From sequence record MT944117.1: a DNA stretch of 64,000 nt; one strand, given 5' to 3'. The stretch is from Escherichia phage PNJ1809-36. A model generated the notes under the pieces. The model did not search any database. It saw nothing but the letters and a program-made list of their open reading frames with translations, and was not told where the DNA came from. The number at the start of each line of letters is the position of its first letter. Within the stretch, counting starts at the first letter, position 1. Of the stretch, positions 1 through 64,000 are shown piece by piece. The translations under genes and the position numbers were made by a program.

Positions 1-160
1 GGAAGTCGCCGTAGGCTGAATCAATCTTACCTGTAATTGGGTTCTCTCGTGAACGAGGATCGTATTCTAATGTGATATGCGTTACACCAGGTAAAGTAAC
101 AAACTGACAACGGATGTTGACACGTGGTGCAATTGACACGCTAAACAGGCTGTTTGACAT
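1..160 (-). CDS. hypothetical protein, N-terminal part (gene runs off window start)
   Basis: ATG at 158-160 preceded by GGAGG on minus strand; open frame to position 1 (MSNSLFSVSIAPRVNIRCQF...). Confidence 0.4.
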   Translation of the reverse strand, partial: MSNSLFSVSIAPRVNIRCQFVTLPGVTHITLEYDPRSRENPITGKIDSAYGDF

Positions 161-307
161 TTAAACCTCCTCGTAGTAAGGCAAAGCTTTAATCAATTGT
201 TCTGAAGTACCATTCTCTATCCACGTAGCCCCGTTGTCAAGAGAAACATACCCTTTCTTATCGATAAATTTACGGAGACAGCCAGTGAACTTGTTTTTGT
301 AGATCAT
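161..307 (-). CDS. small hypothetical protein (48 aa)
   Basis: ATG at 307 overlaps stop of upstream gene (ATGA); stop abuts SD+ATG of next gene; MIYKNKFTGCLRKFIDKKGY... Confidence 0.4.
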   Translation of the reverse strand: MIYKNKFTGCLRKFIDKKGYVSLDNGATWIENGTSEQLIKALPYYEEV

Positions 308-747
308 TTCTTCTTTCCTTTCTTTAATTTGTTGTGACCTTTACCCTTATAAAGCTTGTGATTACGAGCAGACGGGTTATTTTGGTTCTCCAGTCGGCTA
401 ACAGGTGTATTCCAAAGGTTTCCTGCTACAAAAGATGCTGCCACAAGTTCTTCCAGGTATACAAAATCCAAAGCAGGTATCTTTGTTTCCCTCATCTCGC
501 GTTCTACATTAGACAACACGCCTTCTTCCTTACTATCTTCTTTTTCAATTACAGACCAACCCTCTTCCTGCCAAGCTTCCCCTCTGAACCAAGTTTCCAT
601 GTTATAACCTTGTTCGTCGAGAATAACACCATCTCGCATCTCAAACCATTCGCCACCACAAAAATGGCGGTGCTCAACACGTCTACCTTCCTTCATTGCT
701 TCTTTAGCTTCGAGCCAAGTCAGTTTGATGTTTTGGATGTTTTGCAT
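304..747 (-). CDS. DUF2829-like small protein (Tad2-like candidate) with Lys-rich C-terminal tail
   Basis: ORF 147 aa; SD AAGGAG upstream; N-terminal region WLEAKEAMKEGRRVEHRHF..GEWFEM...ETWF..EAWQEEGWSVIE resembles DUF2829 pattern (recalled, not searched). Confidence 0.45.
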   Translation of the reverse strand: MQNIQNIKLTWLEAKEAMKEGRRVEHRHFCGGEWFEMRDGVILDEQGYNMETWFRGEAWQEEGWSVIEKEDSKEEGVLSNVEREMRETKIPALDFVYLEELVAASFVAGNLWNTPVSRLENQNNPSARNHKLYKGKGHNKLKKGKKK

Positions 748-861
748 TTGTTTTCTCCTTTTGTTTGGTAGGAGTTGATCTTAACAAGATTAAAAAGTAT
801 GTCAATACTTGATCTGAAATTATTTTCAGGTATCATGTATGAACATTAACAAGAGAGGTAG

Positions 862-1155
862 ATGATGAACATTACTTTAGCAACTAAGAATATTTCTGAA
901 ACAATTAACGGTTTTGGTGTTATTGTAGCCTTGCACGGTAACAACGAGAAATGGTTGGCTTCTTTTGAAGAGGATCGTCAACACAATATCATTTTAGACG
1001 CTCCTATAAAAGTTATGCATATCCTTGGTGAAAACAAAGTGCTCACTTCCTCCCGTTCAAAGGAACAAATTACAAACGAATTAGTAAAACTGCTTGACAA
1101 TGTTCTTAACATGTTCGATAATGCACCTATCGACACAAAACGTGTCTTAATGTGA
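862..1155 (+). CDS. hypothetical protein (97 aa)
   Basis: ORF with SD AGAGAGG just upstream. Confidence 0.6.
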   Translation: MMNITLATKNISETINGFGVIVALHGNNEKWLASFEEDRQHNIILDAPIKVMHILGENKVLTSSRSKEQITNELVKLLDNVLNMFDNAPIDTKRVLM

Positions 1156-1167
1156 AAGGAGAATATA

Positions 1168-1659
1168 ATGGCTTACCCTGATTACATTGACGAACGTGCT
1201 ATGGGTTTCTTCCGTAACTTCTTGGTTGGTCGTTCTCACGGAGACAACGGTTCCAGTTATAAAACAAGCTGGGATAGTCAATGTGGCGCTAAGGCTACCA
1301 AAACTTTGAAAATGCCAGGTCGTCCGTTGTGCGCGTATTGTGGTAATGAAGCCTTAGCTCTTCAACCTGGTATTGAACATGGTGATTATACTATTAAAGG
1401 TTACACTTGTGTCTGCAAAGGTGCAATGGACGAGGCGGATTGGGTAAAAGAAAAAGCAGAGATGGAGGAACGCCATAAACGAGAAGTTTATGAAATGGAA
1501 AAACGTATGCCTGTTCCAGATTTGCAAGTTAAGAAAAATATTGTTGCGAAAATGATGGAAAAAGTCCAGAAAGCAGAGACGGAAGAAGACCTAAACCGTG
1601 CACTGGAAAACTTGCGTAATTTTAAAGAAGAAAAAGAGTTGCGCGAGATTATGTGGTAA
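1168..1659 (+). CDS. hypothetical protein, Cys-rich N-terminal region and charged helical C-terminus
   Basis: ORF 163 aa; SD AAAGGAG; CAYCGN...CVCKG cysteine pairs. Confidence 0.65.
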   Translation: MAYPDYIDERAMGFFRNFLVGRSHGDNGSSYKTSWDSQCGAKATKTLKMPGRPLCAYCGNEALALQPGIEHGDYTIKGYTCVCKGAMDEADWVKEKAEMEERHKREVYEMEKRMPVPDLQVKKNIVAKMMEKVQKAETEEDLNRALENLRNFKEEKELREIMW

Positions 1660-1696
1660 GGTATACTATTTCCATCAATTAAGAGAGGAGAACCAA

Positions 1697-1984
1697 ATGT
1701 ATTATTCACAAGATGAAGTAGCAAACATTAAACTGGCAGTGGGCGATCTTATTGTGTCACCTAACTACTATTGGGATAACACAGATTTGGTTGAAGTAGT
1801 AACCTATGTTGGAGTTGAAGGTATTGTGCTCTACACACTAGGTGGAGGTGTTGTTGGGGAAATGGAACGTTATACGACAACGAAGAAACTGGTAAGCTCT
1901 TATCACATGTTTTTACACCAAGGTTCGGAAGAGTATACAGCTTTCTTGTTGAAATTAGATGCAGATCGGGAGAAGGCACGATGA
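1697..1984 (+). CDS. hypothetical protein (95 aa)
   Basis: ATG 1697 after SD AGAGAGGAG; listed ORF 1598 start is an upstream alternative. Confidence 0.6.
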   Translation: MYYSQDEVANIKLAVGDLIVSPNYYWDNTDLVEVVTYVGVEGIVLYTLGGGVVGEMERYTTTKKLVSSYHMFLHQGSEEYTAFLLKLDADREKAR

Positions 1985-2337
1985 AAATTGTACACGATGA
2001 AATTCAAATAGAAGAAAGTGACCTGATGGATTTGGATGCAGCTTTGGGGAAGGTAATCTATGCAGGAATTAAAGCCTTCCGTGAGAAGGCAAACAATAGC
2101 ACGTTTGTCATGATCCCCACTAAACTGATGCGTGTTTTGTATCCAAATAGAAGTGCGCCGTATACAGATGAAGAAGAGGAGACAGGTAGAAGAGAGTGGT
2201 TAAATATTTTAGAAAAGATGGAGAATGCTTTTATTGATAGTGGTAATCCAGAAATCGTGTATGCTGAAGATCAAAGGAAGGCACGGTTAGAGGGCCGTCT
2301 TTTATTCGCTAGTTATTTTGATAATCTTTGGAGCTAA
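1981..2337 (+). CDS. hypothetical protein (118 aa)
   Basis: ORF; ATGA overlap with upstream stop. Confidence 0.6.
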   Translation: MKIVHDEIQIEESDLMDLDAALGKVIYAGIKAFREKANNSTFVMIPTKLMRVLYPNRSAPYTDEEEETGRREWLNILEKMENAFIDSGNPEIVYAEDQRKARLEGRLLFASYFDNLWS

Positions 2338-2339
2338 AT

Positions 2340-2516
2340 ATGTCTGAATTCTTCACAATGGCTTTCTTAGGGATCTATCTGATTATTAGTGCTGTTGGCT
2401 TAATCATGTCTCTAATAGAGGAAATGGGGATTAAGTGGAATTGTGCATTCGGTATAGCTCTTATGCTCACTCCAGTTTGGATTTACATTTGCAAATCGGT
2501 TGAACTAATTGGTTAA
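2340..2516 (+). CDS. small membrane protein (58 aa)
   Basis: internal ATG of listed ORF 2328; hydrophobic helix FLGIYLIISAVGLIMSLI. Confidence 0.5.
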   Translation: MSEFFTMAFLGIYLIISAVGLIMSLIEEMGIKWNCAFGIALMLTPVWIYICKSVELIG

Positions 2517-2526
2517 TGGAGGTAAT

Positions 2527-2865
2527 ATGTTTAGTAAAGAAATGAGAGAGGTAATCGCTACTCTGGTAGTTGATCATGGTGTTGAAGTTGAGCGTCACGT
2601 TTGGAAAGACGAGCCTCCTTTCTTTGATTTGGCATCACGGGCTAAAAGTCACATGTATCTCCTTGAAGATGATAAGGATTTTATTCTGCGTATGCGTTAT
2701 GATCGAGAGTTTAGAATTCCTCTTGACACAGATCCTGATGATGTAGTATTGTGGTTGGCAGAGCATTTCGCATTTAACGCTCTACATGGAAGAAGTTTTG
2801 GTAATGAACGTTGGGATACCATTTGTCGTAAACATAATATTGAACCAGAATACGGGAGTATGTAA
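2527..2865 (+). CDS. hypothetical protein (112 aa)
   Basis: ATG 2527 after SD GGAGG. Confidence 0.6.
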   Translation: MFSKEMREVIATLVVDHGVEVERHVWKDEPPFFDLASRAKSHMYLLEDDKDFILRMRYDREFRIPLDTDPDDVVLWLAEHFAFNALHGRSFGNERWDTICRKHNIEPEYGSM

Positions 2866-3116
2866 TGTTAAGTATCAAACCTAAAATGATTACTGAAGAT
2901 CAAAAAGATTACATTTATAAATGTGGTCGGGTGTGGAAAGAATACACTAAAGGTAATGAAGTTATTGTAGTTACGGAACATGCTATTTCTTTATCAGATC
3001 TTTTTGGTGATTATTTGCAAGTCATTAAAATTGGTATTGACAGAGGTTTGGTGCAGGTGTTAACATTATCCCAAGTTGAAGCAGAACACTTAGACAAAAT
3101 CATTGTCGAGTTCTAA
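2865..3116 (+). CDS. hypothetical protein (83 aa)
   Basis: ORF, start overlaps upstream stop. Confidence 0.55.
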   Translation: MLSIKPKMITEDQKDYIYKCGRVWKEYTKGNEVIVVTEHAISLSDLFGDYLQVIKIGIDRGLVQVLTLSQVEAEHLDKIIVEF

Positions 3117-3129
3117 GAGGAGAAAGAAT

Positions 3130-3294
3130 ATGATCTCTTTAGAATCAATAGCTTTTAAGAAAGGGTATACCGCAGGGTTCAAGTTTGGTATGTTTAATAA
3201 AGTAAATCCATATTGTCCAATGACACACAAAAAGGAATTCGAAGAATGGGAAGATGGATTTTCTAAAGGCTATCAGGCAAAAGGTTGGTTGTAA
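3130..3294 (+). CDS. hypothetical protein (54 aa)
   Basis: ATG 3130 after SD AAGAGGAG. Confidence 0.5.
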   Translation: MISLESIAFKKGYTAGFKFGMFNKVNPYCPMTHKKEFEEWEDGFSKGYQAKGWL

Positions 3295-3303
3295 GGAGAG
3301 AAT

Positions 3304-3468
3304 ATGATTTTAAACTTCATCATCAACTTGTGTTTGACATTGGGATTACTCTGTGCAATAGTATCCCCTCTGGTTGGTGAATATTGTTCTGAACTGGCGA
3401 TGTTTATAGTTCTTGGTGCGGCTATTGCTAATATGTTTATCGCTGCGATTTGTATGTTGTGGGAATAG
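3304..3468 (+). CDS. small membrane peptide (54 aa)
   Basis: SD AAGGAG + ATG 3304; two hydrophobic segments; below 60 aa so absent from ORF track. Confidence 0.45.
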   Translation: MILNFIINLCLTLGLLCAIVSPLVGEYCSELAMFIVLGAAIANMFIAAICMLWE

Positions 3469-3479
3469 GAGGGAAGTTT

Positions 3480-3836
3480 ATGAAAAAACTAATCTTAGCC
3501 ACATTGCTGGCTACCGTAAGCTTCACCACTTACGCTCAAAAATTTGTAGCAGTTAAAACGGATATTGGTAAAGATGTTGTGATCACAGGCAACAAATTTT
3601 ACTATACACCTGGGAATGGTGTTCTAGAAGAGTGCCAAGATGTTGAGGCATATACAGGAAAAGAAGATAACACGGAACGTCCTTTTTATTCGATTATAGC
3701 TACTTGCAAAAATGAAATAGTAGCTATTAAACAATACAAAGATGCCCCTGGAGGAGAGTACTTGTTAGTCAAGAATATTAAGAGTGAAAAAACTGCAAAG
3801 TTTACAGTAATTATTTTAAAAGGAGAAACGTTCTAA
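3480..3836 (+). CDS. secreted small protein with N-terminal signal peptide
   Basis: SD AGGAGGG + ATG 3480; MKKLILATLLATVSFTTYAQ signal-like N-terminus. Confidence 0.65.
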   Translation: MKKLILATLLATVSFTTYAQKFVAVKTDIGKDVVITGNKFYYTPGNGVLEECQDVEAYTGKEDNTERPFYSIIATCKNEIVAIKQYKDAPGGEYLLVKNIKSEKTAKFTVIILKGETF

Positions 3837-4975
3837 TGAAATACACTATTTTTGGAGATGTAGCTGTTGTAAATAAGGAATATGGCGTTGAAGCTAATAA
3901 ACTTCCTGCTGGAGTTTGGGTTGTCAACTGCGATCCGCACGGTAACTACTCTTTAGTGCGTGGCGAAAGTTTCTCTCTTCCGAACACTCTTTATGGGGAA
4001 ACTAAAGATCGCGCCGCACATGTTATTAAAACATTTGCTCGTCGTAGTAAAGAAGGTAAAAATACTGGGGTGTTACTGACAGGGACAAAAGGCAGTGGTA
4101 AGACGATGTTAGCTAAACTGATTAGCATGTCTCTAATGTCCACAGAAGGTTTAGGTATTCCAACCATTTTGGTTACACAGCCTTACACAGATGCTGGATT
4201 CTTAGAATTTATGAGTAAAATTACAGATCGTGCTGTTGTTTTATTTGACGAATTTGATAAAGTGTATGCTAAGAAAGAAGATCAGGAAGCACTGTTGACC
4301 TTGTTGGATGGAACAGGAAGTGGGAATAAACTTTACATCCTCACTAAAAATAGTGGTTATATCTCGGAATATTTTGTAAACCGTCCTAGTCGTATCTACT
4401 ACAGTTTCAATTACGATAAACTGTCTAGTGAAACTATGTTAGATTACTTGGATAAGAACTTGGTAAATAAAAAACACGTAGATAACTTCCAACGTTTATG
4501 GGATGTTAGCACAGAGTTGTCTTTCGATGTTATTCAAGGCATTGTAGAAGAATTGAATTTCTATCCAAAAATGACTTTTAAAGAATGTCTTGAAATGATG
4601 GGTATTTCTTTAGGCAATGATGCTAAATGGAATGTGGTTTCTATTGTAGCTAATGGCAAAACCTTGAAGGTGAATTGGATCAATAACTGGCACGACTTTA
4701 CCCCTACTAAGTTTTTGTCGGGTGCTTGTTCCTTGAACATCTATCTACAAAGCTTGAAAGATGATGAAGTGGAAGCAATGGAAACCAATAGTTATGTTAT
4801 CCTAGACGAAGATGGCGACCCACATATTGATCTATGTGCAACTGCTGATGGTCTAACTTGTGATCTGATTGAAGGTGGTAAGATCCTGGTGATGAGCACT
4901 ACACCAGGAAACACTCTGCGAGTGGTGCTGGAGCCTGTAACGCAGCGATCTACCACACTGGGTAGCGTATTCTGA
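3836..4975 (+). CDS. AAA+ family ATPase
   Basis: Walker A GTKGSGKT, Walker B VVLFDEFD, sensor ILTKN; 379 aa. Confidence 0.75.
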   Translation: MKYTIFGDVAVVNKEYGVEANKLPAGVWVVNCDPHGNYSLVRGESFSLPNTLYGETKDRAAHVIKTFARRSKEGKNTGVLLTGTKGSGKTMLAKLISMSLMSTEGLGIPTILVTQPYTDAGFLEFMSKITDRAVVLFDEFDKVYAKKEDQEALLTLLDGTGSGNKLYILTKNSGYISEYFVNRPSRIYYSFNYDKLSSETMLDYLDKNLVNKKHVDNFQRLWDVSTELSFDVIQGIVEELNFYPKMTFKECLEMMGISLGNDAKWNVVSIVANGKTLKVNWINNWHDFTPTKFLSGACSLNIYLQSLKDDEVEAMETNSYVILDEDGDPHIDLCATADGLTCDLIEGGKILVMSTTPGNTLRVVLEPVTQRSTTLGSVF

Positions 4976-4992
4976 TACAGCACAAATAGCTA

Positions 4993-5016
4993 AACCCGCT
5001 TCGGCGGGTTTTGTTA
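4993..5016 (+). terminator. rho-independent terminator (UUCG tetraloop)
   Basis: AACCCGC-TTCG-GCGGGTT followed by TTTGTT. Confidence 0.7.
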
Positions 5017-5044
5017 TATTGATTTCAGTTTAATAGGAAGAGAA

Positions 5045-6052
5045 TTGTTAGATATGCCAGTAAAGAAGAGTATTGAAACATATATGGAAGAATGTAAGCC
5101 GATAGCTGAGGCTAAAGGGATTACCATTCTCGGCACGTATGGAGAAGATAAAGGTGTGCATACGAAGATGATCAATCGTTGTGAGCATGGTCATGAATGG
5201 AATACTACAACGTTTCACAGTTTTAAAGATGGTCGAGGTTGTCCTAAGTGCGCCTACAGGGAACGTTCGAAAAAGAGAAGCAAAGCTATCACTATTCCAG
5301 ACCAGCAACACATACAAGATTTTATGAAGGTAGGTAAATTTAAGGAAGGCACTATTTTCACCAATACAGGAGAACGTAAAGGGTGTGATATAGTATGGAT
5401 GGTTGAATGTCCTGTTTGCTCTCATGATGAATATGTGGAAGCTGGGGTGTGTGATGGTAAATTCTATGCTACCGGAAGTCATCTTAAACGTGGGTGTCTC
5501 CCTTGCCGCTGTTCTACAAGTTACAAATACACAGAGGATCAGACCACCTATAGAACAAGAAAGGAAGTAGAAAGGAGAGGATATATATGGGTAGGATGGA
5601 TCGGTAAACCTTCAACAATGGGTAAGTTTAAATATGGATGTAAGGAGCACGGGGAACAGATAGGGCGTGCAGATGGTTTGCTACATAAGGGGAGTGGGTG
5701 TCCGCAGTGCGGGGGCCAAAACCAACAACAATGTTACATTAATCATATTTATGATGAAGATGGTATTCTTTGTGCACTGAAGTTTGGTATTGCCAATAGT
5801 AGTGATCGCCGTATCAAAGAACAGAATAGCCGCAATGTGTTTACTATGAGACAAGTTCAAGTGTGGCAGTTCCCCACTGTGAAGCAGTGCAAAAATTCAG
5901 AAAAGTATTGCAAAAAGGTGTTAGACACAGAAGCAGTGAGCAAATATGCTATGCCAGACGGCTACACAGAAACAGTGGAGCTATCTTGTCTGGCATCAAT
6001 ACAAAACATTTATAAACTTTATGGTGGAATATTACAGGAGGAAACATGTTAG
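5045..6052 (+). CDS. T5orf172/GIY-YIG-like domain protein with Cys-rich N-terminal repeats (homing-endonuclease-like)
   Basis: three GCPxC-type repeats; C-terminal KFGIANSSDRRIKEQNS resembles T5orf172 core; start may be TTG 5045 or ATG 5054. Confidence 0.55.
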   Translation: MLDMPVKKSIETYMEECKPIAEAKGITILGTYGEDKGVHTKMINRCEHGHEWNTTTFHSFKDGRGCPKCAYRERSKKRSKAITIPDQQHIQDFMKVGKFKEGTIFTNTGERKGCDIVWMVECPVCSHDEYVEAGVCDGKFYATGSHLKRGCLPCRCSTSYKYTEDQTTYRTRKEVERRGYIWVGWIGKPSTMGKFKYGCKEHGEQIGRADGLLHKGSGCPQCGGQNQQQCYINHIYDEDGILCALKFGIANSSDRRIKEQNSRNVFTMRQVQVWQFPTVKQCKNSEKYCKKVLDTEAVSKYAMPDGYTETVELSCLASIQNIYKLYGGILQEETC

Positions 6053-6411
6053 TTGACGTTCAAATTATGCGCAACGAAAGAATGGACTTCTTTGAAGCAG
6101 TAGAGAAACATCTGATCAGATGGGACTATGAATTTGTTCCTGCTGGATGTGGACCAGTAGAGCATTTAGCGGAAGACGATGATGTATACATGATCATTCG
6201 TCAAGTGTACCAGACAGACCAGTGTGAAGAAACTCCCGAACTGATTTTGTTTGAGTGTAAAGATCTTGCAAAATATTTTGACTATGGCGGAAAAGAGGGT
6301 CATAATCTCTCCAGATACAATAAACGTCTACTTATCTTAGACTACATGCGGAACAACAAACACAAACTCATCGACGCAGACGCAGTTTATGGCTACTGGT
6401 GGATGGATTAA
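6046..6411 (+). CDS. hypothetical protein (121 aa)
   Basis: SD CAGGAGG + ATG 6046. Confidence 0.6.
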   Translation: MLVDVQIMRNERMDFFEAVEKHLIRWDYEFVPAGCGPVEHLAEDDDVYMIIRQVYQTDQCEETPELILFECKDLAKYFDYGGKEGHNLSRYNKRLLILDYMRNNKHKLIDADAVYGYWWMD

Positions 6412-6424
6412 CAAAGGAGAAACT

Positions 6425-6613
6425 ATGGCACGTTTAGCAGATAACCCTGTATTCTACCCCGTTCTTGATCTTTATGATGAATTGACATATGTTGTGGAGC
6501 GGTATAATTACAATGAAGACCTCTTGGAGACAAACCTTAAAGTAGTTCTGATGAAAGCCTATCAGCAAGGGCAACGTGAAATTTTGGAGAGTATGAAAAA
6601 TGCGAATAACTGA
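6425..6613 (+). CDS. hypothetical protein (62 aa)
   Basis: ATG 6425 after SD AAAGGAG. Confidence 0.5.
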   Translation: MARLADNPVFYPVLDLYDELTYVVERYNYNEDLLETNLKVVLMKAYQQGQREILESMKNANN

Positions 6614-7142
6614 TGATTATGTATTCTTCTTTTCACATAAAGATGTTTTTAGTAATTGGTATATTGCACCCTTTACAGAAACCGAACCAAGTTACAATCA
6701 GACATTTAATTGTGTCGAACAATACATGATGTGGCGTAAAGCTTTGCTTTTTAATGATCACAACACTGCACAGGCTATTCTGACTCATAGCTTAAAACGA
6801 GAAGATGAGAAGATACAAGCTTATTACAAACGTATGGGTAGGGCAGTAGCAGGTTTCGATAACAAAATATGGGAAGAGAATCGTGAGCGTATTGTTATGC
6901 GAGGTTTATGCTTGAAGTATGTACAGAATCCAGACTTGTATGCCGATTTACGTCTATATCAATACAAAACATTTGTTGAAGCAAGTCCTTACGATAAGGT
7001 ATACGGAATTGGAATGGGGATGTATGAACCAGGGGTGCTAAACCCTGCCACCTGGAAAGGGCAGAATCTTTTAGGCAAATATCATAACAAACTGATCGAA
7101 ATACTTTTCCCAGACAAAATACCGCAAAGACGATATTTGTGA
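6600..7142 (+). CDS. NADAR-domain (YbiA/DUF1768-like) protein
   Basis: FSNWYIAPF, EQYMMWRKALLF, RMGRAV...W..NRE..VMRG...KY, YGIGMG...G.NLLGK blocks match the YbiA-family pattern. Confidence 0.75.
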   Translation: MRITDDYVFFFSHKDVFSNWYIAPFTETEPSYNQTFNCVEQYMMWRKALLFNDHNTAQAILTHSLKREDEKIQAYYKRMGRAVAGFDNKIWEENRERIVMRGLCLKYVQNPDLYADLRLYQYKTFVEASPYDKVYGIGMGMYEPGVLNPATWKGQNLLGKYHNKLIEILFPDKIPQRRYL

Positions 7143-7383
7143 TATTTTAACTTTTTTCATTTTTAGAACAAAGGTGTCACTTTGTAGCACAGAAATAAGG
7201 CTCCTACAGCACCGTAGAGAGCCTGTTATTTTGTCCTATACAAACCCTTATCTTTTTCAGTTTGCATCACTAGGATTCGATCTAAGTGGGTTCCTGAAGG
7301 TTTACCAATAAGATTAAAGGTTATCTCAAATTCCCACTACCTATTATCTCAAAAATCCCTCAAATTATTTAAACTTTTTAAGA

Positions 7384-7570
7384 ATTTACAAAAGTGAAAG
7401 TTGAAAACCAAAATTTAAAGTTTAGGAAAATTATCTTAAAATGTTAGATACAAAACAAAACTCAAAAGTCAAGGAAAATTTTAAAAATTTTGCGCGCCCA
7501 CAGTATTTAAAGTTTTTTTGCTTTTACAAAAATGAAAGTACAAAAGCAAAATTTAAAGTTTACAAAAATT
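7384..7570. repeat. two copies of a ~48-bp direct repeat (iteron-like)
   Basis: tttacaaaagtgaaagttgaaaaccaaaatttaaagtttaggaaaatt at ~7384 and a near-copy at ~7521. Confidence 0.7.
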
Positions 7571-7583
7571 TATGCAGATGGGA

Positions 7584-7698
7584 ATGAGAAGAGTTCTCAT
7601 ATGGAAATGCAAATGATAATGATTCGCATTTAGGTTTATAAATGAGATTGATTCTTATTTGATAAGGTAAATGATAATCATTCTCATTTAGAGAATGA
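7584..7698. promoter_or_regulatory. cluster of dyad-symmetric operator-like sites, Fur-box-like
   Basis: ATGAGAAgagTTCTCAT (7584-7600), AATGATAATGATTCGCATT (~7612), AATGATAATCATTCTCATT (~7669, 13-nt core identical to Fur box core AATGATAATCATT), CATTCTC-N5-GAGAATG (7679-7697). Confidence 0.4.
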
Positions 7699-7946
7699 CG
7701 CGCAGGGGCGGTGTTTGTCTCGCGCTCCCGTGTCCCCTCGCCATGTAATAAGAATAACAGATCCAGCCAGGAAAGCAAGCGATTATTTTATCTTTACATT
7801 TCTTTACAAATATATAGCGCCCAGCCTACCGGCGATCAACCTTCCAACCAGCGCCCTGGTATGTTAGCCCCGCCTTTACGCCGTGGGGTGGCGCTTCCTC
7901 TTCTGTATGTAAAACAGTATAAGCCCGATCCCTGGGCTTGTCAAGA

Positions 7947-8213
7947 TTATTTTTTGTTTTCTTGCCAGGAAAGGACACCTAACCAAAAATGCATATCGCC
8001 CCGCGCCCCTGGTGGGATCTTGCTTTCCCCGCCGCCACTGCAAGCCCATAAATAACCATCAGCAAACGGATCAAAATGGTCTATCTCTTCCACCTTATGA
8101 TCGCCCAGGTTGAGAACGGTTTCAACCTTTAAGCCCGTTGCGCTTGCTACCTGGTGCACCGTGCCGCCTTGCCAGCCCAATGAGTGCATAAGGTGTAATG
8201 TAGTATTTGTCAT
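7947..8213 (-). CDS. hypothetical protein (88 aa) inside a GC-rich island
   Basis: only clean ORF in 7700-8300; weak SD. Confidence 0.35.
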   Translation of the reverse strand: MTNTTLHLMHSLGWQGGTVHQVASATGLKVETVLNLGDHKVEEIDHFDPFADGYLWACSGGGESKIPPGARGDMHFWLGVLSWQENKK

Positions 8214-8322
8214 GGTGTCGCCCTTTCTTTGTTGTGCGCCCTGGTTGGCGCGGTAGAAAGATGATAGCCCTTTCTTTTATATATAGCAAGCAAAAAGAAA
8301 ATAAAAAAGATTGAAAAAGTGA

Positions 8323-8381
8323 TTGACGTTCGCCAGGTGGCGGCATAATATTTACCACGTAGGGCGGCAATGGTGCCGCTC
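8323..8381 (+). promoter_or_regulatory. early cassette promoter E1 with 5'-proximal stem-loop
   Basis: -35 TTGACG 8323-8328, -10 CATAAT/TAATAT ~8344-8351, stem-loop GGCGGCA-ATGG-TGCCGCT 8362-8379. Confidence 0.65.
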
Positions 8382-8400
8382 ATTATTTGGAGTTAAGATC

Positions 8401-8598
8401 ATGGCAACATTGCACATTGTGGCGAAAGCTGGACAAATCAACGTAATAGTAAACGGTTTTACTGAGTTCAGTCATCCCCAGGATGATCATGAAACGGTTT
8501 TATCTTTCATTGATTCACTGTTAGAAATGGGAGTAATTACAGAAGATCAGCATACTGCAAAATGCAAGCGCGTTAAGCAGATTGCAGGAATAGAATAA
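8401..8598 (+). CDS. hypothetical early protein (65 aa)
   Basis: ATG 8401 after SD GGAG; listed ORF 8323 start lies in promoter. Confidence 0.6.
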   Translation: MATLHIVAKAGQINVIVNGFTEFSHPQDDHETVLSFIDSLLEMGVITEDQHTAKCKRVKQIAGIE

Positions 8599-8603
8599 AA
8601 GTC

Positions 8604-8666
8604 TTGACAACAAGCCACAACCTGATAAGATGTATCACATAGGGCGGCGGAATGGTCCAGCCGCTC
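8604..8666 (+). promoter_or_regulatory. early cassette promoter E2 with 5'-proximal stem-loop
   Basis: -35 TTGACA 8604-8609, TGaTAAGAT ext -10 8623-8631, stem-loop GGCGGCGGA-ATGG-TCCAGCCGC 8642-8666. Confidence 0.65.
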
Positions 8667-8689
8667 ACAACAGAAGAGAGATTATAATC

Positions 8690-8962
8690 ATGGCATCATA
8701 TAGCGCAACAATGATCGTAGCTGGCACAACTGGTAAACCTATGAGCGGTGGCGGATCTTTCGCTAATATCAATATTGACGGGCGTTTATCCCTGGACGCA
8801 GCGATTGCCATTGCACGGGAAACATTTAAGAAAGAATGTAATTTCAACAAGCAAGATTATCTCGGTTTCGCTATTGAAAAAACCGCGCGCTTTGTTGATT
8901 ATAAAAGCCCGAAAATGGTTGATACTACACTAAAAGCGCAAGATGTAGCGTTTTTGCTTTAA
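8690..8962 (+). CDS. hypothetical early protein (90 aa)
   Basis: ATG 8690 after AGAAGAGAG SD-like leader. Confidence 0.6.
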   Translation: MASYSATMIVAGTTGKPMSGGGSFANINIDGRLSLDAAIAIARETFKKECNFNKQDYLGFAIEKTARFVDYKSPKMVDTTLKAQDVAFLL

Positions 8963-8965
8963 GGC

Positions 8966-9020
8966 TTGACATTAACGAATAATTTGTTAATATGTTACAT
9001 AAAGCGGGAATAGTTCCCGC
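8966..9020 (+). promoter_or_regulatory. early cassette promoter E3 with 5'-proximal stem-loop
   Basis: -35 TTGACA 8966-8971, TGtTAATAT 8985-8993, stem-loop GCGGGAA-TAG-TTCCCGC 9004-9020. Confidence 0.65.
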
Positions 9021-9038
9021 TATTTGTAAGGTGGTAGA

Positions 9039-9296
9039 ATGTTTTACATCAAATTAAAAGGTCACGTGATCGCGTTCAAAGATAACGCTTTTTACAGATT
9101 AGCAAAATATGCGTTAATACATCCCCACTATGTTTATATAAGGGGGCGTGATGAAATAAATATCTTTGATCAAACAACATGCGAGAACATCGAGATCCGC
9201 AAGGTTGGCGTACGTGATTATCGTACATCTTTCTACCCTTGCAAGGATTCAGCAAGTCTTTTTAAAGTATGCCAATTGTTGAAAAAAGGTGGTTAA
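9039..9296 (+). CDS. hypothetical early protein (85 aa)
   Basis: ORF; SD GGTGG. Confidence 0.6.
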   Translation: MFYIKLKGHVIAFKDNAFYRLAKYALIHPHYVYIRGRDEINIFDQTTCENIEIRKVGVRDYRTSFYPCKDSASLFKVCQLLKKGG

Positions 9297-9297
9297 T

Positions 9298-9855
9298 ATG
9301 GGCCGCGAATATGTGATCCAGTCTTGGGTAAAACATGAAGCAGATGATCCGCGCATCATTCCCGATCATCTTATCGATGAATCCACGGGATATAGCGGTG
9401 AGCAAATAGGTAACAGATTAGCACGTAGTAACGGCAACGTAAAAGCGCGTTATGTGCGCCCTGGCTGGCTGGCAAATGGTAACGCTGATTTATCCAGTGC
9501 GGAAGATGCGAGCGACGGCGCGAAAGATAATCCTTTGTACAAAGTTGATCCGGCTTTTCGTGTCCTGGATGAATACCCCAGCAAGATAGCGGCGCTTGAT
9601 GAAGCATTAGAAAGTAAGCGCATAACCTGGACCGCTTACAACATGGCAAAAAACGTACTTGATGGTAAATTGATTCAAGCCGAAAGAAAATTAGCCAAAA
9701 TTGCAGCCATAGCCCAGGAGGAAGACGAGGAGACAACGGAAGAGGAAGAGTACGAAGAGATCCCGCCGTTGTTGTGTATTGATGCTTTTCCTGATTATCA
9801 GCCGACAGAGGAAGAAAAAAGGATCGCACTAGAAAACTTTGAAAATAGTCTTTGA
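9298..9855 (+). CDS. hypothetical early protein with acidic C-terminus
   Basis: ATG 9298 after SD AAAGGTGG; listed 9289 start is GTG in same frame. Confidence 0.6.
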   Translation: MGREYVIQSWVKHEADDPRIIPDHLIDESTGYSGEQIGNRLARSNGNVKARYVRPGWLANGNADLSSAEDASDGAKDNPLYKVDPAFRVLDEYPSKIAALDEALESKRITWTAYNMAKNVLDGKLIQAERKLAKIAAIAQEEDEETTEEEEYEEIPPLLCIDAFPDYQPTEEEKRIALENFENSL

Positions 9856-9910
9856 CATATCGCCGCCACTGGTATAATATTTACCACGTAGGGCGGCAAT
9901 GGTGCCGCTC
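9852..9910 (+). promoter_or_regulatory. early cassette promoter E4 with 5'-proximal stem-loop
   Basis: -35 TTGACA 9852-9857, TGgTATAAT 9870-9878, stem-loop GGCGGCA-ATGG-TGCCGCT 9892-9909. Confidence 0.65.
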
Positions 9911-9937
9911 ATAGTGAAATTATGCAAGAGGTTTACA

Positions 9938-10033
9938 ATGATTAATAAAGAAAATAGCTTGACGGTTGGAACGATTAACGCTATCATTTTCGCCGTTCCA
10001 TTTTGGGTTGTAGTAGCGGCTATTATTTTCTAA
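9938..10033 (+). CDS. small hydrophobic peptide (31 aa)
   Basis: first ATG after E4 with SD AAGAGG; single hydrophobic helix. Confidence 0.4.
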   Translation: MINKENSLTVGTINAIIFAVPFWVVVAAIIF

Positions 10034-10041
10034 AAATATTC

Positions 10042-10102
10042 TTGACAACGTTTTTTAATCTGATAAGATGTATCACATAGGGCGGCGGAATACTTCCCCG
10101 CC
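10042..10102 (+). promoter_or_regulatory. early cassette promoter E5 with 5'-proximal stem-loop
   Basis: -35 TTGACA 10042-10047, TGaTAAGAT 10061-10069, stem-loop GGCGGCGGAA-TAC-TTCCCCGCC ~10080-10102. Confidence 0.65.
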
Positions 10103-10123
10103 AAAACAAAAAAGGGTAACACA

Positions 10124-10486
10124 ATGAGCAAGCAAATCAATACTATCATGTTTAATCTGGTATCTTTCCGCGATGATATGAAAAATTTACCACGTGAAAC
10201 GGTTGATATTCATGTTTCAGCTTATCGCGCCCTTATTGATATGTTACCGCTAAAACGTGATCAACATGCCGCTAATATGATGCTTAATGCTATGCTTAAA
10301 AAGATGATTCAAACGGATCTTACTCTGGCGTATGAGTATCAAGGGCGCTTATATGCTACTTACAACAAGGCGGTACCTGGTCTGGGAAGTACCGAAGAGT
10401 TGCACGGCTTAAACTTGGATCAGAACACTTGGGATAGTATGCGCCGCGTTATGGTATGGGCCGAAAGCGGTAAAATTTACGAATAA
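10124..10486 (+). CDS. hypothetical early protein (120 aa)
   Basis: ORF; SD AAAGGG. Confidence 0.65.
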   Translation: MSKQINTIMFNLVSFRDDMKNLPRETVDIHVSAYRALIDMLPLKRDQHAANMMLNAMLKKMIQTDLTLAYEYQGRLYATYNKAVPGLGSTEELHGLNLDQNTWDSMRRVMVWAESGKIYE

Positions 10487-10492
10487 AAACGG

Positions 10493-10552
10493 TTGACACT
10501 GTTTAAAATTCCGGTATAGTTTACCACATAGGGCGGGAAGTGGTTTCCCGCC
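10493..10552 (+). promoter_or_regulatory. early cassette promoter E6 with 5'-proximal stem-loop
   Basis: -35 TTGACA 10493-10498, -10 TATAGT 10515-10520, stem-loop GGCGGGAA-GTGGT-TTCCCGCC 10532-10552. Confidence 0.65.
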
Positions 10553-10574
10553 AACAATGAAAAAGGTTATCATC

Positions 10575-10940
10575 ATGGCTATTAATATTAATGTTTCCTC
10601 TTATGCTACCCTGGCTAACACGGCTAAAATTGAATTATCCAGCATTGAGGCGGTGCATATTAGCGCCCGTCGCTGGTTTCAACAGTCCTACGGTAACACA
10701 TATTTTTCTTTAATGGTTGACGTTGAGATCGGCGGTAAACTGATCGAGGTGGTTAACGTTCCGTTTCAATATGGCTATGGTGATCATTTTGATACCGTCG
10801 CCCTGGAAGAATTTAGCAAGGTTATCAACCTTGAGGGCAAGGAATTTTCACGCGGCGCGTATCTTTCCCGTTTTTGCCGTGACAATGGGATCACTGTATA
10901 CAGTCATGCAAGCGATGTTAAACGTAAAAAAGATCTATAA
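10575..10940 (+). CDS. hypothetical early protein (121 aa)
   Basis: ATG 10575 with SD AAAAGG; listed 10557 start abuts the hairpin with no SD. Confidence 0.6.
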   Translation: MAININVSSYATLANTAKIELSSIEAVHISARRWFQQSYGNTYFSLMVDVEIGGKLIEVVNVPFQYGYGDHFDTVALEEFSKVINLEGKEFSRGAYLSRFCRDNGITVYSHASDVKRKKDL

Positions 10941-10946
10941 AAAGCA

Positions 10947-11005
10947 TTGACAGCACGAATAAAAAGAGTAAACTGTATTACATAGAGAGCGGGAACACTT
11001 CCCGC
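10947..11005 (+). promoter_or_regulatory. early cassette promoter E7 with 5'-proximal stem-loop
   Basis: -35 TTGACA 10947-10952, -10 TAAACT 10969-10974, stem-loop GCGGGAA-CAC-TTCCCGC 10989-11005. Confidence 0.65.
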
Positions 11006-11029
11006 CTCACTGAAAAAGAGAGAAAAATC

Positions 11030-11269
11030 ATGGCTAAATCTAAAATGTACAACGGTCACAAAAACAAAACTCATTGGAATGTAAGCCTGTGGATTAATAA
11101 CGATGAGGGATTGTATCGGTTTGCATTGGGATTGATCAATGAGTGCGGTAATAAAGATCAGGCGGCTGATTTAATGTGCTACCGTTTGAAACAGGATGGA
11201 ATCACTACAACGCCAGACGGCTTTAAGTATAGTAAAACTGCAATCCGCGCCGCTATGGTTGGAATGTAA
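11030..11269 (+). CDS. hypothetical early protein (79 aa)
   Basis: ORF; SD AAGAGAG. Confidence 0.6.
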   Translation: MAKSKMYNGHKNKTHWNVSLWINNDEGLYRFALGLINECGNKDQAADLMCYRLKQDGITTTPDGFKYSKTAIRAAMVGM

Positions 11270-11282
11270 AGGAGACATAAAA

Positions 11283-11363
11283 ATGAAACATCGTTCGACC
11301 TATCTCACAAAACGTTTTAGCTTAGATCATAAATTGGGCTATTACGGAAGAAATAGAAAATAA
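11283..11363 (+). CDS. small basic peptide (26 aa)
   Basis: SD AAAGGAG + ATG 11283. Confidence 0.3.
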   Translation: MKHRSTYLTKRFSLDHKLGYYGRNRK

Positions 11364-11364
11364 T

Positions 11365-11424
11365 TTGACAACGTTTAAAATTAGTGTAAGATGTATCACA
11401 TAGGGCGGGAAGTGGTTTCCCGCC
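11365..11424 (+). promoter_or_regulatory. early cassette promoter E8 with 5'-proximal stem-loop
   Basis: -35 TTGACA 11365-11370, -10 TAAGAT 11387-11392, stem-loop GGCGGGAA-GTGGT-TTCCCGCC 11404-11424. Confidence 0.65.
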
Positions 11425-11446
11425 AACAACAGAGAGATTAAAGATT

Positions 11447-11674
11447 ATGGCTATCAATATTGTTCGTGTATCCGGCACCGTTGGCAGTTCCCAGGTTGTA
11501 GCAGTTGTAACAAACAAAAAGATTAATGATGTATGTGAGATCTTGAATAAGTGGGCTATTGCTAATTTTGGAGAATATGCGAGCGTCGAGTACATCGAAT
11601 CCTACCAGGTGCCAACCATCAGCCTAACCGATCTCAACGTTGATCGCCTGTTATGCCTGGATGAATTAATCTGA
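11447..11674 (+). CDS. hypothetical early protein (75 aa)
   Basis: ORF; leader AACAGAGAGATTAAAG. Confidence 0.6.
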   Translation: MAINIVRVSGTVGSSQVVAVVTNKKINDVCEILNKWAIANFGEYASVEYIESYQVPTISLTDLNVDRLLCLDELI

Positions 11675-11683
11675 AAAAGATTG

Positions 11684-11740
11684 TTGACACGGGAAAGAAA
11701 AAGAGTAAACTGTATTACGTAGGGCGGCAATGGTGCCGCT
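11684..11740 (+). promoter_or_regulatory. early cassette promoter E9 with 5'-proximal stem-loop
   Basis: -35 TTGACA 11684-11689, -10 TAAACT 11706-11711, stem-loop GGCGGCA-ATGG-TGCCGCT 11723-11740. Confidence 0.65.
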
Positions 11741-11764
11741 CACAACAGAAGAGAGATTATCACG

Positions 11765-11980
11765 ATGGCTAATATCCGCACACTGTTAAAAAATGCAAGT
11801 CAAGTTTTATTTTCAGATGACGAGTATTTCAATAAAGACATTACGGGCGTAAAAAGTCTTAAAGATGTAAAGGATGTAATAGGTATTCGCGGATCTTTAC
11901 GTAAGGGCGATTACTACGGTAACAAGGTGCAATATAAACTGTCAAAAGATTATGATTTTACTTTGACAATTATCAACTAA
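11765..11980 (+). CDS. hypothetical early protein (71 aa)
   Basis: ORF; leader CACAACAGAAGAGAGATTAT. Confidence 0.6.
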   Translation: MANIRTLLKNASQVLFSDDEYFNKDITGVKSLKDVKDVIGIRGSLRKGDYYGNKVQYKLSKDYDFTLTIIN

Positions 11981-11991
11981 GGGATCACAAA

Positions 11992-12150
11992 ATGAAAACT
12001 TGCCAATGTGGTAAAAAGTCTATCTCTGGTTTAAAACGTGGCGTTGCTCTTTGTCAATACCACTATAACGCTCAAACGTGGGGTAAGCAGTGGGCGGATC
12101 AGGTGGAAGAGGCAAAGAAAGAAAATATAAAAGTAGTTGCAAAGAAATAA
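11992..12150 (+). CDS. small Cys-containing protein (52 aa), possible zinc ribbon
   Basis: SD AAGGGA + ATG 11992; CQCG...LCQYHY. Confidence 0.4.
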   Translation: MKTCQCGKKSISGLKRGVALCQYHYNAQTWGKQWADQVEEAKKENIKVVAKK

Positions 12151-12198
12151 AAATAGAGTAAACTGTATTACATCAAGGCGGCGGAATGGTCCACCGCC
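12137..12198 (+). promoter_or_regulatory. early cassette promoter E10 with 5'-proximal stem-loop
   Basis: -35 TTGCAA 12137-12142, -10 TAAACT 12159-12164, two-helix stem-loop GGCGG-c-GGA-ATGG-TCC-a-CCGCC 12177-12198. Confidence 0.55.
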
Positions 12199-12222
12199 TA
12201 ACAAAGAGAAGAGGAAAATATC

Positions 12223-12390
12223 ATGATCACTTTCGCTACCCGTGAAGCCGCTCGCAACGTTGCACGTAAAGTTAACGCCGCCAACTTGGGCGCTACGCTT
12301 AAAGCCCCTGTAAAAGATGAATCAGGAAAATGGATCTTACCTGGTCTGCGTCATGCTGACAAGTTAGGTACTTTAAGCCTTAAAAAATAA
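12223..12390 (+). CDS. hypothetical early protein (55 aa)
   Basis: ATG 12223 after AGAGAAGAGG leader; N-terminus MITFA shared with next gene. Confidence 0.5.
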   Translation: MITFATREAARNVARKVNAANLGATLKAPVKDESGKWILPGLRHADKLGTLSLKK

Positions 12391-12393
12391 TCG

Positions 12394-12430
12394 TTGACTT
12401 TTCGTTATAGCGCCTTATAATGGGCGCTAT
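12394..12430 (+). promoter_or_regulatory. promoter E11 with perfect 8-bp inverted repeat flanking the -10
   Basis: -35 TTGACT 12394-12399, -10 TATAAT 12416-12421, IR ATAGCGCC (12406-12413) / GGCGCTAT (12423-12430). Confidence 0.6.
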
Positions 12431-12464
12431 AGAGAAGAGAAACCACTATTAACAAGGAAACATC

Positions 12465-12686
12465 ATGATTACTTTTGCTATTGTCGCCGTTGTTGCTGGT
12501 CAGGTTTACGTAAACGAGACATTTACTACAGAAGACAAGGCCGCAGGAGATATAACCGCCGTTTACAATGAGTGCAAGGCAGTAGAAAGGATGTTATCGC
12601 CTTGTATGCTAATGAGTGAACGTCAGGATGGGATAACAGTATTTACTAACATTGAAACAGGGTACCAAATGGTAGTAACAAAATAA
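12465..12686 (+). CDS. hypothetical early protein (73 aa)
   Basis: ORF; SD AAGGAAAC. Confidence 0.6.
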   Translation: MITFAIVAVVAGQVYVNETFTTEDKAAGDITAVYNECKAVERMLSPCMLMSERQDGITVFTNIETGYQMVVTK

Positions 12687-12689
12687 AGC

Positions 12690-12746
12690 TTGACACGTAT
12701 TTAATTTTCAGTAAACTGTTACACGTAGGGCGGGAATAGTTCCCGC
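12690..12746 (+). promoter_or_regulatory. early cassette promoter E12 with 5'-proximal stem-loop
   Basis: -35 TTGACA 12690-12695, -10 TAAACT 12712-12717, stem-loop GCGGGAA-TAG-TTCCCGC 12730-12746. Confidence 0.65.
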
Positions 12747-12764
12747 TAAAAAGAGAGAAAGACC

Positions 12765-13118
12765 ATGAAAGCACAAAATGCAATTAAAGAGTACATCCTT
12801 GCCGCTATCGATTTTAATGATTATGGTATTACAACCGAAAAAGAGAAGATCGCGGAATTGATGCGCCGTTTTAATTCCGAGTACTGGTACCCTGATAACC
12901 AATCACGTTTTAATTATAGTATTGTTAAAGCACTTGCATCATGGTTACAAGGTTTGCCATCAGATATTAATATCGCTTTCGAATATTGGGAAATTGATCG
13001 CTTGTTAACATCCTGGGGATACATTAAAGAGAATAGCAGCGATGATAAAATCCAACGAGAAAGGGAAAATTATTGGCTTTATATTGCAGGCGTGATCCTT
13101 GCTTGCTCTTATGAATGA
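12765..13118 (+). CDS. hypothetical early protein (117 aa)
   Basis: ORF; leader AAAGAGAGAAAGACC. Confidence 0.65.
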   Translation: MKAQNAIKEYILAAIDFNDYGITTEKEKIAELMRRFNSEYWYPDNQSRFNYSIVKALASWLQGLPSDINIAFEYWEIDRLLTSWGYIKENSSDDKIQRERENYWLYIAGVILACSYE

Positions 13119-13124
13119 TAAACC

Positions 13125-13178
13125 TTGACAATTTTACAAAACAGTTTAAATTAATAATATAGCGGCAATGGTGCCGCT
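13125..13178 (+). promoter_or_regulatory. early cassette promoter E13 with 5'-proximal stem-loop
   Basis: -35 TTGACA 13125-13130, -10 TAAATT ~13148-13153, stem-loop AGCGGCA-ATGG-TGCCGCT 13161-13178. Confidence 0.55.
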
Positions 13179-13197
13179 CATATAAAGAGGAAACAAA

Positions 13198-13344
13198 ATG
13201 AATACATCTAATCGCGCAGAAAAAATTCAATCTTCCAAGATCCGCAAGGCCTGGAATGAGGAAGTGATCCGCAAAGGCGACAAGCGCAATAAAACAAAGC
13301 GCGGGAAGAGTGACAAATATAATTGGATGGATTTAGAGAATTAA
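13198..13344 (+). CDS. small basic protein (48 aa), Lys/Arg-rich
   Basis: SD AAAGAGG + ATG 13198; KIRKAWNEEVIRKGDKRNKTKRGK. Confidence 0.45.
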   Translation: MNTSNRAEKIQSSKIRKAWNEEVIRKGDKRNKTKRGKSDKYNWMDLEN

Positions 13345-13352
13345 CATAACAA

Positions 13353-13378
13353 GGGCGCACCAAGCGCCCTTTCTTTTT
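13353..13378 (+). terminator. rho-independent terminator
   Basis: GGGCGC-ACCAA-GCGCCC followed by TTTCTTTTT; identical copy at 18808. Confidence 0.75.
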
Positions 13379-13399
13379 ACATGTAGAGGATAAACAAAA

Positions 13400-13585
13400 A
13401 TGACTTTAAACGAGCTTAAAACAGCCTATAACGCAACATTAAAAATAGCCGTGCGTTACCGTGACGAATACGGTTTTATTGCGCAGGGCGTGATCCTGGG
13501 CTTTTCTGACGATGGTTTGATCTATGTTGATGCACATCACAACAAGGTTAAACTTGAAAACGTCATTAGCATAAAATATCTTTAA
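13400..13585 (+). CDS. hypothetical early protein (61 aa)
   Basis: ORF; SD GAGGA. Confidence 0.55.
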   Translation: MTLNELKTAYNATLKIAVRYRDEYGFIAQGVILGFSDDGLIYVDAHHNKVKLENVISIKYL

Positions 13586-13591
13586 AAGTGG

Positions 13592-13650
13592 TTGACACCA
13601 TAACCGGACCTGTTAAACTGTATTACATCAGGCGGGGAATAGTTCCCCAC
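13592..13650 (+). promoter_or_regulatory. early cassette promoter E14 with 5'-proximal stem-loop
   Basis: -35 TTGACA 13592-13597, TGtTAAACT 13611-13619, stem-loop GGGGAA-TAG-TTCCCC 13634-13648. Confidence 0.65.
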
Positions 13651-13670
13651 CATACAAAAAGGTAAATATT

Positions 13671-13877
13671 ATGATCACCGCAAAACAAGAAAAAATCATT
13701 ATCGACGTTGCAGCCGTTGCCGCTATTGCTATTATCGGTACCTACTATGACACCGCGCGTCCTTCCTCCTTGCATGAGATCGCCGCCGTTGCATCAGTTG
13801 GCGTGCTGTTTTACGTTGGTAAACGTTATTTATCACCAATGATTAACAAGCTGACACCGTGGAAAAATAAAGGTTGA
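13671..13877 (+). CDS. small membrane protein (68 aa)
   Basis: ORF; two hydrophobic segments (VAAVAAIAIIGTYY, IAAVASVGVLFYVG). Confidence 0.6.
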   Translation: MITAKQEKIIIDVAAVAAIAIIGTYYDTARPSSLHEIAAVASVGVLFYVGKRYLSPMINKLTPWKNKG

Positions 13878-13929
13878 TCCTGTTTTATATTGTGTTATAG
13901 TTATCGTGTAGGGCGGCAATGGTGCCGCG
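13874..13929 (+). promoter_or_regulatory. early cassette promoter E15 with 5'-proximal stem-loop
   Basis: -35 TTGATC 13874-13879, TGtTATAGT 13893-13901, stem-loop GGCGGCA-ATGG-TGCCGC 13912-13929. Confidence 0.6.
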
Positions 13930-13948
13930 CCCCTTTGAGGATGCAATC

Positions 13949-14233
13949 ATGAGTAAAGCTAACACCGTGCTAATGTTTTCCCTGATTAATGATCCCGCTT
14001 ACTTGTCCAACATGACGCAGGAGGGTAACACATTAACGGCAACATTCACCAATAAGCTTGACCGAGTGATCATCATCTCACTGAAAACAGTTAGTAAAGG
14101 CTTTTACTCGTTAGCTTATCATTGGATCACTGATACCGATGAGACAAGCCAGGACTATAGCGCCCCTTTCCCTGAATCAATGGCACGGGAGATCATCGCC
14201 GCCGTTGTAAATGATGGTTTGTTTACTGCATAA
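13949..14233 (+). CDS. hypothetical early protein (94 aa)
   Basis: ATG 13949 after SD GAGGA; listed 13919 start lies within the hairpin. Confidence 0.6.
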   Translation: MSKANTVLMFSLINDPAYLSNMTQEGNTLTATFTNKLDRVIIISLKTVSKGFYSLAYHWITDTDETSQDYSAPFPESMAREIIAAVVNDGLFTA

Positions 14234-14251
14234 AATAATTTAGAAAAAGGC

Positions 14252-14308
14252 TTGCAATCATTTTGAGATAGTGTATATTTAATTCATAGGGCGGCGGGAA
14301 TAGTTCCC
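14252..14308 (+). promoter_or_regulatory. early cassette promoter E16 with short 5'-proximal stem-loop
   Basis: -35 TTGCAA 14252-14257, -10 TATATT 14274-14279, stem-loop GGGAA-TAG-TTCCC 14296-14308. Confidence 0.5.
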
Positions 14309-14331
14309 AAAGCAAACGAGAGGATTACACG

Positions 14332-14451
14332 ATGAGCAAGTACACAGTAGAATACACGGTAGAGAATCCGGTAGTATCCGAAGGTAAAAAGATGACATTT
14401 GCCATCAGTATAATCGCTTTCGTTGTCACTATCTTATCAATCATCTTATAA
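14332..14451 (+). CDS. small membrane peptide (39 aa)
   Basis: SD GAGAGGA + ATG 14332; C-terminal hydrophobic helix. Confidence 0.4.
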   Translation: MSKYTVEYTVENPVVSEGKKMTFAISIIAFVVTILSIIL

Positions 14452-14461
14452 GGTGCACACC

Positions 14462-14623
14462 ATGAAAATAACAGACATTATCAAAGAGATCGCCCTTGCC
14501 GCTGGCGTTGAAGTCGAGGAAGTGATCGCGCTCAATCTTACAGAAAACGATCTGCGCAACTATGAAGCGGAAAGCGTGAAAGCAAGCGGCGCGGTCCTGG
14601 TATATGATCCGGCTAACAAGTAA
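14462..14623 (+). CDS. hypothetical early protein (53 aa)
   Basis: ATG 14462 after SD AAGGTG; listed ORF 14423 start is upstream alternative. Confidence 0.5.
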   Translation: MKITDIIKEIALAAGVEVEEVIALNLTENDLRNYEAESVKASGAVLVYDPANK

Positions 14624-14632
14624 GGGGATAAC

Positions 14633-14743
14633 ATGAATCCGAAAGATATGCAAGCATGGAAAGGGTACGACGATCTAAGCGCCTTGCGCAATAAGTCAAG
14701 CCGTAACCTTAGACGGTTGGAAGCAAAGAAAAAGAAAAAATAG
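14633..14743 (+). CDS. small basic peptide (36 aa)
   Basis: SD AAGGGGA + ATG 14633; Lys-rich C-terminus. Confidence 0.35.
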   Translation: MNPKDMQAWKGYDDLSALRNKSSRNLRRLEAKKKKK

Positions 14744-14744
14744 T

Positions 14745-14801
14745 TTGACAAGTCCGCGTAGTCTGATAATATGTATCTTGTAGCGCGGCAATGGTGCCGC
14801 T
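14745..14801 (+). promoter_or_regulatory. early cassette promoter E17 with 5'-proximal stem-loop
   Basis: -35 TTGACA 14745-14750, TGaTAATAT 14764-14772, stem-loop GCGGCA-ATGG-TGCCGC 14785-14800. Confidence 0.65.
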
Positions 14802-14821
14802 CACAAGAAGAGAGAAAAATC

Positions 14822-15106
14822 ATGAAAATTACAAAAAGCCTAACTAATTATGCAGCACGTCGCGGATTATGCTTAACCGTTGAAAACTTAGGGAAAGAAG
14901 ACTTTTTGTGTTTTTGGGAGCTTGAGAATGATTGCGAGTGGATGTTTTCTTATTCTATCTGCGAAGATCAAAACGGTTGTTTGTTAACCTGGCGCGGTAA
15001 TATCTATTTACCGGAAGAAATTAAAGAAGAGTTACCAGGTACGATCATGACAGAGAGACAGCTTAAGGAAGTGATCAATTTTGTAGGGCAAAACATTAAA
15101 AAATAA
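14822..15106 (+). CDS. hypothetical early protein (94 aa)
   Basis: ATG 14822 after leader CACAAGAAGAGAGAAAAATC. Confidence 0.6.
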   Translation: MKITKSLTNYAARRGLCLTVENLGKEDFLCFWELENDCEWMFSYSICEDQNGCLLTWRGNIYLPEEIKEELPGTIMTERQLKEVINFVGQNIKK

Positions 15107-15107
15107 T

Positions 15108-15169
15108 TTGACAGTAGGCAAACAACGTAGTAAAGTTTATTACATAGAGCGGCGGAATGGTCCACCGCT
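15108..15169 (+). promoter_or_regulatory. early cassette promoter E18 with 5'-proximal stem-loop
   Basis: -35 TTGACA 15108-15113, -10 TAAAGT 15131-15136, two-helix stem-loop GCGG-c-GGA-ATGG-TCC-a-CCGC 15148-15169. Confidence 0.6.
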
Positions 15170-15191
15170 CACAACAGAAGAGAAACAAATC

Positions 15192-15362
15192 ATGATCCCG
15201 ACTATGTTTTATGTATCGCGCAAAGGTCACAATATTTTTTGGTCTGAAGATTTAAATGAAGCTATGACGTTTGCCCGTGATCGTGTTGCTATCGGTGGCG
15301 TTAACATCACCGTAACCGATGAAAATGGCATTGAATACTATAACGGCGACGATGAAGAATAA
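15192..15362 (+). CDS. hypothetical early protein (56 aa)
   Basis: ATG 15192 after conserved leader CACAACAGAAGAGAAACAAATC. Confidence 0.5.
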   Translation: MIPTMFYVSRKGHNIFWSEDLNEAMTFARDRVAIGGVNITVTDENGIEYYNGDDEE

Positions 15363-15369
15363 TTAATGA

Positions 15370-15390
15370 GGCGGGGGAGTATTCCCCGCC
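15370..15390 (+). ncRNA. promoter-less intercistronic GC stem-loop (same family as cassette hairpins)
   Basis: GGCGGGGGA-GTA-TTCCCCGCC, no T-run, no upstream -35/-10. Confidence 0.45.
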
Positions 15391-15409
15391 GTCAATAAAG
15401 AGGTAAATC

Positions 15410-15679
15410 ATGAAAATATCATTAGACGTTGCAATCAAGGCCATCGAATCTGGTTACATCCTGGTAAAAGATGATAAGGCTAAAATAGTGCATCATGTTA
15501 ACAAGGAAACAGGTGAAAGCATGATCACATATAAAGCCGCCTACTTTCTCCAATCAGTAGCAGATCCGCGCGTACAACGCCAGGTTACGGCGGCTATTGC
15601 TAAAAAATTATGTGCTTTACAGGGTACAAGTTTTAACGAGATCGCCCCGTGTTTTGAGTGGTCAAGCTTGAAAAAATAA
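15410..15679 (+). CDS. hypothetical early protein (89 aa)
   Basis: ORF; SD AAAGAGG. Confidence 0.6.
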   Translation: MKISLDVAIKAIESGYILVKDDKAKIVHHVNKETGESMITYKAAYFLQSVADPRVQRQVTAAIAKKLCALQGTSFNEIAPCFEWSSLKK

Positions 15680-15680
15680 T

Positions 15681-15742
15681 TTGACAACAATTATAAATCG
15701 GGTAGAATGTATTTCGTAGGGCGGGGCAATAAGGCAACGCCC
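15681..15742 (+). promoter_or_regulatory. early cassette promoter E19 with degenerate 5'-proximal stem-loop
   Basis: -35 TTGACA 15681-15686, -10 TAGAAT 15703-15708, GGGCG...CGCCC 15719-15742. Confidence 0.55.
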
Positions 15743-15760
15743 ATTAATGAGGGTAGAATC

Positions 15761-15865
15761 ATGTTAGAGAAAATTTTCACGGTCGTAGTAGTGGGCCTGG
15801 CGTTATCGGTTGGAGTGGTTGCGACTATGGCTAACATGATCCTATCTTCCCACGGTATCGGCTAA
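15761..15865 (+). CDS. small membrane peptide (34 aa)
   Basis: SD GAGGG + ATG 15761; hydrophobic helix. Confidence 0.4.
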   Translation: MLEKIFTVVVVGLALSVGVVATMANMILSSHGIG

Positions 15866-15879
15866 AAGAGAGACACAAC

Positions 15880-16266
15880 ATGAAAACAGAAATCATTATT
15901 GAAATCATCAACGGCTATAAAGAAGCCTTTATTTTTGCTGAATCAGCAAGGGATCATGAAGGTAATTTTATTGATAACTTAGACGATTATGATTTTTCTC
16001 CTAGCGCGGACGAACGGATCGCCCAGGATGTAACAGCCTTTATTAATGCTAATCTTGCCGCTATCTCTGAGGCAATGAGCGACGGCGCAACAGCCAACCA
16101 GATCGGGAATGATTTACATTTTACCCGTAACAGTCACGGCGTAGGCTTTTGGGATCGCCCTGAAATATACACCACTAACACAGCCAACCGCCTAACCAAT
16201 GCAGCTAAGTTTATGCCGAACGTGTCGGCTTACATTGGTGAAGATAATTTGATTTATATTGAATAA
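15880..16266 (+). CDS. hypothetical early protein (128 aa)
   Basis: ORF; SD AAAAGAGAG. Confidence 0.65.
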   Translation: MKTEIIIEIINGYKEAFIFAESARDHEGNFIDNLDDYDFSPSADERIAQDVTAFINANLAAISEAMSDGATANQIGNDLHFTRNSHGVGFWDRPEIYTTNTANRLTNAAKFMPNVSAYIGEDNLIYIE

Positions 16267-16272
16267 AAAGTA

Positions 16273-16329
16273 TTGACACAGATCGCCAGTGTGCTAATAT
16301 TTACCACGTAGGGCGGCAATGGTGCCGCC
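16273..16329 (+). promoter_or_regulatory. early cassette promoter E20 with 5'-proximal stem-loop
   Basis: -35 TTGACA 16273-16278, TGcTAATAT 16292-16300, perfect stem-loop GGCGGCA-ATGG-TGCCGCC 16312-16329. Confidence 0.65.
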
Positions 16330-16347
16330 GATAATGAGGAAAGTAAA

Positions 16348-16647
16348 ATGGAAACTATCGCTATTGTTACCGTAGAAAAACTGGTTGTTGGTGATGTATT
16401 CGCGTTAATGGTGCCTAACAGCAGCAAGCTGGGCGCTTATGAAGTAATGGATCATAAAAATGAATCATTTGGCGACGGTTGCACAATGGCGGTAAAATCC
16501 TTAAAGGATGGAATCATCCGTCAAGCTAATTGGCACAAAGGGAATCAAGTCGGATTAATATCAGCTAATTTCTTGCCAGAAGAGCAAACGTTAGACCAAC
16601 TATCAGGCGGTAAGACGTTAGCCGAACTACTGGAAACAGCGATCTAA
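16348..16647 (+). CDS. hypothetical early protein (99 aa)
   Basis: ORF; SD GAGGAAAG. Confidence 0.65.
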   Translation: METIAIVTVEKLVVGDVFALMVPNSSKLGAYEVMDHKNESFGDGCTMAVKSLKDGIIRQANWHKGNQVGLISANFLPEEQTLDQLSGGKTLAELLETAI

Positions 16648-16655
16648 TCAACAAA

Positions 16656-16669
16656 GGGCGGCAACGCCC
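16656..16669 (+). ncRNA. promoter-less intercistronic GNRA-tetraloop hairpin
   Basis: GGGCG-GCAA-CGCCC, no T-run. Confidence 0.4.
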
Positions 16670-16690
16670 CACATCAGAAAGGAAAAGATT

Positions 16691-16927
16691 ATGAGTATTG
16701 CAACAGTATTAACCGCCGTTAAAACCGCTGAATCATCCGGCTTGCATGTTGAGCTTATAGATCAACCAGGTGGCGATCTCCTTGTCCAGGTTTACCCGCC
16801 GAAAGTAGGAGATGATTATTATTGGTGCTATTCTGATACGTTCGAACAAGTAGACACGAAAGCGATCACGGCTTTTATTTTAAAAGCTGTTGAAGAAAAT
16901 AACTTTCATTATAACATCAATCAATAA
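16691..16927 (+). CDS. hypothetical early protein (78 aa)
   Basis: ORF; SD AAAGGAAAAG. Confidence 0.6.
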   Translation: MSIATVLTAVKTAESSGLHVELIDQPGGDLLVQVYPPKVGDDYYWCYSDTFEQVDTKAITAFILKAVEENNFHYNINQ

Positions 16928-16936
16928 ACTTTAAGC

Positions 16937-16952
16937 AGGGCGGTAACGCCCT
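16937..16952 (+). ncRNA. promoter-less intercistronic GNRA-tetraloop hairpin
   Basis: AGGGCG-GTAA-CGCCCT, no T-run. Confidence 0.4.
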
Positions 16953-16982
16953 ATTAAACGCAATAGGAAGAGGATAGAAAGC

Positions 16983-17273
16983 ATGAAAAAGATGATCGCA
17001 GTAGTTGCCCTGGTTGTTGGTATTAACGCGCCTGCAATGGCTAATGATTTGCCTGAATCCATCACGTTAACCGATATCAACGCGGTAAACCGGATCGGTG
17101 TTAATTATCGCCTATGCCTTGCCGCTAAAACTTTCCAGGACGGCACGACAGAATACCACGGATTCGAGGGTATCCGCTGCGGTGAGCTTGCACGCGACCT
17201 TAAGGAAGATCCAGACCTTGAGGCCATACCGATGACCGTAAACGGTAAAGCTTACGTAAACCGCCAACAATGA
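16983..17273 (+). CDS. secreted/periplasmic small protein with signal peptide
   Basis: MKKMIAVVALVVGINAPAMA signal-like N-terminus; SD GGAAGAGG. Confidence 0.65.
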   Translation: MKKMIAVVALVVGINAPAMANDLPESITLTDINAVNRIGVNYRLCLAAKTFQDGTTEYHGFEGIRCGELARDLKEDPDLEAIPMTVNGKAYVNRQQ

Positions 17274-17284
17274 GAAAGGTAATC

Positions 17285-17404
17285 ATGACAATGGGGATCA
17301 TAGTAGCAACGCTGGCGCTGATCCCCTTCCTGGTTGAATATGTGCTGATTAGTGTTGTCCTGGTAGTCAGTGACTTATTGGAAACGGTTGGCACCTGGTT
17401 TTAA
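17285..17404 (+). CDS. small membrane peptide (39 aa)
   Basis: SD GAGAAAGG + ATG 17285; hydrophobic throughout. Confidence 0.4.
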   Translation: MTMGIIVATLALIPFLVEYVLISVVLVVSDLLETVGTWF

Positions 17405-17416
17405 GGAGTAATAAAA

Positions 17417-17608
17417 ATGAATGCAGAACAAGTTAGAAAGGTATTAGCAGCGTTGCGGTATCACAACCATAGCAAGGTAAAGAATGATCCTGATTATGTG
17501 GATTCAAGCCTGGAAGAAGACACATTGCAAGCTATAAGCCATATGCAAGAATTGTTTAAGCGTATGACAGAGAAAAACAGATCTGATTATATAGGTGACG
17601 AGATCTAA
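17417..17608 (+). CDS. hypothetical early protein (63 aa)
   Basis: ORF; SD AAGGAG. Confidence 0.6.
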   Translation: MNAEQVRKVLAALRYHNHSKVKNDPDYVDSSLEEDTLQAISHMQELFKRMTEKNRSDYIGDEI

Positions 17609-17620
17609 TCCTTACAAAAA

Positions 17621-17646
17621 CAGGGCTTGCTTTTGTCCTGTTTTTT
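17621..17646 (+). terminator. putative rho-independent terminator
   Basis: CAGGGC-loop-GTCCTG (one G-U) followed by TTTTTT. Confidence 0.45.
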
Positions 17647-17785
17647 GTTATACTTATTGAACGGGCGGCACCTGGTAGCAGGGGAAGATAATCACCGGAC
17701 GACCCCGCTATATATTGATAGCTAACATCTATCAAACAACAAAACATCAAAGAAATAAACTATCAAATCTTTACAATGCTACCTA

Positions 17786-17846
17786 TTGACACCGGATCAC
17801 GCTTACATTATTATTTATCACGTAGGGCGAGCAATACAGCAAGCCC
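17786..17846 (+). promoter_or_regulatory. early cassette promoter E21 with degenerate 5' stem-loop
   Basis: -35 TTGACA 17786-17791, -10 TATTAT 17809-17814, conserved TTATCACGTAGGGCG initial sequence. Confidence 0.55.
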
Positions 17847-17863
17847 ACAAAGAGGAAAATAAA

Positions 17864-18232
17864 ATGAGCAAATCAGCAATTAAAGCACTTGAAAAAGCAC
17901 AAGAAGTGATCGCAACGTCAACCACTGGCGCAAAGGTTAATCTCGTTGGTTATCTGACAGATGAAACTATCCGTAAAAATTGGCGTAATGCTGATTTACT
18001 GGCTTGCTTATTGATTAATAGTGTCGCTAATGCTTTCCAGTGTGAAACAGCCGAGAGCCTGGAGGCAAACTTGTTCGACAGTATGGATCAAGCCATTGAA
18101 ACCTATATTCAATCAAATTTAGATAGCTGGAACAATAAAACATGGCCCGACAACTTACGCGATACAACTGATCAACTGATCCGCCTTGCCGTGATGGTTG
18201 AACGCGATAACGTTCACAACCGCACAAAGTAA
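17864..18232 (+). CDS. hypothetical early protein (122 aa)
   Basis: ATG 17864 after SD AAAGAGGAAAA. Confidence 0.65.
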   Translation: MSKSAIKALEKAQEVIATSTTGAKVNLVGYLTDETIRKNWRNADLLACLLINSVANAFQCETAESLEANLFDSMDQAIETYIQSNLDSWNNKTWPDNLRDTTDQLIRLAVMVERDNVHNRTK

Positions 18233-18243
18233 GATTATACAAG

Positions 18244-18263
18244 GGGCGCACTAAGCGCCCTTT
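18244..18263 (+). terminator. putative terminator hairpin (short T-tract)
   Basis: GGGCGC-ACTAA-GCGCCC followed by TTT. Confidence 0.4.
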
Positions 18264-18290
18264 AACGTAAAGAAATGTAAATAATGCGCT

Positions 18291-18327
18291 ATCCCCTATT
18301 GACAGGGGATCGGCGTTATATTATATT
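18291..18327 (+). promoter_or_regulatory. promoter E22 with 7-bp inverted repeat straddling the -35
   Basis: IR ATCCCCT (18291-18297) / AGGGGAT (18305-18311) around TTGACA 18299-18304; -10 TATATT 18322-18327. Confidence 0.55.
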
Positions 18328-18372
18328 TAACTCACTGGCAGCAAACAACGAAACGAAACAAAGGACAACACC

Positions 18373-18792
18373 ATGAACATTAAATCAAATAATCCAGCTT
18401 ACTCCTTCGATAACGCTTTTTGTCACGGTAGCGCCGCCAAAGGCTTCGAAATCGATGGTAAATTGGTTATCGTGAACGTTGACGGGGAAGAGGTTGCAGT
18501 ATATCCGGTAAACGATGTTAAAAGCCGTTTACAATGCCGCATGGATGTTACCGCATATCAGCTTGATCCGGTCCGTGTAGTTGCCCTGGTATTAGAGGAA
18601 GAGATCAAAGCAATGCATCATAGTAATAAGTTTATTGGTGACGCGCAGGATAATATGAACGTTTGCCGCCATAAAGTTAATGAAGCCTTGAAAGAATGCG
18701 GTTTTAAGGATCTGATGATTAAACGTGATGAAAAATTCCGCTTTCGTAATGACCTGGCAAACCGGATCTACTCAATCTATGAAGCGTTATAA
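18373..18792 (+). CDS. hypothetical protein (139 aa)
   Basis: ORF; SD AAAGGA. Confidence 0.65.
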   Translation: MNIKSNNPAYSFDNAFCHGSAAKGFEIDGKLVIVNVDGEEVAVYPVNDVKSRLQCRMDVTAYQLDPVRVVALVLEEEIKAMHHSNKFIGDAQDNMNVCRHKVNEALKECGFKDLMIKRDEKFRFRNDLANRIYSIYEAL

Positions 18793-18807
18793 TTGACAAC
18801 AAAACAA

Positions 18808-18833
18808 GGGCGCACCAAGCGCCCTTTCTTTTT
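18808..18833 (+). terminator. rho-independent terminator closing the early array
   Basis: GGGCGC-ACCAA-GCGCCC followed by TTTCTTTTT. Confidence 0.75.
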
Positions 18834-20366
18834 GCCCGAATAATGTTGATAGATTCCGCCTATGAAAAACCGACACAGAACAAAACTGAATAGATCGCGG
18901 TATCGAGCTAATCAACCATTAAACGAATAACCATACCTCCCAGGGTAACAGGTTGTTAGAGAGCCATTTAGAGCGGTTAAAATCGATCAACAACCAACAA
19001 CAAACCATCAAAAACACCCTTTTACCTCCTTTCTAGTGCAATGATAACCATTATCATCTATCCATGTTTATCTATGCAATATAAGTGCATAACTATAATG
19101 TTGATAATAGTTCGCAACAACTAACTAACCAACAACCTAAAACAATAAGCAAACTAATCATAATCAAAGGAATAATAGCAAGATGATTGATAACGACAAA
19201 CAATCAAACCATGATGAATACTAAGCAAGATAACGATAACACGACAAAACAACCAACTAACGAACAATAACAAACGAAACCATTAAAATAACAACTATTA
19301 GCAAAATAGTGCCTGAATGAAATCATTACAAAACGAATCATTCACAGGATCATCATTAGCACGCTATGCCGGACACATAGCGAGCTAATAATAAGCCAAC
19401 TACACCCCAACAATCATAACCATCGGTGATGGTTATTTCTTGTTACTGCGTAGCTTGCAATAATTGCAAGCGTAATGACGCTTACACTTATTGCGCTGGC
19501 TTATTATTAGCATTATATGTAATTACCAAGATCATAACATTAGCGCAATAACAATAATCATTGTGGTAATTACAAGATGAAATAATCGCTATCGCTCAAA
19601 GATTATTAGCAAGATGAATAATTGCACGTAGCAACATGAGCGAATAGCGACAGGTTGCATAGTGTGCACATAGATGTACACGCAGTGTATAAACATACAG
19701 GAAAATAAAGGCTAATCTTTTGGGGGCGAATACTATCGCGTAGCGATATGTTGAGCATCTTCTCTTAAACGTAAATAAAATCAGAAAATTCTTGATTTAT
19801 TTTAATTTTTATGTTAATAAACGTTTAAATAATAATCATTCTCATATGAATAATAGTCTGCTTGTCATGAGCGGGATTAGTTGACAATGTTCCGTCATAT
19901 GATGAGGTTGCCAAACCATTGATAAATAAGTGTTTGTGTGATTTATAATCAAGCGGCCCACCTTGTCGCTATGTTGGCATGAGCCTTGCATAAGTCATTG
20001 AATACGAATGATAATTATTCTCATTCGCATGATATTTGGGAATTGTCGCTGCGTGGACCTGACGGCCCGAAAATTCGCGTTAAGCACTTCTTACGTATGT
20101 GCCATGATTTTTGCCATATGATATTGATTCTACTAGATATTCTTGCCATGATTGCCATGAAACAGGGTGTCCCGAAATAATCTCTCCCTGTAGATATTTT
20201 GGGTTACTTTTTATACAAGAGTGGGGTGTCAAAAATAATTGGTATATATGGGATAATTGATAGGAATCCCCTATGATAATTCGATTGTAATTCCCTAAGA
20301 TTGATCGTATGATGTTGGTGATTGATGATTGCCATGAAAGATGGCTAACGATGAGAGGAGATTATC
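18834..20366. other. gene-free 1.5-kb region, strand-skewed A+C-rich (CAA/AAC-rich, G/T-poor on plus strand)
   Basis: no credible ORF; long tracts such as aaccaacaacaaaccatcaaaaacaccc and acaaaacaaccaactaacgaacaataacaaacg. Confidence 0.7.
20100..20337. repeat. five copies of TTGCCATGA-type motif including a perfect tandem pair
   Basis: TGCCATGA at ~20100, TTGCCATATGA ~20111, TTGCCATGATTGCCATGA 20143-20160, TTGCCATGA 20329-20337. Confidence 0.6.
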
Positions 20367-20741
20367 ATGCAAGAGAGTAAAAATGTTCCGTTGAGTAGTG
20401 CAACATTGCTTCGCTTCTATAAAGCATGGATTGCCAACTATCCTGCAATGAATCGCACAACGAGTGGCTTATGTGGTTGTCTGGTAGATTATGTAGATGA
20501 TTTTGTTGGTGAGACAACTAGAGAAGAAGATAGAAGATGGCGTGATCATTTGTTGGACCGTTTGAAATATGAAATGAGGAAACAATTTACATGTGCAGGG
20601 CTGGACTACAATCTTCCGTTCAATGCAGATTGCATGGATTACCTTTCAGAGTGTATAAACTTGGCGTGTCATACCAACACGTTACGTCTTCAATGGGTGA
20701 AAGACAGAATCGAAGATGCAAATAATGCTTGCATTGAATAA
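20367..20741 (+). CDS. paralog family member 1 (GLC...PF...WVKDR family)
   Basis: SD GAGAGGAG; FYKAWIANYP..SGLCGCL...LPFN...LRLQWVKDRIED. Confidence 0.65.
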   Translation: MQESKNVPLSSATLLRFYKAWIANYPAMNRTTSGLCGCLVDYVDDFVGETTREEDRRWRDHLLDRLKYEMRKQFTCAGLDYNLPFNADCMDYLSECINLACHTNTLRLQWVKDRIEDANNACIE

Positions 20742-20812
20742 AAATGTCTGTATGATGGTTTGCATGAGAGGTGCGATATCGCGCATAACAAACAGCTAAT
20801 GAGGAGATTGGA

Positions 20813-21025
20813 ATGCATAGCATGAAACGCATGAAAATTCGTATTGAGAATGATGGTGGTTATAAAGGATTGGCACATGCAAAATTTCCACTTGTGCTGG
20901 AAGCTACGGTGGAATACAGTGGGCTTGCTCATGTGCGATTCTCGAAGATGATGGAAGTGCAGGAGTGGTTTTGGGACGAGATAGATGCACGAGAAGGGGG
21001 AAGATTATGTTTTCTTTCCTCATGA
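20813..21025 (+). CDS. hypothetical protein (70 aa)
   Basis: SD GAGGAG + ATG. Confidence 0.6.
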   Translation: MHSMKRMKIRIENDGGYKGLAHAKFPLVLEATVEYSGLAHVRFSKMMEVQEWFWDEIDAREGGRLCFLSS

Positions 21026-21056
21026 ATATGAAATCGTTTATTAAAGGTTGTGTGCA

Positions 21057-21296
21057 ATGATCACACCACAACAGAATGAAGCAGCAATGGATCTTCTTGA
21101 TAGTTTGTATTTCGATAATTGGTACTCTGAATGTGAATGGATGAATATGCAAACTCTGAAAGAGAAGACAGAAGCGTTGATTACCGTAGATCAATTTCTT
21201 GCAGAGACGGAAAGAATGAATTATGATATGGCATCTCGCGCACGACGCGTTTCCATTTTCAATAAAATGTTAGCATTATGGGGAGGTAGAAAATGA
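21057..21296 (+). CDS. hypothetical protein (79 aa)
   Basis: first ATG in listed ORF 21048 (TTG start). Confidence 0.55.
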   Translation: MITPQQNEAAMDLLDSLYFDNWYSECEWMNMQTLKEKTEALITVDQFLAETERMNYDMASRARRVSIFNKMLALWGGRK

Positions 21297-21754
21297 GACA
21301 ATTCACTATACTGGCAGCTTATGTGCAATGTGTTCACGATTATGTTAGTGCTCATACAGGTTTGCTGGAAGTTAATAGTAAAATTGAAGGCAATATGGGT
21401 ACTGTCTATGTGCAACATACTTTATCTAACGTGCCGTATAAAGTGTTCACTGTTGTAGCTGCCGATTACAATCGTGTAGATGTGCGTTTCTTGGATCATA
21501 ATTTTCGTAACGCACTAGATAATATCGAAGATTATCTTCCCGTGAAACCTTTGTCATTTCCACCGAGTCGTGCAAATAATGTAGTGACAAACCTTAATGA
21601 AAGGAATGTGGCTATGCACAAAAAAGTCCGTCAACTGAAAACGCTGATGGAAATGCAAGAAGAGATTGAAAAAGAACTGAAAGAAGATTTTGGTATGCTT
21701 CCAAAAGACGCTTTGAAATGGTATGATGAACTAGGAGGAGAAAGTTATGAATAA
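21293..21754 (+). CDS. hypothetical protein (153 aa)
   Basis: SD GGGGAGG; ATGA overlap. Confidence 0.65.
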   Translation: MRQFTILAAYVQCVHDYVSAHTGLLEVNSKIEGNMGTVYVQHTLSNVPYKVFTVVAADYNRVDVRFLDHNFRNALDNIEDYLPVKPLSFPPSRANNVVTNLNERNVAMHKKVRQLKTLMEMQEEIEKELKEDFGMLPKDALKWYDELGGESYE

Positions 21755-21777
21755 AGAGACTACTGTATATTTAGTGA

Positions 21778-21921
21778 CTAAGAACACCCCAGGTTGGAAT
21801 CAGTGCTCAACACCTCGAAAAAATTCTCTCCAATGATAGCAGCAATACTGTTATCAAAGGTAGAATATAGTCGCATATAATCTTCATCCTGGAAACGGTA
21901 GACATGACCTTCTTTAAACAT
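21778..21921 (-). CDS. small antisense-oriented hypothetical protein (47 aa)
   Basis: internal ATG of listed ORF with strong SD AAGGAG 6 nt upstream. Confidence 0.45.
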   Translation of the reverse strand: MFKEGHVYRFQDEDYMRLYSTFDNSIAAIIGENFFEVLSTDSNLGCS

Positions 21922-22035
21922 TGTATGCTCCTTCTTGTTCAAGAGTGAAAGGAATGATTTCACCATAGCTGTATCGCATAGCATCAACTTCTGCTTCTGC
22001 ACGTTGTGCTAGTTCTAGTGTTGCACAGATTTTAT

Positions 22036-22389
22036 ATGGGGTTGTTGAGCACTGATGCAAATGGTAATATCTTGTCAATTGTTGTGATAGGGAGAGACGG
22101 TATTATCACTGCTAGTGATGGGGATCGTTACATAATCAATTCTGCTCATATAGATTATTTTGTTGACGGTGGTATTCGTGGTGGTCGTGGAAAACCCCAA
22201 GAAGAACCTGTTGATACAACAAAAGAAGAGTGGTATGTTGTAATGACTGATGACACCTGTATTTCTGGATTTGAAAGTTATGAAGAAGCTTTGAAAGAAG
22301 CAGCAGAGCATAAAATGGCTAATCCTACAGAAGAGGTTGAAGTTTATAAACGTTTGGTTGTTGCTACCATCGGCGTATCTTTTGTTTAA
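22036..22389 (+). CDS. hypothetical protein (117 aa)
   Basis: first ATG in listed ORF 22006; no clear SD, start uncertain. Confidence 0.45.
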   Translation: MGLLSTDANGNILSIVVIGRDGIITASDGDRYIINSAHIDYFVDGGIRGGRGKPQEEPVDTTKEEWYVVMTDDTCISGFESYEEALKEAAEHKMANPTEEVEVYKRLVVATIGVSFV

Positions 22390-22401
22390 AAGGGGAATGT
22401 T

Positions 22402-22839
22402 ATGTTTAAAGTTAATGCTGTTTACTGTTTCAAAACTAAAGCTGCCCGTGAAGCTTTCTCTATGATCTCTGATGAAAATTTCAAAATGGCAGCTTTGATT
22501 GAAGGGTCTTGTTTCCGCGTCGAAGATGTTAGTGAATCAGGCTCTGTTTGCTCATTGACTTTATTGGACAGCGGGGATATTATTGAAGCTGGACAGTATC
22601 CGTTCAGAAGTTGGGGGATATTGTTAGCTCGCGGAGAGCGTAACTTTTTTATGTGCGTGTCTGCGGGGGAAGTTGTGAAAGAAACTAAGGATGTTTCTGT
22701 TTACAATTCTGAATTTATAAGTTATAGTGAGTATCAACATCTGGAAGGCATTGTTGGTCACTTGTTATCTCTGATTAATATTGAATGTGACTTGCCTGAA
22801 TCATTGAAAGAAGAGTTGAAAGCATTAGATCTGCTATAA
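22402..22839 (+). CDS. hypothetical protein (145 aa)
   Basis: SD AAAGGGGA. Confidence 0.65.
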   Translation: MFKVNAVYCFKTKAAREAFSMISDENFKMAALIEGSCFRVEDVSESGSVCSLTLLDSGDIIEAGQYPFRSWGILLARGERNFFMCVSAGEVVKETKDVSVYNSEFISYSEYQHLEGIVGHLLSLINIECDLPESLKEELKALDLL

Positions 22840-22866
22840 TGTTTCACACAACGAAAGGAGAATAAG

Positions 22867-23166
22867 ATGAATCTGACTGAACAGTTACGCCGTATTGCAA
22901 AAGAAGCTTCCTTCAACTTCCCTGTTGAAGAAGTGATCGAGACATGTTTTGCTGAAGCACGAGCGGGAAACTCTTCAAGAAATTTCACGCCATCTGATTT
23001 TGGTTTGGATAATTCTCCTACTCACCCAGGGGAAATCTACAATCAGGTGAAATGGATGGATGAAGCAGTAGCAATTCTTCGTGAGCGTGGGCTTATTGTT
23101 TATAAAGAAATGGATCTGAACGGGGCATACGAGTGGATCACTATTGATTGGTCGGAGGTGAAATAA
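22867..23166 (+). CDS. hypothetical protein (99 aa)
   Basis: SD AAAGGAGA. Confidence 0.65.
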   Translation: MNLTEQLRRIAKEASFNFPVEEVIETCFAEARAGNSSRNFTPSDFGLDNSPTHPGEIYNQVKWMDEAVAILRERGLIVYKEMDLNGAYEWITIDWSEVK

Positions 23167-23375
23167 TGGTTACTATCACGTTGACAGTTACACAAGAGCA
23201 AGCAGAAGAATTACGTGATGCACTGGCATATATGGGACGCGCTTATTATATGCCTCACAAATCTCAAGATGTTTTTGCTACAGCCGTTGAGAAAGCTTTA
23301 AACAAATACCGAGAAACTCATGCCGTTCCTAAAGTATCAGCGGAAGAGTTTGGCACTTGGCACGAAGTTCACTGA
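23166..23375 (+). CDS. hypothetical protein (69 aa)
   Basis: ATG 23166 after GGAGGTG. Confidence 0.55.
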   Translation: MVTITLTVTQEQAEELRDALAYMGRAYYMPHKSQDVFATAVEKALNKYRETHAVPKVSAEEFGTWHEVH

Positions 23376-23385
23376 GGAGGTTTCG

Positions 23386-23619
23386 ATGAAAGGTAACAAG
23401 ATGAAAGTTAATCAAGTGCCGAGCGCATACACTTTGTGGCTTGCGCGAGCGTTACACCAGACGATCAAAAACCCTAAGAAGCCAATGAAGAGCGGGAAGA
23501 AGTTTATGTCTAAGGGCAAAACAACCTTTGGCTTCACTCGTATGTCTGTTAAGATGAAAAGACTGGGGTACAAGCCAAACTACGCTCGTTACCCTTCTGA
23601 ATACAACTGGTTTGACTAA
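23386..23619 (+). CDS. small basic protein (77 aa)
   Basis: ATG 23386 after GAGGAGG; Lys-rich. Confidence 0.55.
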   Translation: MKGNKMKVNQVPSAYTLWLARALHQTIKNPKKPMKSGKKFMSKGKTTFGFTRMSVKMKRLGYKPNYARYPSEYNWFD

Positions 23620-23631
23620 AAGGAGAAAGCA

Positions 23632-24105
23632 ATGGCAGGTTTGAAACTGGAGATGTTGACAAAGCAAGAATTTGTTCCCGAACACGGTGAAACTTACATT
23701 GCTTTCTTGATTAGTGATTTTTATGGGGATTTAGAGTATGTTGAACTGGAGTGTGAGTTTCACTACCAAATGATTGACGCAGAAACTGGTTATTGTTTGG
23801 GTACGTCTGCGGTGTATAATGGTGATAATGGCATTCCTTTTCATACCCCAATGAGGTACGAAGCGAAAAGCCGATTCAAACTTCTCACAGAAGAAGAAAA
23901 AGAGACATATAAATATCACGAAGAGGAGGATCAACGCTTCTGGTGGGAGAAAACTTGGTTCCTGTCTGATCGCCGTAATCTTCAGATTCACCCAGAAGAA
24001 CTGGATGAAATGTCCATCGGGATTATGAAGAAGAAAGACTTCATGTACCAGGTGAGAGAAGCTAATAAGTTCCGTGTTGCAACTAAAGAGGAGAACAAAA
24101 CATGA
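23632..24105 (+). CDS. hypothetical protein (157 aa)
   Basis: SD AAAGGAGAAAG. Confidence 0.65.
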   Translation: MAGLKLEMLTKQEFVPEHGETYIAFLISDFYGDLEYVELECEFHYQMIDAETGYCLGTSAVYNGDNGIPFHTPMRYEAKSRFKLLTEEEKETYKYHEEEDQRFWWEKTWFLSDRRNLQIHPEELDEMSIGIMKKKDFMYQVREANKFRVATKEENKT

Positions 24106-24320
24106 AAACATTTATTCGCGTAAAACATGATCCAAACAGCAGTTACCCATACGCGTATGTTGAACGTCATGAAGGAGCCTATTACACCATAAAACGTAAA
24201 GTCCCAACTGATACAGGGTTTAACTTTGATGTTATTGCGCTGGATGATCAAGGTGTTGATAATCTGGTGAATGCATTACTCGCATTGAAGGAAGTACGAT
24301 ATGAAAATCAGACTAATTGA
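24102..24320 (+). CDS. hypothetical protein (72 aa)
   Basis: SD AGAGGAG; ATGA overlap. Confidence 0.6.
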   Translation: MKTFIRVKHDPNSSYPYAYVERHEGAYYTIKRKVPTDTGFNFDVIALDDQGVDNLVNALLALKEVRYENQTN

Positions 24321-24492
24321 AAAGGGTGATACCATCTTCGAAACCCGTAAAGGTGAAATCACAGAGATTCCAGAAGAAAGATCAACAATCCTTGTCGATG
24401 GTGTTTTGAAATATTGCTGTAGTGTCTATAAATCTTACGAGAAGGATCAGTATGGCGATCCAGAAATCTGGTTTGTAGGAGATGTGTATTAA
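24301..24492 (+). CDS. hypothetical protein (63 aa)
   Basis: ORF overlapping upstream gene end. Confidence 0.5.
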   Translation: MKIRLIEKGDTIFETRKGEITEIPEERSTILVDGVLKYCCSVYKSYEKDQYGDPEIWFVGDVY

Positions 24493-24501
24493 GGGGGTAA
24501 A

Positions 24502-24861
24502 ATGAGCGGAGAATTTCGTAAAGTAAAAGATATCTCCTTGTTTGAAGGAGATGTTGTTAGGATGAACGGAAGATTGTTAAAATTTCACCAGTTGATGCAT
24601 CCAAGCACAACACGTAACGTGATGGTCATCTTCCAGGATGCTTTTGCTGCCAGCGATTACACTCCATATTCAGCAGAAACTGAAGTATATTTTGAAGGAT
24701 ATGTTGATCGACCACTTGCAAAAGAGATGTGGGACAAGTATCATATAAACATTACAGATTCACGGGGTGTCTTCTGGAACTACCCTAGTGAAGGTAAAGT
24801 GGCTTTCGATTCTTGTGATCGTTTAGCCGAAGAGATTGCCGAATGGCGCGATACTCACTAA
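24502..24861 (+). CDS. hypothetical protein (119 aa)
   Basis: SD AAGGGGG. Confidence 0.65.
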   Translation: MSGEFRKVKDISLFEGDVVRMNGRLLKFHQLMHPSTTRNVMVIFQDAFAASDYTPYSAETEVYFEGYVDRPLAKEMWDKYHINITDSRGVFWNYPSEGKVAFDSCDRLAEEIAEWRDTH

Positions 24862-24876
24862 AACAGGAGAAAGATT

Positions 24877-25053
24877 ATGGCTACTTTTCAACAACTGAAA
24901 GATGTTTCACGTTTAGTAAGAAAAATCCGAGAAGCAGACGCTGCTGTGCGGAATGCATTAACGCCAGCAGAGCGTGAAGATCTTGAAGAGGAGGTGAAAA
25001 CAGCCGAGAATGCTTTTGCTGCGTATCTTTCAACACTGTACACAGGAGGTTAA
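24877..25053 (+). CDS. hypothetical protein (58 aa)
   Basis: SD ACAGGAGAAAG + ATG; stop abuts next ATG. Confidence 0.5.
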   Translation: MATFQQLKDVSRLVRKIREADAAVRNALTPAEREDLEEEVKTAENAFAAYLSTLYTGG

Positions 25054-25368
25054 ATGTCAGAAGAACTAAAAGAATTTTATCAGGCATATCATAACTGGCT
25101 GTTAGCTGGCGCTCCAGATAATAATCCTTTCTGGCACGATAAAGGATTATGTAGTTGCCTCTACCTTTGGACTGGTGGTTACGATGATCTAAATTATGAA
25201 ATGCAAATGCAATTTCGAGAAGCAGGGTTGTCTGAAGAATACCCGTTTGATGACGGAGACTGGTTTAAATATGATTTTGCACAAAGAAACGGGCTATTGC
25301 ATTTGAATGCTGCCCGTATAAAATGGGTAAAAGATCATGCTACACAGGAGGATGTGCAATGCCAATAG
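25054..25368 (+). CDS. paralog family member 2 (GLC...PF...WVKDR family)
   Basis: SD CAGGAGG; FYQAYHNWLLAGAP..KGLCSCL...YPFD...ARIKWVKDH. Confidence 0.7.
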   Translation: MSEELKEFYQAYHNWLLAGAPDNNPFWHDKGLCSCLYLWTGGYDDLNYEMQMQFREAGLSEEYPFDDGDWFKYDFAQRNGLLHLNAARIKWVKDHATQEDVQCQ

Positions 25369-25559
25369 TGTTTAGTTTCTTGGTAATTGTTATGGTTGTT
25401 CTTTTCGCGGCATGGCTTTGGGATTTTGACCCAGGAGCAGCGCAGCAAAGAGCTACAGACTGGAAAGAACAGTGTATTGTGCTCAAACATGAACGAAATG
25501 CGGAGAAATTTCTTGACCTGGAGTGTGATCGCCTTGTAAGATACAAGCAAGATAAATAA
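25359..25559 (+). CDS. small membrane protein (66 aa)
   Basis: ATG 25359 after CAGGAGG; N-terminal hydrophobic helix. Confidence 0.55.
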   Translation: MPIVFSFLVIVMVVLFAAWLWDFDPGAAQQRATDWKEQCIVLKHERNAEKFLDLECDRLVRYKQDK

Positions 25560-25573
25560 CCTTGAGGTGCAAA

Positions 25574-25762
25574 ATGGTAATTGAGATTAAACTTGAATAT
25601 GCTGGGGCTGTTGCCCTGATCGCACAAATGTTGGGAGCAAAGATTGAAGAAGTGTATATCAATGCCTGGAGTGTAGAGATTGATGTTCCTATGGATAACA
25701 TTGCTAATCGCTTGCTGGTGGCAGAGTGTGAACGCACCAACATAATCTACAAAGGAGCATAA
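25574..25762 (+). CDS. hypothetical protein (62 aa)
   Basis: ATG 25574 after GAGGTG. Confidence 0.5.
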   Translation: MVIEIKLEYAGAVALIAQMLGAKIEEVYINAWSVEIDVPMDNIANRLLVAECERTNIIYKGA

Positions 25763-25763
25763 T

Positions 25764-25985
25764 ATGAAAATCAGAGTTTGTGATGTATTGGGTTATGTTG
25801 GTTTTAAGAATGTTCAGATTCCTTTTGTTGTTGAAGCACATCTTGTTAGCGATGATATGACAACATTCTTTGTTACGATAGAAGAAATGTCCAAAGTTGA
25901 GGGATGGGAGTGGTTTGAAGAAGATGTTTGGGAAGGTTGTGATTACGTATTTTTCTCTGATGAAGTGAATGTTCTTTCGGAGTAG
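25764..25985 (+). CDS. hypothetical protein (73 aa)
   Basis: SD AAAGGAG. Confidence 0.6.
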   Translation: MKIRVCDVLGYVGFKNVQIPFVVEAHLVSDDMTTFFVTIEEMSKVEGWEWFEEDVWEGCDYVFFSDEVNVLSE

Positions 25986-25987
25986 GT

Positions 25988-26194
25988 ATGTCTTGTTTTA
26001 CAAAAGCAGTATCCATATGTAAGAAACAGTATGAAAGTGATTACGGGATATTTAATATTCCAGCGGATCATACGGAGTATTGTTCATGTGGTGGCAGAAT
26101 GAAGAAAACAGTGATTTATGCGGATAATGAAGATGAACTTGTTCCGGTTATGGTTTGCAAAGCTTGTCATTCTGTTAAAACATTAAAAGCGTAA
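25988..26194 (+). CDS. small zinc-ribbon-like protein (68 aa)
   Basis: CSCGG...CKAC cysteine pairs; SD GGAG. Confidence 0.55.
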   Translation: MSCFTKAVSICKKQYESDYGIFNIPADHTEYCSCGGRMKKTVIYADNEDELVPVMVCKACHSVKTLKA

Positions 26195-26289
26195 GGAGTC
26201 GGGACACCCGACGATTGGAGCTAAAAATTTTGCGTACAACCCTTTCCGCCCAACAGGGGCGCGTCGGGTAAATAAAGAGGAGAGTTTAT
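26195..26289 (+). ncRNA. GC-rich structured intergenic element with alternative helices
   Basis: GTCGGG-ACA-CCCGAC (26198-26212); CCCGACG (26207-26213) can instead pair CGTCGGG (26262-26268); CCGCCC/GGGCG hairpin ~26246-26261. Confidence 0.35.
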
Positions 26290-26688
26290 ATGAAAAAGAT
26301 CATCGTAGGTTTATTGTTACTCATTGCATCACTCGGAACAGCAAATGCGTCTCAAGTTTATGAGTGTGTGTCAGATGTGGTTGTTAAAAATCTGAAAGGT
26401 GAAGTGATTTCTGGTCCTAAGAAAATGGCTTCTGTTGTCATTAATAAAGATAACTCCTTTATCCTTAAAAATTCAGGTGGTGCTTTGATGAGTGGCATTC
26501 TGCAATACACAGGAGAAAAAAGTAAAGATGGTAGTGCTATGTATGGTTCACAACAGTTTATTGGCACTACTGAAGTTGTGATGATGCGCACAGAGTATCG
26601 AGACACTTTAGCTTGGTTTGCATTTCTAAAAAATGATAAAACAATAACGAATGTTCTTACTCTAGAAGCTGATTGTACGCAACGATAA
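26290..26688 (+). CDS. secreted protein with signal peptide (132 aa)
   Basis: MKKIIVGLLLLIASLGTANA signal-like N-terminus; SD AAGAGGAG. Confidence 0.7.
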   Translation: MKKIIVGLLLLIASLGTANASQVYECVSDVVVKNLKGEVISGPKKMASVVINKDNSFILKNSGGALMSGILQYTGEKSKDGSAMYGSQQFIGTTEVVMMRTEYRDTLAWFAFLKNDKTITNVLTLEADCTQR

Positions 26689-26697
26689 GGGGGATTT

Positions 26698-27153
26698 ATG
26701 ACTAAAATGAGACATTACGCTGTAAACTGCAACGATGCTTGGCGTTTGTGTCCTGATGATCCGACAGAAGGTACATTTGTAAGATATGAGGATTATAAAG
26801 AGTTATCGGATGCTGTAATCGCATTGTTAACTGATATCCGTTCACGTTATCCAGGACAAGATTTCACTTGCCCTCACATCAAACTTCTTGCTTGCCTGGT
26901 AGAAGGTGAGAAAGAAGTGGAAGATGGCTTCAAGCGTGTAGAGTATCAAGGTGAAACTTTAGATGTTCCTGAATTTGTTAATTATATTGCAACAGATTCA
27001 AGTGGCGAGCGTTATGGTTACACTCATAAACCGGAGATTCCAGATTTCGCTTATGCGTGGCGTATTCCTTATGAAGTTTTTAATGTTGCAGATTGCTGGT
27101 ATTTAGGAGAAGGAAACAACCTTAATTGGCGTGATTCCTTGGTTCAGGTTTAA
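26698..27153 (+). CDS. hypothetical protein (151 aa)
   Basis: SD AAGGGGG. Confidence 0.65.
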   Translation: MTKMRHYAVNCNDAWRLCPDDPTEGTFVRYEDYKELSDAVIALLTDIRSRYPGQDFTCPHIKLLACLVEGEKEVEDGFKRVEYQGETLDVPEFVNYIATDSSGERYGYTHKPEIPDFAYAWRIPYEVFNVADCWYLGEGNNLNWRDSLVQV

Positions 27154-27157
27154 CAAT

Positions 27158-27421
27158 ATGAAAGAGACATTGCCAGCAGCATACCGTTTGAATGATGAAC
27201 GTATTTGGGAGTGGACCGACGTTTCTTGTTTTTACCCTGAAATAGTTCAATATTGGCGAGCAAAAGGGTGTGTTGTAGTTATCAACCCATGTGGACCAGT
27301 GGATGAAGATTGCTTGTATCTCGATGGAAAGTGGCACAGTTATTGTCGCTGGCCTTTTGAGTGGATGTGTAAAGAAGATCTCCCAGAGGGTTGGGAGTAT
27401 CCAAAAGCAAATAGGAGATAA
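27158..27421 (+). CDS. hypothetical protein (87 aa)
   Basis: first ATG within listed ORF 27131. Confidence 0.5.
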   Translation: MKETLPAAYRLNDERIWEWTDVSCFYPEIVQYWRAKGCVVVINPCGPVDEDCLYLDGKWHSYCRWPFEWMCKEDLPEGWEYPKANRR

Positions 27422-27422
27422 T

Positions 27423-27785
27423 ATGTCTGAAGATTTTGTTGAAGTGTTTGTCAAAGACGAAGAAACTGGTTTAGGCACAGGTTTCATTTGTGAAGAAACC
27501 TTTAAACGTGAACAAGAAAAAGCTATTCTTATGCGAAACTATGATCACGCATTAGAACAATGGAAAAATGCAGAACAAAAATGCAAAAACCTTTATGCAG
27601 AAAATAGAAAACTACAAGATCAAATGGAGTTGTTAGCTATCAGTTTACGATCTCTCATTTTGGCTGTAGAAGATGGTTTTAAAAATCCAGATGGTTTTCC
27701 TGTGAGCGATATTGAACATGATTTGTATCTTGCTCGTGGTGCTTACTTCTATGTTAAACAGAAGTCTGTAGAAGGAGAGAAGTGA
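27423..27785 (+). CDS. hypothetical protein (120 aa), coiled-coil-like
   Basis: ATG 27423 after SD AATAGGAGA; listed 27291 start overlaps upstream gene. Confidence 0.6.
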   Translation: MSEDFVEVFVKDEETGLGTGFICEETFKREQEKAILMRNYDHALEQWKNAEQKCKNLYAENRKLQDQMELLAISLRSLILAVEDGFKNPDGFPVSDIEHDLYLARGAYFYVKQKSVEGEK

Positions 27786-27982
27786 TGGAAGAAAAACTGG
27801 AACGTATTATCGAGTTAGCCATGTCTATTGGCTACGACGATTGTTTTCTCCAAACTATTGGAGAAACAGAGAACGATTACGACTCTTGGGTGAAAGAGTT
27901 GGAAGAACTTAAAACTTCCTTGATTGCTGACTTTGCTGAAGCAGAGGATAAAGCAGATCGTTACAACTATCTGTGTCGATAA
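27782..27982 (+). CDS. hypothetical acidic protein (66 aa)
   Basis: SD GAAGGAGAG; ATGA overlap. Confidence 0.6.
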   Translation: MMEEKLERIIELAMSIGYDDCFLQTIGETENDYDSWVKELEELKTSLIADFAEAEDKADRYNYLCR

Positions 27983-27985
27983 GCC

Positions 27986-28013
27986 TTGACATTTATTTTA
28001 TGTATGGTATACA
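27986..28013 (+). promoter_or_regulatory. sigma70-type promoter
   Basis: TTGACA 27986-27991, 16-nt spacer, TGgTATACA 28005-28013. Confidence 0.6.
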
Positions 28014-28044
28014 TACATTATCAACGTGAGCAAGGTGGTGTAAT

Positions 28045-28317
28045 ATGAATAAAGATCGGTTTCTTTCTTTAGTCGCGGAAGCTCCTTTTGATGTTCTTGG
28101 GGTGAGATTATGGAAAGACAGAAACTATGGGTTAGATGTTCAAACATACTCTCTTTGGTTGGTTGGGGAGCACAGTTTAGATGAAAGCTTGTGCATGGGT
28201 AGGGATTCTCGTTCCCTCTGTTTAAAGTTCAGAAGCTTAGAACGCGCAAACAAAGAGCAAGAAAAACTAACGAGGTGGCTAAATGAAAACAAGCGCAAGG
28301 TTGATGGAGTTTTATAA
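28045..28317 (+). CDS. hypothetical protein (90 aa)
   Basis: SD AAGGTGG. Confidence 0.6.
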   Translation: MNKDRFLSLVAEAPFDVLGVRLWKDRNYGLDVQTYSLWLVGEHSLDESLCMGRDSRSLCLKFRSLERANKEQEKLTRWLNENKRKVDGVL

Positions 28318-28609
28318 AATTTATTTAGCATGGATTGATGTTGGTGCTCCTGATGGTAAACCTTTTCGGCGGGATTGCGGTTTGTGTGCCAACTTATTCG
28401 ACTATGTGCACGCGGATGGCTACAATCCCCTTATAACAACCTTGTCAGATGAAATGCACGCACAGTTTTACCACAAAGGGTTGAGTCAAGAATTACCCTT
28501 CAATGAGAACTACGATGCATATGTCTTAGAATCAGATGCAGAGGTATGTCACCTGAATGTGGACAGGATTAATTGGGTAAGAGATCGTATTGCAGAGGAG
28601 GATGAATAA
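28283..28609 (+). CDS. paralog family member 3 (GLC...PF...WVKDR family)
   Basis: FYKIYLAWIDVGAP..CGLCANL...LPFN...DRINWVRDR; start 28283 or 28304. Confidence 0.65.
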   Translation: MKTSARLMEFYKIYLAWIDVGAPDGKPFRRDCGLCANLFDYVHADGYNPLITTLSDEMHAQFYHKGLSQELPFNENYDAYVLESDAEVCHLNVDRINWVRDRIAEEDE

Positions 28610-28836
28610 TGTCGGATTATAACTGGTATGAACTTGAGGCTGTTTGTCAGTTTTATGACTCAATAGTTCTGCGTGATCCAATCTGTCAAGAATTGAGTCG
28701 CCGTGCAAGTGCATTGGCAATCCGTGTTAAAATAAACGGTTGGAACGCAGATTTGGAAAAAGAGTTGGAATTTCTCTTAGAAAACACGCGGGTCTTCCGC
28801 AAAGTGTTCCCTGAATGGTTTGAGATGGAAGAATGA
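28609..28836 (+). CDS. hypothetical protein (75 aa)
   Basis: SD GAGGAGG; ATGA overlap. Confidence 0.6.
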   Translation: MSDYNWYELEAVCQFYDSIVLRDPICQELSRRASALAIRVKINGWNADLEKELEFLLENTRVFRKVFPEWFEMEE

Positions 28837-29051
28837 TCATGTGGATTGTGCGTCTTAAGTATGATGGCAAGTTTCCGTGGGAGAAAGATGTTTGTGCTTG
28901 TGATTCGGCAGCACATGCCAAAGCAGCGGGTCAGGCAGTAGTTGACATGTATAACAACACTTCCGTTGATCCAGAAATGGCAGGTGTTACAATGAGCATG
29001 TTCACTTACTATTCTTTTGAGGTTTACTATCATGAAGGAGAGTGGAAATGA
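28833..29051 (+). CDS. hypothetical protein (72 aa)
   Basis: ORF; ATGA overlap both ends. Confidence 0.55.
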   Translation: MIMWIVRLKYDGKFPWEKDVCACDSAAHAKAAGQAVVDMYNNTSVDPEMAGVTMSMFTYYSFEVYYHEGEWK

Positions 29052-29368
29052 GCGAAGAACTATTAACATTTTACCGCACGTATTTGGCATGGTTGGAAGC
29101 TGGTGCTCCTGAAGGCGAACCGTTCACCCGTTGCACAGGTTTGTGCTCGAACCTCTATCATTTTTACGATATGGGTGAAAGCGAACGATACGAACCCGTA
29201 CTGGATGAAATGCATGAGCAGTTCTACCGCAAAGGTTTGGTTATGGTGTTGCCTTTCAACAGTAATTTTGGAAAGTACACCTTAGAAGCGGAAAAAAGCC
29301 GCTGTCACTTGAATGTGGATCGTGTGAACTGGGTAAAAGAACGTGTAGCAGAAGAAATAATTGGTTGA
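29048..29368 (+). CDS. paralog family member 4 (GLC...PF...WVKDR family)
   Basis: ATG 29048 after AAGGAGAG; FYRTYLAWLEAGAP..TGLCSNL...LPFN...DRVNWVKER. Confidence 0.7.
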   Translation: MSEELLTFYRTYLAWLEAGAPEGEPFTRCTGLCSNLYHFYDMGESERYEPVLDEMHEQFYRKGLVMVLPFNSNFGKYTLEAEKSRCHLNVDRVNWVKERVAEEIIG

Positions 29369-29422
29369 CAGAGGGATCTGTCTTTGTCATAATCATCTCA
29401 TCGAAACAGAGAGGAGAGAATC

Positions 29423-29836
29423 ATGAAAAAGTTTATTTGCACCCGTTCCACTAACAGTGATATCCTTGTAGGTAAGGTTATCAAAGGAGAACTCTTCCAT
29501 GCAAACGGTAAGAAATATATTCTGCTGAAAGATTCTTTCAACGGGGAATATCCGCGCTGCACTTTCTTCAATTACAACACTCCATTTGCTTTAGAAGGAG
29601 ATGCTTGGGACTGGGCTGAACTCAATCCTTGTTGTGAGGAAGAAGAATCTATGTTCTTAGGTTTAAACGTTTACCGTGTAGATTACACCATGTGCGGAGC
29701 GGAACATTCTGTTCGCGTAGAAGCCGAATCCAAGCTACAAGCACCTTTCAAGGCGGGATTGCCTTTGGGTCATTGTTTGGCAAACATTGAAGATGTTGTG
29801 ATCCAAAGAGTTGTTTTAGAGAAAGGGGCTATTTGA
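29423..29836 (+). CDS. hypothetical protein (137 aa)
   Basis: SD AGAGGAGAG. Confidence 0.65.
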   Translation: MKKFICTRSTNSDILVGKVIKGELFHANGKKYILLKDSFNGEYPRCTFFNYNTPFALEGDAWDWAELNPCCEEEESMFLGLNVYRVDYTMCGAEHSVRVEAESKLQAPFKAGLPLGHCLANIEDVVIQRVVLEKGAI

Positions 29837-29889
29837 CAGAAAACGGTACAATATTTAAAATATAAAGATTAACCACAAAAGGAGAGAAA

Positions 29890-30189
29890 ATGCAAGTTGA
29901 AGACCTGATCCAGATTCTGAATAGAGCCAAAGAGAAGGGTGCTATCAAAGACTGGAAACGTGAAACGAGTGAAGACCTATCTCACTGTTGCCGAGAATTT
30001 TACATCGAAGGTATTGCTGACGATCATTATACTATCGAATGGTATATCAACTTAATGACCCTTAAGCACGGTTCATTTGAGATTTGGTTTGATGACATTG
30101 ATGTAAATGGTTTTCATCCTGGCTATAAAATCGCTATGCAGTTATCTTATCGTAGAGAAGTTGTAGCACATTTGGGTTTACATAACTAA
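29890..30189 (+). CDS. hypothetical protein (99 aa)
   Basis: SD AAAAGGAGAG. Confidence 0.65.
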   Translation: MQVEDLIQILNRAKEKGAIKDWKRETSEDLSHCCREFYIEGIADDHYTIEWYINLMTLKHGSFEIWFDDIDVNGFHPGYKIAMQLSYRREVVAHLGLHN

Positions 30190-30199
30190 GGAGAAAAGA

Positions 30200-30523
30200 A
30201 TGCAAGCAGTTGTTAACGAAGCTATTATGAACTTATCCTTCTTGTTAGCTGGTTTAGGAGGTGTTCTCATAGGTTTGGGTCTTATCTGGTGTATTCGTCG
30301 ATTAATCGGGTACCGACAAAAAGGTGTTTCATGTTTTGTATCTTACAATTTTACAACTGCTTACAGCAATGAAGTTGGATCTGGTAATGCTCAAGCATTT
30401 TTACCAACATATCCTCCTACGGTGGAAGATATTCGAAACTTGGAAGTACAACTTATGGGACTAGGTGATAACTATACATCTCTAGTTATTCAAAATATTT
30501 TTCGACTAAAACAGGGGGCGTGA
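30200..30523 (+). CDS. membrane protein (107 aa)
   Basis: SD AAGGAG; N-terminal hydrophobic helix LAGLGGVLIGLGLIWCI. Confidence 0.6.
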   Translation: MQAVVNEAIMNLSFLLAGLGGVLIGLGLIWCIRRLIGYRQKGVSCFVSYNFTTAYSNEVGSGNAQAFLPTYPPTVEDIRNLEVQLMGLGDNYTSLVIQNIFRLKQGA

Positions 30524-30736
30524 ATGAAGGTACATTACCCTCATCCCTTTGATCCTAAAAACAAAGCCGTAATTCTTCGTCAGTGGCAACGGGTTTGTCG
30601 TACTAAATGTCCAATCAATAGCCCACACAATGTAGACAAGGACTATCTTGGTACATTTGTTGAATACACTTACATAGACAAAAACAAGCGTAAACAACAT
30701 GTCGAGGAATACTGCTTAAGAGTAGAATGGCTGTAA
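30524..30736 (+). CDS. hypothetical protein (70 aa)
   Basis: SD AGGGGG; ATGA overlap. Confidence 0.55.
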   Translation: MKVHYPHPFDPKNKAVILRQWQRVCRTKCPINSPHNVDKDYLGTFVEYTYIDKNKRKQHVEEYCLRVEWL

Positions 30737-30748
30737 ATAATAAATACC

Positions 30749-30777
30749 TTGACAAGTGTTTATTCGTTTTGTAAAGT
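30749..30777 (+). promoter_or_regulatory. sigma70-type promoter upstream of recombinase gene
   Basis: TTGACA 30749-30754, 17-nt spacer, TAAAGT 30772-30777. Confidence 0.55.
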
Positions 30778-30806
30778 GGGAATACAGCAATGGTTTAGGA
30801 GTGGTT

Positions 30807-31478
30807 ATGAAAAAGTTTGTTGTTTACAGTCGTCTTTCTAAACAGAAAAAAGGTGAGGCACAATATGGTATGGAGAGCCAAGAGAATGATATCCGTTACT
30901 TCTTAGACTCTGTGCCTGATGCGGAAGTTATTGGTCAATTTTCTGAATACTATTCGGGTAAGGGCGATTGGAAGCAACGTAAGGAACTGGTTAAAGCGGT
31001 TGAAATGTGTAAAGCTACCGGAGCAACTTTATTGGTAGCTAAAGTTGACCGCTTGGGTCGTAACAACGCCTCTGTAGCAACTCTTCTAGAGATGATCGAT
31101 GTTAAGATAGCCATCATGCCAGACGCAGATAAAATGGTTATACAGCTTCTGTCTGTTCTGGCTGAACAAGAAGTTAGAGGTATTGCTGATCGTATTAAAA
31201 AGGGTCTTGCTGTAGCAAAAAGCAAAGGTGTTTTATTAGGCAGTGCTAATCCTAAAACTGCCGCTGCACGTAGAAAAGGGAAAATGGAATACAACTCTGT
31301 TAAAGCAGACGCTTTTGCAGAGACATTCCGTGAACGCTTGGAGATCCTTAGAGATTTAAATACACCTTACAAAACTATTGCTGAAAAATTCAATAGTAAG
31401 AAAATAGCAACAGCACGTGGTGGTAAATGGGATGCTAAAACTGTTTCTCGTTTGTGTGCCAGACTGAACATTAAATAG
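30807..31478 (+). CDS. serine recombinase (resolvase/invertase family)
   Basis: VVYSRLSKQ (catalytic Ser region), LLVAKVDRLGRN, QLLSVLAEQEVRGIADRIKKGL match resolvase catalytic domain; C-terminal HTH-like tail; ATG 30807 after GGAGTGG. Confidence 0.8.
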   Translation: MKKFVVYSRLSKQKKGEAQYGMESQENDIRYFLDSVPDAEVIGQFSEYYSGKGDWKQRKELVKAVEMCKATGATLLVAKVDRLGRNNASVATLLEMIDVKIAIMPDADKMVIQLLSVLAEQEVRGIADRIKKGLAVAKSKGVLLGSANPKTAAARRKGKMEYNSVKADAFAETFRERLEILRDLNTPYKTIAEKFNSKKIATARGGKWDAKTVSRLCARLNIK

Positions 31479-31486
31479 GAGAGGAT

Positions 31487-31909
31487 ATGAAACAAGAAAA
31501 TGAATCTGTAGATCACTTAATCATGCTGTCAGCCCTTTTTGCCGGATGGGACGTATTTTTTGAAAATTTGTTCAATTCTTCTACAGATGGTTCCGATTTT
31601 ATGCGCCAGTTTAAACGACGAACTGTTGAGGACTATGCTTTCTATTCAGGTCGGATTGAAAAAGGTTACGAAGATACAAATACAACACTCACCATTAAAG
31701 TTTTAGATGTGATGTTTAGTGTTATAGATGCTATCGACGAAAGTCTTCCGATCCTAGACAATTGTAATACGAAAGCCTATGTTTACAAAATAGCTCGTGC
31801 TTATGTGTCTGCAAACAGTTGTCTTCTTTCCACCCAGATTGCCGTGAACAATCTTGCCAACTTGTTTGATGAAGGAGAAACTTTTTATGACAATCGATTT
31901 GAAGTGTAA
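31487..31909 (+). CDS. hypothetical protein (140 aa)
   Basis: SD AATAGGAGAGG. Confidence 0.65.
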   Translation: MKQENESVDHLIMLSALFAGWDVFFENLFNSSTDGSDFMRQFKRRTVEDYAFYSGRIEKGYEDTNTTLTIKVLDVMFSVIDAIDESLPILDNCNTKAYVYKIARAYVSANSCLLSTQIAVNNLANLFDEGETFYDNRFEV

Positions 31910-32252
31910 GAGGATTCTTTTAGATTTCTATAATAATTGGTTAGAACACCTCCGTCTCTTTCCAAGAGAAAGTGGTTACGCTGATGTTGGCTTATGCCGA
32001 GGTCTGCGTATGTATATAAGTGATGAATTTCGGGCAGAGCATTCTTTAGCATATTCTGTTTATGGTATGCAATTAGCCAGTTTTGAAAACGCTGGCTTAG
32101 ATACAACTTTCCCATTTAACACAGCAAAATCTTTTGATCAAGAGTGTAAGGAAAAACGTTGCATGTTTAATGAAAAACGTGTACAGTGGGTTAAGGATCG
32201 AGTTAAACAACTGGAACAAGAGTTGGATTTCTTCTATGATGAGGCAGAATAA
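31887..32252 (+). CDS. paralog family member 5 (GLC...PF...WVKDR family)
   Basis: ATG 31887 after GAAGGAGAAA; FYNNWLEHL..VGLCRGL...FPFN...KRVQWVKDR. Confidence 0.6.
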   Translation: MTIDLKCKRILLDFYNNWLEHLRLFPRESGYADVGLCRGLRMYISDEFRAEHSLAYSVYGMQLASFENAGLDTTFPFNTAKSFDQECKEKRCMFNEKRVQWVKDRVKQLEQELDFFYDEAE

Positions 32253-32524
32253 TGGATAGACAAACCTTAAAAACAATGGCAGATGCCACTAATTCCCCGT
32301 ACTTTGAAAAAGTAAGTAAATTGGTAGCTCAAGCCGCAGAGGAAGGATATTATAACATAAACATCCATAACCCAAGTCTTATACTAGAAATGCCAAGTGA
32401 TAAGAAGATACAAGAGAGTATCTGTGAAGGTATTGTTAGTTACTGGCGCGAGCGTGGGTGTGGTGCAAACATGGCTTTAGACAGTGCAAACATTGTAAGA
32501 TATATAAATATTTCTTGGGGGTGA
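32252..32524 (+). CDS. hypothetical protein (90 aa)
   Basis: SD GAGGCAG. Confidence 0.6.
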   Translation: MDRQTLKTMADATNSPYFEKVSKLVAQAAEEGYYNINIHNPSLILEMPSDKKIQESICEGIVSYWRERGCGANMALDSANIVRYINISWG

Positions 32525-32528
32525 TTTT

Positions 32529-33140
32529 ATGATTCAATGCACTCATATCCAAATTACTTGGAGAGATGAACTTTACCATTTGGGACAATTTACTGTAGGG
32601 GAAACATACCCTGTCATTAAACATAATCCTAACATCGCAAACTTTGATAGGATGGTTCTTGTTGAGGACGATCTGGGTCAAACTTATTCTTTAGATCTAA
32701 AATATCCGTTTTCTTACGGCTACGATTGGATCGTTACTTTTGAAGACGTGGAGGAAAATAAAACAATGAACGAAAAAAATTCTTGGTATTATCGTTGTGA
32801 ACTGCCGCCAGTAGGTGAAAAGGTTATCTTTGTTCCTGATTTGGAAAGATATTCTTGGGACAGTTCTTATTCTATTCCTAAAGAAGGCACCGAAGTTGAA
32901 GTTATTGCACATCGCACAACTTCGCATGGTAACGATGTAGCAGTTGTTTTCTGGGATGATGAAGGCGCTGCTTGTGCAGGTGGCTTTGTTGCAGGTAATT
33001 TTGAACCCCTGCCAGATCCTTTGAAGGAGGCAATTTTAGGCGTAGCTTCTTTTGGACTCTCTTACACATCTGCACAAGAGATCGTAGAAGGTATTTTAAA
33101 CGGTACCGTTCCAAACGAAATTTTTAAACAGATTAAATAA
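32529..33140 (+). CDS. hypothetical protein (203 aa)
   Basis: SD GGGGGTG. Confidence 0.65.
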   Translation: MIQCTHIQITWRDELYHLGQFTVGETYPVIKHNPNIANFDRMVLVEDDLGQTYSLDLKYPFSYGYDWIVTFEDVEENKTMNEKNSWYYRCELPPVGEKVIFVPDLERYSWDSSYSIPKEGTEVEVIAHRTTSHGNDVAVVFWDDEGAACAGGFVAGNFEPLPDPLKEAILGVASFGLSYTSAQEIVEGILNGTVPNEIFKQIK

Positions 33141-33147
33141 TAGTTGC

Positions 33148-33175
33148 ACCCCGTTCTGCGGGGTGTTATTGTATA
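33148..33175 (+). terminator. putative rho-independent terminator
   Basis: CACCCCG-TTCTG-CGGGGTG followed by TTATTGTAT. Confidence 0.55.
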
Positions 33176-33191
33176 TGTAAAGGAGGCGCTA

Positions 33192-33530
33192 ATGTATTAC
33201 ACTGAAGACTACATATTGTATAACTTTTTTAAAGGTTGGTTGAAATGGGCGGAACAAGCTCCTGTCGGAGATTGTGTTTTTCCTTGGGATTCTCGTCAAG
33301 GCTTGTGTCGTTGTTTGGAAGATTGGCTTATAACCACAAACTACAATTCAGAAACTAAGAAATCTACATCAAACAGATTAAAAATGTTGTTTGAAGAAGA
33401 TGGTTTAGATCCAATTTATCCTTTCGGTGAGGAAAGTTTCCACAATGGTCTTTTCCTTGGCACTCAACATTATGATAAAGATCGTGTAGATTGGGTAAAA
33501 GAAAAGGTAGCACAGTATGAATGGGGTTAA
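33192..33530 (+). CDS. paralog family member 6 (GLC...PF...WVKDR family)
   Basis: ATG 33192 after AGGAGG; FFKGWLKWAEQAP..QGLCRCL...YPFG...DRVDWVKEK. Confidence 0.65.
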   Translation: MYYTEDYILYNFFKGWLKWAEQAPVGDCVFPWDSRQGLCRCLEDWLITTNYNSETKKSTSNRLKMLFEEDGLDPIYPFGEESFHNGLFLGTQHYDKDRVDWVKEKVAQYEWG

Positions 33531-33720
33531 GAATTATCACCGCTGGTTAGAAAGCTATCTTAAGAAATGTGAACTTGGTGTTCCAGGTTATACTTACGAC
33601 ACGGACGAGATCCTTGATGAAATGGAAGTTTGGTTTAAAGAGCCTCGTGAACTATTGGAAAACATTCTAATGGCTTGGGATGGTACGGCACAAAGCATTG
33701 AAGGAGGTAGAAATGAGTAA
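33517..33720 (+). CDS. hypothetical protein (67 aa)
   Basis: ORF overlapping upstream gene end. Confidence 0.5.
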   Translation: MNGVKNYHRWLESYLKKCELGVPGYTYDTDEILDEMEVWFKEPRELLENILMAWDGTAQSIEGGRNE

Positions 33721-33847
33721 GAAATTGTTTAATATTCGTGAGAATCGTGATGGATCGTTCTCTGTAGTCAATGAGTTTAATGTTTCGGTTGGGACTTTTA
33801 TTACTAAACGTCAAGCAGAACAAGTAAGAGATACTTTAAACAAGTAA
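33713..33847 (+). CDS. small hypothetical protein (44 aa)
   Basis: strong SD GAAGGAGG + ATG 33713. Confidence 0.45.
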   Translation: MSKKLFNIRENRDGSFSVVNEFNVSVGTFITKRQAEQVRDTLNK

Positions 33848-33864
33848 ATTTTTAAGGGGGACTT

Positions 33865-34284
33865 ATGTTAGGTAAGATCAAAGCTTTTTTCAAACGTATT
33901 GTTGAAGGAAGTCCAACAGAAGGTGCATTAGGAAGATCTCTAACAGGAGAACCGCTTGCCATAATTTCTATCAGTCGGTATGGTGGATATTCAATTAAAC
34001 AAACACCTTTAGGTATAGAAGGTAGTATGCTTTCTTGGACAATATCTCAAGTTGGTGATAACAGGCTTGCAGCTATAGCATTGCTTCGTGGGGAGTATGA
34101 CTATTGTTTATCAGCGCCTTGTAAAAAGCATCTCATAGAGCACATTAGAGACAGAGTAGAAAGAGAAGGCGGATACTTCTTCGAAACTAAGAGAAACGAA
34201 CAAGGAACTCTTGACTTCACTAAGGTTTACTGGGACAATCATACTCGTCAAACTGTTGAACAACTTCTGGAGGAAAGATGTTAA
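33865..34284 (+). CDS. hypothetical protein (139 aa)
   Basis: SD AAGGGGG. Confidence 0.65.
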   Translation: MLGKIKAFFKRIVEGSPTEGALGRSLTGEPLAIISISRYGGYSIKQTPLGIEGSMLSWTISQVGDNRLAAIALLRGEYDYCLSAPCKKHLIEHIRDRVEREGGYFFETKRNEQGTLDFTKVYWDNHTRQTVEQLLEERC

Positions 34285-34487
34285 AAGCTTTTGCTGTATA
34301 CTCTACTGTAGGATTCTTTTATTGGATTATAGTTGTTGTTGGATGTTGGTTGGGTTCTTCTGTTGTGATGGGAGAATGGTTAACATACAATGTATTTGAA
34401 TGGGATGTAGTTTGTAGATCATTACTTGTTATATGGACTGCTATTGTTTGTTGGATAACTGTTAGTCTAACATTAGATCTATATTGA
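34278..34487 (+). CDS. small membrane protein (69 aa)
   Basis: two hydrophobic helices; start overlaps upstream stop. Confidence 0.5.
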   Translation: MLKAFAVYSTVGFFYWIIVVVGCWLGSSVVMGEWLTYNVFEWDVVCRSLLVIWTAIVCWITVSLTLDLY

Positions 34488-34496
34488 TTAATAGAT

Positions 34497-34573
34497 GGTA
34501 GATAGATGATCATAGTTTATCTACCTTCACTTACGTTTCATACCTCACTATCGTGAGTAACATGAAACATTAT
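34497..34573. repeat. nested inverted repeats in 360-bp intergenic gap
   Basis: GGTAGATA-N13-TATCTACC (34497-34525) and GTTTCAT-N15-ATGAAAC (~34545-34573). Confidence 0.5.
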
Positions 34574-34847
34574 TATATAGAAATCTACTACTCGCTATCG
34601 CTCGTAAACATATGTTTAGGGTACCATATTTTTTTGAAAAAGTCAATGCTGATTCACCTATCAATTATCTGTTTAAGATAAATCTTACCTATCAATCTAA
34701 CTCTTAACTAGTATTGCACCTATAGTAAGACTATTCCTATAGTTATTAACCCTCTTCTTCTGTAGAATGTAATTAGATCCTTGACAAACTCACAAAGCTT
34801 GTGTTACATTGTGTCTCACAAGTGAATAATACTGAACAGGAGGAAGA

Positions 34848-35063
34848 ATGAGTTCCAATTTTCTATACAAAGCAAAAGATTCACGAGATGGAGAGAACCA
34901 TTGGTGGTTGATCACAGAAGATGGTGTTATCATCCTACCGTGGGACGGAGAGACGAAAGTTCAAATACTAGAGAAAGTAAAAGGTGTTAGTTTTAATATT
35001 AGTCATGATATAACAACTTTCAAAGCTTTTGCTATGAATCCTAGTCTTGTTGCTGAATGGTAA
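34848..35063 (+). CDS. hypothetical protein (71 aa)
   Basis: SD ACAGGAGGAAG; possible TTGACA promoter ~34781. Confidence 0.6.
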   Translation: MSSNFLYKAKDSRDGENHWWLITEDGVIILPWDGETKVQILEKVKGVSFNISHDITTFKAFAMNPSLVAEW

Positions 35064-35076
35064 TCCAGGAGAAGAT

Positions 35077-35295
35077 ATGACTAAAATGTATGCAGCCGTT
35101 GATAAGCTGGATGGGTCTGATTCTGTTTTTATTTTGAATAAAATGGGTGTCTTAGTTTATGCCCGAACTTCTCAAAACATAGAGCACCAAGTGGAAGCAG
35201 CGCAAATTTTAGAGCAAATAACCCCTCCATACCTATATTCAAATGTTGAGCGTTTTAACGATGCACTTGGTCTGACATTAATAGCGGAGTGGTAA
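35077..35295 (+). CDS. hypothetical protein (72 aa)
   Basis: ATG 35077 after CAGGAGAAG. Confidence 0.55.
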   Translation: MTKMYAAVDKLDGSDSVFILNKMGVLVYARTSQNIEHQVEAAQILEQITPPYLYSNVERFNDALGLTLIAEW

Positions 35296-35297
35296 TA

Positions 35298-35495
35298 ATG
35301 GCGAAAATGTTAGCAATTGATGATGTTGTAACAATTACTACGTCCATACCTTGTCCTCCTATGCCTTGCCCCTATTGTGGTGGTTCAGGGTATGTTATGG
35401 CGGATGTAGGTCAAATCTACGAGTGTAATCCGTGCAAAACCACGGGTTATATCCAAATAGAATCAGAGGAGAAACACTATGAGCCAAAACGCTAA
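35298..35495 (+). CDS. small Cys-rich protein (65 aa)
   Basis: CPPMPCPYCGG...CNPC; ATG 35298. Confidence 0.55.
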   Translation: MAKMLAIDDVVTITTSIPCPPMPCPYCGGSGYVMADVGQIYECNPCKTTGYIQIESEEKHYEPKR

Positions 35496-35928
35496 AGAAA
35501 AAGAAGTAATCACGGTAATCCGTCAGATGGAAGGTGCCGAAAACAATGCTTTTGTTACTAAGATTCTTCTTAATATCTTTGAAGATGTTATTTTAAACAA
35601 TCCTGGTCATAAAGATTATCAGTATGATGTTATGATGGGTGCTTTGCTTGAGATTAACAAAAACACTTTTGCTGAATATGAGCAACACATGCTTTTACCA
35701 GAGGAAGATCAGGATTATTTGTTATCTGGTGCTTTAAGTGCACAAGAAAATTTCTACCACGTTCTTAATATGGCTTATGCAGATGAACTTGCTGTCTCCC
35801 TTGAAGAGCGGATTCAAATGGTTCGTGACGTAATGAATGAACAAATCCAAGAAGTTGAAGATCTGGTAGCAGAGCCTTTAGCAGAAATTCGTGCAGCTAT
35901 TGAAAAACAAAAAGGAACTCAATCATGA
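35479..35928 (+). CDS. hypothetical protein (149 aa)
   Basis: SD CAGAGGAGAAA. Confidence 0.65.
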   Translation: MSQNAKEKEVITVIRQMEGAENNAFVTKILLNIFEDVILNNPGHKDYQYDVMMGALLEINKNTFAEYEQHMLLPEEDQDYLLSGALSAQENFYHVLNMAYADELAVSLEERIQMVRDVMNEQIQEVEDLVAEPLAEIRAAIEKQKGTQS

Positions 35929-36092
35929 TGCAAGTAGGTGATGTGGTTTGTCTTAAAGGTGCAAACAAACAAATGACAGTAATAGAAAGTTATGGTGAAT
36001 CTTGTAAAGTAACTTGGTTTGATGAAAACGGCGAGTTGCAACACGCTATATTCGATCAAAAAGCTTTGAGGAAGGTTGAAGAAAAAGAATGA
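35925..36092 (+). CDS. small protein (55 aa), DUF2158-like
   Basis: VGDVVCLKGANKQMTV motif; ATGA overlaps on both sides. Confidence 0.45.
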   Translation: MMQVGDVVCLKGANKQMTVIESYGESCKVTWFDENGELQHAIFDQKALRKVEEKE

Positions 36093-36352
36093 GCCATCCG
36101 TCAATATTTTTCTGTTTTGTAGATCTTGAAAACGAGTCTTTAATCGTTGATAGTGAGGGTTACTTCACTTATTGGGAATCCGAGCACGAAACTATAAGTG
36201 TAGTGAAAGAAATTATGCAAACCAATCCAAACCTACCAGCACATAAGTACGGTATTGCAAAAGTGTTTGTTACTAAAACAGAGTACACAAAAGAGCGAAG
36301 CACTTTGTACCATAATATTGAAGTGATTCACTATTTCAAAGATGTTATTTAG
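36089..36352 (+). CDS. hypothetical protein (87 aa)
   Basis: ORF; ATGA overlap. Confidence 0.6.
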   Translation: MSHPSIFFCFVDLENESLIVDSEGYFTYWESEHETISVVKEIMQTNPNLPAHKYGIAKVFVTKTEYTKERSTLYHNIEVIHYFKDVI

Positions 36353-36360
36353 GAGGTTAT

Positions 36361-36969
36361 ATGGAAGAGAAGATTTGGGATGGTAAAGATCCTTTAGAAG
36401 TTGGACACGTAGCACGTGTCAAAAAATCTACTACAGGTCCTGGTTTTTCTGGTTTGTATCATATACCAGAAGAAGGTCAGCACGTTACAATTTTGGCTCG
36501 TGACAAACAAAACGGAGCAACGCCTGTGTGGATTGTTCGCTGGTATGACAAAGATCTTAACATTTGCTTGTCACCTATTATGGCTCATTTGCTGGAAGCC
36601 CCTTGCTCTGAAGAAGCTCTAATTTTTGTTTCGGCTTTTCAGAAAGCCACAGGTTTAACATTAGATGCAAAAGATGTGCAAAAAGCATTTGACATTATTC
36701 AGGAAGACAACGATACTACATCTAACGACGAACTGGTTGAAGTTACAATCTTATCTTCAGCAGATATCCGAGAGATTGATAATTGTGATTTTCCAATCAC
36801 ATTTAAAATGTCGCAGAAAGACATGCAGTCATCTGGAAGTTGTTTTGGTATACCTCGTTGGTTTTTTGATTCTATCAAAAATTCTACTACAGAGGGATCA
36901 GACTATGATCAAGATGACATGCTTTGGTTCTTAAAAAACCGAGAGATTGTTCTCTCACCACTTAAATAA
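36361..36969 (+). CDS. hypothetical protein (202 aa)
   Basis: SD AGGAGG. Confidence 0.7.
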   Translation: MEEKIWDGKDPLEVGHVARVKKSTTGPGFSGLYHIPEEGQHVTILARDKQNGATPVWIVRWYDKDLNICLSPIMAHLLEAPCSEEALIFVSAFQKATGLTLDAKDVQKAFDIIQEDNDTTSNDELVEVTILSSADIREIDNCDFPITFKMSQKDMQSSGSCFGIPRWFFDSIKNSTTEGSDYDQDDMLWFLKNREIVLSPLK

Positions 36970-36978
36970 GGAGAAATA

Positions 36979-37080
36979 ATGGTTTCATTTATCGTAGGTG
37001 TAGTTGTAGGCTATCTGATTAACAAATATCAAGACGTTATCACGGCAAAAGTAAAAGACATTTTAGACTCATCTAAATAA
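36979..37080 (+). CDS. small membrane peptide (33 aa)
   Basis: SD AAGGAGAAA + ATG 36979. Confidence 0.4.
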   Translation: MVSFIVGVVVGYLINKYQDVITAKVKDILDSSK

Positions 37081-37132
37081 TCTATCAAAGCTGCATCTTC
37101 AATAGGTGCAGCCTTTTAAAAGGAGATATGGC

Positions 37133-37306
37133 ATGACTAAACGCACTGATTTTAAATGTATGCATTGTGGGAAATCTTTTGGGGATCATCAAGCTCGCAC
37201 ATTCAACTGTCCACGTAAAGGTCGCGGAAATTTTAAAGGTTTTAATCCCGCACATGTTTATTCTCCAGATTACGATAAGCCAGAAGAAGAAAAATTTGTT
37301 ATTTAA
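37133..37306 (+). CDS. small zinc-ribbon-like protein (57 aa)
   Basis: CMHCG...CPRKG; SD AAAGGAG. Confidence 0.5.
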   Translation: MTKRTDFKCMHCGKSFGDHQARTFNCPRKGRGNFKGFNPAHVYSPDYDKPEEEKFVI

Positions 37307-37318
37307 TAAGGAGGTCAT

Positions 37319-37600
37319 ATGGAACTCGTTCAAGAATTGTATAATGCTTTAGGAGCAAAAGGAAAAGATTGGCCCGAACATGCGCTTATTGCTATAAGAG
37401 ACTCCGATGGTGAGATTAAGTTTTCAAGCGTAAGTAAAGAGCACATCGTAGAAACAAAACTGGGTATTTACATGCGTGGAACTTATTGCTTATTCAACAC
37501 CAGAATGGTAGAAGCTCCTGTTATTGAAAATGGGACAAAAGATTGCCCCACAATCGTAACAAAAGCTGAATATGAGAAGTTTTTCTACGCTAAGGCTTGA
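37319..37600 (+). CDS. hypothetical protein (93 aa)
   Basis: SD AAGGAGG. Confidence 0.65.
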   Translation: MELVQELYNALGAKGKDWPEHALIAIRDSDGEIKFSSVSKEHIVETKLGIYMRGTYCLFNTRMVEAPVIENGTKDCPTIVTKAEYEKFFYAKA

Positions 37601-37644
37601 CACAGGAACAATACTATAGGATAGTGATCCTATCGTAGCAATAG

Positions 37645-37667
37645 AACCCGCTTCGGCGGGTTTTTTC
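37645..37667 (+). terminator. rho-independent terminator (UUCG tetraloop)
   Basis: AACCCGC-TTCG-GCGGGTT followed by TTTTTT; same stem as 4993. Confidence 0.75.
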
Positions 37668-37691
37668 ATATCTGTAGCAATAGGAGGTCGT

Positions 37692-37922
37692 GTGTTAAAT
37701 AAAATCGAAGAAGGTTGTATGGCATTTTTGGTAGATAACCCGTTTCCCTTTATGGTTAAGGTCCATGTAGGAGAGTATTTAGGTTATGACGAATGGGATT
37801 GTAGTATCAATAGTGAAATGCACCACTACCAACCAACAATACTTAAGACGGATCAAATGGCGCGTATTACAGTAGAGGATGAATTGATCATCGAGTTATA
37901 CGAGAGAGCACTGCACAAGTAA
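37692..37922 (+). CDS. hypothetical protein (76 aa), GTG start
   Basis: AGGAGG 4 nt upstream of GTG 37692. Confidence 0.55.
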   Translation: MLNKIEEGCMAFLVDNPFPFMVKVHVGEYLGYDEWDCSINSEMHHYQPTILKTDQMARITVEDELIIELYERALHK

Positions 37923-37965
37923 GCTAGAACCCACCTAAATCGAACAGAGACGCTCTAAAATAGAA

Positions 37966-37995
37966 AAGGCACCCACTTGGGTGCCTTTGTTTTAT
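37966..37995. terminator. bidirectional terminator at convergence of plus and minus blocks
   Basis: GGCACCCA-CTT-TGGGTGCC flanked by A-run upstream and T-run downstream. Confidence 0.7.
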
Positions 37996-38264
37996 TCTTC
38001 GTTAGATTGCGTCTCAGACGCGTTAAATTCGGTTTCAGTACAACTTGCTAGGTAACTTATATTTTGCATCACTACAACTACAGGTGTTTGAAGTTTATCT
38101 TCTAGCCCCGCAGCCACTTGAGCCAAGGCATTATCAATATTTGATTTCCTAACGCCTGTTCCATGTCCTGTTGCCAAGTAAAGATTACCTTCCCCTTTTT
38201 GTGTAGCATTAGCAAAGTAGTAAACGTAATGTGCAAGGTAGTAATCACGGATTTCTTCAGTCAT
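37992..38264 (-). CDS. hypothetical protein (90 aa)
   Basis: ORF; last gene of minus-strand block. Confidence 0.6.
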   Translation of the reverse strand: MTEEIRDYYLAHYVYYFANATQKGEGNLYLATGHGTGVRKSNIDNALAQVAAGLEDKLQTPVVVVMQNISYLASCTETEFNASETQSNEE

Positions 38265-38281
38265 TTTATTCTCCTAATAAG

Positions 38282-38300
38282 AAAGGGGCCGAAGCCCCTT
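38282..38300 (-). terminator. UUCG-tetraloop hairpin (partial terminator or mRNA stabiliser)
   Basis: minus strand GGGGC-TTCG-GCCCC followed by TTTCTTATT. Confidence 0.5.
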
Positions 38301-38307
38301 GAGTGGT

Positions 38308-39108
38308 TTATTTGTTTAAGTGGTCTTCGACCATTTTAATGAAACCTTCATTGCTGAAGGCTGTTGCAGCTTTTTCTCGGTAAACAAAAACTCCACGATC
38401 TTCATAGAGAAGTGTTTCTTCGTAATTAACTCCAGGGTTAACTACAACCATTTTTGTCCCGATATTAAGAGCAGGAAAAAGCTCCCAGTTAAAATTGATA
38501 ACTTGATTAGAGCAACCCACTACAATCACCATATCTTGAGCCGTCAAGCCGTCTAAGATGTGGTACATATCGTTATACAATGGGGCAGTCTCCCCAAAGA
38601 ACACTACATTGGGCTTCACATACTTGTAATCATCCACATCGATAGCAGCATAGCCAACATCTTTGATGATTCTATTGTCTACGATCACTTCAGGCAGGAA
38701 GCCGTGAACATGTAGAACATCTTCATGAACAACACCCGCTTGTTCCAGAAGATCATCTACGTTTGTCGTGATGTTGATAACACGATCACAGCCGTACTCT
38801 TGAAACCATTCCGCGATCTGGTAATGCGCAGCGTTAGGAGACACACTATCCATCTCTACGCGACGTTTATTGTAGAAGTCATGAGTTTTACGGTAGAGGT
38901 TGTATCCCTCTGCATCTAATCCACCAACAGCGCCAGGAACACACTGTTCTTGCTGGTAGCCAGCACGGAAATTGAAAATGTCACACACTTCAGAAAGGTC
39001 GTATTCATCCCACAAAGCTTTACCACTTTCTGTGTCAGTGCGGAAAGTACGAATACCGCTATCGGCGCTTAAGCCAGCGCCGCTAATCACTATTAATCGT
39101 CTTGGCAT
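38308..39108 (-). CDS. Sir2-family (sirtuin-like) NAD-dependent protein
   Basis: GAGLSADSGIRTFR, TTNVDDL, HVHG, VVFFGE, GCS motifs; no CxxC zinc-ribbon pairs; SD GAGGAGG. Confidence 0.8.
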   Translation of the reverse strand: MPRRLIVISGAGLSADSGIRTFRTDTESGKALWDEYDLSEVCDIFNFRAGYQQEQCVPGAVGGLDAEGYNLYRKTHDFYNKRRVEMDSVSPNAAHYQIAEWFQEYGCDRVINITTNVDDLLEQAGVVHEDVLHVHGFLPEVIVDNRIIKDVGYAAIDVDDYKYVKPNVVFFGETAPLYNDMYHILDGLTAQDMVIVVGCSNQVINFNWELFPALNIGTKMVVVNPGVNYEETLLYEDRGVFVYREKAATAFSNEGFIKMVEDHLNK

Positions 39109-39578
39109 TCTTCCTCCTCAAATGGATCATAAGAATCGTACTCGTAAGTATCATCTTCTGAAAATTCTACTTCGAAATAAATATCAAACTCTGCAAACAG
39201 ACGTAGGATGTTAGACATGCTGTAATAATTATCGCAGGCAGATTCAGCTTCATAGTAAACATAAAGCAAATGGTTAGCCTTATCATCTTCCAAATATTTC
39301 CCGTCTGCATACGCATAGTCTGCATATGCTTTACCTGCATCTTCCACAAGAGAACGATCAAGCAGAGTAGGAAATGGTTTCTCTTTTTCTTTTAGTTTGC
39401 TCACCAACCAATGTGCAATATCATTCCATTCTGCATCCATACCACTAAAGCAACTTGCTTCTTCTCCAAAAGAAGCTTCTCCTAAATCGCCACTAATACG
39501 AACAACATTAGATGAACTATAGCCACACGTTTCACAATCAGAGTAACTATTATGCACATTGACATTTACTTGAAACAT
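39093..39578 (-). CDS. hypothetical acidic protein (161 aa)
   Basis: SD AGGAGGG; Asp/Glu/Tyr-rich; overlaps Sir2-like start by 16 nt. Confidence 0.65.
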   Translation of the reverse strand: MFQVNVNVHNSYSDCETCGYSSSNVVRISGDLGEASFGEEASCFSGMDAEWNDIAHWLVSKLKEKEKPFPTLLDRSLVEDAGKAYADYAYADGKYLEDDKANHLLYVYYEAESACDNYYSMSNILRLFAEFDIYFEVEFSEDDTYEYDSYDPFEEEECQDD

Positions 39579-39596
39579 ATTCCCTCCTATAAAAGA

Positions 39597-39627
39597 AAAG
39601 CCCCCTGAAACAGGAGGCTTTGTTCAG
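39597..39627 (-). terminator. putative terminator hairpin
   Basis: minus strand GCCTCCTG-TTTC-CAGGGGGC followed by TTTTCTTTT. Confidence 0.45.
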
Positions 39628-39636
39628 ATATCTGCA

Positions 39637-40290
39637 CTATACCAGACTTTGAAGGTATTTGTCAAGTGCTTCTTGATCACCTTGACAAACATAGCAACGG
39701 AAGTCTTGAGCAGAAGGTTCTTTGTCCTCGTCCCAATCCCAATAGACAGTACCTTTATAGCGTGAGCCTGGGAACTCGAAGTATGCCACATGAGTAATAT
39801 GGTGTGGGCCACCCCAAAACTCTGTAAAAGTAAATTGAGGATACGCTGCTTTAACTGTATTTTCAAACCAAGTTTTACGATCTAATGCTTCGTTTATAAA
39901 ATAAGCATGGCGTTCCATTTCATCCCACGTTTTCCAGACACTTCTCTCATCAGGAGAAAAGACAAGCCATTCTGGAAGGTAGAGAGTGTCATAGTAATCA
40001 TCATATTCGATCTCGGAGACGCACGAAGCTGACTCCTCCAGTTTTGAGTAATCAAAAGCAGAATATACCCACCAACCATCTTCCAGTAACGCTTTGATAG
40101 GGACGAAGCCTTTATCAGCATATTGATCGAATTGTTTGACACGGTGGCTTGTGCAGTCTTCAAACTCACATTCTAAACGATATGCACCTTTTCGACGAGC
40201 CTCAAGACCGTGTGCACTGAAAATAACAACACTTCCTTCACCATCATTACGATCTACTTGATAAGCAACTACTTGTTTTGAATTTGACAT
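39637..40290 (-). CDS. hypothetical protein (217 aa)
   Basis: SD AAGGAG; TAATG overlap with upstream gene. Confidence 0.7.
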   Translation of the reverse strand: MSNSKQVVAYQVDRNDGEGSVVIFSAHGLEARRKGAYRLECEFEDCTSHRVKQFDQYADKGFVPIKALLEDGWWVYSAFDYSKLEESASCVSEIEYDDYYDTLYLPEWLVFSPDERSVWKTWDEMERHAYFINEALDRKTWFENTVKAAYPQFTFTEFWGGPHHITHVAYFEFPGSRYKGTVYWDWDEDKEPSAQDFRCYVCQGDQEALDKYLQSLV

Positions 40291-40973
40291 TATTTCTCCT
40301 TATCTAGAAGATTGTTAGACAAAAACACTGCACGAGCAAAACCACGTGCGGTTAAGGATCTAAGTTGTTTTGTTTTTGCACTAGCTCCACCTAAGCTTTT
40401 CCAACCCCAGAAGCAGCCTATATGATCTACTGGTTTCTTCACTGGTTGAACAAAACCATTGCCGTGCCAAATACAAGTTTTCTTTGTATACCCATCACGG
40501 GTAGGCATTTTAGGATGAAAGCTTCCTTCCTCTTCAAACAAATACCCACCATACTCATAAGGATCAAAGTAAAAATCGGGTTTACGCCATAAGGTTGAAA
40601 GTTTACCTACTGGGTTCTCAATCATCCAAGGAACATTATATTTGTTACCCAAAGATTCCACTACACGAATATTAGCTAAAGCTTCATCTAGTTCCTCTGT
40701 GCTACGTTCGTGTTTGCTACCACTACCTGCTAACATAGTGCAAGGTGGAAATCCAAAAATAATATCGGGTTTAGGTATCCCATGATCTTCAGGGTTGAAT
40801 GTAGAATCTATCCAGGCATTCACATAGGTTATGTTTGGGTGCTCCATCCTAACCTCGTATTTACCGTGATCCCCTTCATCAGCGTTTACACAAAAACACT
40901 TGTGACCTGCTTCGGCATAACGTAACACCATAATCCCAGATCCGTCAAACATAGACAAAACTGTTTTACTCAT
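40290..40973 (-). CDS. minimal C5-cytosine methyltransferase-like protein
   Basis: motif I SMFDGSG, motif IV GFPPC, motif VI ENPVG in canonical order and spacing; only 227 aa; ATG 40973 after GGAGGGG. Confidence 0.55.
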   Translation of the reverse strand: MSKTVLSMFDGSGIMVLRYAEAGHKCFCVNADEGDHGKYEVRMEHPNITYVNAWIDSTFNPEDHGIPKPDIIFGFPPCTMLAGSGSKHERSTEELDEALANIRVVESLGNKYNVPWMIENPVGKLSTLWRKPDFYFDPYEYGGYLFEEEGSFHPKMPTRDGYTKKTCIWHGNGFVQPVKKPVDHIGCFWGWKSLGGASAKTKQLRSLTARGFARAVFLSNNLLDKEK

Positions 40974-41361
40974 TACCCCTCCATTCAAGACAAGCCATAA
41001 CTTTACGCCAATCACTTTCTGTAAGAAAAATCTCGTTTGCTTTCTTCCACAAATCTAAATCGTGAAGGGTTGGAATACGATATGTTAGTTCACAGAATCT
41101 ATGCTCTTCTTCTGTAATATAACCAAAATGCAGAGCCACATCGTGAAACCAACACCAACCATGCATCTCTCGAACAACATGGTCATGCTGAGACATTGTT
41201 TTATGCCGTAAACCTAACCAACAAGGAACAGATACTTTAGTAGTCTTTAATCTGTGATCAACAGTATTAGAGTATTCAATAATAGCTGTCAGTTTCAATC
41301 GTGCTTTTTCTAAATCCTCATGGGTCACTTTGAAATAACTTTCTGAAAGATATCCACACAT
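40966..41361 (-). CDS. hypothetical protein (131 aa)
   Basis: ATG 41361 after AAGGAGG; listed 41379 start is TTG. Confidence 0.6.
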   Translation of the reverse strand: MCGYLSESYFKVTHEDLEKARLKLTAIIEYSNTVDHRLKTTKVSVPCWLGLRHKTMSQHDHVVREMHGWCWFHDVALHFGYITEEEHRFCELTYRIPTLHDLDLWKKANEIFLTESDWRKVMACLEWRGNE

Positions 41362-41362
41362 A

Positions 41363-42304
41363 TTAATAACCTCCTTCAAAACGCTTAACTACATGTTGAT
41401 TAGCTTTAAAACGTTCAACATAGTCGTTTTCGCCCATGTTTTCATATAGCTTAGTAACAACATAAAAGTTTTCCCAAGCATATTCCCTAAACCAACCACT
41501 AGTGATGGATGTGCAGACTTTAGATAAAGCCATTATAAAACTTTGCTTAGGGGTTGGACCTCCGATCTCTTCACCGAAAGGAATTTGTGAACGTTCCAAA
41601 GCCAAAACACACGCTTCTTCATAAACACCTAACAGGCGCACATGTTTTGGTTGAGCAAAAAACTTTTCTTTGCTGGTCATAACTTCACTTCCATCTTTCA
41701 TATAAGATTTATATGCTGGAGCATCCATTAACGCGATTGCTTCATGGATAGAATCATGATCATAAACATACGGAACCTCGTCACCTTTAAAGAAGTCTTT
41801 ACTTTTTACGTTTAAGTTCGGATGAGAGTAAGTGTATGTTTCTTTCTCACGTAACTCATAAATACTCTTAAGATTTTCTGGGATCTTTGCGCCCAGTGAC
41901 CGCATGAAATGAATATCTTTCATAGTTTTAAAGAAGTGAGGACTATCCTTTTTAAAACGATGACTCATTTTAAGAAGGTAGAGCACATCTAAAGGAGCAA
42001 CAACATGTCCAGCGTAAGTTCGACGAACATCATCAGAATCTTCACAATAACTAATCAAAGCTTCTGTGCTATCTCCTTGAGAAGCAATATCATATTCCAA
42101 ATGTGCACCAGCTATCATTTTGACGTGGCCTTTGTTCCCTTTACGTTCTACAAGTTCAACAAACTCGTCTTGAGAGAACATTTTTGATAATTCTTCCCAC
42201 TCTTGTTCTGTACACAGGTAATCTAAATCTACACAAGGGCGATACAAGTCTTTTCCCATGTCCATAGCATGAATTTGTAATGCACGGCTACCAATTAACA
42301 CCAT
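41363..42304 (-). CDS. hypothetical protein (313 aa), possible nucleotidyltransferase-like N-terminus
   Basis: SD AGAGGAG; IGSRAL...VDLDY resembles a GS...DxD NTase motif with atypical spacing. Confidence 0.7.
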   Translation of the reverse strand: MVLIGSRALQIHAMDMGKDLYRPCVDLDYLCTEQEWEELSKMFSQDEFVELVERKGNKGHVKMIAGAHLEYDIASQGDSTEALISYCEDSDDVRRTYAGHVVAPLDVLYLLKMSHRFKKDSPHFFKTMKDIHFMRSLGAKIPENLKSIYELREKETYTYSHPNLNVKSKDFFKGDEVPYVYDHDSIHEAIALMDAPAYKSYMKDGSEVMTSKEKFFAQPKHVRLLGVYEEACVLALERSQIPFGEEIGGPTPKQSFIMALSKVCTSITSGWFREYAWENFYVVTKLYENMGENDYVERFKANQHVVKRFEGGY

Positions 42305-42334
42305 AATATTTCTCCTCTATTGGTTGATAGGTTA

Positions 42335-42363
42335 AGTTTATCAAGCTTCCAGATTCCTGTCAA
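42335..42363 (-). promoter_or_regulatory. sigma70-type promoter on minus strand
   Basis: minus strand TTGACA (42358-42363), 17-nt spacer, TAAACT (42335-42340). Confidence 0.6.
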
Positions 42364-42388
42364 TAAAAAACCCGCCGAAGCGGGTTAT
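42364..42388 (-). terminator. rho-independent terminator (UUCG tetraloop)
   Basis: minus strand AACCCGC-TTCG-GCGGGTT followed by TTTTTTATT. Confidence 0.7.
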
Positions 42389-42394
42389 TATTTA

Positions 42395-42667
42395 CTAACA
42401 CATTGAGGAAGAAGAGATCCAAACACCTCTTGTGGTTAAACCATTTTCATCCAACTCTACACCATAATCTTCACAAATGAAATCAATATAGTGATCTGCG
42501 GCTGGCGTTCCTGTAGGGTAATAAGTTTCTCCGTTACCGTAGTCACCTATCCAAGCTTGTTCCTGAAACTGTTCACAGAGTTCTTCAATTTCCTTACGAA
42601 ACTTTCTTTGTGCTTGTTCCATCTCTTTAACTTTCTTTTTTATCAGCAGTTCGCCTTCAGACTCCAC
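42395..42667 (-). CDS. hypothetical protein (90 aa), GTG start
   Basis: AAGGAG 5 nt upstream of GTG. Confidence 0.6.
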   Translation of the reverse strand: MESEGELLIKKKVKEMEQAQRKFRKEIEELCEQFQEQAWIGDYGNGETYYPTGTPAADHYIDFICEDYGVELDENGLTTRGVWISSSSMC

Positions 42668-42676
42668 AATCTCTCC

Positions 42677-42895
42677 TTAACAGCTACTACTGTGCCAAAC
42701 GCCTTGAGAATTAACGACGAAACCATCATCACCTTCACCATAACAAGAAGAGGATTGCCAATCTTCAAAACAGATTGCGTCATCTTCTAAGCTAAGACCA
42801 AAACCAGCATCTTCGGCTTCTTTTGTAAGTTCGTCCACTAAAGCCATAATAGCTTGGGCTTTTTCAGTTAATTCTTCAATGTTACGATAACTCAT
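42677..42895 (-). CDS. hypothetical acidic protein (72 aa)
   Basis: ATG 42895 after GAGGAG; TAATG overlap. Confidence 0.55.
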   Translation of the reverse strand: MSYRNIEELTEKAQAIMALVDELTKEAEDAGFGLSLEDDAICFEDWQSSSCYGEGDDGFVVNSQGVWHSSSC

Positions 42896-43164
42896 TAGTA
42901 TTTCTCCTCTGGTTGGAAAACGGAACGACAGGCCCACATAGAAGCTTCTTTCAACTTAGTCTTTGCTATTGAAATTTGGTCAAGGCGGGTGGATATATTG
43001 GTAGACTCTTCCAAATCTTCACAATCATCCAGTTCAGCCCACAATTCAGACATTAGAGCATCAAAGATTAATCCTAATCGAACTTCAGCATCTTTAATAG
43101 CATTCACTTTACCAATTTTGTCATCGGTATGCGGTTTATAACCTTTGATATCTTCGATTCCCAC
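42895..43164 (-). CDS. hypothetical protein (89 aa), GTG start
   Basis: AGGAGG 4 nt upstream of GTG 43164; listed 43203 TTG start lacks SD. Confidence 0.5.
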   Translation of the reverse strand: MGIEDIKGYKPHTDDKIGKVNAIKDAEVRLGLIFDALMSELWAELDDCEDLEESTNISTRLDQISIAKTKLKEASMWACRSVFQPEEKY

Positions 43165-43175
43165 TTTACCTCCTA

Positions 43176-43373
43176 TTAACAACTTAAAGAAGATGGATGC
43201 CAATTTGTTCCAGTATTCTCATTTTCATCTTCTGGATCATAATAACCACCCATCCCATATTCAGGAGAGAAACTGAAACCTTCACCAGTCTCGTCTGCTA
43301 ACTGTTCTGCTTCCGCTAAAGCCTCATAAGCTGCTTTTACGGCTTCTTCTACTGTTTTAAACTTGGTCGTCAT
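43176..43373 (-). CDS. hypothetical acidic protein (65 aa)
   Basis: SD GGAGAGGAG. Confidence 0.6.
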   Translation of the reverse strand: MTTKFKTVEEAVKAAYEALAEAEQLADETGEGFSFSPEYGMGGYYDPEDENENTGTNWHPSSLSC

Positions 43374-43647
43374 AAAATTTCTCCTCTCCTAAAGACATGT
43401 TGACATGAAATGCGCGGTATGTAAATTCGTTGTCCGTTGTGTTAGAATAAAACTCAAATTGAACAACACCGTCTTGAGAAGACAAATACATGCCAATTTG
43501 AACTGTTCCTTCTGGTACCAGGTAAGCATACTCTGGACGTAGTGTTACATTGTAAAAATAAAGTTCCCCAACACCCATTTCATCCCAAGCTTCCCAAGCG
43601 GTAACGAAGTTACTTTCAAAACTTGTTACTGATCCGAACTCTGCCAT
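43357..43647 (-). CDS. hypothetical protein (96 aa)
   Basis: SD GAGGAGG. Confidence 0.65.
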   Translation of the reverse strand: MAEFGSVTSFESNFVTAWEAWDEMGVGELYFYNVTLRPEYAYLVPEGTVQIGMYLSSQDGVVQFEFYSNTTDNEFTYRAFHVNMSLGEEKFYDDQV

Positions 43648-44138
43648 AAAACCTCCTCAATCTTGTAGTTTGACTCCATCTCCAACACATTTCCACGAAC
43701 ATCTCTCCGAAGAAAGGCATAAGCTTTATTAGGTATTGTAGACTCATATTTAACCATATCTGGCACAGCAAAAGATACTACTACTCCTGCTGGGCTTCTG
43801 TCAAGAGCCTTATTAATATTTCTAAGGATATCGTTAGCCAAGATTTCTGCCAATTCTCCAAGAACAGTTTCGGTTATATCTTTATATCCCATTAAATATT
43901 TGTTGATATCTTTCATCTCTGTATTGTTCAGAGTATAGTCTAAAGGATAAAAATTCAAAGAGGAGTCACTTTTATGTGTCCACATGAAATGCACCCGATC
44001 CGAGCAGAATCGTAACCCTCTACGAAGAATATCTTCTACAACAGGGAGAATTTCTTTTGTCACATCATTAACCATGTTGTAATCTAAGATTTCTGCCAAG
44101 TTTGTTCTTTGTTCACCACGTTTACGTCTAGGAATCAC
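43626..44138 (-). CDS. hypothetical protein (170 aa)
   Basis: ORF; start codon uncertain (GTG 44138 or ATG 44075). Confidence 0.55.
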   Translation of the reverse strand: MIPRRKRGEQRTNLAEILDYNMVNDVTKEILPVVEDILRRGLRFCSDRVHFMWTHKSDSSLNFYPLDYTLNNTEMKDINKYLMGYKDITETVLGELAEILANDILRNINKALDRSPAGVVVSFAVPDMVKYESTIPNKAYAFLRRDVRGNVLEMESNYKIEEVLWQSSDQ

Positions 44139-44709
44139 TTGTTATTGCCCTCATTACCAAAGGTCGTAGAAAATCGTAAATCTCTTGTTTTGTTTTCCCA
44201 CGAATGTTTAAACAAGGAACATTATTGGCTTTAGCTATCTTCCAAGCCGTAGCTGTTCCACCTTTTGCATCTCCATGTTTATCAGTATTAGCACAAGCCA
44301 ACAAGAAACATGATGGAGCAGGATTCTCCAAATCTCTGCCTAACACTTGATGCACATTACGTTGGTGCAATTTTCTAGCACCCTGCTTAAGCTTTTCATA
44401 AGCTGGGTGAACATCTTTGATCCATTGCACAGAGATAGCATAGTTCATTGTATCTGGTTTTGCAAGAACAATAACATCACCTGGAATCTGATTACCTTTG
44501 AAATTTTCCCAAGGAACATAAATTTCCTTGTTAGTAGGATTTTCAGACTCTTGGACACCTGTTTCAAAAGCAGAATCACTACCCTCTGCCTTACCAGACC
44601 GTAATTTAAACCCAAGGTTTGAAAGCCATTTCCCTATGCCTACCATCAAAGCCCACTCTTCTTCAGATATGTCCCTACTTCCAACTCCCGTATAGAACAG
44701 TTCTGCCAT
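44128..44709 (-). CDS. Rossmann-fold protein, SLOG/DprA-like (tentative)
   Basis: YTGVGSR and SGKAEGSDSAFETG motifs; ATG 44709 after GAGGTGA. Confidence 0.4.
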   Translation of the reverse strand: MAELFYTGVGSRDISEEEWALMVGIGKWLSNLGFKLRSGKAEGSDSAFETGVQESENPTNKEIYVPWENFKGNQIPGDVIVLAKPDTMNYAISVQWIKDVHPAYEKLKQGARKLHQRNVHQVLGRDLENPAPSCFLLACANTDKHGDAKGGTATAWKIAKANNVPCLNIRGKTKQEIYDFLRPLVMRAITSDS

Positions 44710-44716
44710 AATCACC

Positions 44717-45025
44717 TCAACAAGTAATTTCAAAAGGTGTATAGGGTTCCGTATTTCTCATAATCCAAGGACTGCTAGGATTGCTCGGATCATAAGGACC
44801 AAAAGGTTTTATGGTAGGTTGTGTTTCTTTCTTCTGAATCTCTTCAAAAATACGACGAAGTTCAGAATATTCTTGATCCACCATAAGATTCGGTGCATCT
44901 GATTCTACAGTTTGCAGGTTATCTTCCTTAAGAACAATCTCACGAACAAGATTAACATCTTCTGTTTCTAAGATAACTTCTTTACGGATATTACCTACAC
45001 TTTGAATAATTGTAATTTTATACAT
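44717..45025 (-). CDS. hypothetical protein (102 aa)
   Basis: SD GAGGAGG. Confidence 0.65.
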   Translation of the reverse strand: MYKITIIQSVGNIRKEVILETEDVNLVREIVLKEDNLQTVESDAPNLMVDQEYSELRRIFEEIQKKETQPTIKPFGPYDPSNPSSPWIMRNTEPYTPFEITC

Positions 45026-45768
45026 TAATCCTCCTCAAGAGTTGAATAAAATTGAAGACCACCATCCATATCGAAATAAGCAAATGTTAAGTTATTATTG
45101 AACACAGATCCAGTATCCATATAAACACGATTCGCATTGATAATAGGTGTTTTTACATAAGAGTGTCCATGAAACACATAATCCACACCCATCACAACAG
45201 GAAGTTTCATTCCCTCTTTAGCACAGTCTACCATATCTCTGTCCCACATAAGTGCTTCAGCAAAACGGTTTTCCTGTGTTTTTGTCATCTTCGAAATGTA
45301 TTCTGGAAGATCTGTTACAGGGAGATATTCCAAAGAAGATGGATACCCACCATGAATAAACGCAAGTTTCATGCCTCTGTAGTTAACAATGAGAACAACA
45401 GGTAAATCTTCTGTCATCATTGCTAAGGCTGTAGCTCCTTCTTCACCACATTCTTCAAATACCGTATATCCTCCATTTTGATACCAACACTCGTAGTAGC
45501 TACGATCTCCTTCCAGCATACCTTTAATCATCATGTCTTCATGATTGCCACGAATAGCGTAGCGATTGTGTTTACGAGTAAATTCTAAAACACAACGAAA
45601 GTTTTGCTTTCCACGATCAGTAAGATCTCCTAAAGATACAACCACATCTGTATCTCGGATACCTAACTTTGCCTTTCCTTTTTCATACAGATTATAACAA
45701 CCATGTAGATCTCCAATTATAAAAAGATCTTGATCGCTTTTAACAGTAATTTCTCTATGTATGATCAC
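45025..45768 (-). CDS. PPP-family metallophosphatase (Ser/Thr protein phosphatase-like)
   Basis: GDLHGCY, GDLTDRG, RGNHE motifs; GTG start after GAGGAGG. Confidence 0.8.
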   Translation of the reverse strand: MIIHREITVKSDQDLFIIGDLHGCYNLYEKGKAKLGIRDTDVVVSLGDLTDRGKQNFRCVLEFTRKHNRYAIRGNHEDMMIKGMLEGDRSYYECWYQNGGYTVFEECGEEGATALAMMTEDLPVVLIVNYRGMKLAFIHGGYPSSLEYLPVTDLPEYISKMTKTQENRFAEALMWDRDMVDCAKEGMKLPVVMGVDYVFHGHSYVKTPIINANRVYMDTGSVFNNNLTFAYFDMDGGLQFYSTLEED

Positions 45769-46094
45769 TTATCCTCCTCAAAATCTAAGAAAATAAAAAT
45801 ATTCACCTTTCCTTCAATCTCTTGTTCTAAAACAAGATCGGCAAATTCTGCATAAGCTTTCTCTTCAACTTTTTCAATATGCTCTGCGGCATCTTTAAAA
45901 GGCGTATCCCCATCCACCTTTACTAATAAGAAAAGAGATCGCATTTCTACGCTTTTACTGTTACGAGGAAGGAAATCTACAGCTTCAACAATTCTCCAAC
46001 CCAAATAGCCAGGGGTTTTATGAATCTCTCCTAAATACTTTTCTAATATTTTACGACCCTCGTCGATAAGGGCTTGTTCTGTAGTAATTTCCAT
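45765..46094 (-). CDS. hypothetical protein (109 aa)
   Basis: SD GAGGAGGAAGG. Confidence 0.65.
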   Translation of the reverse strand: MEITTEQALIDEGRKILEKYLGEIHKTPGYLGWRIVEAVDFLPRNSKSVEMRSLFLLVKVDGDTPFKDAAEHIEKVEEKAYAEFADLVLEQEIEGKVNIFIFLDFEEDK

Positions 46095-46104
46095 TCCTTC
46101 CTCC

Positions 46105-46677
46105 TCAAATTATTAACGAAACCGCATGACTAAATCTTGGTTCAGATATAACCTCTGCTACAGTAACATATGTATCGTGCAGCCAAAAAGATTCTACTCT
46201 ACAAACACAAATACCGTTGATAATGAAATCTACACAGGCTTTATTATTTTCGCACACTTGTTGACTATAAACAACCCCTAAAGAGTCATAAAGTGATCTC
46301 ACTGTTGCTACCATTTCATCTGTTTCGTCTTCCTGTGAAACAAAGAAAACGAATACAGACAAGTTATTAGCGAAAGTATTGCTATTCTCTACCTCAACCG
46401 ACTTACAAGGTAAAAAGGAGTAATATTTACCATTAGGTATCAATTTCGCCTCAACCTGGTTAAGTATGCTTTGAGATGGTTTTGTTACATAAAAAAGATT
46501 TTCTGTTGGGTTTTCAACATTACTCCTTACTATGCAACGAGTGGGGTTCGAAGAATCAAAAACATGATCGAAATCGACACACACAGGTAAGTTAACAACT
46601 TTAAACTTTTTGCTAAGAATGCTTACTGCTGTAAAAATCAAACCAGCATTTATTTTGCCAGTGAAAGTTGAACGCAT
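46105..46677 (-). CDS. hypothetical protein (190 aa)
   Basis: ATG 46677 after GAGGAG; listed 46695 start has no SD. Confidence 0.6.
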   Translation of the reverse strand: MRSTFTGKINAGLIFTAVSILSKKFKVVNLPVCVDFDHVFDSSNPTRCIVRSNVENPTENLFYVTKPSQSILNQVEAKLIPNGKYYSFLPCKSVEVENSNTFANNLSVFVFFVSQEDETDEMVATVRSLYDSLGVVYSQQVCENNKACVDFIINGICVCRVESFWLHDTYVTVAEVISEPRFSHAVSLII

Positions 46678-46691
46678 AACTACTCCTCGGA

Positions 46692-46886
46692 TCATTCTAC
46701 CAAAGAGAATTCCGCCTCTTCCAGGTAGATTACAGACCTTGTTGCATGATATTTAACGCTCCAGAAATTACCTTCGCGCCGTAAAAGTATCTCATTCACA
46801 TCAAGATTGCTTAGAAAAACCATATAACTTAAAGCTTGTTGACGCGTTGAGAATTGTTTCTCTAAAAGTTCTTCTCCGCTCTGCAT
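46692..46886 (-). CDS. hypothetical protein (64 aa)
   Basis: SD AAGGAGGG. Confidence 0.6.
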   Translation of the reverse strand: MQSGEELLEKQFSTRQQALSYMVFLSNLDVNEILLRREGNFWSVKYHATRSVIYLEEAEFSLVE

Positions 46887-46931
46887 AATCCCTCCTTAAA
46901 ATACTCCCTCCGAAAAGGGAGTATAAGTATA

Positions 46932-47135
46932 TCACGTAGTTGTTATGTTGTCTTCTTGGATTCTAGAATCCACTTCTGCAAACATATCTTCTGCACTGTA
47001 ATTATTTCCAGTCCAGCGTGATAAAAGGATAGCACCAATCTCTTTTGCATGAGATTCGGACTCCGCATAAACGTTAGTCCCAGTGTCACCTTTTTTCTTT
47101 TCATGTGCATAAATGCAGTAATAATTGTAAGCCAT
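46932..47135 (-). CDS. hypothetical protein (67 aa)
   Basis: TAATG overlap with upstream gene. Confidence 0.55.
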   Translation of the reverse strand: MAYNYYCIYAHEKKKGDTGTNVYAESESHAKEIGAILLSRWTGNNYSAEDMFAEVDSRIQEDNITTT

Positions 47136-47371
47136 TAGTCTTCCCAGTCATTGCCCTCGGTAGAGTGAACCAAAGCTCGCACGATACCGCCGTAATCTAC
47201 TGCCTGATTTGCAGCATGTTCGGCATAAACTTCAATGGCTTTTTTGAAGAAAAGAGCAGTAGCTGCTTCAATATTATCCATTTCGCCATCTACGTCAGTA
47301 GAAAGTGAAAGGTTGAGGCTTTCATCTACTTCATCAAAATCAATAGCCACTGTCATAATTAGTTTACCCAT
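47135..47371 (-). CDS. hypothetical acidic protein (78 aa)
   Basis: SD AAGGAG. Confidence 0.65.
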   Translation of the reverse strand: MGKLIMTVAIDFDEVDESLNLSLSTDVDGEMDNIEAATALFFKKAIEVYAEHAANQAVDYGGIVRALVHSTEGNDWED

Positions 47372-47383
47372 AGTTCACACTCC

Positions 47384-47893
47384 TTAAACAAAATAAAATG
47401 GTTGAGAGAGGCCCAAACGATTCTTTGGGTCGTATACATACCAAGCGTATGCTGTCTTATCTGTTCCACCTGCAACAAACGAAGGCCGTTCTGAAAGGAC
47501 TATAAGGTTTGTTGGTGGATTCTTTTGATGGAACTCTCGTCGTTTCTTTGACTCCAAGAAGCCCAACCGAAGAAGATAAATACAAACATCCGCCTCTTTT
47601 AAGCTCTTTTCCAAGAACTCCATTGCTAACTTAAATGGAGGATTTGTGATTATAATATCGGGACGATTTTCCCATTTATGACTAAAATAATCTTTACCTT
47701 CTTCAAGTTCGCAATATTCTGAACCTTCAGGAAAATGGCGATAAATCGCTTCAGCTTCACCTCTACAAGGTTCTGCAAAAACCCAACCTTCTTCCTTTAG
47801 ATTTTTGAAATCTATAACACTAAACAAACTATTGATTGCTTTTTGCGGTGTCGGATAATAATCGCTCGTTGGGCGATCATAATCTAATGCCAT
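47384..47893 (-). CDS. small amino-methyltransferase-like protein (NPPF motif), candidate phage Dam-type N6-adenine MTase
   Basis: DYYPTP near N-terminus and IIITNPPF catalytic-like motif; SD AGAGGAG. Confidence 0.5.
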   Translation of the reverse strand: MALDYDRPTSDYYPTPQKAINSLFSVIDFKNLKEEGWVFAEPCRGEAEAIYRHFPEGSEYCELEEGKDYFSHKWENRPDIIITNPPFKLAMEFLEKSLKEADVCIYLLRLGFLESKKRREFHQKNPPTNLIVLSERPSFVAGGTDKTAYAWYVYDPKNRLGLSQPFYFV

Positions 47894-48311
47894 CTAAAAT
47901 CTCCTCTTTTGTAATATTATCCAACTCTTTAAAGGATGAAATCTCGTTTAATAATCCTATTTGATCAGCCTCTAGAGGATAAGTGTTTTTATCTGTTTTT
48001 CTAGACAGAATATCTTCAACAAACTTATCAATAGCCAAAGAAGAATCATAAAATTTTAAAAGTTGGTAATCCATAGGAGATATTTTGTCATCTCTTAGAA
48101 ATATTTCTAACATGTTTTCAGTAGTATCGTGGTTTAGTGTATGTTCACCAAAAATATTAACTTCGTAAACATCTTTGCCAAACCAACGTTTCTTCTTTTC
48201 AACAGTATAGGTTTTTGCCACCAGACCATCTAAACAGTTTCTTGCCCTCTTACATGTTTGACGGTAAGAGTGGATAGCGCCTTCAACAAACTTAGCAGGA
48301 ACTTGTAACAT
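47877..48311 (-). CDS. hypothetical protein (144 aa)
   Basis: SD ATAGGAG. Confidence 0.65.
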   Translation of the reverse strand: MLQVPAKFVEGAIHSYRQTCKRARNCLDGLVAKTYTVEKKKRWFGKDVYEVNIFGEHTLNHDTTENMLEIFLRDDKISPMDYQLLKFYDSSLAIDKFVEDILSRKTDKNTYPLEADQIGLLNEISSFKELDNITKEEILDGIRL

Positions 48312-48329
48312 TATTAATCTCCTATGTTT

Positions 48330-48352
48330 AAGAAATGCCCCCGAAGGGGCAG
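48330..48352 (-). terminator. UUCG-tetraloop hairpin (partial terminator)
   Basis: minus strand GCCCC-TTCG-GGGGC followed by ATTTCTT. Confidence 0.5.
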
Positions 48353-48356
48353 TTTG

Positions 48357-49049
48357 TTAAATAGCGGTTCCTTCGAAATCCGCCACATTTACGAGATTAA
48401 TATTTTCAGATTTAGAAGTCAAGTTGTTTTCTGCAACAGATTTTTCTTCAGTATCCGCCTCGTTACCTGCCACGTTACGAGGTTCTTCTTCACCGTAGGG
48501 ATTACCGAATTTCAAAAGATTGATCAATTCTTCTTTGGAGAAGTTTTCTAAATCATCGTCTGTTAATTCAATAATCTCGTCTTGTTCTTCAATAAATGTT
48601 TCACCACCAGAAAAAGCATCTCGCTTTTTAGCTACTTCCATAGCTTGTTCTGGTGTTGCCCCTGCGTCAAGAGCAGCTAAAGCAAAGTCTGACCCACTTC
48701 CTACTGCATAATATTCTTCATCAATCGGATATGCACGTGTTGGGTTGTTACCTTCGTGCAAGAAAATACGTCCGTCTGGATGAACAACAAGTGCAATAAA
48801 CTCTTCATCTTCTTTATCTGGATCAGAGTGAATCATCAAACCAGGGACAGCATCACGTGCTGCTTCGCACTGTAGATTTTGTTCAAACCATTGAAAGAAA
48901 GAAAGCACGGAGGTCAGACGACCAGCACCACCTACAAGGTAATCTCCAATTTTTCGGACCTTTTTGAAATTAATAGAATCTACACGTCCACCAAAAGTTA
49001 CCTTACCGTCACTCAAAATCTTATTTTTGGTTGCAATAATTGTCGTCAC
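48357..49049 (-). CDS. HslV-like Ntn-hydrolase peptidase with acidic C-terminal extension
   Basis: MTTII N-terminus (Thr after Met), GGRVDS...KKVRKIGDYLVGGAG, AVGSGS; C-terminal 90 aa Glu/Asp-rich; GTG start after GAGGAGG. Confidence 0.7.
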   Translation of the reverse strand: MTTIIATKNKILSDGKVTFGGRVDSINFKKVRKIGDYLVGGAGRLTSVLSFFQWFEQNLQCEAARDAVPGLMIHSDPDKEDEEFIALVVHPDGRIFLHEGNNPTRAYPIDEEYYAVGSGSDFALAALDAGATPEQAMEVAKKRDAFSGGETFIEEQDEIIELTDDDLENFSKEELINLLKFGNPYGEEEPRNVAGNEADTEEKSVAENNLTSKSENINLVNVADFEGTAI

Positions 49050-49549
49050 TATTCTTCCTCCTCTGTTAATGTTTTAAGAACCGCTTTCCCGCCATTCACA
49101 TATTTGCAGATGTATTCTATCGCACGTAGTGTCTCTTTGTCAACAAAAATTTGATCAGACGTTGCGAGCGGGTTATTAAGAAGATCACTGCAATCACGAA
49201 CAAGCAGTGCTTTCTTATTAAACAAATTACTTAAGAACAGTAACTTCGCCTCTTCTTCTGTTATGTGCAGAAGGCTAGGATCGGAGCCAGCTATTCCTAT
49301 TATACAATCAAACAAGCTTTCTTTACTATCAGAAAGTTCTTGAAAATGGTTTAAAAGCCAATCTTCTCCTAGACACCAACATTTAAACATTTCCAGTTTA
49401 TCTCGGAGGGTCATATTCTCTAAAGTAAGAGCAATCTCTTTTTCAATATGGTTTACACAAATTTGACGAAATTCGTTAGGTTTTACGAGTCCCGTTTGAT
49501 AGCACTCATCTATACCGCTTCTTCCGATAGCTATTGTTGCTACACCCAT
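49049..49549 (-). CDS. hypothetical protein (166 aa)
   Basis: ATG 49549 after AAGGAGG. Confidence 0.65.
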   Translation of the reverse strand: MGVATIAIGRSGIDECYQTGLVKPNEFRQICVNHIEKEIALTLENMTLRDKLEMFKCWCLGEDWLLNHFQELSDSKESLFDCIIGIAGSDPSLLHITEEEAKLLFLSNLFNKKALLVRDCSDLLNNPLATSDQIFVDKETLRAIEYICKYVNGGKAVLKTLTEEEE

Positions 49550-49584
49550 CAATCCTCCTTATAAATGGCTTCCCTGCCATGTCA

Positions 49585-50343
49585 TTAAATAAACACTTCA
49601 GTAATCAGTTTAGACAAACGTCCACGTTTATTATCGTCCGTTGTCAGTTCAACGTATCCAATAAAATCTACAATTGGCTCACGAACACCTTCTTCATTTT
49701 CTGGATATAAAAGTTCCAAAATTTGATGCAGACCATTGCTACGTTTTTTAATTGCATATGTCTGGCGAACATCGCCTAATACAATAACATGCGTATTAAT
49801 ACCTGCACGTTCAATAAGAAGTTTAAGTGTTTCTGTTGACATAAGTTGTGCTTCGTCAATAATGACGATTGTATTATCCAGGGTGGCCCCCAACAAATAG
49901 TTAGGAATATTCAATTCGATCTTACCTGATCCAATATCGTTTTCCAATTTGTTGGCTGTCATGAATTGCTGGAAAATACGTTTTGTAGATTCATAGTGTG
50001 CTGCTAGTTTATCTGTTTTATCTCCAGACAAGAAACCAATCTGGTCATCTCCGACTTCAGTAGGGTTCTTGATAAAAAGTAGTTTACGGAAGTCTCCTGA
50101 ACGAAGCATCTGCAAAGCTTTCCATAAAGCAACAGAGGTTTTACCAGTCCCTGCCGGAGCATTTACAACAGTCAGATCATTCCAAATCATGCTTTGAACA
50201 ATCTTATTTTGGTCCCCTTCAGGCATAAATTCATCTAAACGGTAATCGTCATTACCTACCGCTTTTGCTGCATAACGGCTTTCAATCTTTGCTGAATTAG
50301 CCAGTTTCTGCCGTTGTGTTTTAGCTGCGGTTTTATTTCCCAT
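49585..50343 (-). CDS. phoH: PhoH-like ATPase
   Basis: Walker A APAGTGKT; PhoH-like body; ATG 50343 after AAGGAG. Confidence 0.85.
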   Translation of the reverse strand: MGNKTAAKTQRQKLANSAKIESRYAAKAVGNDDYRLDEFMPEGDQNKIVQSMIWNDLTVVNAPAGTGKTSVALWKALQMLRSGDFRKLLFIKNPTEVGDDQIGFLSGDKTDKLAAHYESTKRIFQQFMTANKLENDIGSGKIELNIPNYLLGATLDNTIVIIDEAQLMSTETLKLLIERAGINTHVIVLGDVRQTYAIKKRSNGLHQILELLYPENEEGVREPIVDFIGYVELTTDDNKRGRLSKLITEVFI

Positions 50344-50360
50344 AGTAGCACTCCTTTTAG

Positions 50361-50378
50361 AAGGGGCCGAAGCCCCTT
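50361..50378 (-). other. intercistronic UUCG-tetraloop hairpin without T-run
   Basis: minus strand GGGGC-TTCG-GCCCC between lysozyme stop and phoH SD. Confidence 0.5.
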
Positions 50379-50380
50379 TA

Positions 50381-50881
50381 TTAGTTGTAAGCATCTAAAG
50401 TTCCAGAAGTCAGAACTTTAATTACTCGTTCAGCACGGTTTGGCGTCTGGCTATACCATCGGCTTTTACGCATGTTTTTACCTGCTTGAGTATAATATGC
50501 ATTGCTGATTAAAGTCAAGCTATTTTGAAACCCTTCAGCACCTTTTAACCCCAACTGGAAAACCATGTTGATTATTCCCAATTTACGAGTATCACTAACC
50601 TTATCATAGATTGGTGATAAGATAGCACTGTTTTTTATGTCTCTCTTCACTTTTGCAACATCGTCAGCAAAGATTTGACGGGCTTCTTTTTCTGTGATAA
50701 CTCCATTAGTCTTACGACCAAGAAGATTATCTAAGATTTGAATAGCCTTTGCTTTATCTTTTATTTTAGTCAGAAGGTGTCCTATGCCGACTGTCCAATA
50801 ACCAAGATGGTCTTGATAAACAGTAAGCTTCAGTCCTTCATCGACTCGTAGCATATCAAACTCATCTACTACTTTAGCCAT
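50381..50881 (-). CDS. T4-type lysozyme (endolysin, muramidase)
   Basis: MLRVDEGLKLTVYQDHLGYWTVGIGHLL closely parallels T4 lysozyme N-terminus incl. catalytic Glu/Asp/Thr region. Confidence 0.9.
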   Translation of the reverse strand: MAKVVDEFDMLRVDEGLKLTVYQDHLGYWTVGIGHLLTKIKDKAKAIQILDNLLGRKTNGVITEKEARQIFADDVAKVKRDIKNSAILSPIYDKVSDTRKLGIINMVFQLGLKGAEGFQNSLTLISNAYYTQAGKNMRKSRWYSQTPNRAERVIKVLTSGTLDAYN

Positions 50882-50888
50882 TTACTTC

Positions 50889-51038
50889 CTATTCGTCGTC
50901 TCCTACTCCGTGATCCAACTCGTTAAACAACAGATGTTCTGGAGAAGTTTCACGTTTTGGTTTCGTTTTCTTTATGTTGGACTTCAGCTCATTTGCCAAA
51001 GCACGAGAAAAGATCTTACGTTTCTGTTTACTTTTCAT
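50889..51038 (-). CDS. small hypothetical protein (49 aa), basic N-term and acidic C-term
   Basis: ORF between glutaredoxin and lysozyme genes, stop 4 nt before lysozyme SD. Confidence 0.4.
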   Translation of the reverse strand: MKSKQKRKIFSRALANELKSNIKKTKPKRETSPEHLLFNELDHGVGDDE

Positions 51039-51043
51039 AATTG

Positions 51044-51304
51044 TTACTCCGCAATTTGAGCCATGAGATCACGCAGTTCGGTAAAACCGCCTACGTATGT
51101 TACCTCCCCGTTCACTTCGGACAGAATTTGTGGAAATGTGCGTGGAGGAACTCCGGTAAGATCAACAACTGTTTTAGTCATTGATTCTAAATCATAGTCT
51201 TGATCAAGACTTAAATATTCAAACTGTTTATTGCGCATGGTTAATAGTTGTTTTGACATTTCACAAAATTGACAGTTAGGTTTACCAAAAATTACAAATT
51301 CCAT
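51044..51304 (-). CDS. glutaredoxin/NrdH-like redoxin
   Basis: 86 aa with CQFC (CxxC) active site near N-terminus; adjacent to nrd genes. Confidence 0.7.
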   Translation of the reverse strand: MEFVIFGKPNCQFCEMSKQLLTMRNKQFEYLSLDQDYDLESMTKTVVDLTGVPPRTFPQILSEVNGEVTYVGGFTELRDLMAQIAE

Positions 51305-52146
51305 TACCTCTCCTTATTAAGTAATACTGCTAAAGACTGTTCAATACCTTTATTTAAATCTGATTTTGTAAGATAGTGACTGGTTACTAGTTGTGACTTC
51401 ACCGGACGTGCTGCTGGAGCATTATAGGTTGAAGCTGATACCGCCGATATCTTAACAGGTTCTGGCATCTGTGTCAAGATCTTTTCCGCAAACTCCGCCC
51501 AAGAAATAAGATGGCTTCCTGCAAAATGGTAAGTCTTAACAGACCTTGACCAACCTGTTTTTAATACTTCAAAAATAGCTTCTGCTAAATCTGGAGCATA
51601 TGTTGGACAAGAGAACTGATCAGCAACAATAATAAAATCACGTTGTCCATCATTATAGCGAGACAACATGGTTTTTAGAAAGTTATTTCCAAATTCGCTA
51701 TATACCGAGGCTGTTCGAATAATATATGCATTTGGGTTAACTCCTCGCACCATTTTTTCACCAAGTTCTTTCGTATACCCATAATTGTTTATTGGGTTAG
51801 GTGTAGTATCTTCAAAAATAGGATGAGAATAATTAAAAATATAGTCTGTAGAAATATGCACAAAATCAATTTTAAGTTTGCTGCACACTGCCGCAATATT
51901 TGCAGGTCCATACGCATTAACAGCCAAAGCAGTAGCAAAATCATGTTCTGCTTTATCTACAGCCGTATAAGCGGCGCAATTAATAACACCATCTACATAA
52001 TCTTCAATAATAGCGTTTCGCACAGCTTCAAAATTTGTAATATCTACACGTTCTTTAGGATAAATTAAAGATACATTTGAAGGAGCCACTTTACGTAAAG
52101 CTTGTCCCAGTTGTCCATTACCGCCCAATACCAGATATGTTAGCAT
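51304..52146 (-). CDS. rmlD: dTDP-4-dehydrorhamnose reductase
   Basis: N-terminal GGNGQLG Rossmann motif; 280 aa; operon with rmlC/A/B. Confidence 0.85.
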   Translation of the reverse strand: MLTYLVLGGNGQLGQALRKVAPSNVSLIYPKERVDITNFEAVRNAIIEDYVDGVINCAAYTAVDKAEHDFATALAVNAYGPANIAAVCSKLKIDFVHISTDYIFNYSHPIFEDTTPNPINNYGYTKELGEKMVRGVNPNAYIIRTASVYSEFGNNFLKTMLSRYNDGQRDFIIVADQFSCPTYAPDLAEAIFEVLKTGWSRSVKTYHFAGSHLISWAEFAEKILTQMPEPVKISAVSASTYNAPAARPVKSQLVTSHYLTKSDLNKGIEQSLAVLLNKER

Positions 52147-52706
52147 ACACCCTCGCTACGTAACTGTTGAAAAGATTTAGCCATTGCATCTTTTGTTGAT
52201 AGAATAGGTTTAAAACCTTCGTCAAAAATCATATCGAAGCCCCAATCGATCCCTATATCAGGATCATCCCAACGTAAACTTTGTTCACTAGAAGGGTCGT
52301 ATGGAGTTGTGCATTTGTATTCAAAGATAGCATCCATACTCAAAACTATAAAACCATGAGCCAAACCAGGCGGAAGCCAAAACTGCGTATGGTGTCGTGC
52401 ACGAAGAACAACACCGTCCCAAGCACCGTAAGTTGGACTATCTTTACGTAAATCTACAGCGAAATCCAATACTTCCCCACTTACACAACGAACTAGCTTA
52501 CCTTGCGGGTTATTTGTTTGAAAGTGCATTCCTCGCAAAACACCGAAGTTTGATTTAGACATGTTATCTTGAACGAAAGTTTGTCTACCAATAATATCTT
52601 CGTATTTTTGTTCATTATATGTTTCTAGAAAGAAACCACGATCATCTTTATAAACGTCTGGTTTGATAATTACCGCACCTTCAATTTTTGTTTTTTCTAC
52701 TTTCAT
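52140..52706 (-). CDS. rmlC: dTDP-4-dehydrorhamnose 3,5-epimerase
   Basis: RGMHFQ motif region; ATG 52706 forms ATGA overlap with rmlA stop. Confidence 0.85.
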
Positions 52707-53581
52707 TTTCTCTCCGCTAATTTGAGTAGGTATTGCCCGTACTCTGTTTTCTTCAGTGAGTTTCCATGATACACCAAAGTCTCTAAAGAAATCCACCCTT
52801 TTTTGAAAGCAATTTCTTCCAGGCACGCAATCTTCAATCCTTGACAGTTCTCAATAGTCTGCACGAATTGACCGGCTTCCATCAGACTGGCGTGTGTTCC
52901 TGTGTCAAGCCAAGTAAATCCTCGTCCGAGAACTTCCACTTGTAACTTCCTGTCTTCTAGGTAGCTGCGATTGATATCAGTGATCTCCAGTTCTCCACGC
53001 GCGGAAGGGGTTACTTCTAATGCACGTTGAATAACAGAGTTATCATAGAAATACAAACCTGTGACAGCATAATCTGATTTAGGATTTTCAGGTTTCTCTT
53101 CAATAGAAATAGCTTGACGATTACTCCCAAATTCAACCACACCGAATCGTTCAGGATCTTTCACCAAATACCCGAAAATACAAGCTCCGCCCCAAACATC
53201 TACCATCTCACTGGCGTTAATCAGTAGTTTACCAAAGCTTTGTCCGAAGAATAGGTTGTCACCTAAAATAAGAGCAACAGAGTCTTCTCCGATAAAATCT
53301 TTACCTATGATGAAAGCTTCCGCAAGACCTCGTGGCTCGGATTGGATTGCGTAAGTGAGTTTTATCCCAAACATAGACCCATCTCCGAGAAGATACTCAA
53401 AGTCTTCCTGATCACCTGGTGTGGTGATGATTAAAATATCCTTAATGTCAGCCAACATCAATACCGATAAAGGGTAGTAGATCATGGGTTTGTCATACAC
53501 AGGGAGCAATTGCTTGCTCACACTGCGTGTTACCGGATGAAGGCGGGTTCCACTTCCTCCCGCCAAAATAATACCTTTCAT
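52703..53581 (-). CDS. rmlA: glucose-1-phosphate thymidylyltransferase
   Basis: [19 protein letters not shown]-terminus; SD AAGGAGGG. Confidence 0.9.
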
Positions 53582-53589
53582 AACCCTCC

Positions 53590-54582
53590 TTAAATTTTCT
53601 CACTCCACCATTGAGGGTTGTTTAAGTACCATTCAATCGTTGAGTAGAGATCTTGTTCAAATGTAGAGTTTGCACTCCAGCCCAGTTCAGACTCTATCTT
53701 AGAAGGATTGATTTCATAACGCAAGTCATGTCCTTTACGATCTTCAACAAAAGTTATCAAGTTGGAAGAAGGGTAGGTTACTGCTTCTGGATGTACAGTA
53801 TCCATATAGTCACAAACCATATAGATGATCTCCATATTGGTTTTGGGATTACGTGTTCCAACATTATACGTTTGACCTGGTTCTCCACCTGTTGCCACTT
53901 GAAGAATAGCTCGCGCATGATCCTCAACAAAAAGCCAGTCTCGCACCTGGTCGCCTTTACCATACACCGGAATCTCTTTATTCGTCAAGATACTTGTGAT
54001 GATTTTTGGGATCAGCTTTTCTGGATGTTGATAAGGCCCAAAGTTATTGGAGCAGTTGGTTATCACAACAGGCAAATCGTAGGTGCGGTGCCAAGCTTTC
54101 ACAAGATGGTCAGATGCCGCCTTAGACGCACTGTATGGGCTTGAAGGGGCATAAGCTGTCTCTTCGGTAAAAGGAACGCCAGAGTCTGCCATATCGCCGT
54201 ACACTTCGTCTGTGGAGACGTGTACGAACATCTTCAGTTTATTTTTTGGGAGGAGCCTTGCAGCTTCCAATAAATTGTATGTACCAATAATATTGGAGTC
54301 AATGAAAACTCGTGGATTCTTGATAGAATTATCCACATGACTCTCTGCCGCTAAGTGAATGATGAAATCGGGATTGCACTCTACTACTAAACTTTTGACC
54401 TGGGTTTCGTTTGCCAAATCTGTCATGCTTAGTTTAATGTGAGTGATATCGCCTACATTCTCAATATCTGCTGCATAGCCCATCTTATCAACGACAAAAA
54501 CTTCGTTATTAGGATCTTGACAAAGAGAGCGCACCACGGCACTCCCAATAAAACCAAGACCACCTGTTACCAGATAGCGCAT
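53590..54582 (-). CDS. rmlB: dTDP-glucose 4,6-dehydratase
   Basis: [17 protein letters not shown] Rossmann N-terminus; SDR dehydratase length; SD AAGGAG. Confidence 0.9.
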
Positions 54583-54591
54583 CAGTTCTCC

Positions 54592-54918
54592 TTACCAGAC
54601 ATGTTGAGAAATAATAGTTTCCGTTTTAATGTTATATTTTTCAAGTAGTTTTGCATAGGCTTCTTTTGCATTCTCATTCAATTGCTCAAGATCTACAGCT
54701 ATGCTTCCTTCTCCGCCTTCTAAATCAAGGCCATATATGCAATAAGACTCATCCGCATCGTAGAAAGGAGAGATGCGGCTTAAGTCAAGACCTTCTTGTA
54801 AGAACCAGTTAAAATCTCCGTCAAATTCTTCTTCAATTCTAGGGTCTTCTCCTACAGCCTCTTCCCACTTATTAAAAGGTGCACCCTGTAACATACGCCA
54901 TTCGATATCAATACCCAT
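54592..54918 (-). CDS. hypothetical acidic protein (108 aa)
   Basis: ORF; overlaps upstream small gene. Confidence 0.6.
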   Translation of the reverse strand: MGIDIEWRMLQGAPFNKWEEAVGEDPRIEEEFDGDFNWFLQEGLDLSRISPFYDADESYCIYGLDLEGGEGSIAVDLEQLNENAKEAYAKLLEKYNIKTETIISQHVW

Positions 54919-55072
54919 TTTTCATCTCCTCCTCTTCTTGAGCAGCTTTAATAATTGCTTCATAAATATCGTAAGCAATGCCTCCACAACATCTAGCTTC
55001 GAAAGCTATTGCTTCTGCAATGTGATCTGTTAATTCTCGTGGAATGCGGACATATTCTTTTTCACTCTCCAT
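54908..55072 (-). CDS. small hypothetical protein (54 aa)
   Basis: SD GGAGG + ATG 55072. Confidence 0.4.
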   Translation of the reverse strand: MESEKEYVRIPRELTDHIAEAIAFEARCCGGIAYDIYEAIIKAAQEEEEMKNGY

Positions 55073-55214
55073 CTTCTACCTCCAACCCTTCTTTTTCAAA
55101 GATTACTACTCGTCCCTCACCATGACAATTCAGGCAAGGAAATGTTACCATAATTTCCACTTCCATCTGTCCAGTCCCACCGCACACAGGACAAAAAATA
55201 AGTTTTTCAGCCAT
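55062..55214 (-). CDS. small zinc-ribbon protein (50 aa)
   Basis: CPVCGG...CLNCHG; TAATG overlap with upstream stop. Confidence 0.45.
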   Translation of the reverse strand: MAEKLIFCPVCGGTGQMEVEIMVTFPCLNCHGEGRVVIFEKEGLEVEDGE

Positions 55215-55423
55215 TATTCCTCCTTAATTATTTCAAACTTGGCAACACCATTTACAATAATATGACCACAAGACATAACTCCTAGCCAAGGATCGCCGTT
55301 TTTCTTCAGGCGTTTACCGAATACATCACAAAAACCATTCTTCATTTCGGAGGCTTCATAAGAAGCCCCTTTGTCAAAAACGTCTTTGAATGTGTCGATT
55401 ATACCAACACATCTCAAAATCAT
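55214..55423 (-). CDS. hypothetical protein (69 aa)
   Basis: TAATG overlap with nrdB stop. Confidence 0.55.
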   Translation of the reverse strand: MILRCVGIIDTFKDVFDKGASYEASEMKNGFCDVFGKRLKKNGDPWLGVMSCGHIIVNGVAKFEIIKEE

Positions 55424-56508
55424 TAGAAGTCAAGCTCCTCATCATCAGAGAGATCTTTGTTAGCTGAATTCAATTTGTAATTAGTTAACTGAATCTCTTG
55501 GGCTGCTGACTGAATCAAATCAGGATTCAACCATTTTTCCATCCAAGCTAAAGGACTATGTTTAGGTGCTTTAAACTTGGCTTTCATTTTCAATCGACGA
55601 TAAATAGGAGCAGCATTGAAATAAACCCACTGTTTAGACAATTCAGCGTTAAGACCTACAATAAAACGACCTTCACTAAACAGGTAGTCACACCACTGTT
55701 CCTCTTGTTCAACAACAGTGTCGAGGATCAAAGTCAACTCTTCAATATTGTCTTCGTAAATTTTACGCCAAATTGGGTCATGCATCAATGCATCAATTAC
55801 AGCATAATCCATCTTAACATGCAAGATTTCATCTAGCATAATTTTCTGGATCAGTTTACAAGCCCCAACAAACAGTTGTTGTTCTGCCATAGCAAAAGTA
55901 GCAGAGAAGGAAGATATAAACTGAATACCTTCTAATCCAATCAGGGCTACCATCCCTTTAAGAATCAGCAGTCGAAGTTCATCGTTAGCTTCAATCAATC
56001 CTAGAGCATACTTATGACCAGCTTCTTCCAACTGACCCATGATATCAGCAATGATACCCATACGATTGAAAATTTTATCATTAATCATAATCTGATTGAT
56101 GACTTCAATTGGATCTGGAGTACATTGACGGATTATTTCAGAATACGTTAACGCATGGAGAACTTCCATTTCACTCTGCTTCATCATCATAGCACAGGCT
56201 TCATTGTTACTCAAGAATGGAGAGAACAAAGTGATGATTGATTTTGCAAGAGAATCATTTTCCCATTGGAACGATAAGTTTTTAATCATAACATCATAGT
56301 TGTTTTTAGAACAAGCTACGAAATCTTTACGTGTCTGATCCAGATTAACTTCGTTTTCATCCCAATCTTGTGCTTTTTGAAGTTTGTAGAGTTTGTGCAT
56401 TTCAGGGTAAGTCACGTTGATAGAATCAAAAATCCCCAACTGTTCCCCCATGAAAACTGGATATTTACCTGTTTTGTAAGTCTCGTTATGTAAATTAATT
56501 GCTGCCAT
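55423..56508 (-). CDS. nrdB: ribonucleotide reductase class Ia beta subunit
   Basis: 361 aa; NrdB-like ferritin-fold protein next to nrdA; SD GGAGG. Confidence 0.9.
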   Translation of the reverse strand: MAAINLHNETYKTGKYPVFMGEQLGIFDSINVTYPEMHKLYKLQKAQDWDENEVNLDQTRKDFVACSKNNYDVMIKNLSFQWENDSLAKSIITLFSPFLSNNEACAMMMKQSEMEVLHALTYSEIIRQCTPDPIEVINQIMINDKIFNRMGIIADIMGQLEEAGHKYALGLIEANDELRLLILKGMVALIGLEGIQFISSFSATFAMAEQQLFVGACKLIQKIMLDEILHVKMDYAVIDALMHDPIWRKIYEDNIEELTLILDTVVEQEEQWCDYLFSEGRFIVGLNAELSKQWVYFNAAPIYRRLKMKAKFKAPKHSPLAWMEKWLNPDLIQSAAQEIQLTNYKLNSANKDLSDDEELDF

Positions 56509-56833
56509 TTAAATCCTCCACTATTTCACAAAAACCTCTTAAGCTTAAAATATCTTCTTCCTCAAAATCATTGCTCCGGTAGAAAGCTTCCAGTGCTTCC
56601 CATACGCTTCTACCAAGTATAACAGTCACTGTTTCTTCACTTCTTGCCCTTGTTATTGCGTAAGCCGTGGCTTCTGGATAAAAAGATTCCCAAATCTGCA
56701 TGTTAGCTATTTCAAGACCGCCAAGATAATGGTGACACCAAGTAGGGGTAAAATCTTCAGGGCGAATCAACAGAGGCTTAAACCCAGGTCGGTAGATTGG
56801 GGTTACTCCAGGTAAAACTATAAGTGTGCTCAT
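56495..56833 (-). CDS. hypothetical protein (112 aa) between nrdA and nrdB
   Basis: internal ATG of listed ORF (avoids overlap with nrdA and terminator hairpin). Confidence 0.5.
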   Translation of the reverse strand: MSTLIVLPGVTPIYRPGFKPLLIRPEDFTPTWCHHYLGGLEIANMQIWESFYPEATAYAITRARSEETVTVILGRSVWEALEAFYRSNDFEEEDILSLRGFCEIVEDLNGSN

Positions 56834-56846
56834 AATCCTCCTCAAT

Positions 56847-56872
56847 AAAAAGGGGCTGAAGCCCCTAGTTTC
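56847..56872 (-). terminator. hairpin terminator/attenuator after nrdA
   Basis: minus strand GGGGC-TTCA-GCCCC followed by TTTTTATT. Confidence 0.55.
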
Positions 56873-56873
56873 A

Positions 56874-59114
56874 TCACATTTTGCAAGCTTCACAACCACC
56901 ATCAGAATCTTCTTGTGCTAAAGAGTCTGCTGATTTTGTTCTACTGTTAAGGTAATACAATGACTTGCCACCCAGTCTAGCAAAATTCAGAATAAACTGC
57001 ATCTCAGCTTTCACTGATAAACGTCCACCTACCAATTTAGAATAATCTAGCCAAGAATCACAAGAAATTCCTTGGTCCGTAAACTTGGTAAAGATACCAT
57101 ACATTTCTGCAAGATCTTTAGCCGGAGTGTCCCAGGCAGACTGGTAGAACATTTTCAGTTTTTCATAGTCTGGAACAATAAATAATACACTACCTTTCTG
57201 ACTTTGTTTATACATAATAGTATCACGAACAGGATACAGAGAGTTAGTAGTATTGCTTACCAAACTGCTGGACTCATTAGGTGCAATAGCAGCCAAGACA
57301 CTGTTACGGATACCACCTTGTTCAATGATTTCAGCACGTAAGCCTTCCCAGTCCATTTTAAGATCAAAATTACCGATACTATCTACTGTTTTAGCATAAG
57401 TGTCAATTGGTAGCCAACCTTGAGGCCATTTGGTCTTATCGATCCATTCTGCATTACCTTTTTCCTTAGCCAGACGCAGAGAGGCTTTTGCCAACCAAAA
57501 GTAATGACGTTCTGCAAGTTCATGCATTAATTTTTTAGCATAAGCGTCTGAATAATTTACAAAATTACTTGCCAAATAATGCGCTAAGTTTGTAATGCCT
57601 ACACCAATAGATCTACGTGCTTTAGCAGTTATTTCGTTATGTTTAAATGGATAATCCATTGTTTCAATAACGTTGTCAATTGTCAATACAGTGTAGTATG
57701 CAACATCCTCATATTCTTCAGGTAAGACACGACCAGCAACAATAGAAGATAAGAAGCATAAAGCCAATTCTTGATTTTCTGTATTCTCACCAGTAAAGAG
57801 ATCCGGCATACTGTGGAAAGCTTTAGTTGGTAAGAAGATCTCTTGACACAGGTTTGATTGATACACCGTATCCAGGAAAGGTGTATGGTTGTTAACGTTG
57901 TCAGCAAAGAACATGTAAATACGTCCTGTTTCTGCACGTTGAACAATAATCTCTGTCAGAAGATCACGAGCCTTAACAAATTTTTTCTTAATGCGACGAC
58001 GGCTTACTTTGTCATAAACTGCATCAAACTCTTCTTCACTTTTATACAAAGCTTCATAAAGTTCAGGAGCATCATCACAACTAACTAACATCCAATCTTC
58101 GTTTTTTGCTGCTCGACGCAAGAACGAACGGTTAACAACAATAGAATAATCCAGTTTGTCTACTCGTTTATCTATAGGTGTTGTTGGATTCTTCAGTCGA
58201 ATCAGATCGTCGAAGTCTGGTTCAAGTATGGTAAAGGTAACTGTAGCACTACCTCCACGGCTTGCTTGCTTCGAAGCTCCAACACTATCTTCCATCCATT
58301 TCAGATACGGAAGAAGACCACCATGAATAATACGATTATTCTTAACACCTTGACCTGTGGCACGAGTTTGAAGATTAACACCAATACCTGCGTTATTCAA
58401 CGTATACTCATGAGCTAAGTAATTAGCAATGGCTAAAGACTCTGCCGTATCGTCTGCACGGAACAAACAACAAGACGCACTTCCTTTGATTGGAGTTCGT
58501 AGAGTTGTCAGATACGGCGATGGCAGATTAATCTTAAGATCGCTAACATAAGTATAAAGTTTTTTAATATCTTCTATACGGCGTTCTTTTGGTTGGATCT
58601 CCATAACCTTCATTGCGATACCAATGAAAAGAAACTGTGGAGACTCATGCACCACATCGTTTACTGCATCTCGAATAAGATATTTATCTACCATCTGACG
58701 TAAAACAGAATAACCATAAGTTAGATTTTTATTATGCTTTACAATCTTACCGATTTCTTTGATCTCTTCATCAGTATAATCCATTTTAGCCCAATGTCCA
58801 CGTTCTACCATATCATGATAAAAGGTATTCAGTGAAGGGATACTGTGGTATCCCCCATGAGCCTGTTTGTAAATCATACCCAGAAGAAGTCTTCCTGCCA
58901 TATCACTGTAAGCTTGTGTTTTCTTGTCAATACACGCTGCAATCATTGCTTTATGCAGATCACGTGTAGACACACCGTCATAACACCGCTTCACAGCTTC
59001 TAATTCAATTTCAGACCAGTTTAGTTTACCTGCTGCAAATTCAGACCACTTGCGAAGTTTTTCTGGATTAAACTCCTCTGTCTTACCGTTAGATTTAGTT
59101 ACAAAACGAATCAA
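56874..59114 (-). CDS. nrdA: ribonucleotide reductase class Ia alpha subunit
   Basis: 746 aa; ATP-cone N-terminus similar to T4 NrdA; C-terminal Cys pair CEACKM; TTG start after GGAGGAG. Confidence 0.95.
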   Translation of the reverse strand: MIRFVTKSNGKTEEFNPEKLRKWSEFAAGKLNWSEIELEAVKRCYDGVSTRDLHKAMIAACIDKKTQAYSDMAGRLLLGMIYKQAHGGYHSIPSLNTFYHDMVERGHWAKMDYTDEEIKEIGKIVKHNKNLTYGYSVLRQMVDKYLIRDAVNDVVHESPQFLFIGIAMKVMEIQPKERRIEDIKKLYTYVSDLKINLPSPYLTTLRTPIKGSASCCLFRADDTAESLAIANYLAHEYTLNNAGIGVNLQTRATGQGVKNNRIIHGGLLPYLKWMEDSVGASKQASRGGSATVTFTILEPDFDDLIRLKNPTTPIDKRVDKLDYSIVVNRSFLRRAAKNEDWMLVSCDDAPELYEALYKSEEEFDAVYDKVSRRRIKKKFVKARDLLTEIIVQRAETGRIYMFFADNVNNHTPFLDTVYQSNLCQEIFLPTKAFHSMPDLFTGENTENQELALCFLSSIVAGRVLPEEYEDVAYYTVLTIDNVIETMDYPFKHNEITAKARRSIGVGITNLAHYLASNFVNYSDAYAKKLMHELAERHYFWLAKASLRLAKEKGNAEWIDKTKWPQGWLPIDTYAKTVDSIGNFDLKMDWEGLRAEIIEQGGIRNSVLAAIAPNESSSLVSNTTNSLYPVRDTIMYKQSQKGSVLFIVPDYEKLKMFYQSAWDTPAKDLAEMYGIFTKFTDQGISCDSWLDYSKLVGGRLSVKAEMQFILNFARLGGKSLYYLNSRTKSADSLAQEDSDGGCEACKM

Positions 59115-59130
59115 CTTCTCCTCCCTATTA

Positions 59131-59373
59131 TTAATGCATATTCAAAACATCTACATCATAACCGAACTTCATTTCATTAAAAAGTCCATTAGCATATAGA
59201 AAACCTTCAAAATGAGTTATGTCATCAAACCCTTTTGCTTTTGCTCGACGGTCTGCTTCTTGTCTTTTAGGAGATAAACGTTTTGAAGTGTCTAGAATTA
59301 CAGTTACATTACAACCAACAGTTTCATCAAAATAGACTTCGATTTCACAGCCTTCATATTTATTATCAGTCAT
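59131..59373 (-). CDS. hypothetical protein (80 aa)
   Basis: ORF; ATG 59373 preferred over 59385. Confidence 0.55.
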   Translation of the reverse strand: MTDNKYEGCEIEVYFDETVGCNVTVILDTSKRLSPKRQEADRRAKAKGFDDITHFEGFLYANGLFNEMKFGYDVDVLNMH

Positions 59374-59381
59374 TGTCCCTC

Positions 59382-59792
59382 TCATTGATTAGTATCATCT
59401 GCTTTCGCAGGATCATAAGAGTTACCGAAATCATCCATCTTAATATGTGACGCACCCCAACCTGTAAATTCTTCATCACCAAAATGAAAAATATCATTTT
59501 CTTGATAGATTCGTTTAAAACCACAATTAGGTGAAACAGGGAAAGTGAAAAGCGTTGTATTTGAAAACACTACTCGCTTATCGTTATTGCTTCGGATATT
59601 CACATTACGCTCAACAGAATAGTGTGAATCTTCAGCCATACCCAGCATTACAAGCGACGCTCTAATAACAGCATTTTGTTTCTCGTGTGGGATATTGCCA
59701 TTGTGTTTATTTGATTCTAGTTTCCAGATAGGGGTAGACATTACAGTAGACATGCTTACGGTAGCCCAAGTTGTAGTATTTACTAATGACAT
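59382..59792 (-). CDS. hypothetical protein (136 aa)
   Basis: ATG 59792 after AAGGAG; listed 59825 start falls in upstream hairpin. Confidence 0.6.
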   Translation of the reverse strand: MSLVNTTTWATVSMSTVMSTPIWKLESNKHNGNIPHEKQNAVIRASLVMLGMAEDSHYSVERNVNIRSNNDKRVVFSNTTLFTFPVSPNCGFKRIYQENDIFHFGDEEFTGWGASHIKMDDFGNSYDPAKADDTNQ

Positions 59793-59813
59793 ATTTTCTC
59801 CTTCATTTTGAAT

Positions 59814-59874
59814 GGGAGGACTCACCTCCTCCCAGTATTGTGCTATATTATACTAAAACTAATACTAAAGTCAA
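59814..59874 (-). promoter_or_regulatory. sigma70-type promoter with 5'-UTR hairpin (minus strand)
   Basis: minus strand TTGACT (59869-59874), 16-nt spacer, TATAAT (59847-59852), then GGGAGGA-loop-TCCTCCC hairpin 59814-59833. Confidence 0.6.
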
Positions 59875-59890
59875 TAACTATTTAAACAGA

Positions 59891-60889
59891 TCACCATTTA
59901 GTATGATTTGTTAAAAGTTGACGATGTTGAATCCAGCCTTTGAAATTGCCAGACCAAAACTTACCATTACGATCTACATGGGTAATACCTGGTTCCCAAG
60001 AGTTAAAATCCCAAGGAGCATTGATAAACAAATCTTCAAAACAGTTCTCTCCATATTGTTCGCATGTTTCTTGAATTGGAGTGGCTTGATGTTCAAACGG
60101 AGAAGCATGAACCTTGCGCCCAGTCAGCAAACGACCATAGATATCTAAAGCTTTATCTTTAGTTGCATTTAAACGACGATAGCTAACCTGTGCACAACAT
60201 GAAGCTGAAATAGCTTTAGCTTCTTCCAAAGTAAGCACAACAACTTCTCCAGATTCATCTTGAACGTAGTATCCACCAAAAACAAAATGATCGTCACCTT
60301 CTGTGCCAATATTATCGTAGAAATGGTCTACATAAGGTGTGTGCCATTGCCCTGGTTTCAGCACTTCTGGTGTAGATCCTTCATACTCTTTGTGCATCTC
60401 TTTAGCCAAAGCTTCGATAGTAGGATCGGCTTCTTTGTCATCACGTAGCCACCAGAAATTTTCATATTCTGTTGCTGTCAGAACTGTTTTAATTCGTTGG
60501 AAAGGTTCCAGAAGACGGTTTGCAACTTGTTTGTGGTACCCTGCCAAAGAGAATTCTTCTGCAAAACGTGCTGCACTAAGCGCGGCAAGATCCCACCACT
60601 CTTGAGCAGTATAACCTGCATCAATAAGAGCGTCATGATCAACACCTTTATCCTGCATACCAGGTTGGTTAGCCCCAAAACGATAAGGACGAGCAGGTTG
60701 ATTTCGCACCATTTCAATCAGTGTTTTAACAGGTATAGCACGGCTAGAAGCAGCATTACGACTGAACAGGCGGTGAGTCATCAATTCTGAATGAATAATA
60801 CGTGGATATTCTAGTTCAAAAGTTACAATCTCTTTTCCGTCTTCAGTGATGGAATGCGCAATAATACTAGCCGAAATCTGTTTTGTCAT
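59891..60889 (-). CDS. thyX: flavin-dependent thymidylate synthase-like protein (ThyX family, divergent)
   Basis: THRLFSRNAASSRAIP resembles the ThyX RHR-x7-S signature with Thr for first Arg; 332 aa, longer than typical ThyX. Confidence 0.7.
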   Translation of the reverse strand: MTKQISASIIAHSITEDGKEIVTFELEYPRIIHSELMTHRLFSRNAASSRAIPVKTLIEMVRNQPARPYRFGANQPGMQDKGVDHDALIDAGYTAQEWWDLAALSAARFAEEFSLAGYHKQVANRLLEPFQRIKTVLTATEYENFWWLRDDKEADPTIEALAKEMHKEYEGSTPEVLKPGQWHTPYVDHFYDNIGTEGDDHFVFGGYYVQDESGEVVVLTLEEAKAISASCCAQVSYRRLNATKDKALDIYGRLLTGRKVHASPFEHQATPIQETCEQYGENCFEDLFINAPWDFNSWEPGITHVDRNGKFWSGNFKGWIQHRQLLTNHTKW

Positions 60890-60898
60890 TTTTTCTCC

Positions 60899-61507
60899 TT
60901 AGTTTTTAAAATTGTTCAAAGTGTTAAAAACATCCAAACATGTTAGCCACTGATCTTCTAAACCTGTGATCACAACATTTGGTTTTTTCTTTAGTTCTTC
61001 TAGATGGTTATCTTTATAAGGCGTATTAAAATATATTTTAACCACTTCATCTGGAAAATATAGTAGGTTATCAGCCCTGTCATCTATTGCTATATCACAA
61101 GGCAATAAGTATTTTTCTTTCGTAGCAAAAAAGCCGTTACCAGATCCTTTGCTAAAATCAATCGTATCTAACGTTCTTAAAACATGCTTATGTTTAGAAC
61201 TTAAGTGACCACCTTTTGTCACACTTGCGATCAAAAGATTGCTACCTTTCCTTGAAACATACTTTAAGAAATCTGGCATACCTGGAACAAAACCCATTGT
61301 ATCATAGAGATGAGGATTATCCAGAAATCCGTAAGGATCTATATTGAACTCCTCCCTGAAACCAGGAAAGTAGTTGGTAAGATCATAGTCTGCATTTTTT
61401 GTGAATGTGTCTATCTTAACACCAAGTCCACTAATCTTATTCAACCATTCTAACCAAGCAACATCTAATGGAGCCACAACTAAATCCCAATCACATACTA
61501 TCTGCAT
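60899..61507 (-). CDS. HAD-family 5'-deoxyribonucleotidase (T5 Dmp-like)
   Basis: N-terminal IVCDWDLV (DxD), later SVTKGG and AIDDRADN. Confidence 0.65.
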   Translation of the reverse strand: MQIVCDWDLVVAPLDVAWLEWLNKISGLGVKIDTFTKNADYDLTNYFPGFREEFNIDPYGFLDNPHLYDTMGFVPGMPDFLKYVSRKGSNLLIASVTKGGHLSSKHKHVLRTLDTIDFSKGSGNGFFATKEKYLLPCDIAIDDRADNLLYFPDEVVKIYFNTPYKDNHLEELKKKPNVVITGLEDQWLTCLDVFNTLNNFKN

Positions 61508-61526
61508 AAAACCTCCTCTCTCTTTT

Positions 61527-61554
61527 AGTATAGTTATCTTATACTAACTTTCAA
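61527..61554 (-). promoter_or_regulatory. putative sigma70-type promoter for nucleotidase-thyX unit
   Basis: minus strand TTGAAA-N16-TATACT; overlaps 3' end of HNH ORF. Confidence 0.45.
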
Positions 61555-62119
61555 TTTCCTGCAATAGGATTTTGACTATTTGTTTGCGGCGTTTCGCTAC
61601 TGTGCTTTCAGGTTCTATTTTACGCTTCTTCAACCAAGCTTTATCTTTCTTAGCTCTACACAAAGCTATTGCTTCTTTTTCAGCTTTCGCTTCTTCAAAA
61701 GATATACCTTGTTTATCTGCATAAGCAAGAATAGAGTTGCACAATTTACAAACCATTCGCAAATCTTCTTCTTTCACATAGATCAAACGGAAAACAAAAA
61801 GGGGAATATCCTCAAAACATTGAAGTTGTTTTGCTGCGTGAATATGATCCACTTGGAAGTCTTTCATTCCTCCTCTGTGTCCACATATTTCGCACTCACA
61901 ATTCCAAACTTGTTTTGGTTTTCCAGTTTTCTTGTCTATCATCACATTGCCGTCTTTATCTACACGATCAACTTTAAAACGCCTTGCATTGATAACCTTA
62001 ATTTTATTAGGGTGTCTCATCCATGCTTTTCTAAAACATCCCCTAAGATAAGTATAAAATTCAGCTTGTGTTTTCCAGGGTGTTCCTTCACCCCACATTA
62101 TTTTTGGTTCACCTGCCAA
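61544..62119 (-). CDS. HNH homing endonuclease
   Basis: CECEICGH...FQVDHIHA...CKLCN (HNH-type His/Cys/Asn motif); basic C-terminus. Confidence 0.7.
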   Translation of the reverse strand: MAGEPKIMWGEGTPWKTQAEFYTYLRGCFRKAWMRHPNKIKVINARRFKVDRVDKDGNVMIDKKTGKPKQVWNCECEICGHRGGMKDFQVDHIHAAKQLQCFEDIPLFVFRLIYVKEEDLRMVCKLCNSILAYADKQGISFEEAKAEKEAIALCRAKKDKAWLKKRKIEPESTVAKRRKQIVKILLQEIES

Positions 62120-62164
62120 TATTGCTCACCTTTTTAGCTGTATATTCCCCTGGTGGGATATTGT

Positions 62165-62198
62165 GTTTAAAAAACAAAAGGCGGTCTAACCCCGCCTT
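62165..62198 (-). terminator. rho-independent terminator upstream of HNH gene
   Basis: minus strand AAGGCGG-loop-CCGCCTT followed by TTTTGTTTTTT. Confidence 0.6.
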
Positions 62199-62286
62199 GC
62201 ACATTGTTTCTGGAATAGTCAAAGTTAGTAAAAGTTTATCACCTTTTCGGTTGAATATTTTATAAACTTCTCCTGCTCCATATTGT

Positions 62287-62688
62287 TTAGTATTGCTCGC
62301 CACTAATACGTTCCTTAAGTTGTTTAATAGCTTCGATTGCATCTACATAAGAAGAGTTATACATGTGTTTCAGTGCTACTCGTACTAAAGGATCTTTTGT
62401 GAAGAAATCAATAAGAAGCATAGCTTGATCATGTTTAGCTGCATTTGTCATAGATGGATAATTTTCACGAACCATATACGTGCTATTTTGCATAAGGGTT
62501 CTTTCTAGTTCAATACAATGAATAGCTTTATCTAGGTTAATCTGACGTTCACCTTTAATACGTGTTGCGTATTTTGCCAATTTGCAAAAACAAGGTGTGC
62601 CACCAACCAAATAAGCTAGTTCAATAGGTTGCATTGCCATTTTTGTGTAGTGATCACCGTCAACCTGATTATCAAAAGCATTAGACAT
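62287..62688 (-). CDS. hypothetical protein, DUF3310-like (tentative)
   Basis: 133 aa; N-terminal VDGDHY motif; next to nucleotide-metabolism genes. Confidence 0.35.
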   Translation of the reverse strand: MSNAFDNQVDGDHYTKMAMQPIELAYLVGGTPCFCKLAKYATRIKGERQINLDKAIHCIELERTLMQNSTYMVRENYPSMTNAAKHDQAMLLIDFFTKDPLVRVALKHMYNSSYVDAIEAIKQLKERISGEQY

Positions 62689-62908
62689 AATTTTCCTCCT
62701 GAATTCCTACTGCACCTTCTTCTGGGTAGTCTGCATAATAAGCTACCCTACCTTGATAGATAACATCACCATCATTATTGTAGATTGCTGTATCTTCTTG
62801 AATTGTTATTTCAACATCAAGTAAATCTGGGTCTTTCTCGATGGTATAGTTCAAACCTAACATTTCAAACAGTTCGAAAATTTCGTTACCTGTTAATGTA
62901 ATGCTCAT
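62681..62908 (-). CDS. hypothetical protein (75 aa)
   Basis: ATG 62908 after AAAAGGAGG; listed 62944 GTG start lies in promoter. Confidence 0.6.
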   Translation of the reverse strand: MSITLTGNEIFELFEMLGLNYTIEKDPDLLDVEITIQEDTAIYNNDGDVIYQGRVAYYADYPEEGAVGIQEENYV

Positions 62909-62935
62909 ATTTCCTCCTTTTATTGTGGTTAGCAG

Positions 62936-62964
62936 AGTATACACTAATATAAAATTTTTGTCAA
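62936..62964 (-). promoter_or_regulatory. sigma70-type promoter (minus strand)
   Basis: minus strand TTGACA (62959-62964), 17-nt spacer, TATACT (62936-62941). Confidence 0.7.
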
Positions 62965-62990
62965 TAAAAAAGGGAGCAATAAGCTCCCTG
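62963..62990 (-). terminator. rho-independent terminator after exonuclease gene
   Basis: minus strand AGGGAGC-TTATT-GCTCCCT followed by TTTTTTATT. Confidence 0.7.
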
Positions 62991-62994
62991 ATTA

Positions 62995-63954
62995 TTAGAT
63001 TCCAATAATAGTTGCTGCTCGTTTATCCTTGGATCTGGTGTTTGCTCTACTACGTGACAAACCGCCGCAAGATTCACAACGAATGATATCGAAAGAACTT
63101 ACCGCAGTGTGGTATTGTTTACCAGTAACAACGTGAACGTGATCACTGCCACAACGAGAACAACGGACCTTCTCATCTGGGTAATAAGCGGATAAGTTAG
63201 GATGCTGTGGAATCCACGGAAGGATTTTCATATACAAATCACGGAGTGAAACAACATCACCATCATTGTAAATCTGCATACGTTCAAAAGCATCACGATC
63301 ACCTTCACAACATGCTTTCCATAAAGGGAATCCCTCGTTATCCAGTTTTTCACTTTCTGTTTCGAAATATGCTCCCATTTCTTTAAGGGAGTTGGAAGGA
63401 AGTGCAAATTGTTTCTTAGCTGCCTTCAATGTATCAACAACTACATAATTAGAAGGAGGAGCCATATCGTGATATGCAAATCGTTGGTTAATGTATGCAC
63501 GGTCAAACTTATACCCGTTGTGTGCCACAACTACATCTGCCTCATTCAGAAGGTTCCAAAGATCTTGGCAAAGCTCCCAATCATCTGTATGATCAATATC
63601 AAAAAGAGGATAAGAAGACAAGTTCTTACCTTCCACTTCACCAGTATACAGGTCAGCAGAAGAGTAAGATAACAAATAACCCCTACGAATTACTTGATCT
63701 GGAGAAATGAAGGCTTTGAATCGACGGAAAGTATATGCAATCTCTGGTGCAGTTTCAACATCAATAATTTTAATAACGGGTTGTTTCTTTTTAACTGGCT
63801 CTTGTTTACTTGCTCCAAATCGTGCAAGGAAATCGTTCACTGTGCTTTTTCTTGTTGGACTACCTAAAACAATTGCTGCAATATTACGAGAAGACATACC
63901 CTCTGCACTCATACTAAGGATATCTGCTTTCTGCTCTTCTGTTAATCTGCTCAC
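62995..63954 (-). CDS. DnaQ-like 3'-5' exonuclease (DEDD family) with N-terminal HTH and C-terminal Cys pairs
   Basis: IDVETAPE (Exo I), VVAHNGYKFD (Exo II), YNDGD (Exo III-like); N-terminal HTH-like segment; CSRCG...CESCGG. Confidence 0.65.
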   Translation of the reverse strand: MSRLTEEQKADILSMSAEGMSSRNIAAIVLGSPTRKSTVNDFLARFGASKQEPVKKKQPVIKIIDVETAPEIAYTFRRFKAFISPDQVIRRGYLLSYSSADLYTGEVEGKNLSSYPLFDIDHTDDWELCQDLWNLLNEADVVVAHNGYKFDRAYINQRFAYHDMAPPSNYVVVDTLKAAKKQFALPSNSLKEMGAYFETESEKLDNEGFPLWKACCEGDRDAFERMQIYNDGDVVSLRDLYMKILPWIPQHPNLSAYYPDEKVRCSRCGSDHVHVVTGKQYHTAVSSFDIIRCESCGGLSRSRANTRSKDKRAATIIGI

Positions 63955-64000
63955 TCTGCCTCCTGTTGTGAGATGTATGACTGAAGCATACTCTCAAATG

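What the first reader, a model, noticed from the sequence alone, without database searches (positions are those of the whole stretch)
8300..18835. Array of ~22 near-identical early promoters each launching a transcript with a conserved GC-rich 5' stem-loop
About 35 small genes in 10.5 kb are organised as mono- or bicistronic cassettes. Each has a strong sigma70-like promoter (TTGACA, 16-17 nt, TGn-TAAGAT/TAATAT/TAAACT), a conserved initial sequence (TTACCACGTAGGG / GTATTACATAG) and a 6-9 bp GC stem-loop within ~10 nt of the -10, then a conserved leader (CACAACAGAAGAGAGATTAT) and ATG. Stem sequences differ between copies but stay complementary (GCA-ATGG-TGC vs GGA-ATGG-TCC; GCGGGAA-TAG-TTCCCGC; GGCGGGAA-GTGGT-TTCCCGCC), which argues for selection on a structure rather than a protein-binding sequence. 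A 5'-terminal hairpin would protect mRNA from 5'-end-dependent decay; alternatively it is a recognition element for a phage or host RNA-binding or anti-termination factor. I do not recognise this architecture from any described phage.
Basis: seen in the sequence. Interest (0 to 1): 0.85.

Follow-up and report, generated by a model that had tools for sequence, protein, structure and literature searches.

The report
Phage early-gene promoter–hairpin cassette array
A coliphage packs about 34 tiny genes of unknown function behind 22 copies of a strong host-type promoter, 20 of them followed at once by a GC hairpin; this is a new variant of the "promoter–stem-loop" cassettes known from T4-like phages, with the hairpin at the start of the transcript instead of inside the promoter.

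Summary
Window 8300-18835 (+ strand) holds 22 sigma70-type promoters and 34 small genes of unknown function. In 20 cassettes a GC hairpin (about -8 to -17 kcal/mol) starts 10-12 nt after the -10 element. A purine-rich leader of 15-27 nt and the ATG follow.

The window is a Phapecoctavirus (phAPEC8/ESCO13-like coliphage). In a whole relative genome the motif occurs only in this one array, the last coding block before the genome end. The same layout is present in phi92 and in an rV5-like phage.

The stems differ but stay complementary, including a clean C-G to G-C swap. Eighteen of 20 lack a T-run, so they are not canonical terminators.

Gene indels and replacements between relatives often end in the cassettes. 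Three have overlapping ends, the footprint of cassette-to-cassette recombination.

In phage phi1 the stem-loop lies inside the promoter; here it is transcribed.

Best reading: a mobile early-gene expression cassette whose 5'-terminal hairpin shields the mRNA from RppH and RNase E. The recombination role is shown by comparison. The RNA role is inferred, because no start-site data exist. Verdict: new variant of a known kind, moderate interest.

The parts
8323..8400 (+). Cassette c8323: TTGACG-17-TAATAT, hairpin 8362-8381 (GGGCGGCA-ATGG-TGCCGCTC), leader, then ATG at 8401
   Evidence: model hit 42.3 bits. One of two cassettes with a T-rich 3' flank.
8604..8689 (+). Cassette c8604: TTGACA-16-TAAGAT (TG-extended), hairpin 8642-8666, leader CACAACAGAAGAGAGATTAT
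8966..9038 (+). Cassette c8966: TTGACA-16-TAATAT, hairpin 9003-9021 (AGCGGGAA-TAG-TTCCCGCT)
9852..9937 (+). Cassette c9852: TTGACA-17-TAATAT, hairpin 9891-9910
10042..10123 (+). Cassette c10042: TTGACA-16-TAAGAT, hairpin 10081-10102 (one bulge)
10493..10574 (+). Cassette c10493: TTGACA-16-TATAGT, hairpin 10532-10552 (GGCGGGAA-GTGGT-TTCCCGCC). Site of a gene indel with overlapping ends in two relatives.
10947..11029 (+). Cassette c10947: TTGACA-16-TAAACT, hairpin 10985-11008
11365..11446 (+). Cassette c11365: TTGACA-16-TAAGAT, hairpin 11404-11424
11684..11764 (+). Cassette c11684: TTGACA-16-TAAACT, hairpin 11722-11741 (extends to 11719-11743)
   Evidence: best model hit, 50.4 bits
12137..12222 (+). 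Cassette c12137: degenerate -35 (TTGCAA) lying inside the end of gene 11992-12150, -10 TAAACT, hairpin 12176-12199. The upstream gene is an insertion relative to five relatives.
12394..12464 (+). Cassette c12394: TTGACT-16-TATAAT. The hairpin 12406-12431 (TATAGCGCC / GGCGCTATA) encloses the -10 element, which is the classical T4-type PeSL layout.
   Evidence: compare phi1
12690..12764 (+). Cassette c12690: TTGACA-16-TAAACT, hairpin 12729-12747
13125..13197 (+). Cassette c13125: TTGACA-16-TAAATT, hairpin 13161-13178
13592..13670 (+). Cassette c13592: TTGACA-16-TAAACT, hairpin 13631-13651 (one C.A mismatch)
13874..13948 (+). Cassette c13874: weak -35 (TTGATC) overlapping the stop codon of the upstream gene, -10 TATAGT, hairpin 13911-13931
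14252..14331 (+). Cassette c14252: TTGCAA-16-TATATT, decayed hairpin 14291-14313 (-7.8 kcal/mol)
14745..14821 (+). Cassette c14745: TTGACA-16-TAATAT, hairpin 14780-14804
15108..15191 (+). Cassette c15108: TTGACA-17-TAAAGT, hairpin 15147-15170
15681..15760 (+). Cassette c15681: TTGACA-16-TAGAAT, hairpin 15719-15742 (internal loop)
16273..16347 (+). Cassette c16273: TTGACA-16-TAATAT, hairpin 16312-16329. Site of a gene indel with overlapping ends in SKA64.
17786..17863 (+). Cassette c17786: TTGACA-17-TATTAT, hairpin 17822-17848. Site of a gene indel with overlapping ends in ESCO13 and ECO340P2.
18299..18372 (+). Promoter c18299: TTGACA-17-TATATT, with no hairpin (0 kcal/mol)
15370..15390 (+). 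Intergenic GC hairpin with no promoter (GGCGGGGGA-GTA-TTCCCCGCC)
   Evidence: read; the orthologue in ESCO13 is a weak model hit
16657..16670 (+). Intergenic hairpin with no promoter: GGGCG-GCAA-CGCCC
16937..16952 (+). Intergenic hairpin with no promoter: AGGGCG-GTAA-CGCCCT
13351..13379 (+). Canonical intrinsic terminator (hairpin plus T-run) inside the array. The next gene (13400) has no promoter of its own.
17616..17655 (+). Canonical intrinsic terminator (11-bp stem plus T-run)
18242..18262 (+). Variant copy of the terminator hairpin. It forms the left boundary of gene 18373-18792, which is absent from phage anhysbys.
18806..18834 (+). Terminator that closes the array. Its hairpin is identical to the one at 13351.

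Best explanation
The region is the terminal array of small early genes of a Phapecoctavirus. It is built from repeats of one roughly 80-90 bp regulatory cassette. Each cassette has an A-rich upstream stretch, a near-consensus host sigma70 promoter, a conserved start region CAC(A/G)TAG, a GC hairpin that would occupy about +3/+5 to +25 of the transcript, and an unstructured purine-rich leader with the ribosome-binding site.

It is a PeSL-type mobile regulatory cassette that differs from the T4-type in where the stem-loop sits: here it is transcribed, there it lies inside the promoter.

It acts on two levels.
- DNA level (shown by comparison). The repeated cassettes provide homology for recombination. 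This adds, removes or swaps single genes together with their own expression signals, and it converts one cassette's hairpin class into another.
- RNA level (inferred). The hairpin leaves 0-4 unpaired nucleotides at the triphosphate 5' end. RppH and the 5' sensor of RNase E therefore cannot engage, and the roughly 20 short early mRNAs are protected from 5'-end-dependent decay while the ribosome-binding site stays open.
- A possible second RNA role (speculative). In read-through transcripts from the cassette upstream, the same hairpin could act as a barrier to 3' exonucleases.
For: Identity. The region is 93% covered at 95% identity by Phapecoctavirus Ro121c4YLVW.

Cassette anatomy. 22 promoters; in 20 the hairpin core starts 10-12 nt after the -10. 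The hairpins are far above the 1% background.

Structure selection. 42 distinct hairpins among 121 cassettes in 9 loci. 95.6% of cells are paired against 88.9% when shuffled. One pair is C-G in 31 sequences and G-C in 26, with none broken. The inner helices CA/TG, GGA/TCC, GAA/TTC, GAAA/TTTC, GGAA/TTCC and TGG/CCA are all complementary.

Conservation of layout. phi92 has 12 such cassettes. The rV5-like phage nimi has about 6, with different flanking sequence but hairpin cores mostly at 11-13 nt.

Confinement. Hits of my hairpin covariance model (R1) fall only in the array, both in the window and in 150 kb of a relative.

Full 5' UTR folds. The hairpin is kept in all 20. There are 0-4 unpaired 5' nt (median 3), the UTR is 38-51 nt, and the ribosome-binding site is about 68% unpaired.

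Not terminators. 18 of 20 have no T-run, while four canonical terminators with T-runs exist in the same array.

5' structures are known to stabilise E. coli mRNA because RppH and RNase E need single-stranded 5' ends (PMC3997798).

Recombination. 19 distinct indel or replacement events against 6 relatives; 13 have an end in a cassette; 3 have ends overlapping by 17-37 nt inside one cassette. The orthologous cassette c8604 carries a different hairpin class in ESCO13.

PeSL precedent: PMC2839356.
Against: No transcription start site has been mapped for any phage of this group. If transcription starts at position 6 rather than 8 after the -10, five nucleotides would be unpaired, which weakens protection.

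Three similar hairpins sit in intergenic spots with no promoter (15370, 16657, 16937). The hairpin may therefore have a role that does not depend on being 5'-terminal.

The outer stem GGCGG/CCGCC never varies. This fits sequence recognition or homogenisation as well as it fits structure.

The preference for the sense strand is weak: 15 G.U against 7 C.A, and 22 against 10 hairpins more stable on the + strand.

The breakpoint enrichment is confounded. Whole-gene indels must end between genes, and cassettes make up 76% of the non-coding sequence.

"Early" timing is inferred from promoter type and position only.

The copies are paralogues, so there are about 6-10 independent hairpin types, not 20.
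Confidence: 0.55

Rival explanations
1. The hairpin is a transcription attenuator or terminator, as originally proposed for PeSL stem-loops. It would damp read-through from the strong promoters upstream, and perhaps transcripts of its own promoter, so that each gene is insulated and not over-expressed.
For: One PeSL stem-loop cut lacZ expression as strongly as rrnB T1 (PMC2839356). Premature termination in 5' UTRs is common in Pseudomonas phages (PMC10914365). Hairpins also occur in intergenic spots with no promoter. Twenty strong tandem promoters plausibly need insulation.
Against: 18 of 20 hairpins are followed by A/purine-rich sequence, not a T-run. The same array uses four canonical terminators where a T-run is present. 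Because the hairpin lies downstream of its own start site, termination there would abort the cassette's own mRNA after about 25-30 nt. The distance to the -10 is fixed at 10-12 nt, which a terminator for upstream genes does not require.
Confidence: 0.18
2. The hairpin with its conserved TAGGGCGG...CCGC core is a tag read by a trans-acting factor, such as a phage or host RNA-binding protein or endoribonuclease. The factor would switch all of the roughly 20 early transcripts off, or on, together.
For: Three to four outer stem pairs and the TAG just upstream never vary among 65 distinct sequences from three genera. The motif is confined to one temporal block of genes.
Against: In the more distant rV5-like phage the stems and flanks do vary (GGGGGGGC, GGGGCAA). 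Loop sequence and loop length (3-6 nt) vary. No candidate factor was identified: the ten largest array proteins have no known family. The invariance can be explained by recent cassette homogenisation.
Confidence: 0.12
3. The hairpin has no RNA function. It is a DNA palindrome that spreads with the cassette, or promotes its recombination, for example as a cruciform or a replication-slippage hotspot.
For: [quoted passage not shown] Strand asymmetry is weak. The terminator hairpins at 18242 and 18806 also flank a gene indel.
Against: Complementarity is kept across at least 6 different inner-helix sequences and across two subfamilies with diverged flanks. The fixed position relative to the start site and the consistently open ribosome-binding site downstream are not needed for recombination. 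Homology alone, without a palindrome, would be enough for recombination.
Confidence: 0.1
4. The inverted repeat is a DNA operator for a dimeric repressor that shuts the early promoters off.
For: The repeat lies just downstream of the start site, where a bound protein would block RNA polymerase. The outer half-sites GGCGG/CCGCC are invariant.
Against: The distance between the invariant half-sites varies from 8 to 14 nt, and the inner arms differ between copies. That is incompatible with one rigid dimer.
Confidence: 0.03

Closest known systems
PeSL (promoter-early stem-loop) cassettes of T4-type phages RB49, phi1, PST and nt-1 (Arbiol 2010, PMC2839356; Comeau 2014, PMC4122927)
   Same: Both are repeated intergenic cassettes with an AT-rich upstream stretch, a consensus sigma70 promoter, a GC stem-loop (G-rich 5' arm, C-rich 3' arm), a conserved leader and a ribosome-binding site. 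Both are concentrated in a block of small genes of unknown function. In both, gene indels between close relatives are bounded by the cassettes.
   Different: In phi1 the stem-loop lies between -35 and -10 or encloses the -10. Only 1 of the 16 strong-promoter regions I scanned has it downstream. Here 20 of 22 have it at +10-12 after the -10, that is, in the transcript; only c12394 has the T4-type layout. The phage lineage differs (Stephanstirmvirinae and Vequintavirinae, not Straboviridae) and there is no sequence similarity. Terminator activity and mini-circles were shown for PeSLs and are untested here.
5'-terminal stabiliser stem-loops of E. coli mRNAs (ompA, papA; reviewed in PMC3997798)
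   Same: A stable hairpin at or within a few nucleotides of the 5' end, followed by an open leader and ribosome-binding site.
   Different: Those are single host genes with measured half-lives. Here the position relative to the 5' end rests on a predicted start site, and the element is multiplied about 20-fold as part of a promoter cassette.
5' stem-loop of phage T7 late transcripts (phi10 leader; from my own knowledge, not checked here)
   Same: A phage promoter whose transcript starts with a GC stem-loop, widely used to raise mRNA stability.
   Different: T7 uses its own RNA polymerase and a few promoters. It is not a recombining array of host-type promoters.
Rho-independent terminators
   Same: A GC-rich hairpin of 7-10 bp.
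   Different: There is no T-run in 18 of 20, and the hairpin lies downstream of a promoter rather than at an operon end.
Promoter-hairpin arrays of Cluster B3/B4 mycobacteriophages (seen here)
   Same: TTGACA-16/17-TATTGT or TAACTT, about 11 nt, hairpin GGCGGGACGGACCCGCC, ribosome-binding site, ATG; repeated 7-8 times per locus in the right arm of the genome.
   Different: An unrelated high-GC phage lineage and host. The spacing was imposed by my search pattern, so it is not independent evidence. I found no description of it in the one literature search I made.

Membership tests
PeSL cassettes (T4-type phages) | Repeated intergenic motif with a sigma70-consensus promoter and an AT-rich stretch upstream of the -35 | tested here: met
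   22 promoters, 17 with a perfect TTGACA, and an A-rich consensus upstream
PeSL cassettes (T4-type phages) | An adjacent stable GC stem-loop, typically G-tract then C-tract | tested here: met
   20 hairpins of -8 to -17 kcal/mol, 5' arm GGGCGG(G), 3' arm (C)CCGCC
PeSL cassettes (T4-type phages) | Stem-loop placed within or overlapping the promoter (the common classes), so that it acts on upstream transcripts only | tested here: not met
   20 of 22 lie 10-12 nt downstream of the -10; only c12394 encloses the -10. In phi1, 12 of the 16 regions have it inside or over the promoter and 1 has it downstream.
PeSL cassettes (T4-type phages) | Concentrated in a hyperplastic block of small genes of unknown function | tested here: met
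   34 genes of 26-185 aa; the ten largest match only PHROGs of unknown function and no Pfam family; the motif is confined to this block
PeSL cassettes (T4-type phages) | Indels and replacements between close relatives are bounded by the cassettes, with a single cassette in one phage against cassette-gene-cassette in another | tested here: met
   13 of 19 events have an end in a cassette; 3 events have 17-37 nt overlaps inside one cassette. The enrichment over other non-coding DNA is not established.
PeSL cassettes (T4-type phages) | The stem-loop terminates transcription in vivo, and cassette mini-circles form | not testable with these tools
   This needs reporter assays and inverse PCR. The sequence lacks T-runs in 18 of 20.
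5'-terminal mRNA stabiliser stem-loop | The hairpin begins within a few unpaired nucleotides of the transcript 5' end | tested here: inconclusive
   0-4 unpaired nt if transcription starts 8 nt after the -10. The start site is predicted, not measured.
5'-terminal mRNA stabiliser stem-loop | Removing the hairpin shortens mRNA half-life in an RppH/RNase E-dependent way | not testable with these tools
   Experimental
Rho-independent terminator | A GC hairpin immediately followed by a T-run | tested here: not met
   Only c8323 passes the terminator scan. c8966 has a T-rich flank. The other 18 flanks are A/purine-rich.
Any curated RNA family (Rfam 15) | A match at the gathering score | tested here: not met
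   No match in the whole window
N4-type hairpin promoters for a virion RNA polymerase | A DNA hairpin upstream of the start site, recognised by a phage-encoded RNA polymerase | tested here: not met
   The hairpin lies downstream of a complete sigma70 promoter. No RNA polymerase is annotated in 150 kb of a close relative (annotation only).

The most novel reading that the evidence does not exclude
The hairpin is more than a passive 5' cap. It would be a shared RNA tag, with an invariant TAG-GGCGG...CCGC core, that marks the roughly 20 early transcripts as one post-transcriptional regulon. A dedicated phage or host factor would read it, for co-ordinated shut-off at the early-to-middle switch or for exemption from a phage-induced general mRNA decay. 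Unrelated phages (T4-type, rV5/phi92/phAPEC8-type, Cluster B mycobacteriophages) would have arrived at the same promoter-plus-hairpin module independently.
Probability: 0.12. Interest if true: 0.8.

Novelty: new variant of a known kind. Interest (0 to 1): 0.5.

Why it matters
It extends the PeSL idea beyond T4-like phages to two further subfamilies of large coliphages used in phage therapy, and possibly to mycobacteriophages. The idea is that small mobile regulatory cassettes carry their own promoter and drive gene shuffling in the variable regions of phage genomes.

What the PeSL stem-loop does is still unsettled. Here the hairpin sits uniformly at the very start of the transcript and has no T-run, which separates the two candidate functions (5'-end protection against termination) more cleanly than the T4-type layouts do. 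Simple reporters can therefore test the question directly.

The array is also a ready-made natural library of about 20 strong promoter/5'-UTR parts with graded hairpins. It marks about 34 early genes of unknown function as likely host-takeover or anti-defence genes that are being exchanged between phages.

Tried and rejected
- Rfam at gathering scores found nothing in the window.
- MAFFT plus RNAalifold on the 20 hairpin segments predicted no structure, because MAFFT misaligned the 3' arms of stems of different length. I therefore built a covariance model from a gap-free seed of 7 natural class-A sequences plus 2 artificial shortened sequences, which I added to allow G-C at pair 7. The model was used only to find and align natural copies. 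The pair counts are on natural sequences, but on an alignment fitted to the model, so they lean towards the structure.
- Strand asymmetry (G.U against C.A, + strand against - strand stability) favours the sense strand only weakly. I do not rely on it.
- Breakpoint enrichment has a nominal p of 7e-4 against the whole region. It is confounded because cassettes make up 76% of the non-coding DNA. I rely on the overlapping-end junctions instead.
- The IMG/VR pattern scan returned mostly single chance matches. Only the mycobacteriophage contigs had multiple copies.
- Literature searches for start-site or RNA-seq data on Phapecoctavirus, Vequintavirus, rV5 or phi92 found none. The rV5 paper lists promoters but stops 7-8 nt after the -10 and does not mention hairpins. 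The ESCO13, phi92 and other records annotate only genes and ribosome-binding sites here.
- PHROGs and Pfam gave no function for the array proteins or for the divergent gene 7947-8213.
- Considered and rejected: intrinsic terminator, N4-type hairpin promoter, and operator for a rigid dimer (see the rival explanations and membership tests).

Full report
WHAT THE WINDOW IS. Window 8300-18835 is 93% covered at 95% identity by Escherichia phage vB_EcoM-Ro121c4YLVW, and it matches more than 200 other phAPEC8/ESCO13-like coliphages (genus Phapecoctavirus, subfamily Stephanstirmvirinae). None of the records I inspected annotates promoters or stem-loops here; they list only genes and ribosome-binding sites.

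CHECK OF THE OBSERVATION: PROMOTERS AND GENES. The pattern TTGACA-N15-18-TAWNNT occurs 28 times in the window against 3.4 expected, and 16 of these lie on the + strand of the region. With a relaxed -35 I count 22 promoters. Seventeen have a perfect TTGACA, the spacing is 16-17 nt, the -10 is TAnnnT, and an A-rich stretch lies upstream of the -35. Only 6 carry TG before the -10. I count 34 genes of 26-185 aa.

CHECK OF THE OBSERVATION: HAIRPINS. In 20 of the 22 promoters a GC hairpin core begins 10-12 nt after the last base of the -10. In five copies two outer pairs extend this to 8-9 nt. Nineteen have dG <= -11 kcal/mol and one, a decayed copy, has -7.8. Only 1.05% of 33-nt windows elsewhere in the window reach -11. 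Of the two exceptions, c12394 has a hairpin that encloses the -10 element, and c18299 has none. The initial sequence CAC(A/G)TAG-GGCGG is conserved: there are 13 exact TAGGGCGG, all on the + strand inside the region. The others share a purine-rich, ATC-ATG-type leader.

IS A STRUCTURE SELECTED? Scanning the window and eight related loci gave 121 cassettes with 42 distinct hairpin sequences. My covariance model of the hairpin finds copies only inside the array in the 64 kb window, and only inside the homologous array in 150 kb of a relative. On the model-fitted alignment of 65 distinct sequences:
- 95.6% of cells are paired, against 88.9% in shuffles and at most 75% when the partner is slid.
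- One pair is C-G in 31 sequences and G-C in 26, with none broken.
- Another pair is G-C in 30, G-U in 24 and A-U in 5.

The inner helix exists as CA/TG, GGA/TCC, GAA/TTC, GAAA/TTTC, GGAA/TTCC and TGG/CCA, always complementary, and loops are 3-6 nt. So complementarity is selected.

There are three caveats. The alignment is fitted to the model. The copies are paralogues, so there are perhaps 6-10 independent types. The outer pairs GGCGG/CCGCC never vary, which says nothing about structure and leaves room for sequence constraint or homogenisation. Preference for the sense strand is weak.

IS THE LAYOUT CONSERVED ELSEWHERE? Phage phi92 (genus Justusliebigvirus) has 12 such cassettes in the homologous block, which ends about 1.1 kb before its right terminal repeat. 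The rV5-like phage nimi (a different subfamily, Vequintavirinae) has about 6. Their flanking sequence differs (for example TAAACT-agacaCAAAA-GGCGGGAATGTTTCCCGCC), but the hairpin cores mostly start 11-13 nt after the -10. The window's non-coding stretch 18819-19475 is homologous to the phi92 stretch that precedes the terminal repeat. The array is therefore the last coding block before the physical end of the genome.

WHAT THE HAIRPIN IS NOT. Eighteen of the 20 hairpins are followed by A/purine-rich sequence rather than a T-run. The same array contains four canonical terminators with T-runs, at 13351, 17616, 18242 and 18806. Rfam has no match. A complete sigma70 promoter precedes each hairpin, and no phage RNA polymerase is annotated in a close relative, so these are not N4-type hairpin promoters. 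The distance between the invariant outer arms varies from 8 to 14 nt, which argues against an operator for one rigid dimer.

LIKELY RNA ROLE (INFERRED). E. coli RNA polymerase normally starts 7-8 nt after the -10. The conserved CAC(A/G) offers pyrimidine-purine steps at positions 6 and 8. Folding each full 5' UTR from position 8 to 30 nt past the ATG gives the following:
- The hairpin is kept in all 20.
- There are 0-4 unpaired 5' nucleotides (median 3; zero where G-U-A pairs with the C-A-C after the stem).
- The UTR is 38-51 nt long.
- The hairpin ends 15-27 nt before the ATG.
- The ribosome-binding region is about 68% unpaired.

This is the anatomy of a 5'-terminal stabiliser. RppH and the 5' sensor of RNase E both need single-stranded 5' ends, which explains the long-known stabilising effect of 5' secondary structure (PMC3997798). 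No start-site data exist for this phage group in the library I could search, so this step is inference. Three hairpins with no promoter, at 15370, 16657 and 16937, hint at an additional role that does not depend on the 5' end, for example as a barrier to 3' exonucleases.

DNA ROLE (SHOWN BY COMPARISON). I aligned the region with six relatives and found 19 distinct indel or replacement events. Thirteen have at least one end in a cassette, and 18 of 38 ends lie in cassettes, which cover 23% of the region. This enrichment is confounded, because whole-gene indels must end between genes and cassettes make up 76% of the non-coding DNA.

Three events are more telling, at c10493, c16273 and c17786. 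Their two ends overlap by 17-37 nt within one cassette, while the relative carries an extra 239-294 bp. In other words, one phage has cassette-gene-cassette where the other has a single cassette. That is the footprint of recombination between cassettes.

Three further observations fit this:
- Gene 11992-12150 is an insertion that overwrote the -35 of c12137.
- The orthologous cassette c8604 carries a different hairpin class in ESCO13.
- Three cassettes share an identical 34-nt stretch from the -10 into the hairpin.

COMPARISON WITH WHAT IS KNOWN. Arbiol et al. 2010 and Comeau et al. 2014 described PeSLs in T4-type phages. These are repeated cassettes of an AT-rich stretch, a sigma70 promoter and a G-tract/C-tract stem-loop. 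They are concentrated in hyperplastic regions of small genes of unknown function, mediate modular shuffling and mini-circle formation, and their stem-loop was proposed, and in one case shown, to terminate transcription.

The present array meets the promoter, stem-loop, gene-content and shuffling criteria. It differs in the placement of the stem-loop. I scanned the phi1 hyperplastic region directly. In 12 of 16 regions with strong promoters the stem-loop lies between -35 and -10 or encloses the -10, and only one has it downstream. Here 20 of 22 have it downstream, at a fixed distance, so it is part of the cassette's own transcript. Only c12394 has the T4-type layout. The lineage is also different and there is no sequence similarity. 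The rV5 genome paper lists the promoters but not the hairpins.

VERDICT. The proposed 5'-protection role is the best-supported RNA function but is unproven. The claim that the architecture is undescribed is wrong. I file this as a new variant of a known kind, of moderate interest (0.5). Confidence in the composite explanation is 0.55. Within that, I put about 0.85 on the identification as a PeSL-like recombining promoter-hairpin cassette array, and about 0.45 on 5'-end protection as the hairpin's main function.

Noticed in passing
L018-L021 (Mycobacterium phage Phaedrus), L022 (Hosp), L071 (KayaCho): Cluster B3/B4 mycobacteriophages carry arrays of 7-8 copies per locus of TTGACA-16/17-TATTGT or TAACTT, about 11 nt, hairpin GGCGGGACGGACCCGCC, ribosome-binding site and ATG. 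This is the same promoter-plus-5'-hairpin architecture in an unrelated, high-GC lineage. The spacing was imposed by my search pattern. One literature search found no description.
   Followed up: partly
window 12394-12431: Promoter c12394 has a 9-bp hairpin (TATAGCGCC / GGCGCTATA) whose loop is the -10 element TATAAT. This is the classical T4-type PeSL layout, sitting in the middle of the downstream-hairpin array. Ro121c4YLVW has a 315-bp insertion at this spot.
   Followed up: partly
window 15370-15390, 16657-16670, 16937-16952: GC hairpins between genes with no promoter and no T-run. Two have GNRA-type loops (GCAA, GTAA). They may be decayed cassettes or intercistronic RNA stability or processing elements.
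   Followed up: no
window 13351-13371, 18242-18262, 18806-18826: The 21-nt terminator hairpin AAGGGCGCACCAAGCGCCCTT is identical at 13351 and 18806, with a variant at 18242. Gene 18373-18792, between the last two copies, is absent from phage anhysbys with a 24-nt overlap, so terminator copies also act as recombination sites. Gene 13400-13585 follows terminator 13351 with no promoter of its own, so that terminator must be leaky.
   Followed up: partly
window 18835-20366: About 1.5 kb of non-coding DNA, A+C-rich at first and with scattered short direct and inverted repeats. It is homologous to the stretch before the right terminal repeat of phi92. The window probably spans the end-to-end junction of a circularised assembly, with the physical genome end near 19.8-20.1 kb.
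   Followed up: partly
window 59874 (- strand): The only promoter outside the array with a comparable downstream hairpin: TTGACT-16-TATAAT, then GGGAGGAGGTGAGTCCTCCC (-14.9 kcal/mol) starting 13 nt after the -10. Its sequence is unrelated to the array family.
   Followed up: no
database records: Records named Campylobacter phage (A145, A110a, A141), Pseudomonas phage PsgM04F, Acinetobacter phage vB_AbaM_ABPW7 and Klebsiella phage ZCKP1 match this coliphage array or cassette closely: about 88-98% identity for the last three, and 76-88% over one cassette for the Campylobacter records. The host labels look doubtful.
   Followed up: no
window 8401-18792 (+ strand genes): Most start codons sit in a shared context, purine-rich run then (A)ATC-ATG. 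Several of the 34 products are very small hydrophobic peptides of 31-39 aa (9938, 14332, 15761, 17285), and one has a signal-peptide-like N-terminus (16983). The ten largest match only PHROGs of unknown function.
   Followed up: partly

Follow-up and report, generated by a model that had tools for sequence, protein, structure and literature searches.

Conserved candidate small membrane and exported proteins in the presumed early region of a phAPEC8-like Escherichia coli phage

Introduction

Are the very short hydrophobic reading frames that lie between the presumed early genes of this phage real genes, and what could their products do in the envelope of the host? The phage is a Phapecoctavirus, a phAPEC8-like E. 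coli myovirus of ~150 kb, and the window, i.e., the whole stretch of 64,000 nucleotides analysed here, is 60% A+T. Small envelope proteins with proposed or defined targets are found in several phages. For example, PhiNM1 Gp11, an early small membrane protein, binds MurG and DivIC (PMC11237401), the target of T4 Ac is taken to be AcrAB-TolC (PMC13250531), and T4 Spackle (Sp) is an early periplasmic inhibitor of 75 aa (PMC7677548). Membrane proteins of 27 aa are inserted through SRP in E. coli (PMC7549839).

Results

The tiny open reading frames (ORFs) listed by the earlier note in the range studied are all present, starting at 9938, 14332 and 15761 and with one ending at 17404, and each is preceded by an SD site (Table 1). 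The four peptides each have a 17–19-residue segment with a Kyte-Doolittle (KD) mean of at least 2.46 (KD19 2.46–2.69) and an approximate Hessa dG of -1.1 to -3.5 kcal/mol. K/R residues are confined to the N-terminal side of the helix in all four. The features of the small single-pass inner-membrane class, one ~17–21-residue segment predicted to insert and a flanking charge bias, are thus found in each of them, transmembrane and signal-peptide calls throughout being hydropathy heuristics. A single helix had also been assigned to the products of 3304 and 36979; the former has two segments, and the latter is not a convincing transmembrane helix because its hydrophobic stretch is only ~14 residues long and its dG about +4.7.

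Table 1. Genes and regulatory elements discussed in the text (positions in the window).
Feature	Position	Strand	Remarks
p3304, 54 aa, two hydrophobic segments	3304..3468	+	phrog_27459; immediately upstream of sp3480; annotated in phAPEC8
sp3480, 118 aa, predicted signal-peptide protein	3480..3836	+	phrog_5474
Sigma-70-type promoter TTGACA-17-TAATAT	9852..9880	+	drives unit with only the 31-aa ORF
Conserved 5' leader hairpin TAGGGCGGCAATGGTGCCGCTC	9889..9915	+	MFE stem 8 bp
p9938, 31 aa, predicted single-helix membrane peptide	9938..10033	+	SD AGAGG
p13671, 68 aa, two moderately hydrophobic segments	13671..13877	+	phrog_30003; not in the earlier note
Promoter TTGCAA-16-TATATT	14252..14279	+	followed by TAGGGCGG leader at 14287, upstream of p14332
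p14332, 39 aa, predicted tail-anchored membrane peptide	14332..14451	+	SD GAGAGGA
Promoter TTGACA-16-TAGAAT	15681..15708	+	followed by TAGGGCGG leader hairpin 15717-15745, upstream of p15761
p15761, 34 aa, predicted membrane peptide	15761..15865	+	SD GAGGG
Promoter of five-gene unit containing sp16983 and p17270	16273..16300	+	
sp16983, 96 aa, predicted Sec-type signal peptide	16983..17273	+	phrog_9845; rV5 gp166
p17270, 44 aa, predicted membrane peptide	17270..17404	+	phrog_16005; rV5 ORF 170
Intrinsic-terminator-like hairpin closing five-gene unit	17616..17645	+	
sp26290, 132 aa, predicted signal-peptide protein	26290..26688	+	phrog_26124
33-aa ORF, strong SD	36979..37080	+	phrog_11666

Twelve ATG-initiated ORFs of 25–70 aa with KD19 of at least 2.4 occur in the window, and seven of them, all on the + strand, have an SD site; four hydrophobic small ORFs without SD lie on the non-coding strand. 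In 40 first-order-Markov simulations, with the same ORF criteria, hydrophobic small ORFs numbered 1.0 on average (maximum 4) and those with SD 0.07 (maximum 1), so that seven SD-preceded ORFs were observed vs 0.07 expected by composition. Further hydrophobic small ORFs, absent from the earlier note, are located at 2340-2516, 25359-25559, 13671-13877, 30200-30523, and 34278-34487. Membrane or exported proteins make up ~13 of 86 genes on the + strand of 1–38 kb; for genes no longer than 60 aa the count is 6 of 18. This share is not above that of ordinary proteomes and small-protein sets.

The start, stop and length of the tiny ORFs are kept across Phapecoctavirus, Justusliebigvirus and/or rV5-like Vequintavirinae. 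The homologues span three genera in two subfamilies, with cross-subfamily amino-acid identities of 66–79%, and the hydrophobic character persists where the peptide sequences diverge. The excess of SD-preceded ORFs, the conserved length, start and stop, and dN/dS values of about 0.15–0.45 mark the tiny ORFs as genes, not noise; by the sequence evidence they are genuine genes under purifying selection.

The pattern of conservation differs among the peptides. In p15761 (phrog_14631), the length is 34 aa in 17/17 distinct sequences, dN/dS is about 0.2 (binomial P down to 9e-6), and the C-terminal half, ATM(A/S)N(M/V)ILS(S/F)(H/N)GIG, is near-invariant across two subfamilies. This polar half might reflect a specific target in the host inner membrane that is itself conserved. 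The gene that follows p15761 varies, being phrog_1915 here, whereas tuntematon and rV5 have a VOG5365 protein of 71 aa. p14332 has a 20-aa hydrophilic N-terminus followed by a C-terminal transmembrane helix, belongs to phrog_10979, labelled "membrane protein", and has dN/dS of 0.13–0.4 (P 0.001). In the case of p9938, the first 16 aa are near-invariant (a single N/K change), the variable C-terminus gives lengths of 31–35 aa, dN/dS is 0.2–0.5, and codon-position bias is weak (P 0.03). DNA similarity to p9938 in Justusliebigvirus starts essentially at the ORF start. The profile search gave no PHROG family for p9938, the other three in-range peptides having matches; its homologue is annotated in tuntematon (gp044), ESCO37, and PaulScherrer.

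The start of the fourth peptide, placed by the earlier note at 17285, is wrong: the 17270 ATG and an MRK(V/I)I N-terminus are kept in 13 distinct sequences, and most relatives encode Ile at the 17285 ATG. The corrected start codon overlaps the stop of sp16983 (ATGA), and p17270 lies directly 3' of sp16983 in 12/12 loci carrying the latter. Its dN/dS is 0.26–0.45 (P 0.005), and its 44-aa rV5 counterpart is catalogued as "membrane protein, 1 TMD". The pair recurs in Phapecoctavirus and in rV5-like phages, ~170 phage genomes from two subfamilies in all, and clusters with p15761 in rV5; in Justusliebigvirus Paula, the 14 kb of syntenic DNA examined lack both genes. sp16983 itself was found in 172 phage records.

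The three proteins described previously as having signal peptides (sp3480, sp16983, and sp26290) do fit the heuristic pattern of MKK, a hydrophobic core, and AxA or TYA. Sec/SPase I cleavage is predicted between AMA and ND in sp16983, TYA and QK in sp3480, and ANA and SQ in sp26290. By direct reading, the lipobox L-[AS]-[GA]-C is absent from all three signal peptides and no Cys lies at or near the cleavage site, hence these are not Llp/Cor-type lipoproteins. Two conserved Cys are present in the mature parts of both sp16983 and sp3480. The 76-aa mature domain predicted for sp16983 has a confident predicted beta3-alpha-beta fold (pLDDT 91), and that of sp3480 is modelled, with moderate confidence (pLDDT 69), as a small all-beta barrel.

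p9938, p14332, and p15761 are each the first cistron after a promoter of the TTGACA-N16/17-TAnnnT type and a conserved TAGGGCGG leader hairpin. Expression of the whole set from early-type promoters had been claimed; a strong sigma-70-type promoter directly upstream is found for these three only. sp16983 and p17270 are internal to an operon, from the 16273 promoter to the 17616-17645 terminator, and p3304/sp3480, sp26290 and the 36979 ORF have no adjacent promoter cassette. The small genes lie among sigma-70-promoter cassettes, in a block that also contains a T7 gene 1.1 homologue and plausibly represents the early region, "early" being read from promoter type only.

Ten candidates, the nine of the earlier note and p13671, were scanned against databases. 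The notion that most of them escape annotation through their length holds in part: about half of the listed records lack an annotation of the p17270 homologue and most lack one of the p15761 homologue, but nine of the ten candidates have PHROG families, and phAPEC8, rV5, tuntematon, and others annotate homologues. Matches to PHROG 10979, 14631, 16005, and 9845 cover the whole length of the profiles (E 1e-22 to 3e-58). No candidate had a match in Pfam at E<=0.1, in NCBIfam, or in PADLOC (anti-phage defence/exclusion profiles), and the predicted folds of two exported proteins matched no superinfection-exclusion or lysis-inhibition protein. Sequence and fold thus gave no evidence for the roles suggested in the earlier note, namely superinfection exclusion, lysis inhibition or inhibition of the envelope machinery. 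Copies of the tiny peptides were absent from 5,426 E. coli genomes, and the window had no Rfam antitoxin RNA. The proteins are thus already known, being listed in related phages and in phage protein-family catalogues, and the finding is an ordinary one because the genes are catalogued and the sequence and fold evidence points to no role.

Discussion

Taken as a whole, the data are best explained by translated accessory early genes for small membrane or exported proteins that bind envelope proteins (probability about 0.55). On this reading, the phage has a hyperplastic early region, and the tiny ORFs in it are genuine accessory genes that are translated. The 31-, 39-, 34- and 44-aa peptides would be single-pass inner-membrane proteins with N-in/C-out topology, and sp16983, sp3480 and sp26290 would reach the periplasm through Sec, probably as disulfide-bonded proteins. 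It is proposed that p9938, p14332 and p15761 are made within minutes of infection because of their host-sigma-70 promoters and 5' stabilising hairpins. p17270 would be translationally coupled to sp16983, and the two probably work as an inner-membrane/periplasm pair. By analogy with bacterial small membrane proteins and the few phage examples studied, the most likely mechanism is inferred to be that each helix packs against one particular envelope protein, of the host or of the phage; this would alter the activity of that protein and so remodel the envelope in favour of the phage. The tiny genes appear dispensable, because their distribution is patchy and p13671 is disrupted to a shorter reading frame in phage KKP 3954, and some of them could be nearly neutral passengers.

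More specific roles are less probable. Superinfection exclusion analogous to that by T4 Spackle and Imm, in which sp16983 and p17270, possibly with p15761, would stop later-arriving related phages at cell-wall penetration or DNA entry, is an unlikely reading, to which the location of the pair in a promoter-driven early unit and its retention in both Phapecoctavirus and rV5-like phages nevertheless lend weight. These phages share related tail machinery. sp16983 is also Spackle-like in form, having a predicted signal peptide and two conserved Cys in a mature domain of 76 aa, vs 75 aa and one disulfide in Spackle (PMC7677548), but sequence matches to Imm, Sp, or other exclusion families are lacking, the missing lipobox sets it apart from Llp/Cor, and the pair is missing from the syntenic region of Paula. 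Similarly doubtful is an unrecognised periplasm/inner-membrane device with new folds, formed by sp16983 and p17270, that might keep competing phages from penetrating the envelope or delivering their DNA, or else neutralise an envelope-based host defence, as an independently arisen functional analogue of T4 Sp/Imm. Slightly less likely again, the peptides may be membrane-active toxins or viroporin-like proteins, oligomerising to dissipate the proton-motive force or permeabilise the inner membrane and thus serving host shut-off or lysis timing in the manner of type I toxins or holin/antiholin-like proteins. Their 30–45 aa and one helix are the size and architecture of type I toxins, the T, N, S and G residues in the conserved half of p15761 are as expected for helix-helix association, and early phage products are often toxic according to a review (PMC13250531). 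Against this, Pfam matches to Hok/Gef, Ldr, Ibs, TisB, or holin families are lacking, depolarisation by peptides placed at the start of infection would hurt the energy supply of the phage itself, and p9938 and p14332 have kept hydrophilic N-termini, which suggests specific binding over bulk membrane damage.

The product itself would be irrelevant if the peptides were regulatory upstream ORFs, their translation controlling the next cistron (14462 after p14332, 15880 after p15761). These two ORFs stop 10–14 nt before the next start codon, and the C-terminus of p15761 is strikingly conserved just before its stop. This explanation is nonetheless improbable: the gene downstream of p15761 is not the same in all phages, no cistron stands between p9938 and the next promoter, and the hydrophobic character outlasts sequence divergence. 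A MifM/SecM-type sensor could hardly work for a 34-aa peptide, since the helix would still be in the ribosome tunnel at termination. Least probable, and strongly disfavoured, are spurious ORFs, i.e., hydrophobic frames opened by chance in the T-rich leaders or spacers that separate promoter cassettes, as the A+T content, the four SD-less ORFs on the non-coding strand and the lack of annotation in several relatives might suggest; the hundredfold gap between observed and expected SD-preceded ORFs, the invariant ORF length with dN/dS below 1, and the identity kept across subfamilies argue against them.

As they stand, the results reveal an inconsistent annotation of small ORFs in this phage group and no new kind of system. 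Should binding to a defined envelope protein of the host be shown for any of the peptides, that peptide would be a new phage-derived inhibitor or exclusion factor, and a handle on the large uncharacterised early-gene pool of the phAPEC8- and rV5-like groups, both of which serve in phage-therapy cocktails. Experimental work would best start with the conserved sp16983/p17270 pair and with p15761.

Comparison with known systems

sp16983 resembles T4 Spackle in its predicted cleavable signal, ~75-aa mature domain, Cys pair, and early expression (for sp16983 from promoter type), but a Spackle-fold gp5-lysozyme binder was rejected, as the predicted fold is beta3-alpha-beta, not a compact alpha-helical bundle, and sequence similarity is lacking. 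p17270 has one helix in 44 aa and T4 Imm is larger, with about 83 aa and two helices; membership in the Imm family was rejected for all candidates by the Pfam search. T4 Sp is functionally accompanied by Imm (PMC7677548), as sp16983 is by a predicted small inner-membrane protein, p17270. The lipoprotein exclusion factors T5 Llp and Cor were rejected on the absent lipobox. In the case of sp3480, a PliC/MliC lysozyme inhibitor was rejected, with no Pfam match and no signature motifs visible in the sequence; compared with PliC/MliC and T6SS immunity beta-barrels, the modelled barrel is generic, and avidins and designed barrels score equally.

The type I toxins Hok/Gef, Ldr, Ibs, and TisB are similar to the tiny peptides in size, single hydrophobic helix, and inner-membrane targeting (predicted for the peptides), but the peptides have strong constitutive-type promoters and good SD sites instead of antisense-RNA repression. 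Membership in this group, ShoB included, was rejected on Pfam, Rfam, and the lack of an E. coli homologue. AcrZ, MgrB, SgrT, YohP, PhiNM1 Gp11, and T4 Ac have 27–50 aa and a single helix, and the known examples bind larger membrane proteins (PMC12648545, PMC11237401, PMC13250531, PMC7549839); the tiny peptides are like them in size and single helix, without homology. The closest relatives are the homologues in phAPEC8, rV5, and related phages and PHROG 10979, 14631, 16005, 27459, 11666, 5474, 9845, 26124, and 30003, which are the same proteins, with 66–100% identity and full-length profile matches.

Hydrophobic Small ORFs and Signal-Peptide Proteins

The occurrence of small hydrophobic ORFs in the window is real and statistically solid. 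All ORFs listed in an earlier note, made by a model from the sequence only, are found there. p9938, p14332, p15761, and p17270 each have one stretch of 17–19 residues with a Kyte-Doolittle mean of at least 2.46, a negative approximate Hessa insertion energy, and Lys/Arg confined to the N-terminal side, for which reason N-in/C-out topology is predicted. A six-frame census of the window identifies 12 ATG-ORFs of 25–70 aa with such a stretch, and the seven having a Shine-Dalgarno (SD) site are all on the + strand within the first 26 kb. The corresponding means in 40 composition-matched Markov simulations are 1.0 and 0.07, and the feature is therefore no composition artefact.

Coordinates and features of the candidate genes and example cassettes
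Feature	Coordinates	Strand	Length	Sequence, predicted cleavage site or content	SD
p9938, hydrophobic ORF	9938-10033	+	31 aa	MINKENSLTVGTINAIIFAVPFWVVVAAIIF	AGAGG
p14332, hydrophobic ORF	14332-14451	+	39 aa	MSKYTVEYTVENPVVSEGKKMTFAISIIAFVVTILSIIL	GAGAGGA
p15761, hydrophobic ORF	15761-15865	+	34 aa	MLEKIFTVVVVGLALSVGVVATMANMILSSHGIG	GAGGG
p17270, hydrophobic ORF	17270-17404	+	44 aa	MRKVIMTMGIIVATLALIPFLVEYVLISVVLVVSDLLETVGTWF	none; upstream stop overlaps start
p3304, hydrophobic ORF	3304-3468
p13671, hydrophobic ORF	13671-13877		68 aa
sp16983, putative signal-peptide protein	16983-17273	+		AMA↓ND
sp3480, putative signal-peptide protein	3480-3836	+		TYA↓QK
sp26290, putative signal-peptide protein	26290-26688	+		ANA↓SQ
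Cassette	9852-9915	+		promoter and leader hairpin
Cassette	10042-10104	+		promoter and leader hairpin
Cassette	15681-15745	+		promoter and leader hairpin
Cassette	16273-16335	+		promoter and leader hairpin

Some of the proposed ORFs need revision. The peptide ending at 17404, placed by the earlier note at a start of 17285, starts at 17270, the N-terminus MRK(V/I)I and its ATG being kept in 13 distinct homologues, most of which have Ile at codon 6, the formerly proposed start. p3304, described as a single-helix ORF, has two hydrophobic segments, and 36979–37080 is not a convincing transmembrane protein because it has only ~14 hydrophobic residues and a positive dG. Hydrophobic ORFs missing from that list are 2340–2516, 25359–25559, 30200–30523, 34278–34487, and p13671, and PHROG families exist for all five. 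The ORF 16348–16647 passes the Kyte-Doolittle threshold, but has charged residues within the segment and is rejected as a membrane protein.

The three proposed signal peptides (sp16983, sp3480, sp26290) are plausible SPase I substrates, each with MKK, a hydrophobic core and a heuristically predicted cleavage site, and none of them has a lipobox. Two Cys are kept in the mature part of sp16983 and of sp3480. PDB sequence searches with sp26290 and sp3480 gave no match.

In a rough gene call, transmembrane segments are present in 6/18 + strand genes of ≤60 aa and in 4/59 of 61–150 aa; with the three signal-peptide proteins on this strand, membrane or exported genes make up ~13/86 of the 1–38 kb block, and 0/46 of the minus-strand block. 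Such shares are ordinary for proteomes and small-protein sets, and the cluster therefore represents no unusual enrichment. GC skew changes sign near 38 kb, at the coding-strand switch, where the gene for a protein of 266 aa containing a SIR2-family domain (PF02146, E 3e-20) is located (38308–39108, −). Adjacent genes at 52703–54582 (−) for an RmlA-like nucleotidyl transferase (PF00483, E 8e-73) and an RmlB-like NAD-dependent 4,6-dehydratase (PF16363/PF01370) suggest phage-encoded dTDP-sugar synthesis. Three minus-strand “signal peptides” returned by the heuristic are the Rossmann-type N-termini of these SIR2, RmlA-like, and RmlB-like enzymes and were discarded.

Conservation and Selection

Region 9800–17500 has 94–97% identity to Escherichia phages KKP 3954, ESCO37, tuntematon, and many others, all of them Phapecoctavirus (Stephanstirmvirinae), phAPEC8-like myoviruses of ~150 kb. 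It is mosaic, with parts at 70–88% identity in Justusliebigvirus (Paula, phi92-like) and in rV5-like Vequintavirinae.

Comparative evidence indicates that p15761, p17270, p14332, and p9938 are genes. Among 17 distinct p15761 sequences, which come from Phapecoctavirus, Justusliebigvirus, and Vequintavirinae (rV5 among them), length is exactly 34 codons, start and stop are conserved, and the C-terminal half, ATM(A/S)N(M/V)ILS(S/F)(H/N)GIG, hardly varies; the variable columns are split 18/9/25 over the codon positions (dN/dS ~0.2; binomial P against neutrality as low as 9e-6). p17270 has 44 codons in 13 sequences (dN/dS 0.26–0.45; P ~0.005), and p14332 has 39 in every homologue, including the Paula version at 39% identity (dN/dS 0.13–0.4; P ~0.001). 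Selection statistics are weak for p9938 (P 0.03), in which the first 16 residues are almost invariant (one N/K change) and the C-terminus is variable but always hydrophobic (total 31–35 aa). In Justusliebigvirus, DNA similarity at p9938 begins essentially at the ORF, the leader not being included. Rfam at gathering thresholds has no match in the whole 64 kb; thus no tRNA, known sRNA or riboswitch is detected by it, and it offers no RNA family to account for the small-ORF conservation instead. That the ORFs are spurious is very hard to credit.

In all 12 fetched loci with sp16983, p17270 follows it directly, its start either overlapping the sp16983 stop or separated from it by 2 nt; a phrog_9599 gene comes next. 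Both sp16983 and p17270 are absent from Paula within the syntenic 14 kb; full-length sp16983 is present in 172 phage records. A second adjacency is formed by p3304 and sp3480 (3304–3836). In rV5, the p15761 homologue is only ~300 bp upstream of the sp16983/p17270 pair, and the three genes found between them in the window (15880–16927) are not so placed. A further difference is a 71-aa gene (VOG5365) that separates the p15761 homologue from the following gene in tuntematon (L001, 7115–7344) and rV5 (L009, 354–579) and is missing from the window (15865–15880). These differences are cassette-level indels. In KKP 3954 (L002, 4137–4295), the annotated p13671 ORF has 159 nt vs. 207 nt in the window and the match is split over two frames; the 68-aa hydrophobic protein is disrupted there and p13671 is therefore dispensable.

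Promoter-Leader Cassettes

From ~8.6 to 17.8 kb, almost all genes are preceded by a TTGACA-N16/17-TAnnnT promoter of their own, in most cases followed by a conserved leader starting TAGGGCGG, the GC hairpin of which folds with the SD left free. TAGGGCGG occurs 12 times without mismatch, always on the + strand, vs. 0.33 expected, and ~19 near-identical promoter and leader cassettes, with leaders starting (C/T)(A/G)TAGGGCGG, are located on the + strand at 8300–17850. The leader hairpins are annotated as minus-strand terminators in the Paula record. Early-type promoters, claimed previously for the whole set, directly precede p9938, p14332, and p15761, each the first cistron behind a cassette; 3304/3480, 26290, and 36979 adjoin no cassette. 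p9938 is the sole content of its unit (9852 to 10040), and sp16983 and p17270 belong to a five-gene unit extending from the 16273 promoter to a terminator at 17616–17645. The p3304 coding sequence contains a promoter-like site, TTGACA-17-AATAGT (3334–3362, +), located ~120 nt upstream of sp3480; it could be an internal promoter or have arisen by chance.

The promoter type suggests early timing of the cassette genes, in keeping with the sigma-70 promoters reported in rV5 (PMC3606486) and with the presence in this array of a homologue of T7 gene 1.1. That 48-aa protein (13198–13344, +; PF08200, E 5e-13) has a homologue in phage SKA64 labelled, apparently in error, “TDP-4-keto-6-deoxy-D-glucose transaminase.” The cassettes are similar to the promoter/stem-loop (“PeSL”) cassettes by which genes are shuffled in T4-like phages (PMC2839356, PMC4122927), and could underlie the gain and loss of genes, cassette by cassette, between relatives.

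Annotation and Family Breadth

The small-ORF genes are already catalogued and partly annotated as membrane proteins. Full-length PHROG matches exist for nine of ten candidates (those of the earlier note and p13671), one family being labelled “membrane protein” and the others of unknown function. The 2340, 3304, and 3480 ORFs are included in the phAPEC8 annotation, p9938 is annotated in tuntematon, ESCO37, and PaulScherrer, p14332 is a “membrane protein” in RefSeq records, and ORF 170 of rV5 (44 aa), listed as “membrane protein, 1 TMD,” is one of 15 membrane proteins predicted for that phage (PMC3606486). Annotation is inconsistent, with p17270 unannotated in roughly half of the records listed and p15761 in most. 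Labels given in relatives to the 71-aa product of 11765–11980 (+; “phosphoribosylpyrophosphate synthetase”) and the 120-aa product of 10124–10486 (+; “membrane protein,” with no hydrophobic segment), neither having a Pfam match, look like propagated mis-annotations.

The families are narrow. Searches of 5.8 billion proteins and 1.84 billion representatives, those with sp16983, p17270, and sp3480 among them, find close phage relatives only, and p15761 is judged narrow because HMMER against all representatives gives two clusters only. A back-translated motif scan of IMG/VR yields four contigs, the one inspected being of the same phage group, and 5,426 complete E. coli genomes have no match.

Possible Functions

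Pfam, NCBIfam, and PADLOC scans of the ten candidates give nothing significant, and ten neighboring genes are all of unknown function in PHROG and Pfam scans, so that genomic context gives no functional clue. No transcriptomic, Ribo-seq or functional work on these genes turned up in searches of the literature. Under the predicted topology, conservation is focused on the cytoplasmic N-termini of p9938 and p14332 and on the polar, periplasm-side half of p15761; in p17270 it is focused on the C-terminal SDLLETVGT(W/L)F, with a solvent-type E/K/R position at residue 23. This pattern argues for specific protein contacts, which we infer over bulk membrane damage, and a pore or toxin role appears improbable. 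A role in superinfection exclusion, among the functions offered by the earlier note in an interpretation that is plausible but unsupported, is unlikely, if slightly less so. Action as leader peptides is considerably more doubtful than either; a force-sensing arrest peptide, considered for p15761, is rejected, since 34 aa are too few for it and different phages have different genes downstream.

On the best-supported reading, the products of the small ORFs and the exported proteins are small accessory proteins of early infection, located in the inner membrane or periplasm, which would bind envelope proteins. Experiments could reasonably be aimed at p15761 and at the conserved sp16983/p17270 pair. 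Precedents for envelope-protein binding are PhiNM1 Gp11 (PMC11237401) and T4 Spackle (PMC7677548), and T4 Ac is counted among such binders (PMC13250531).
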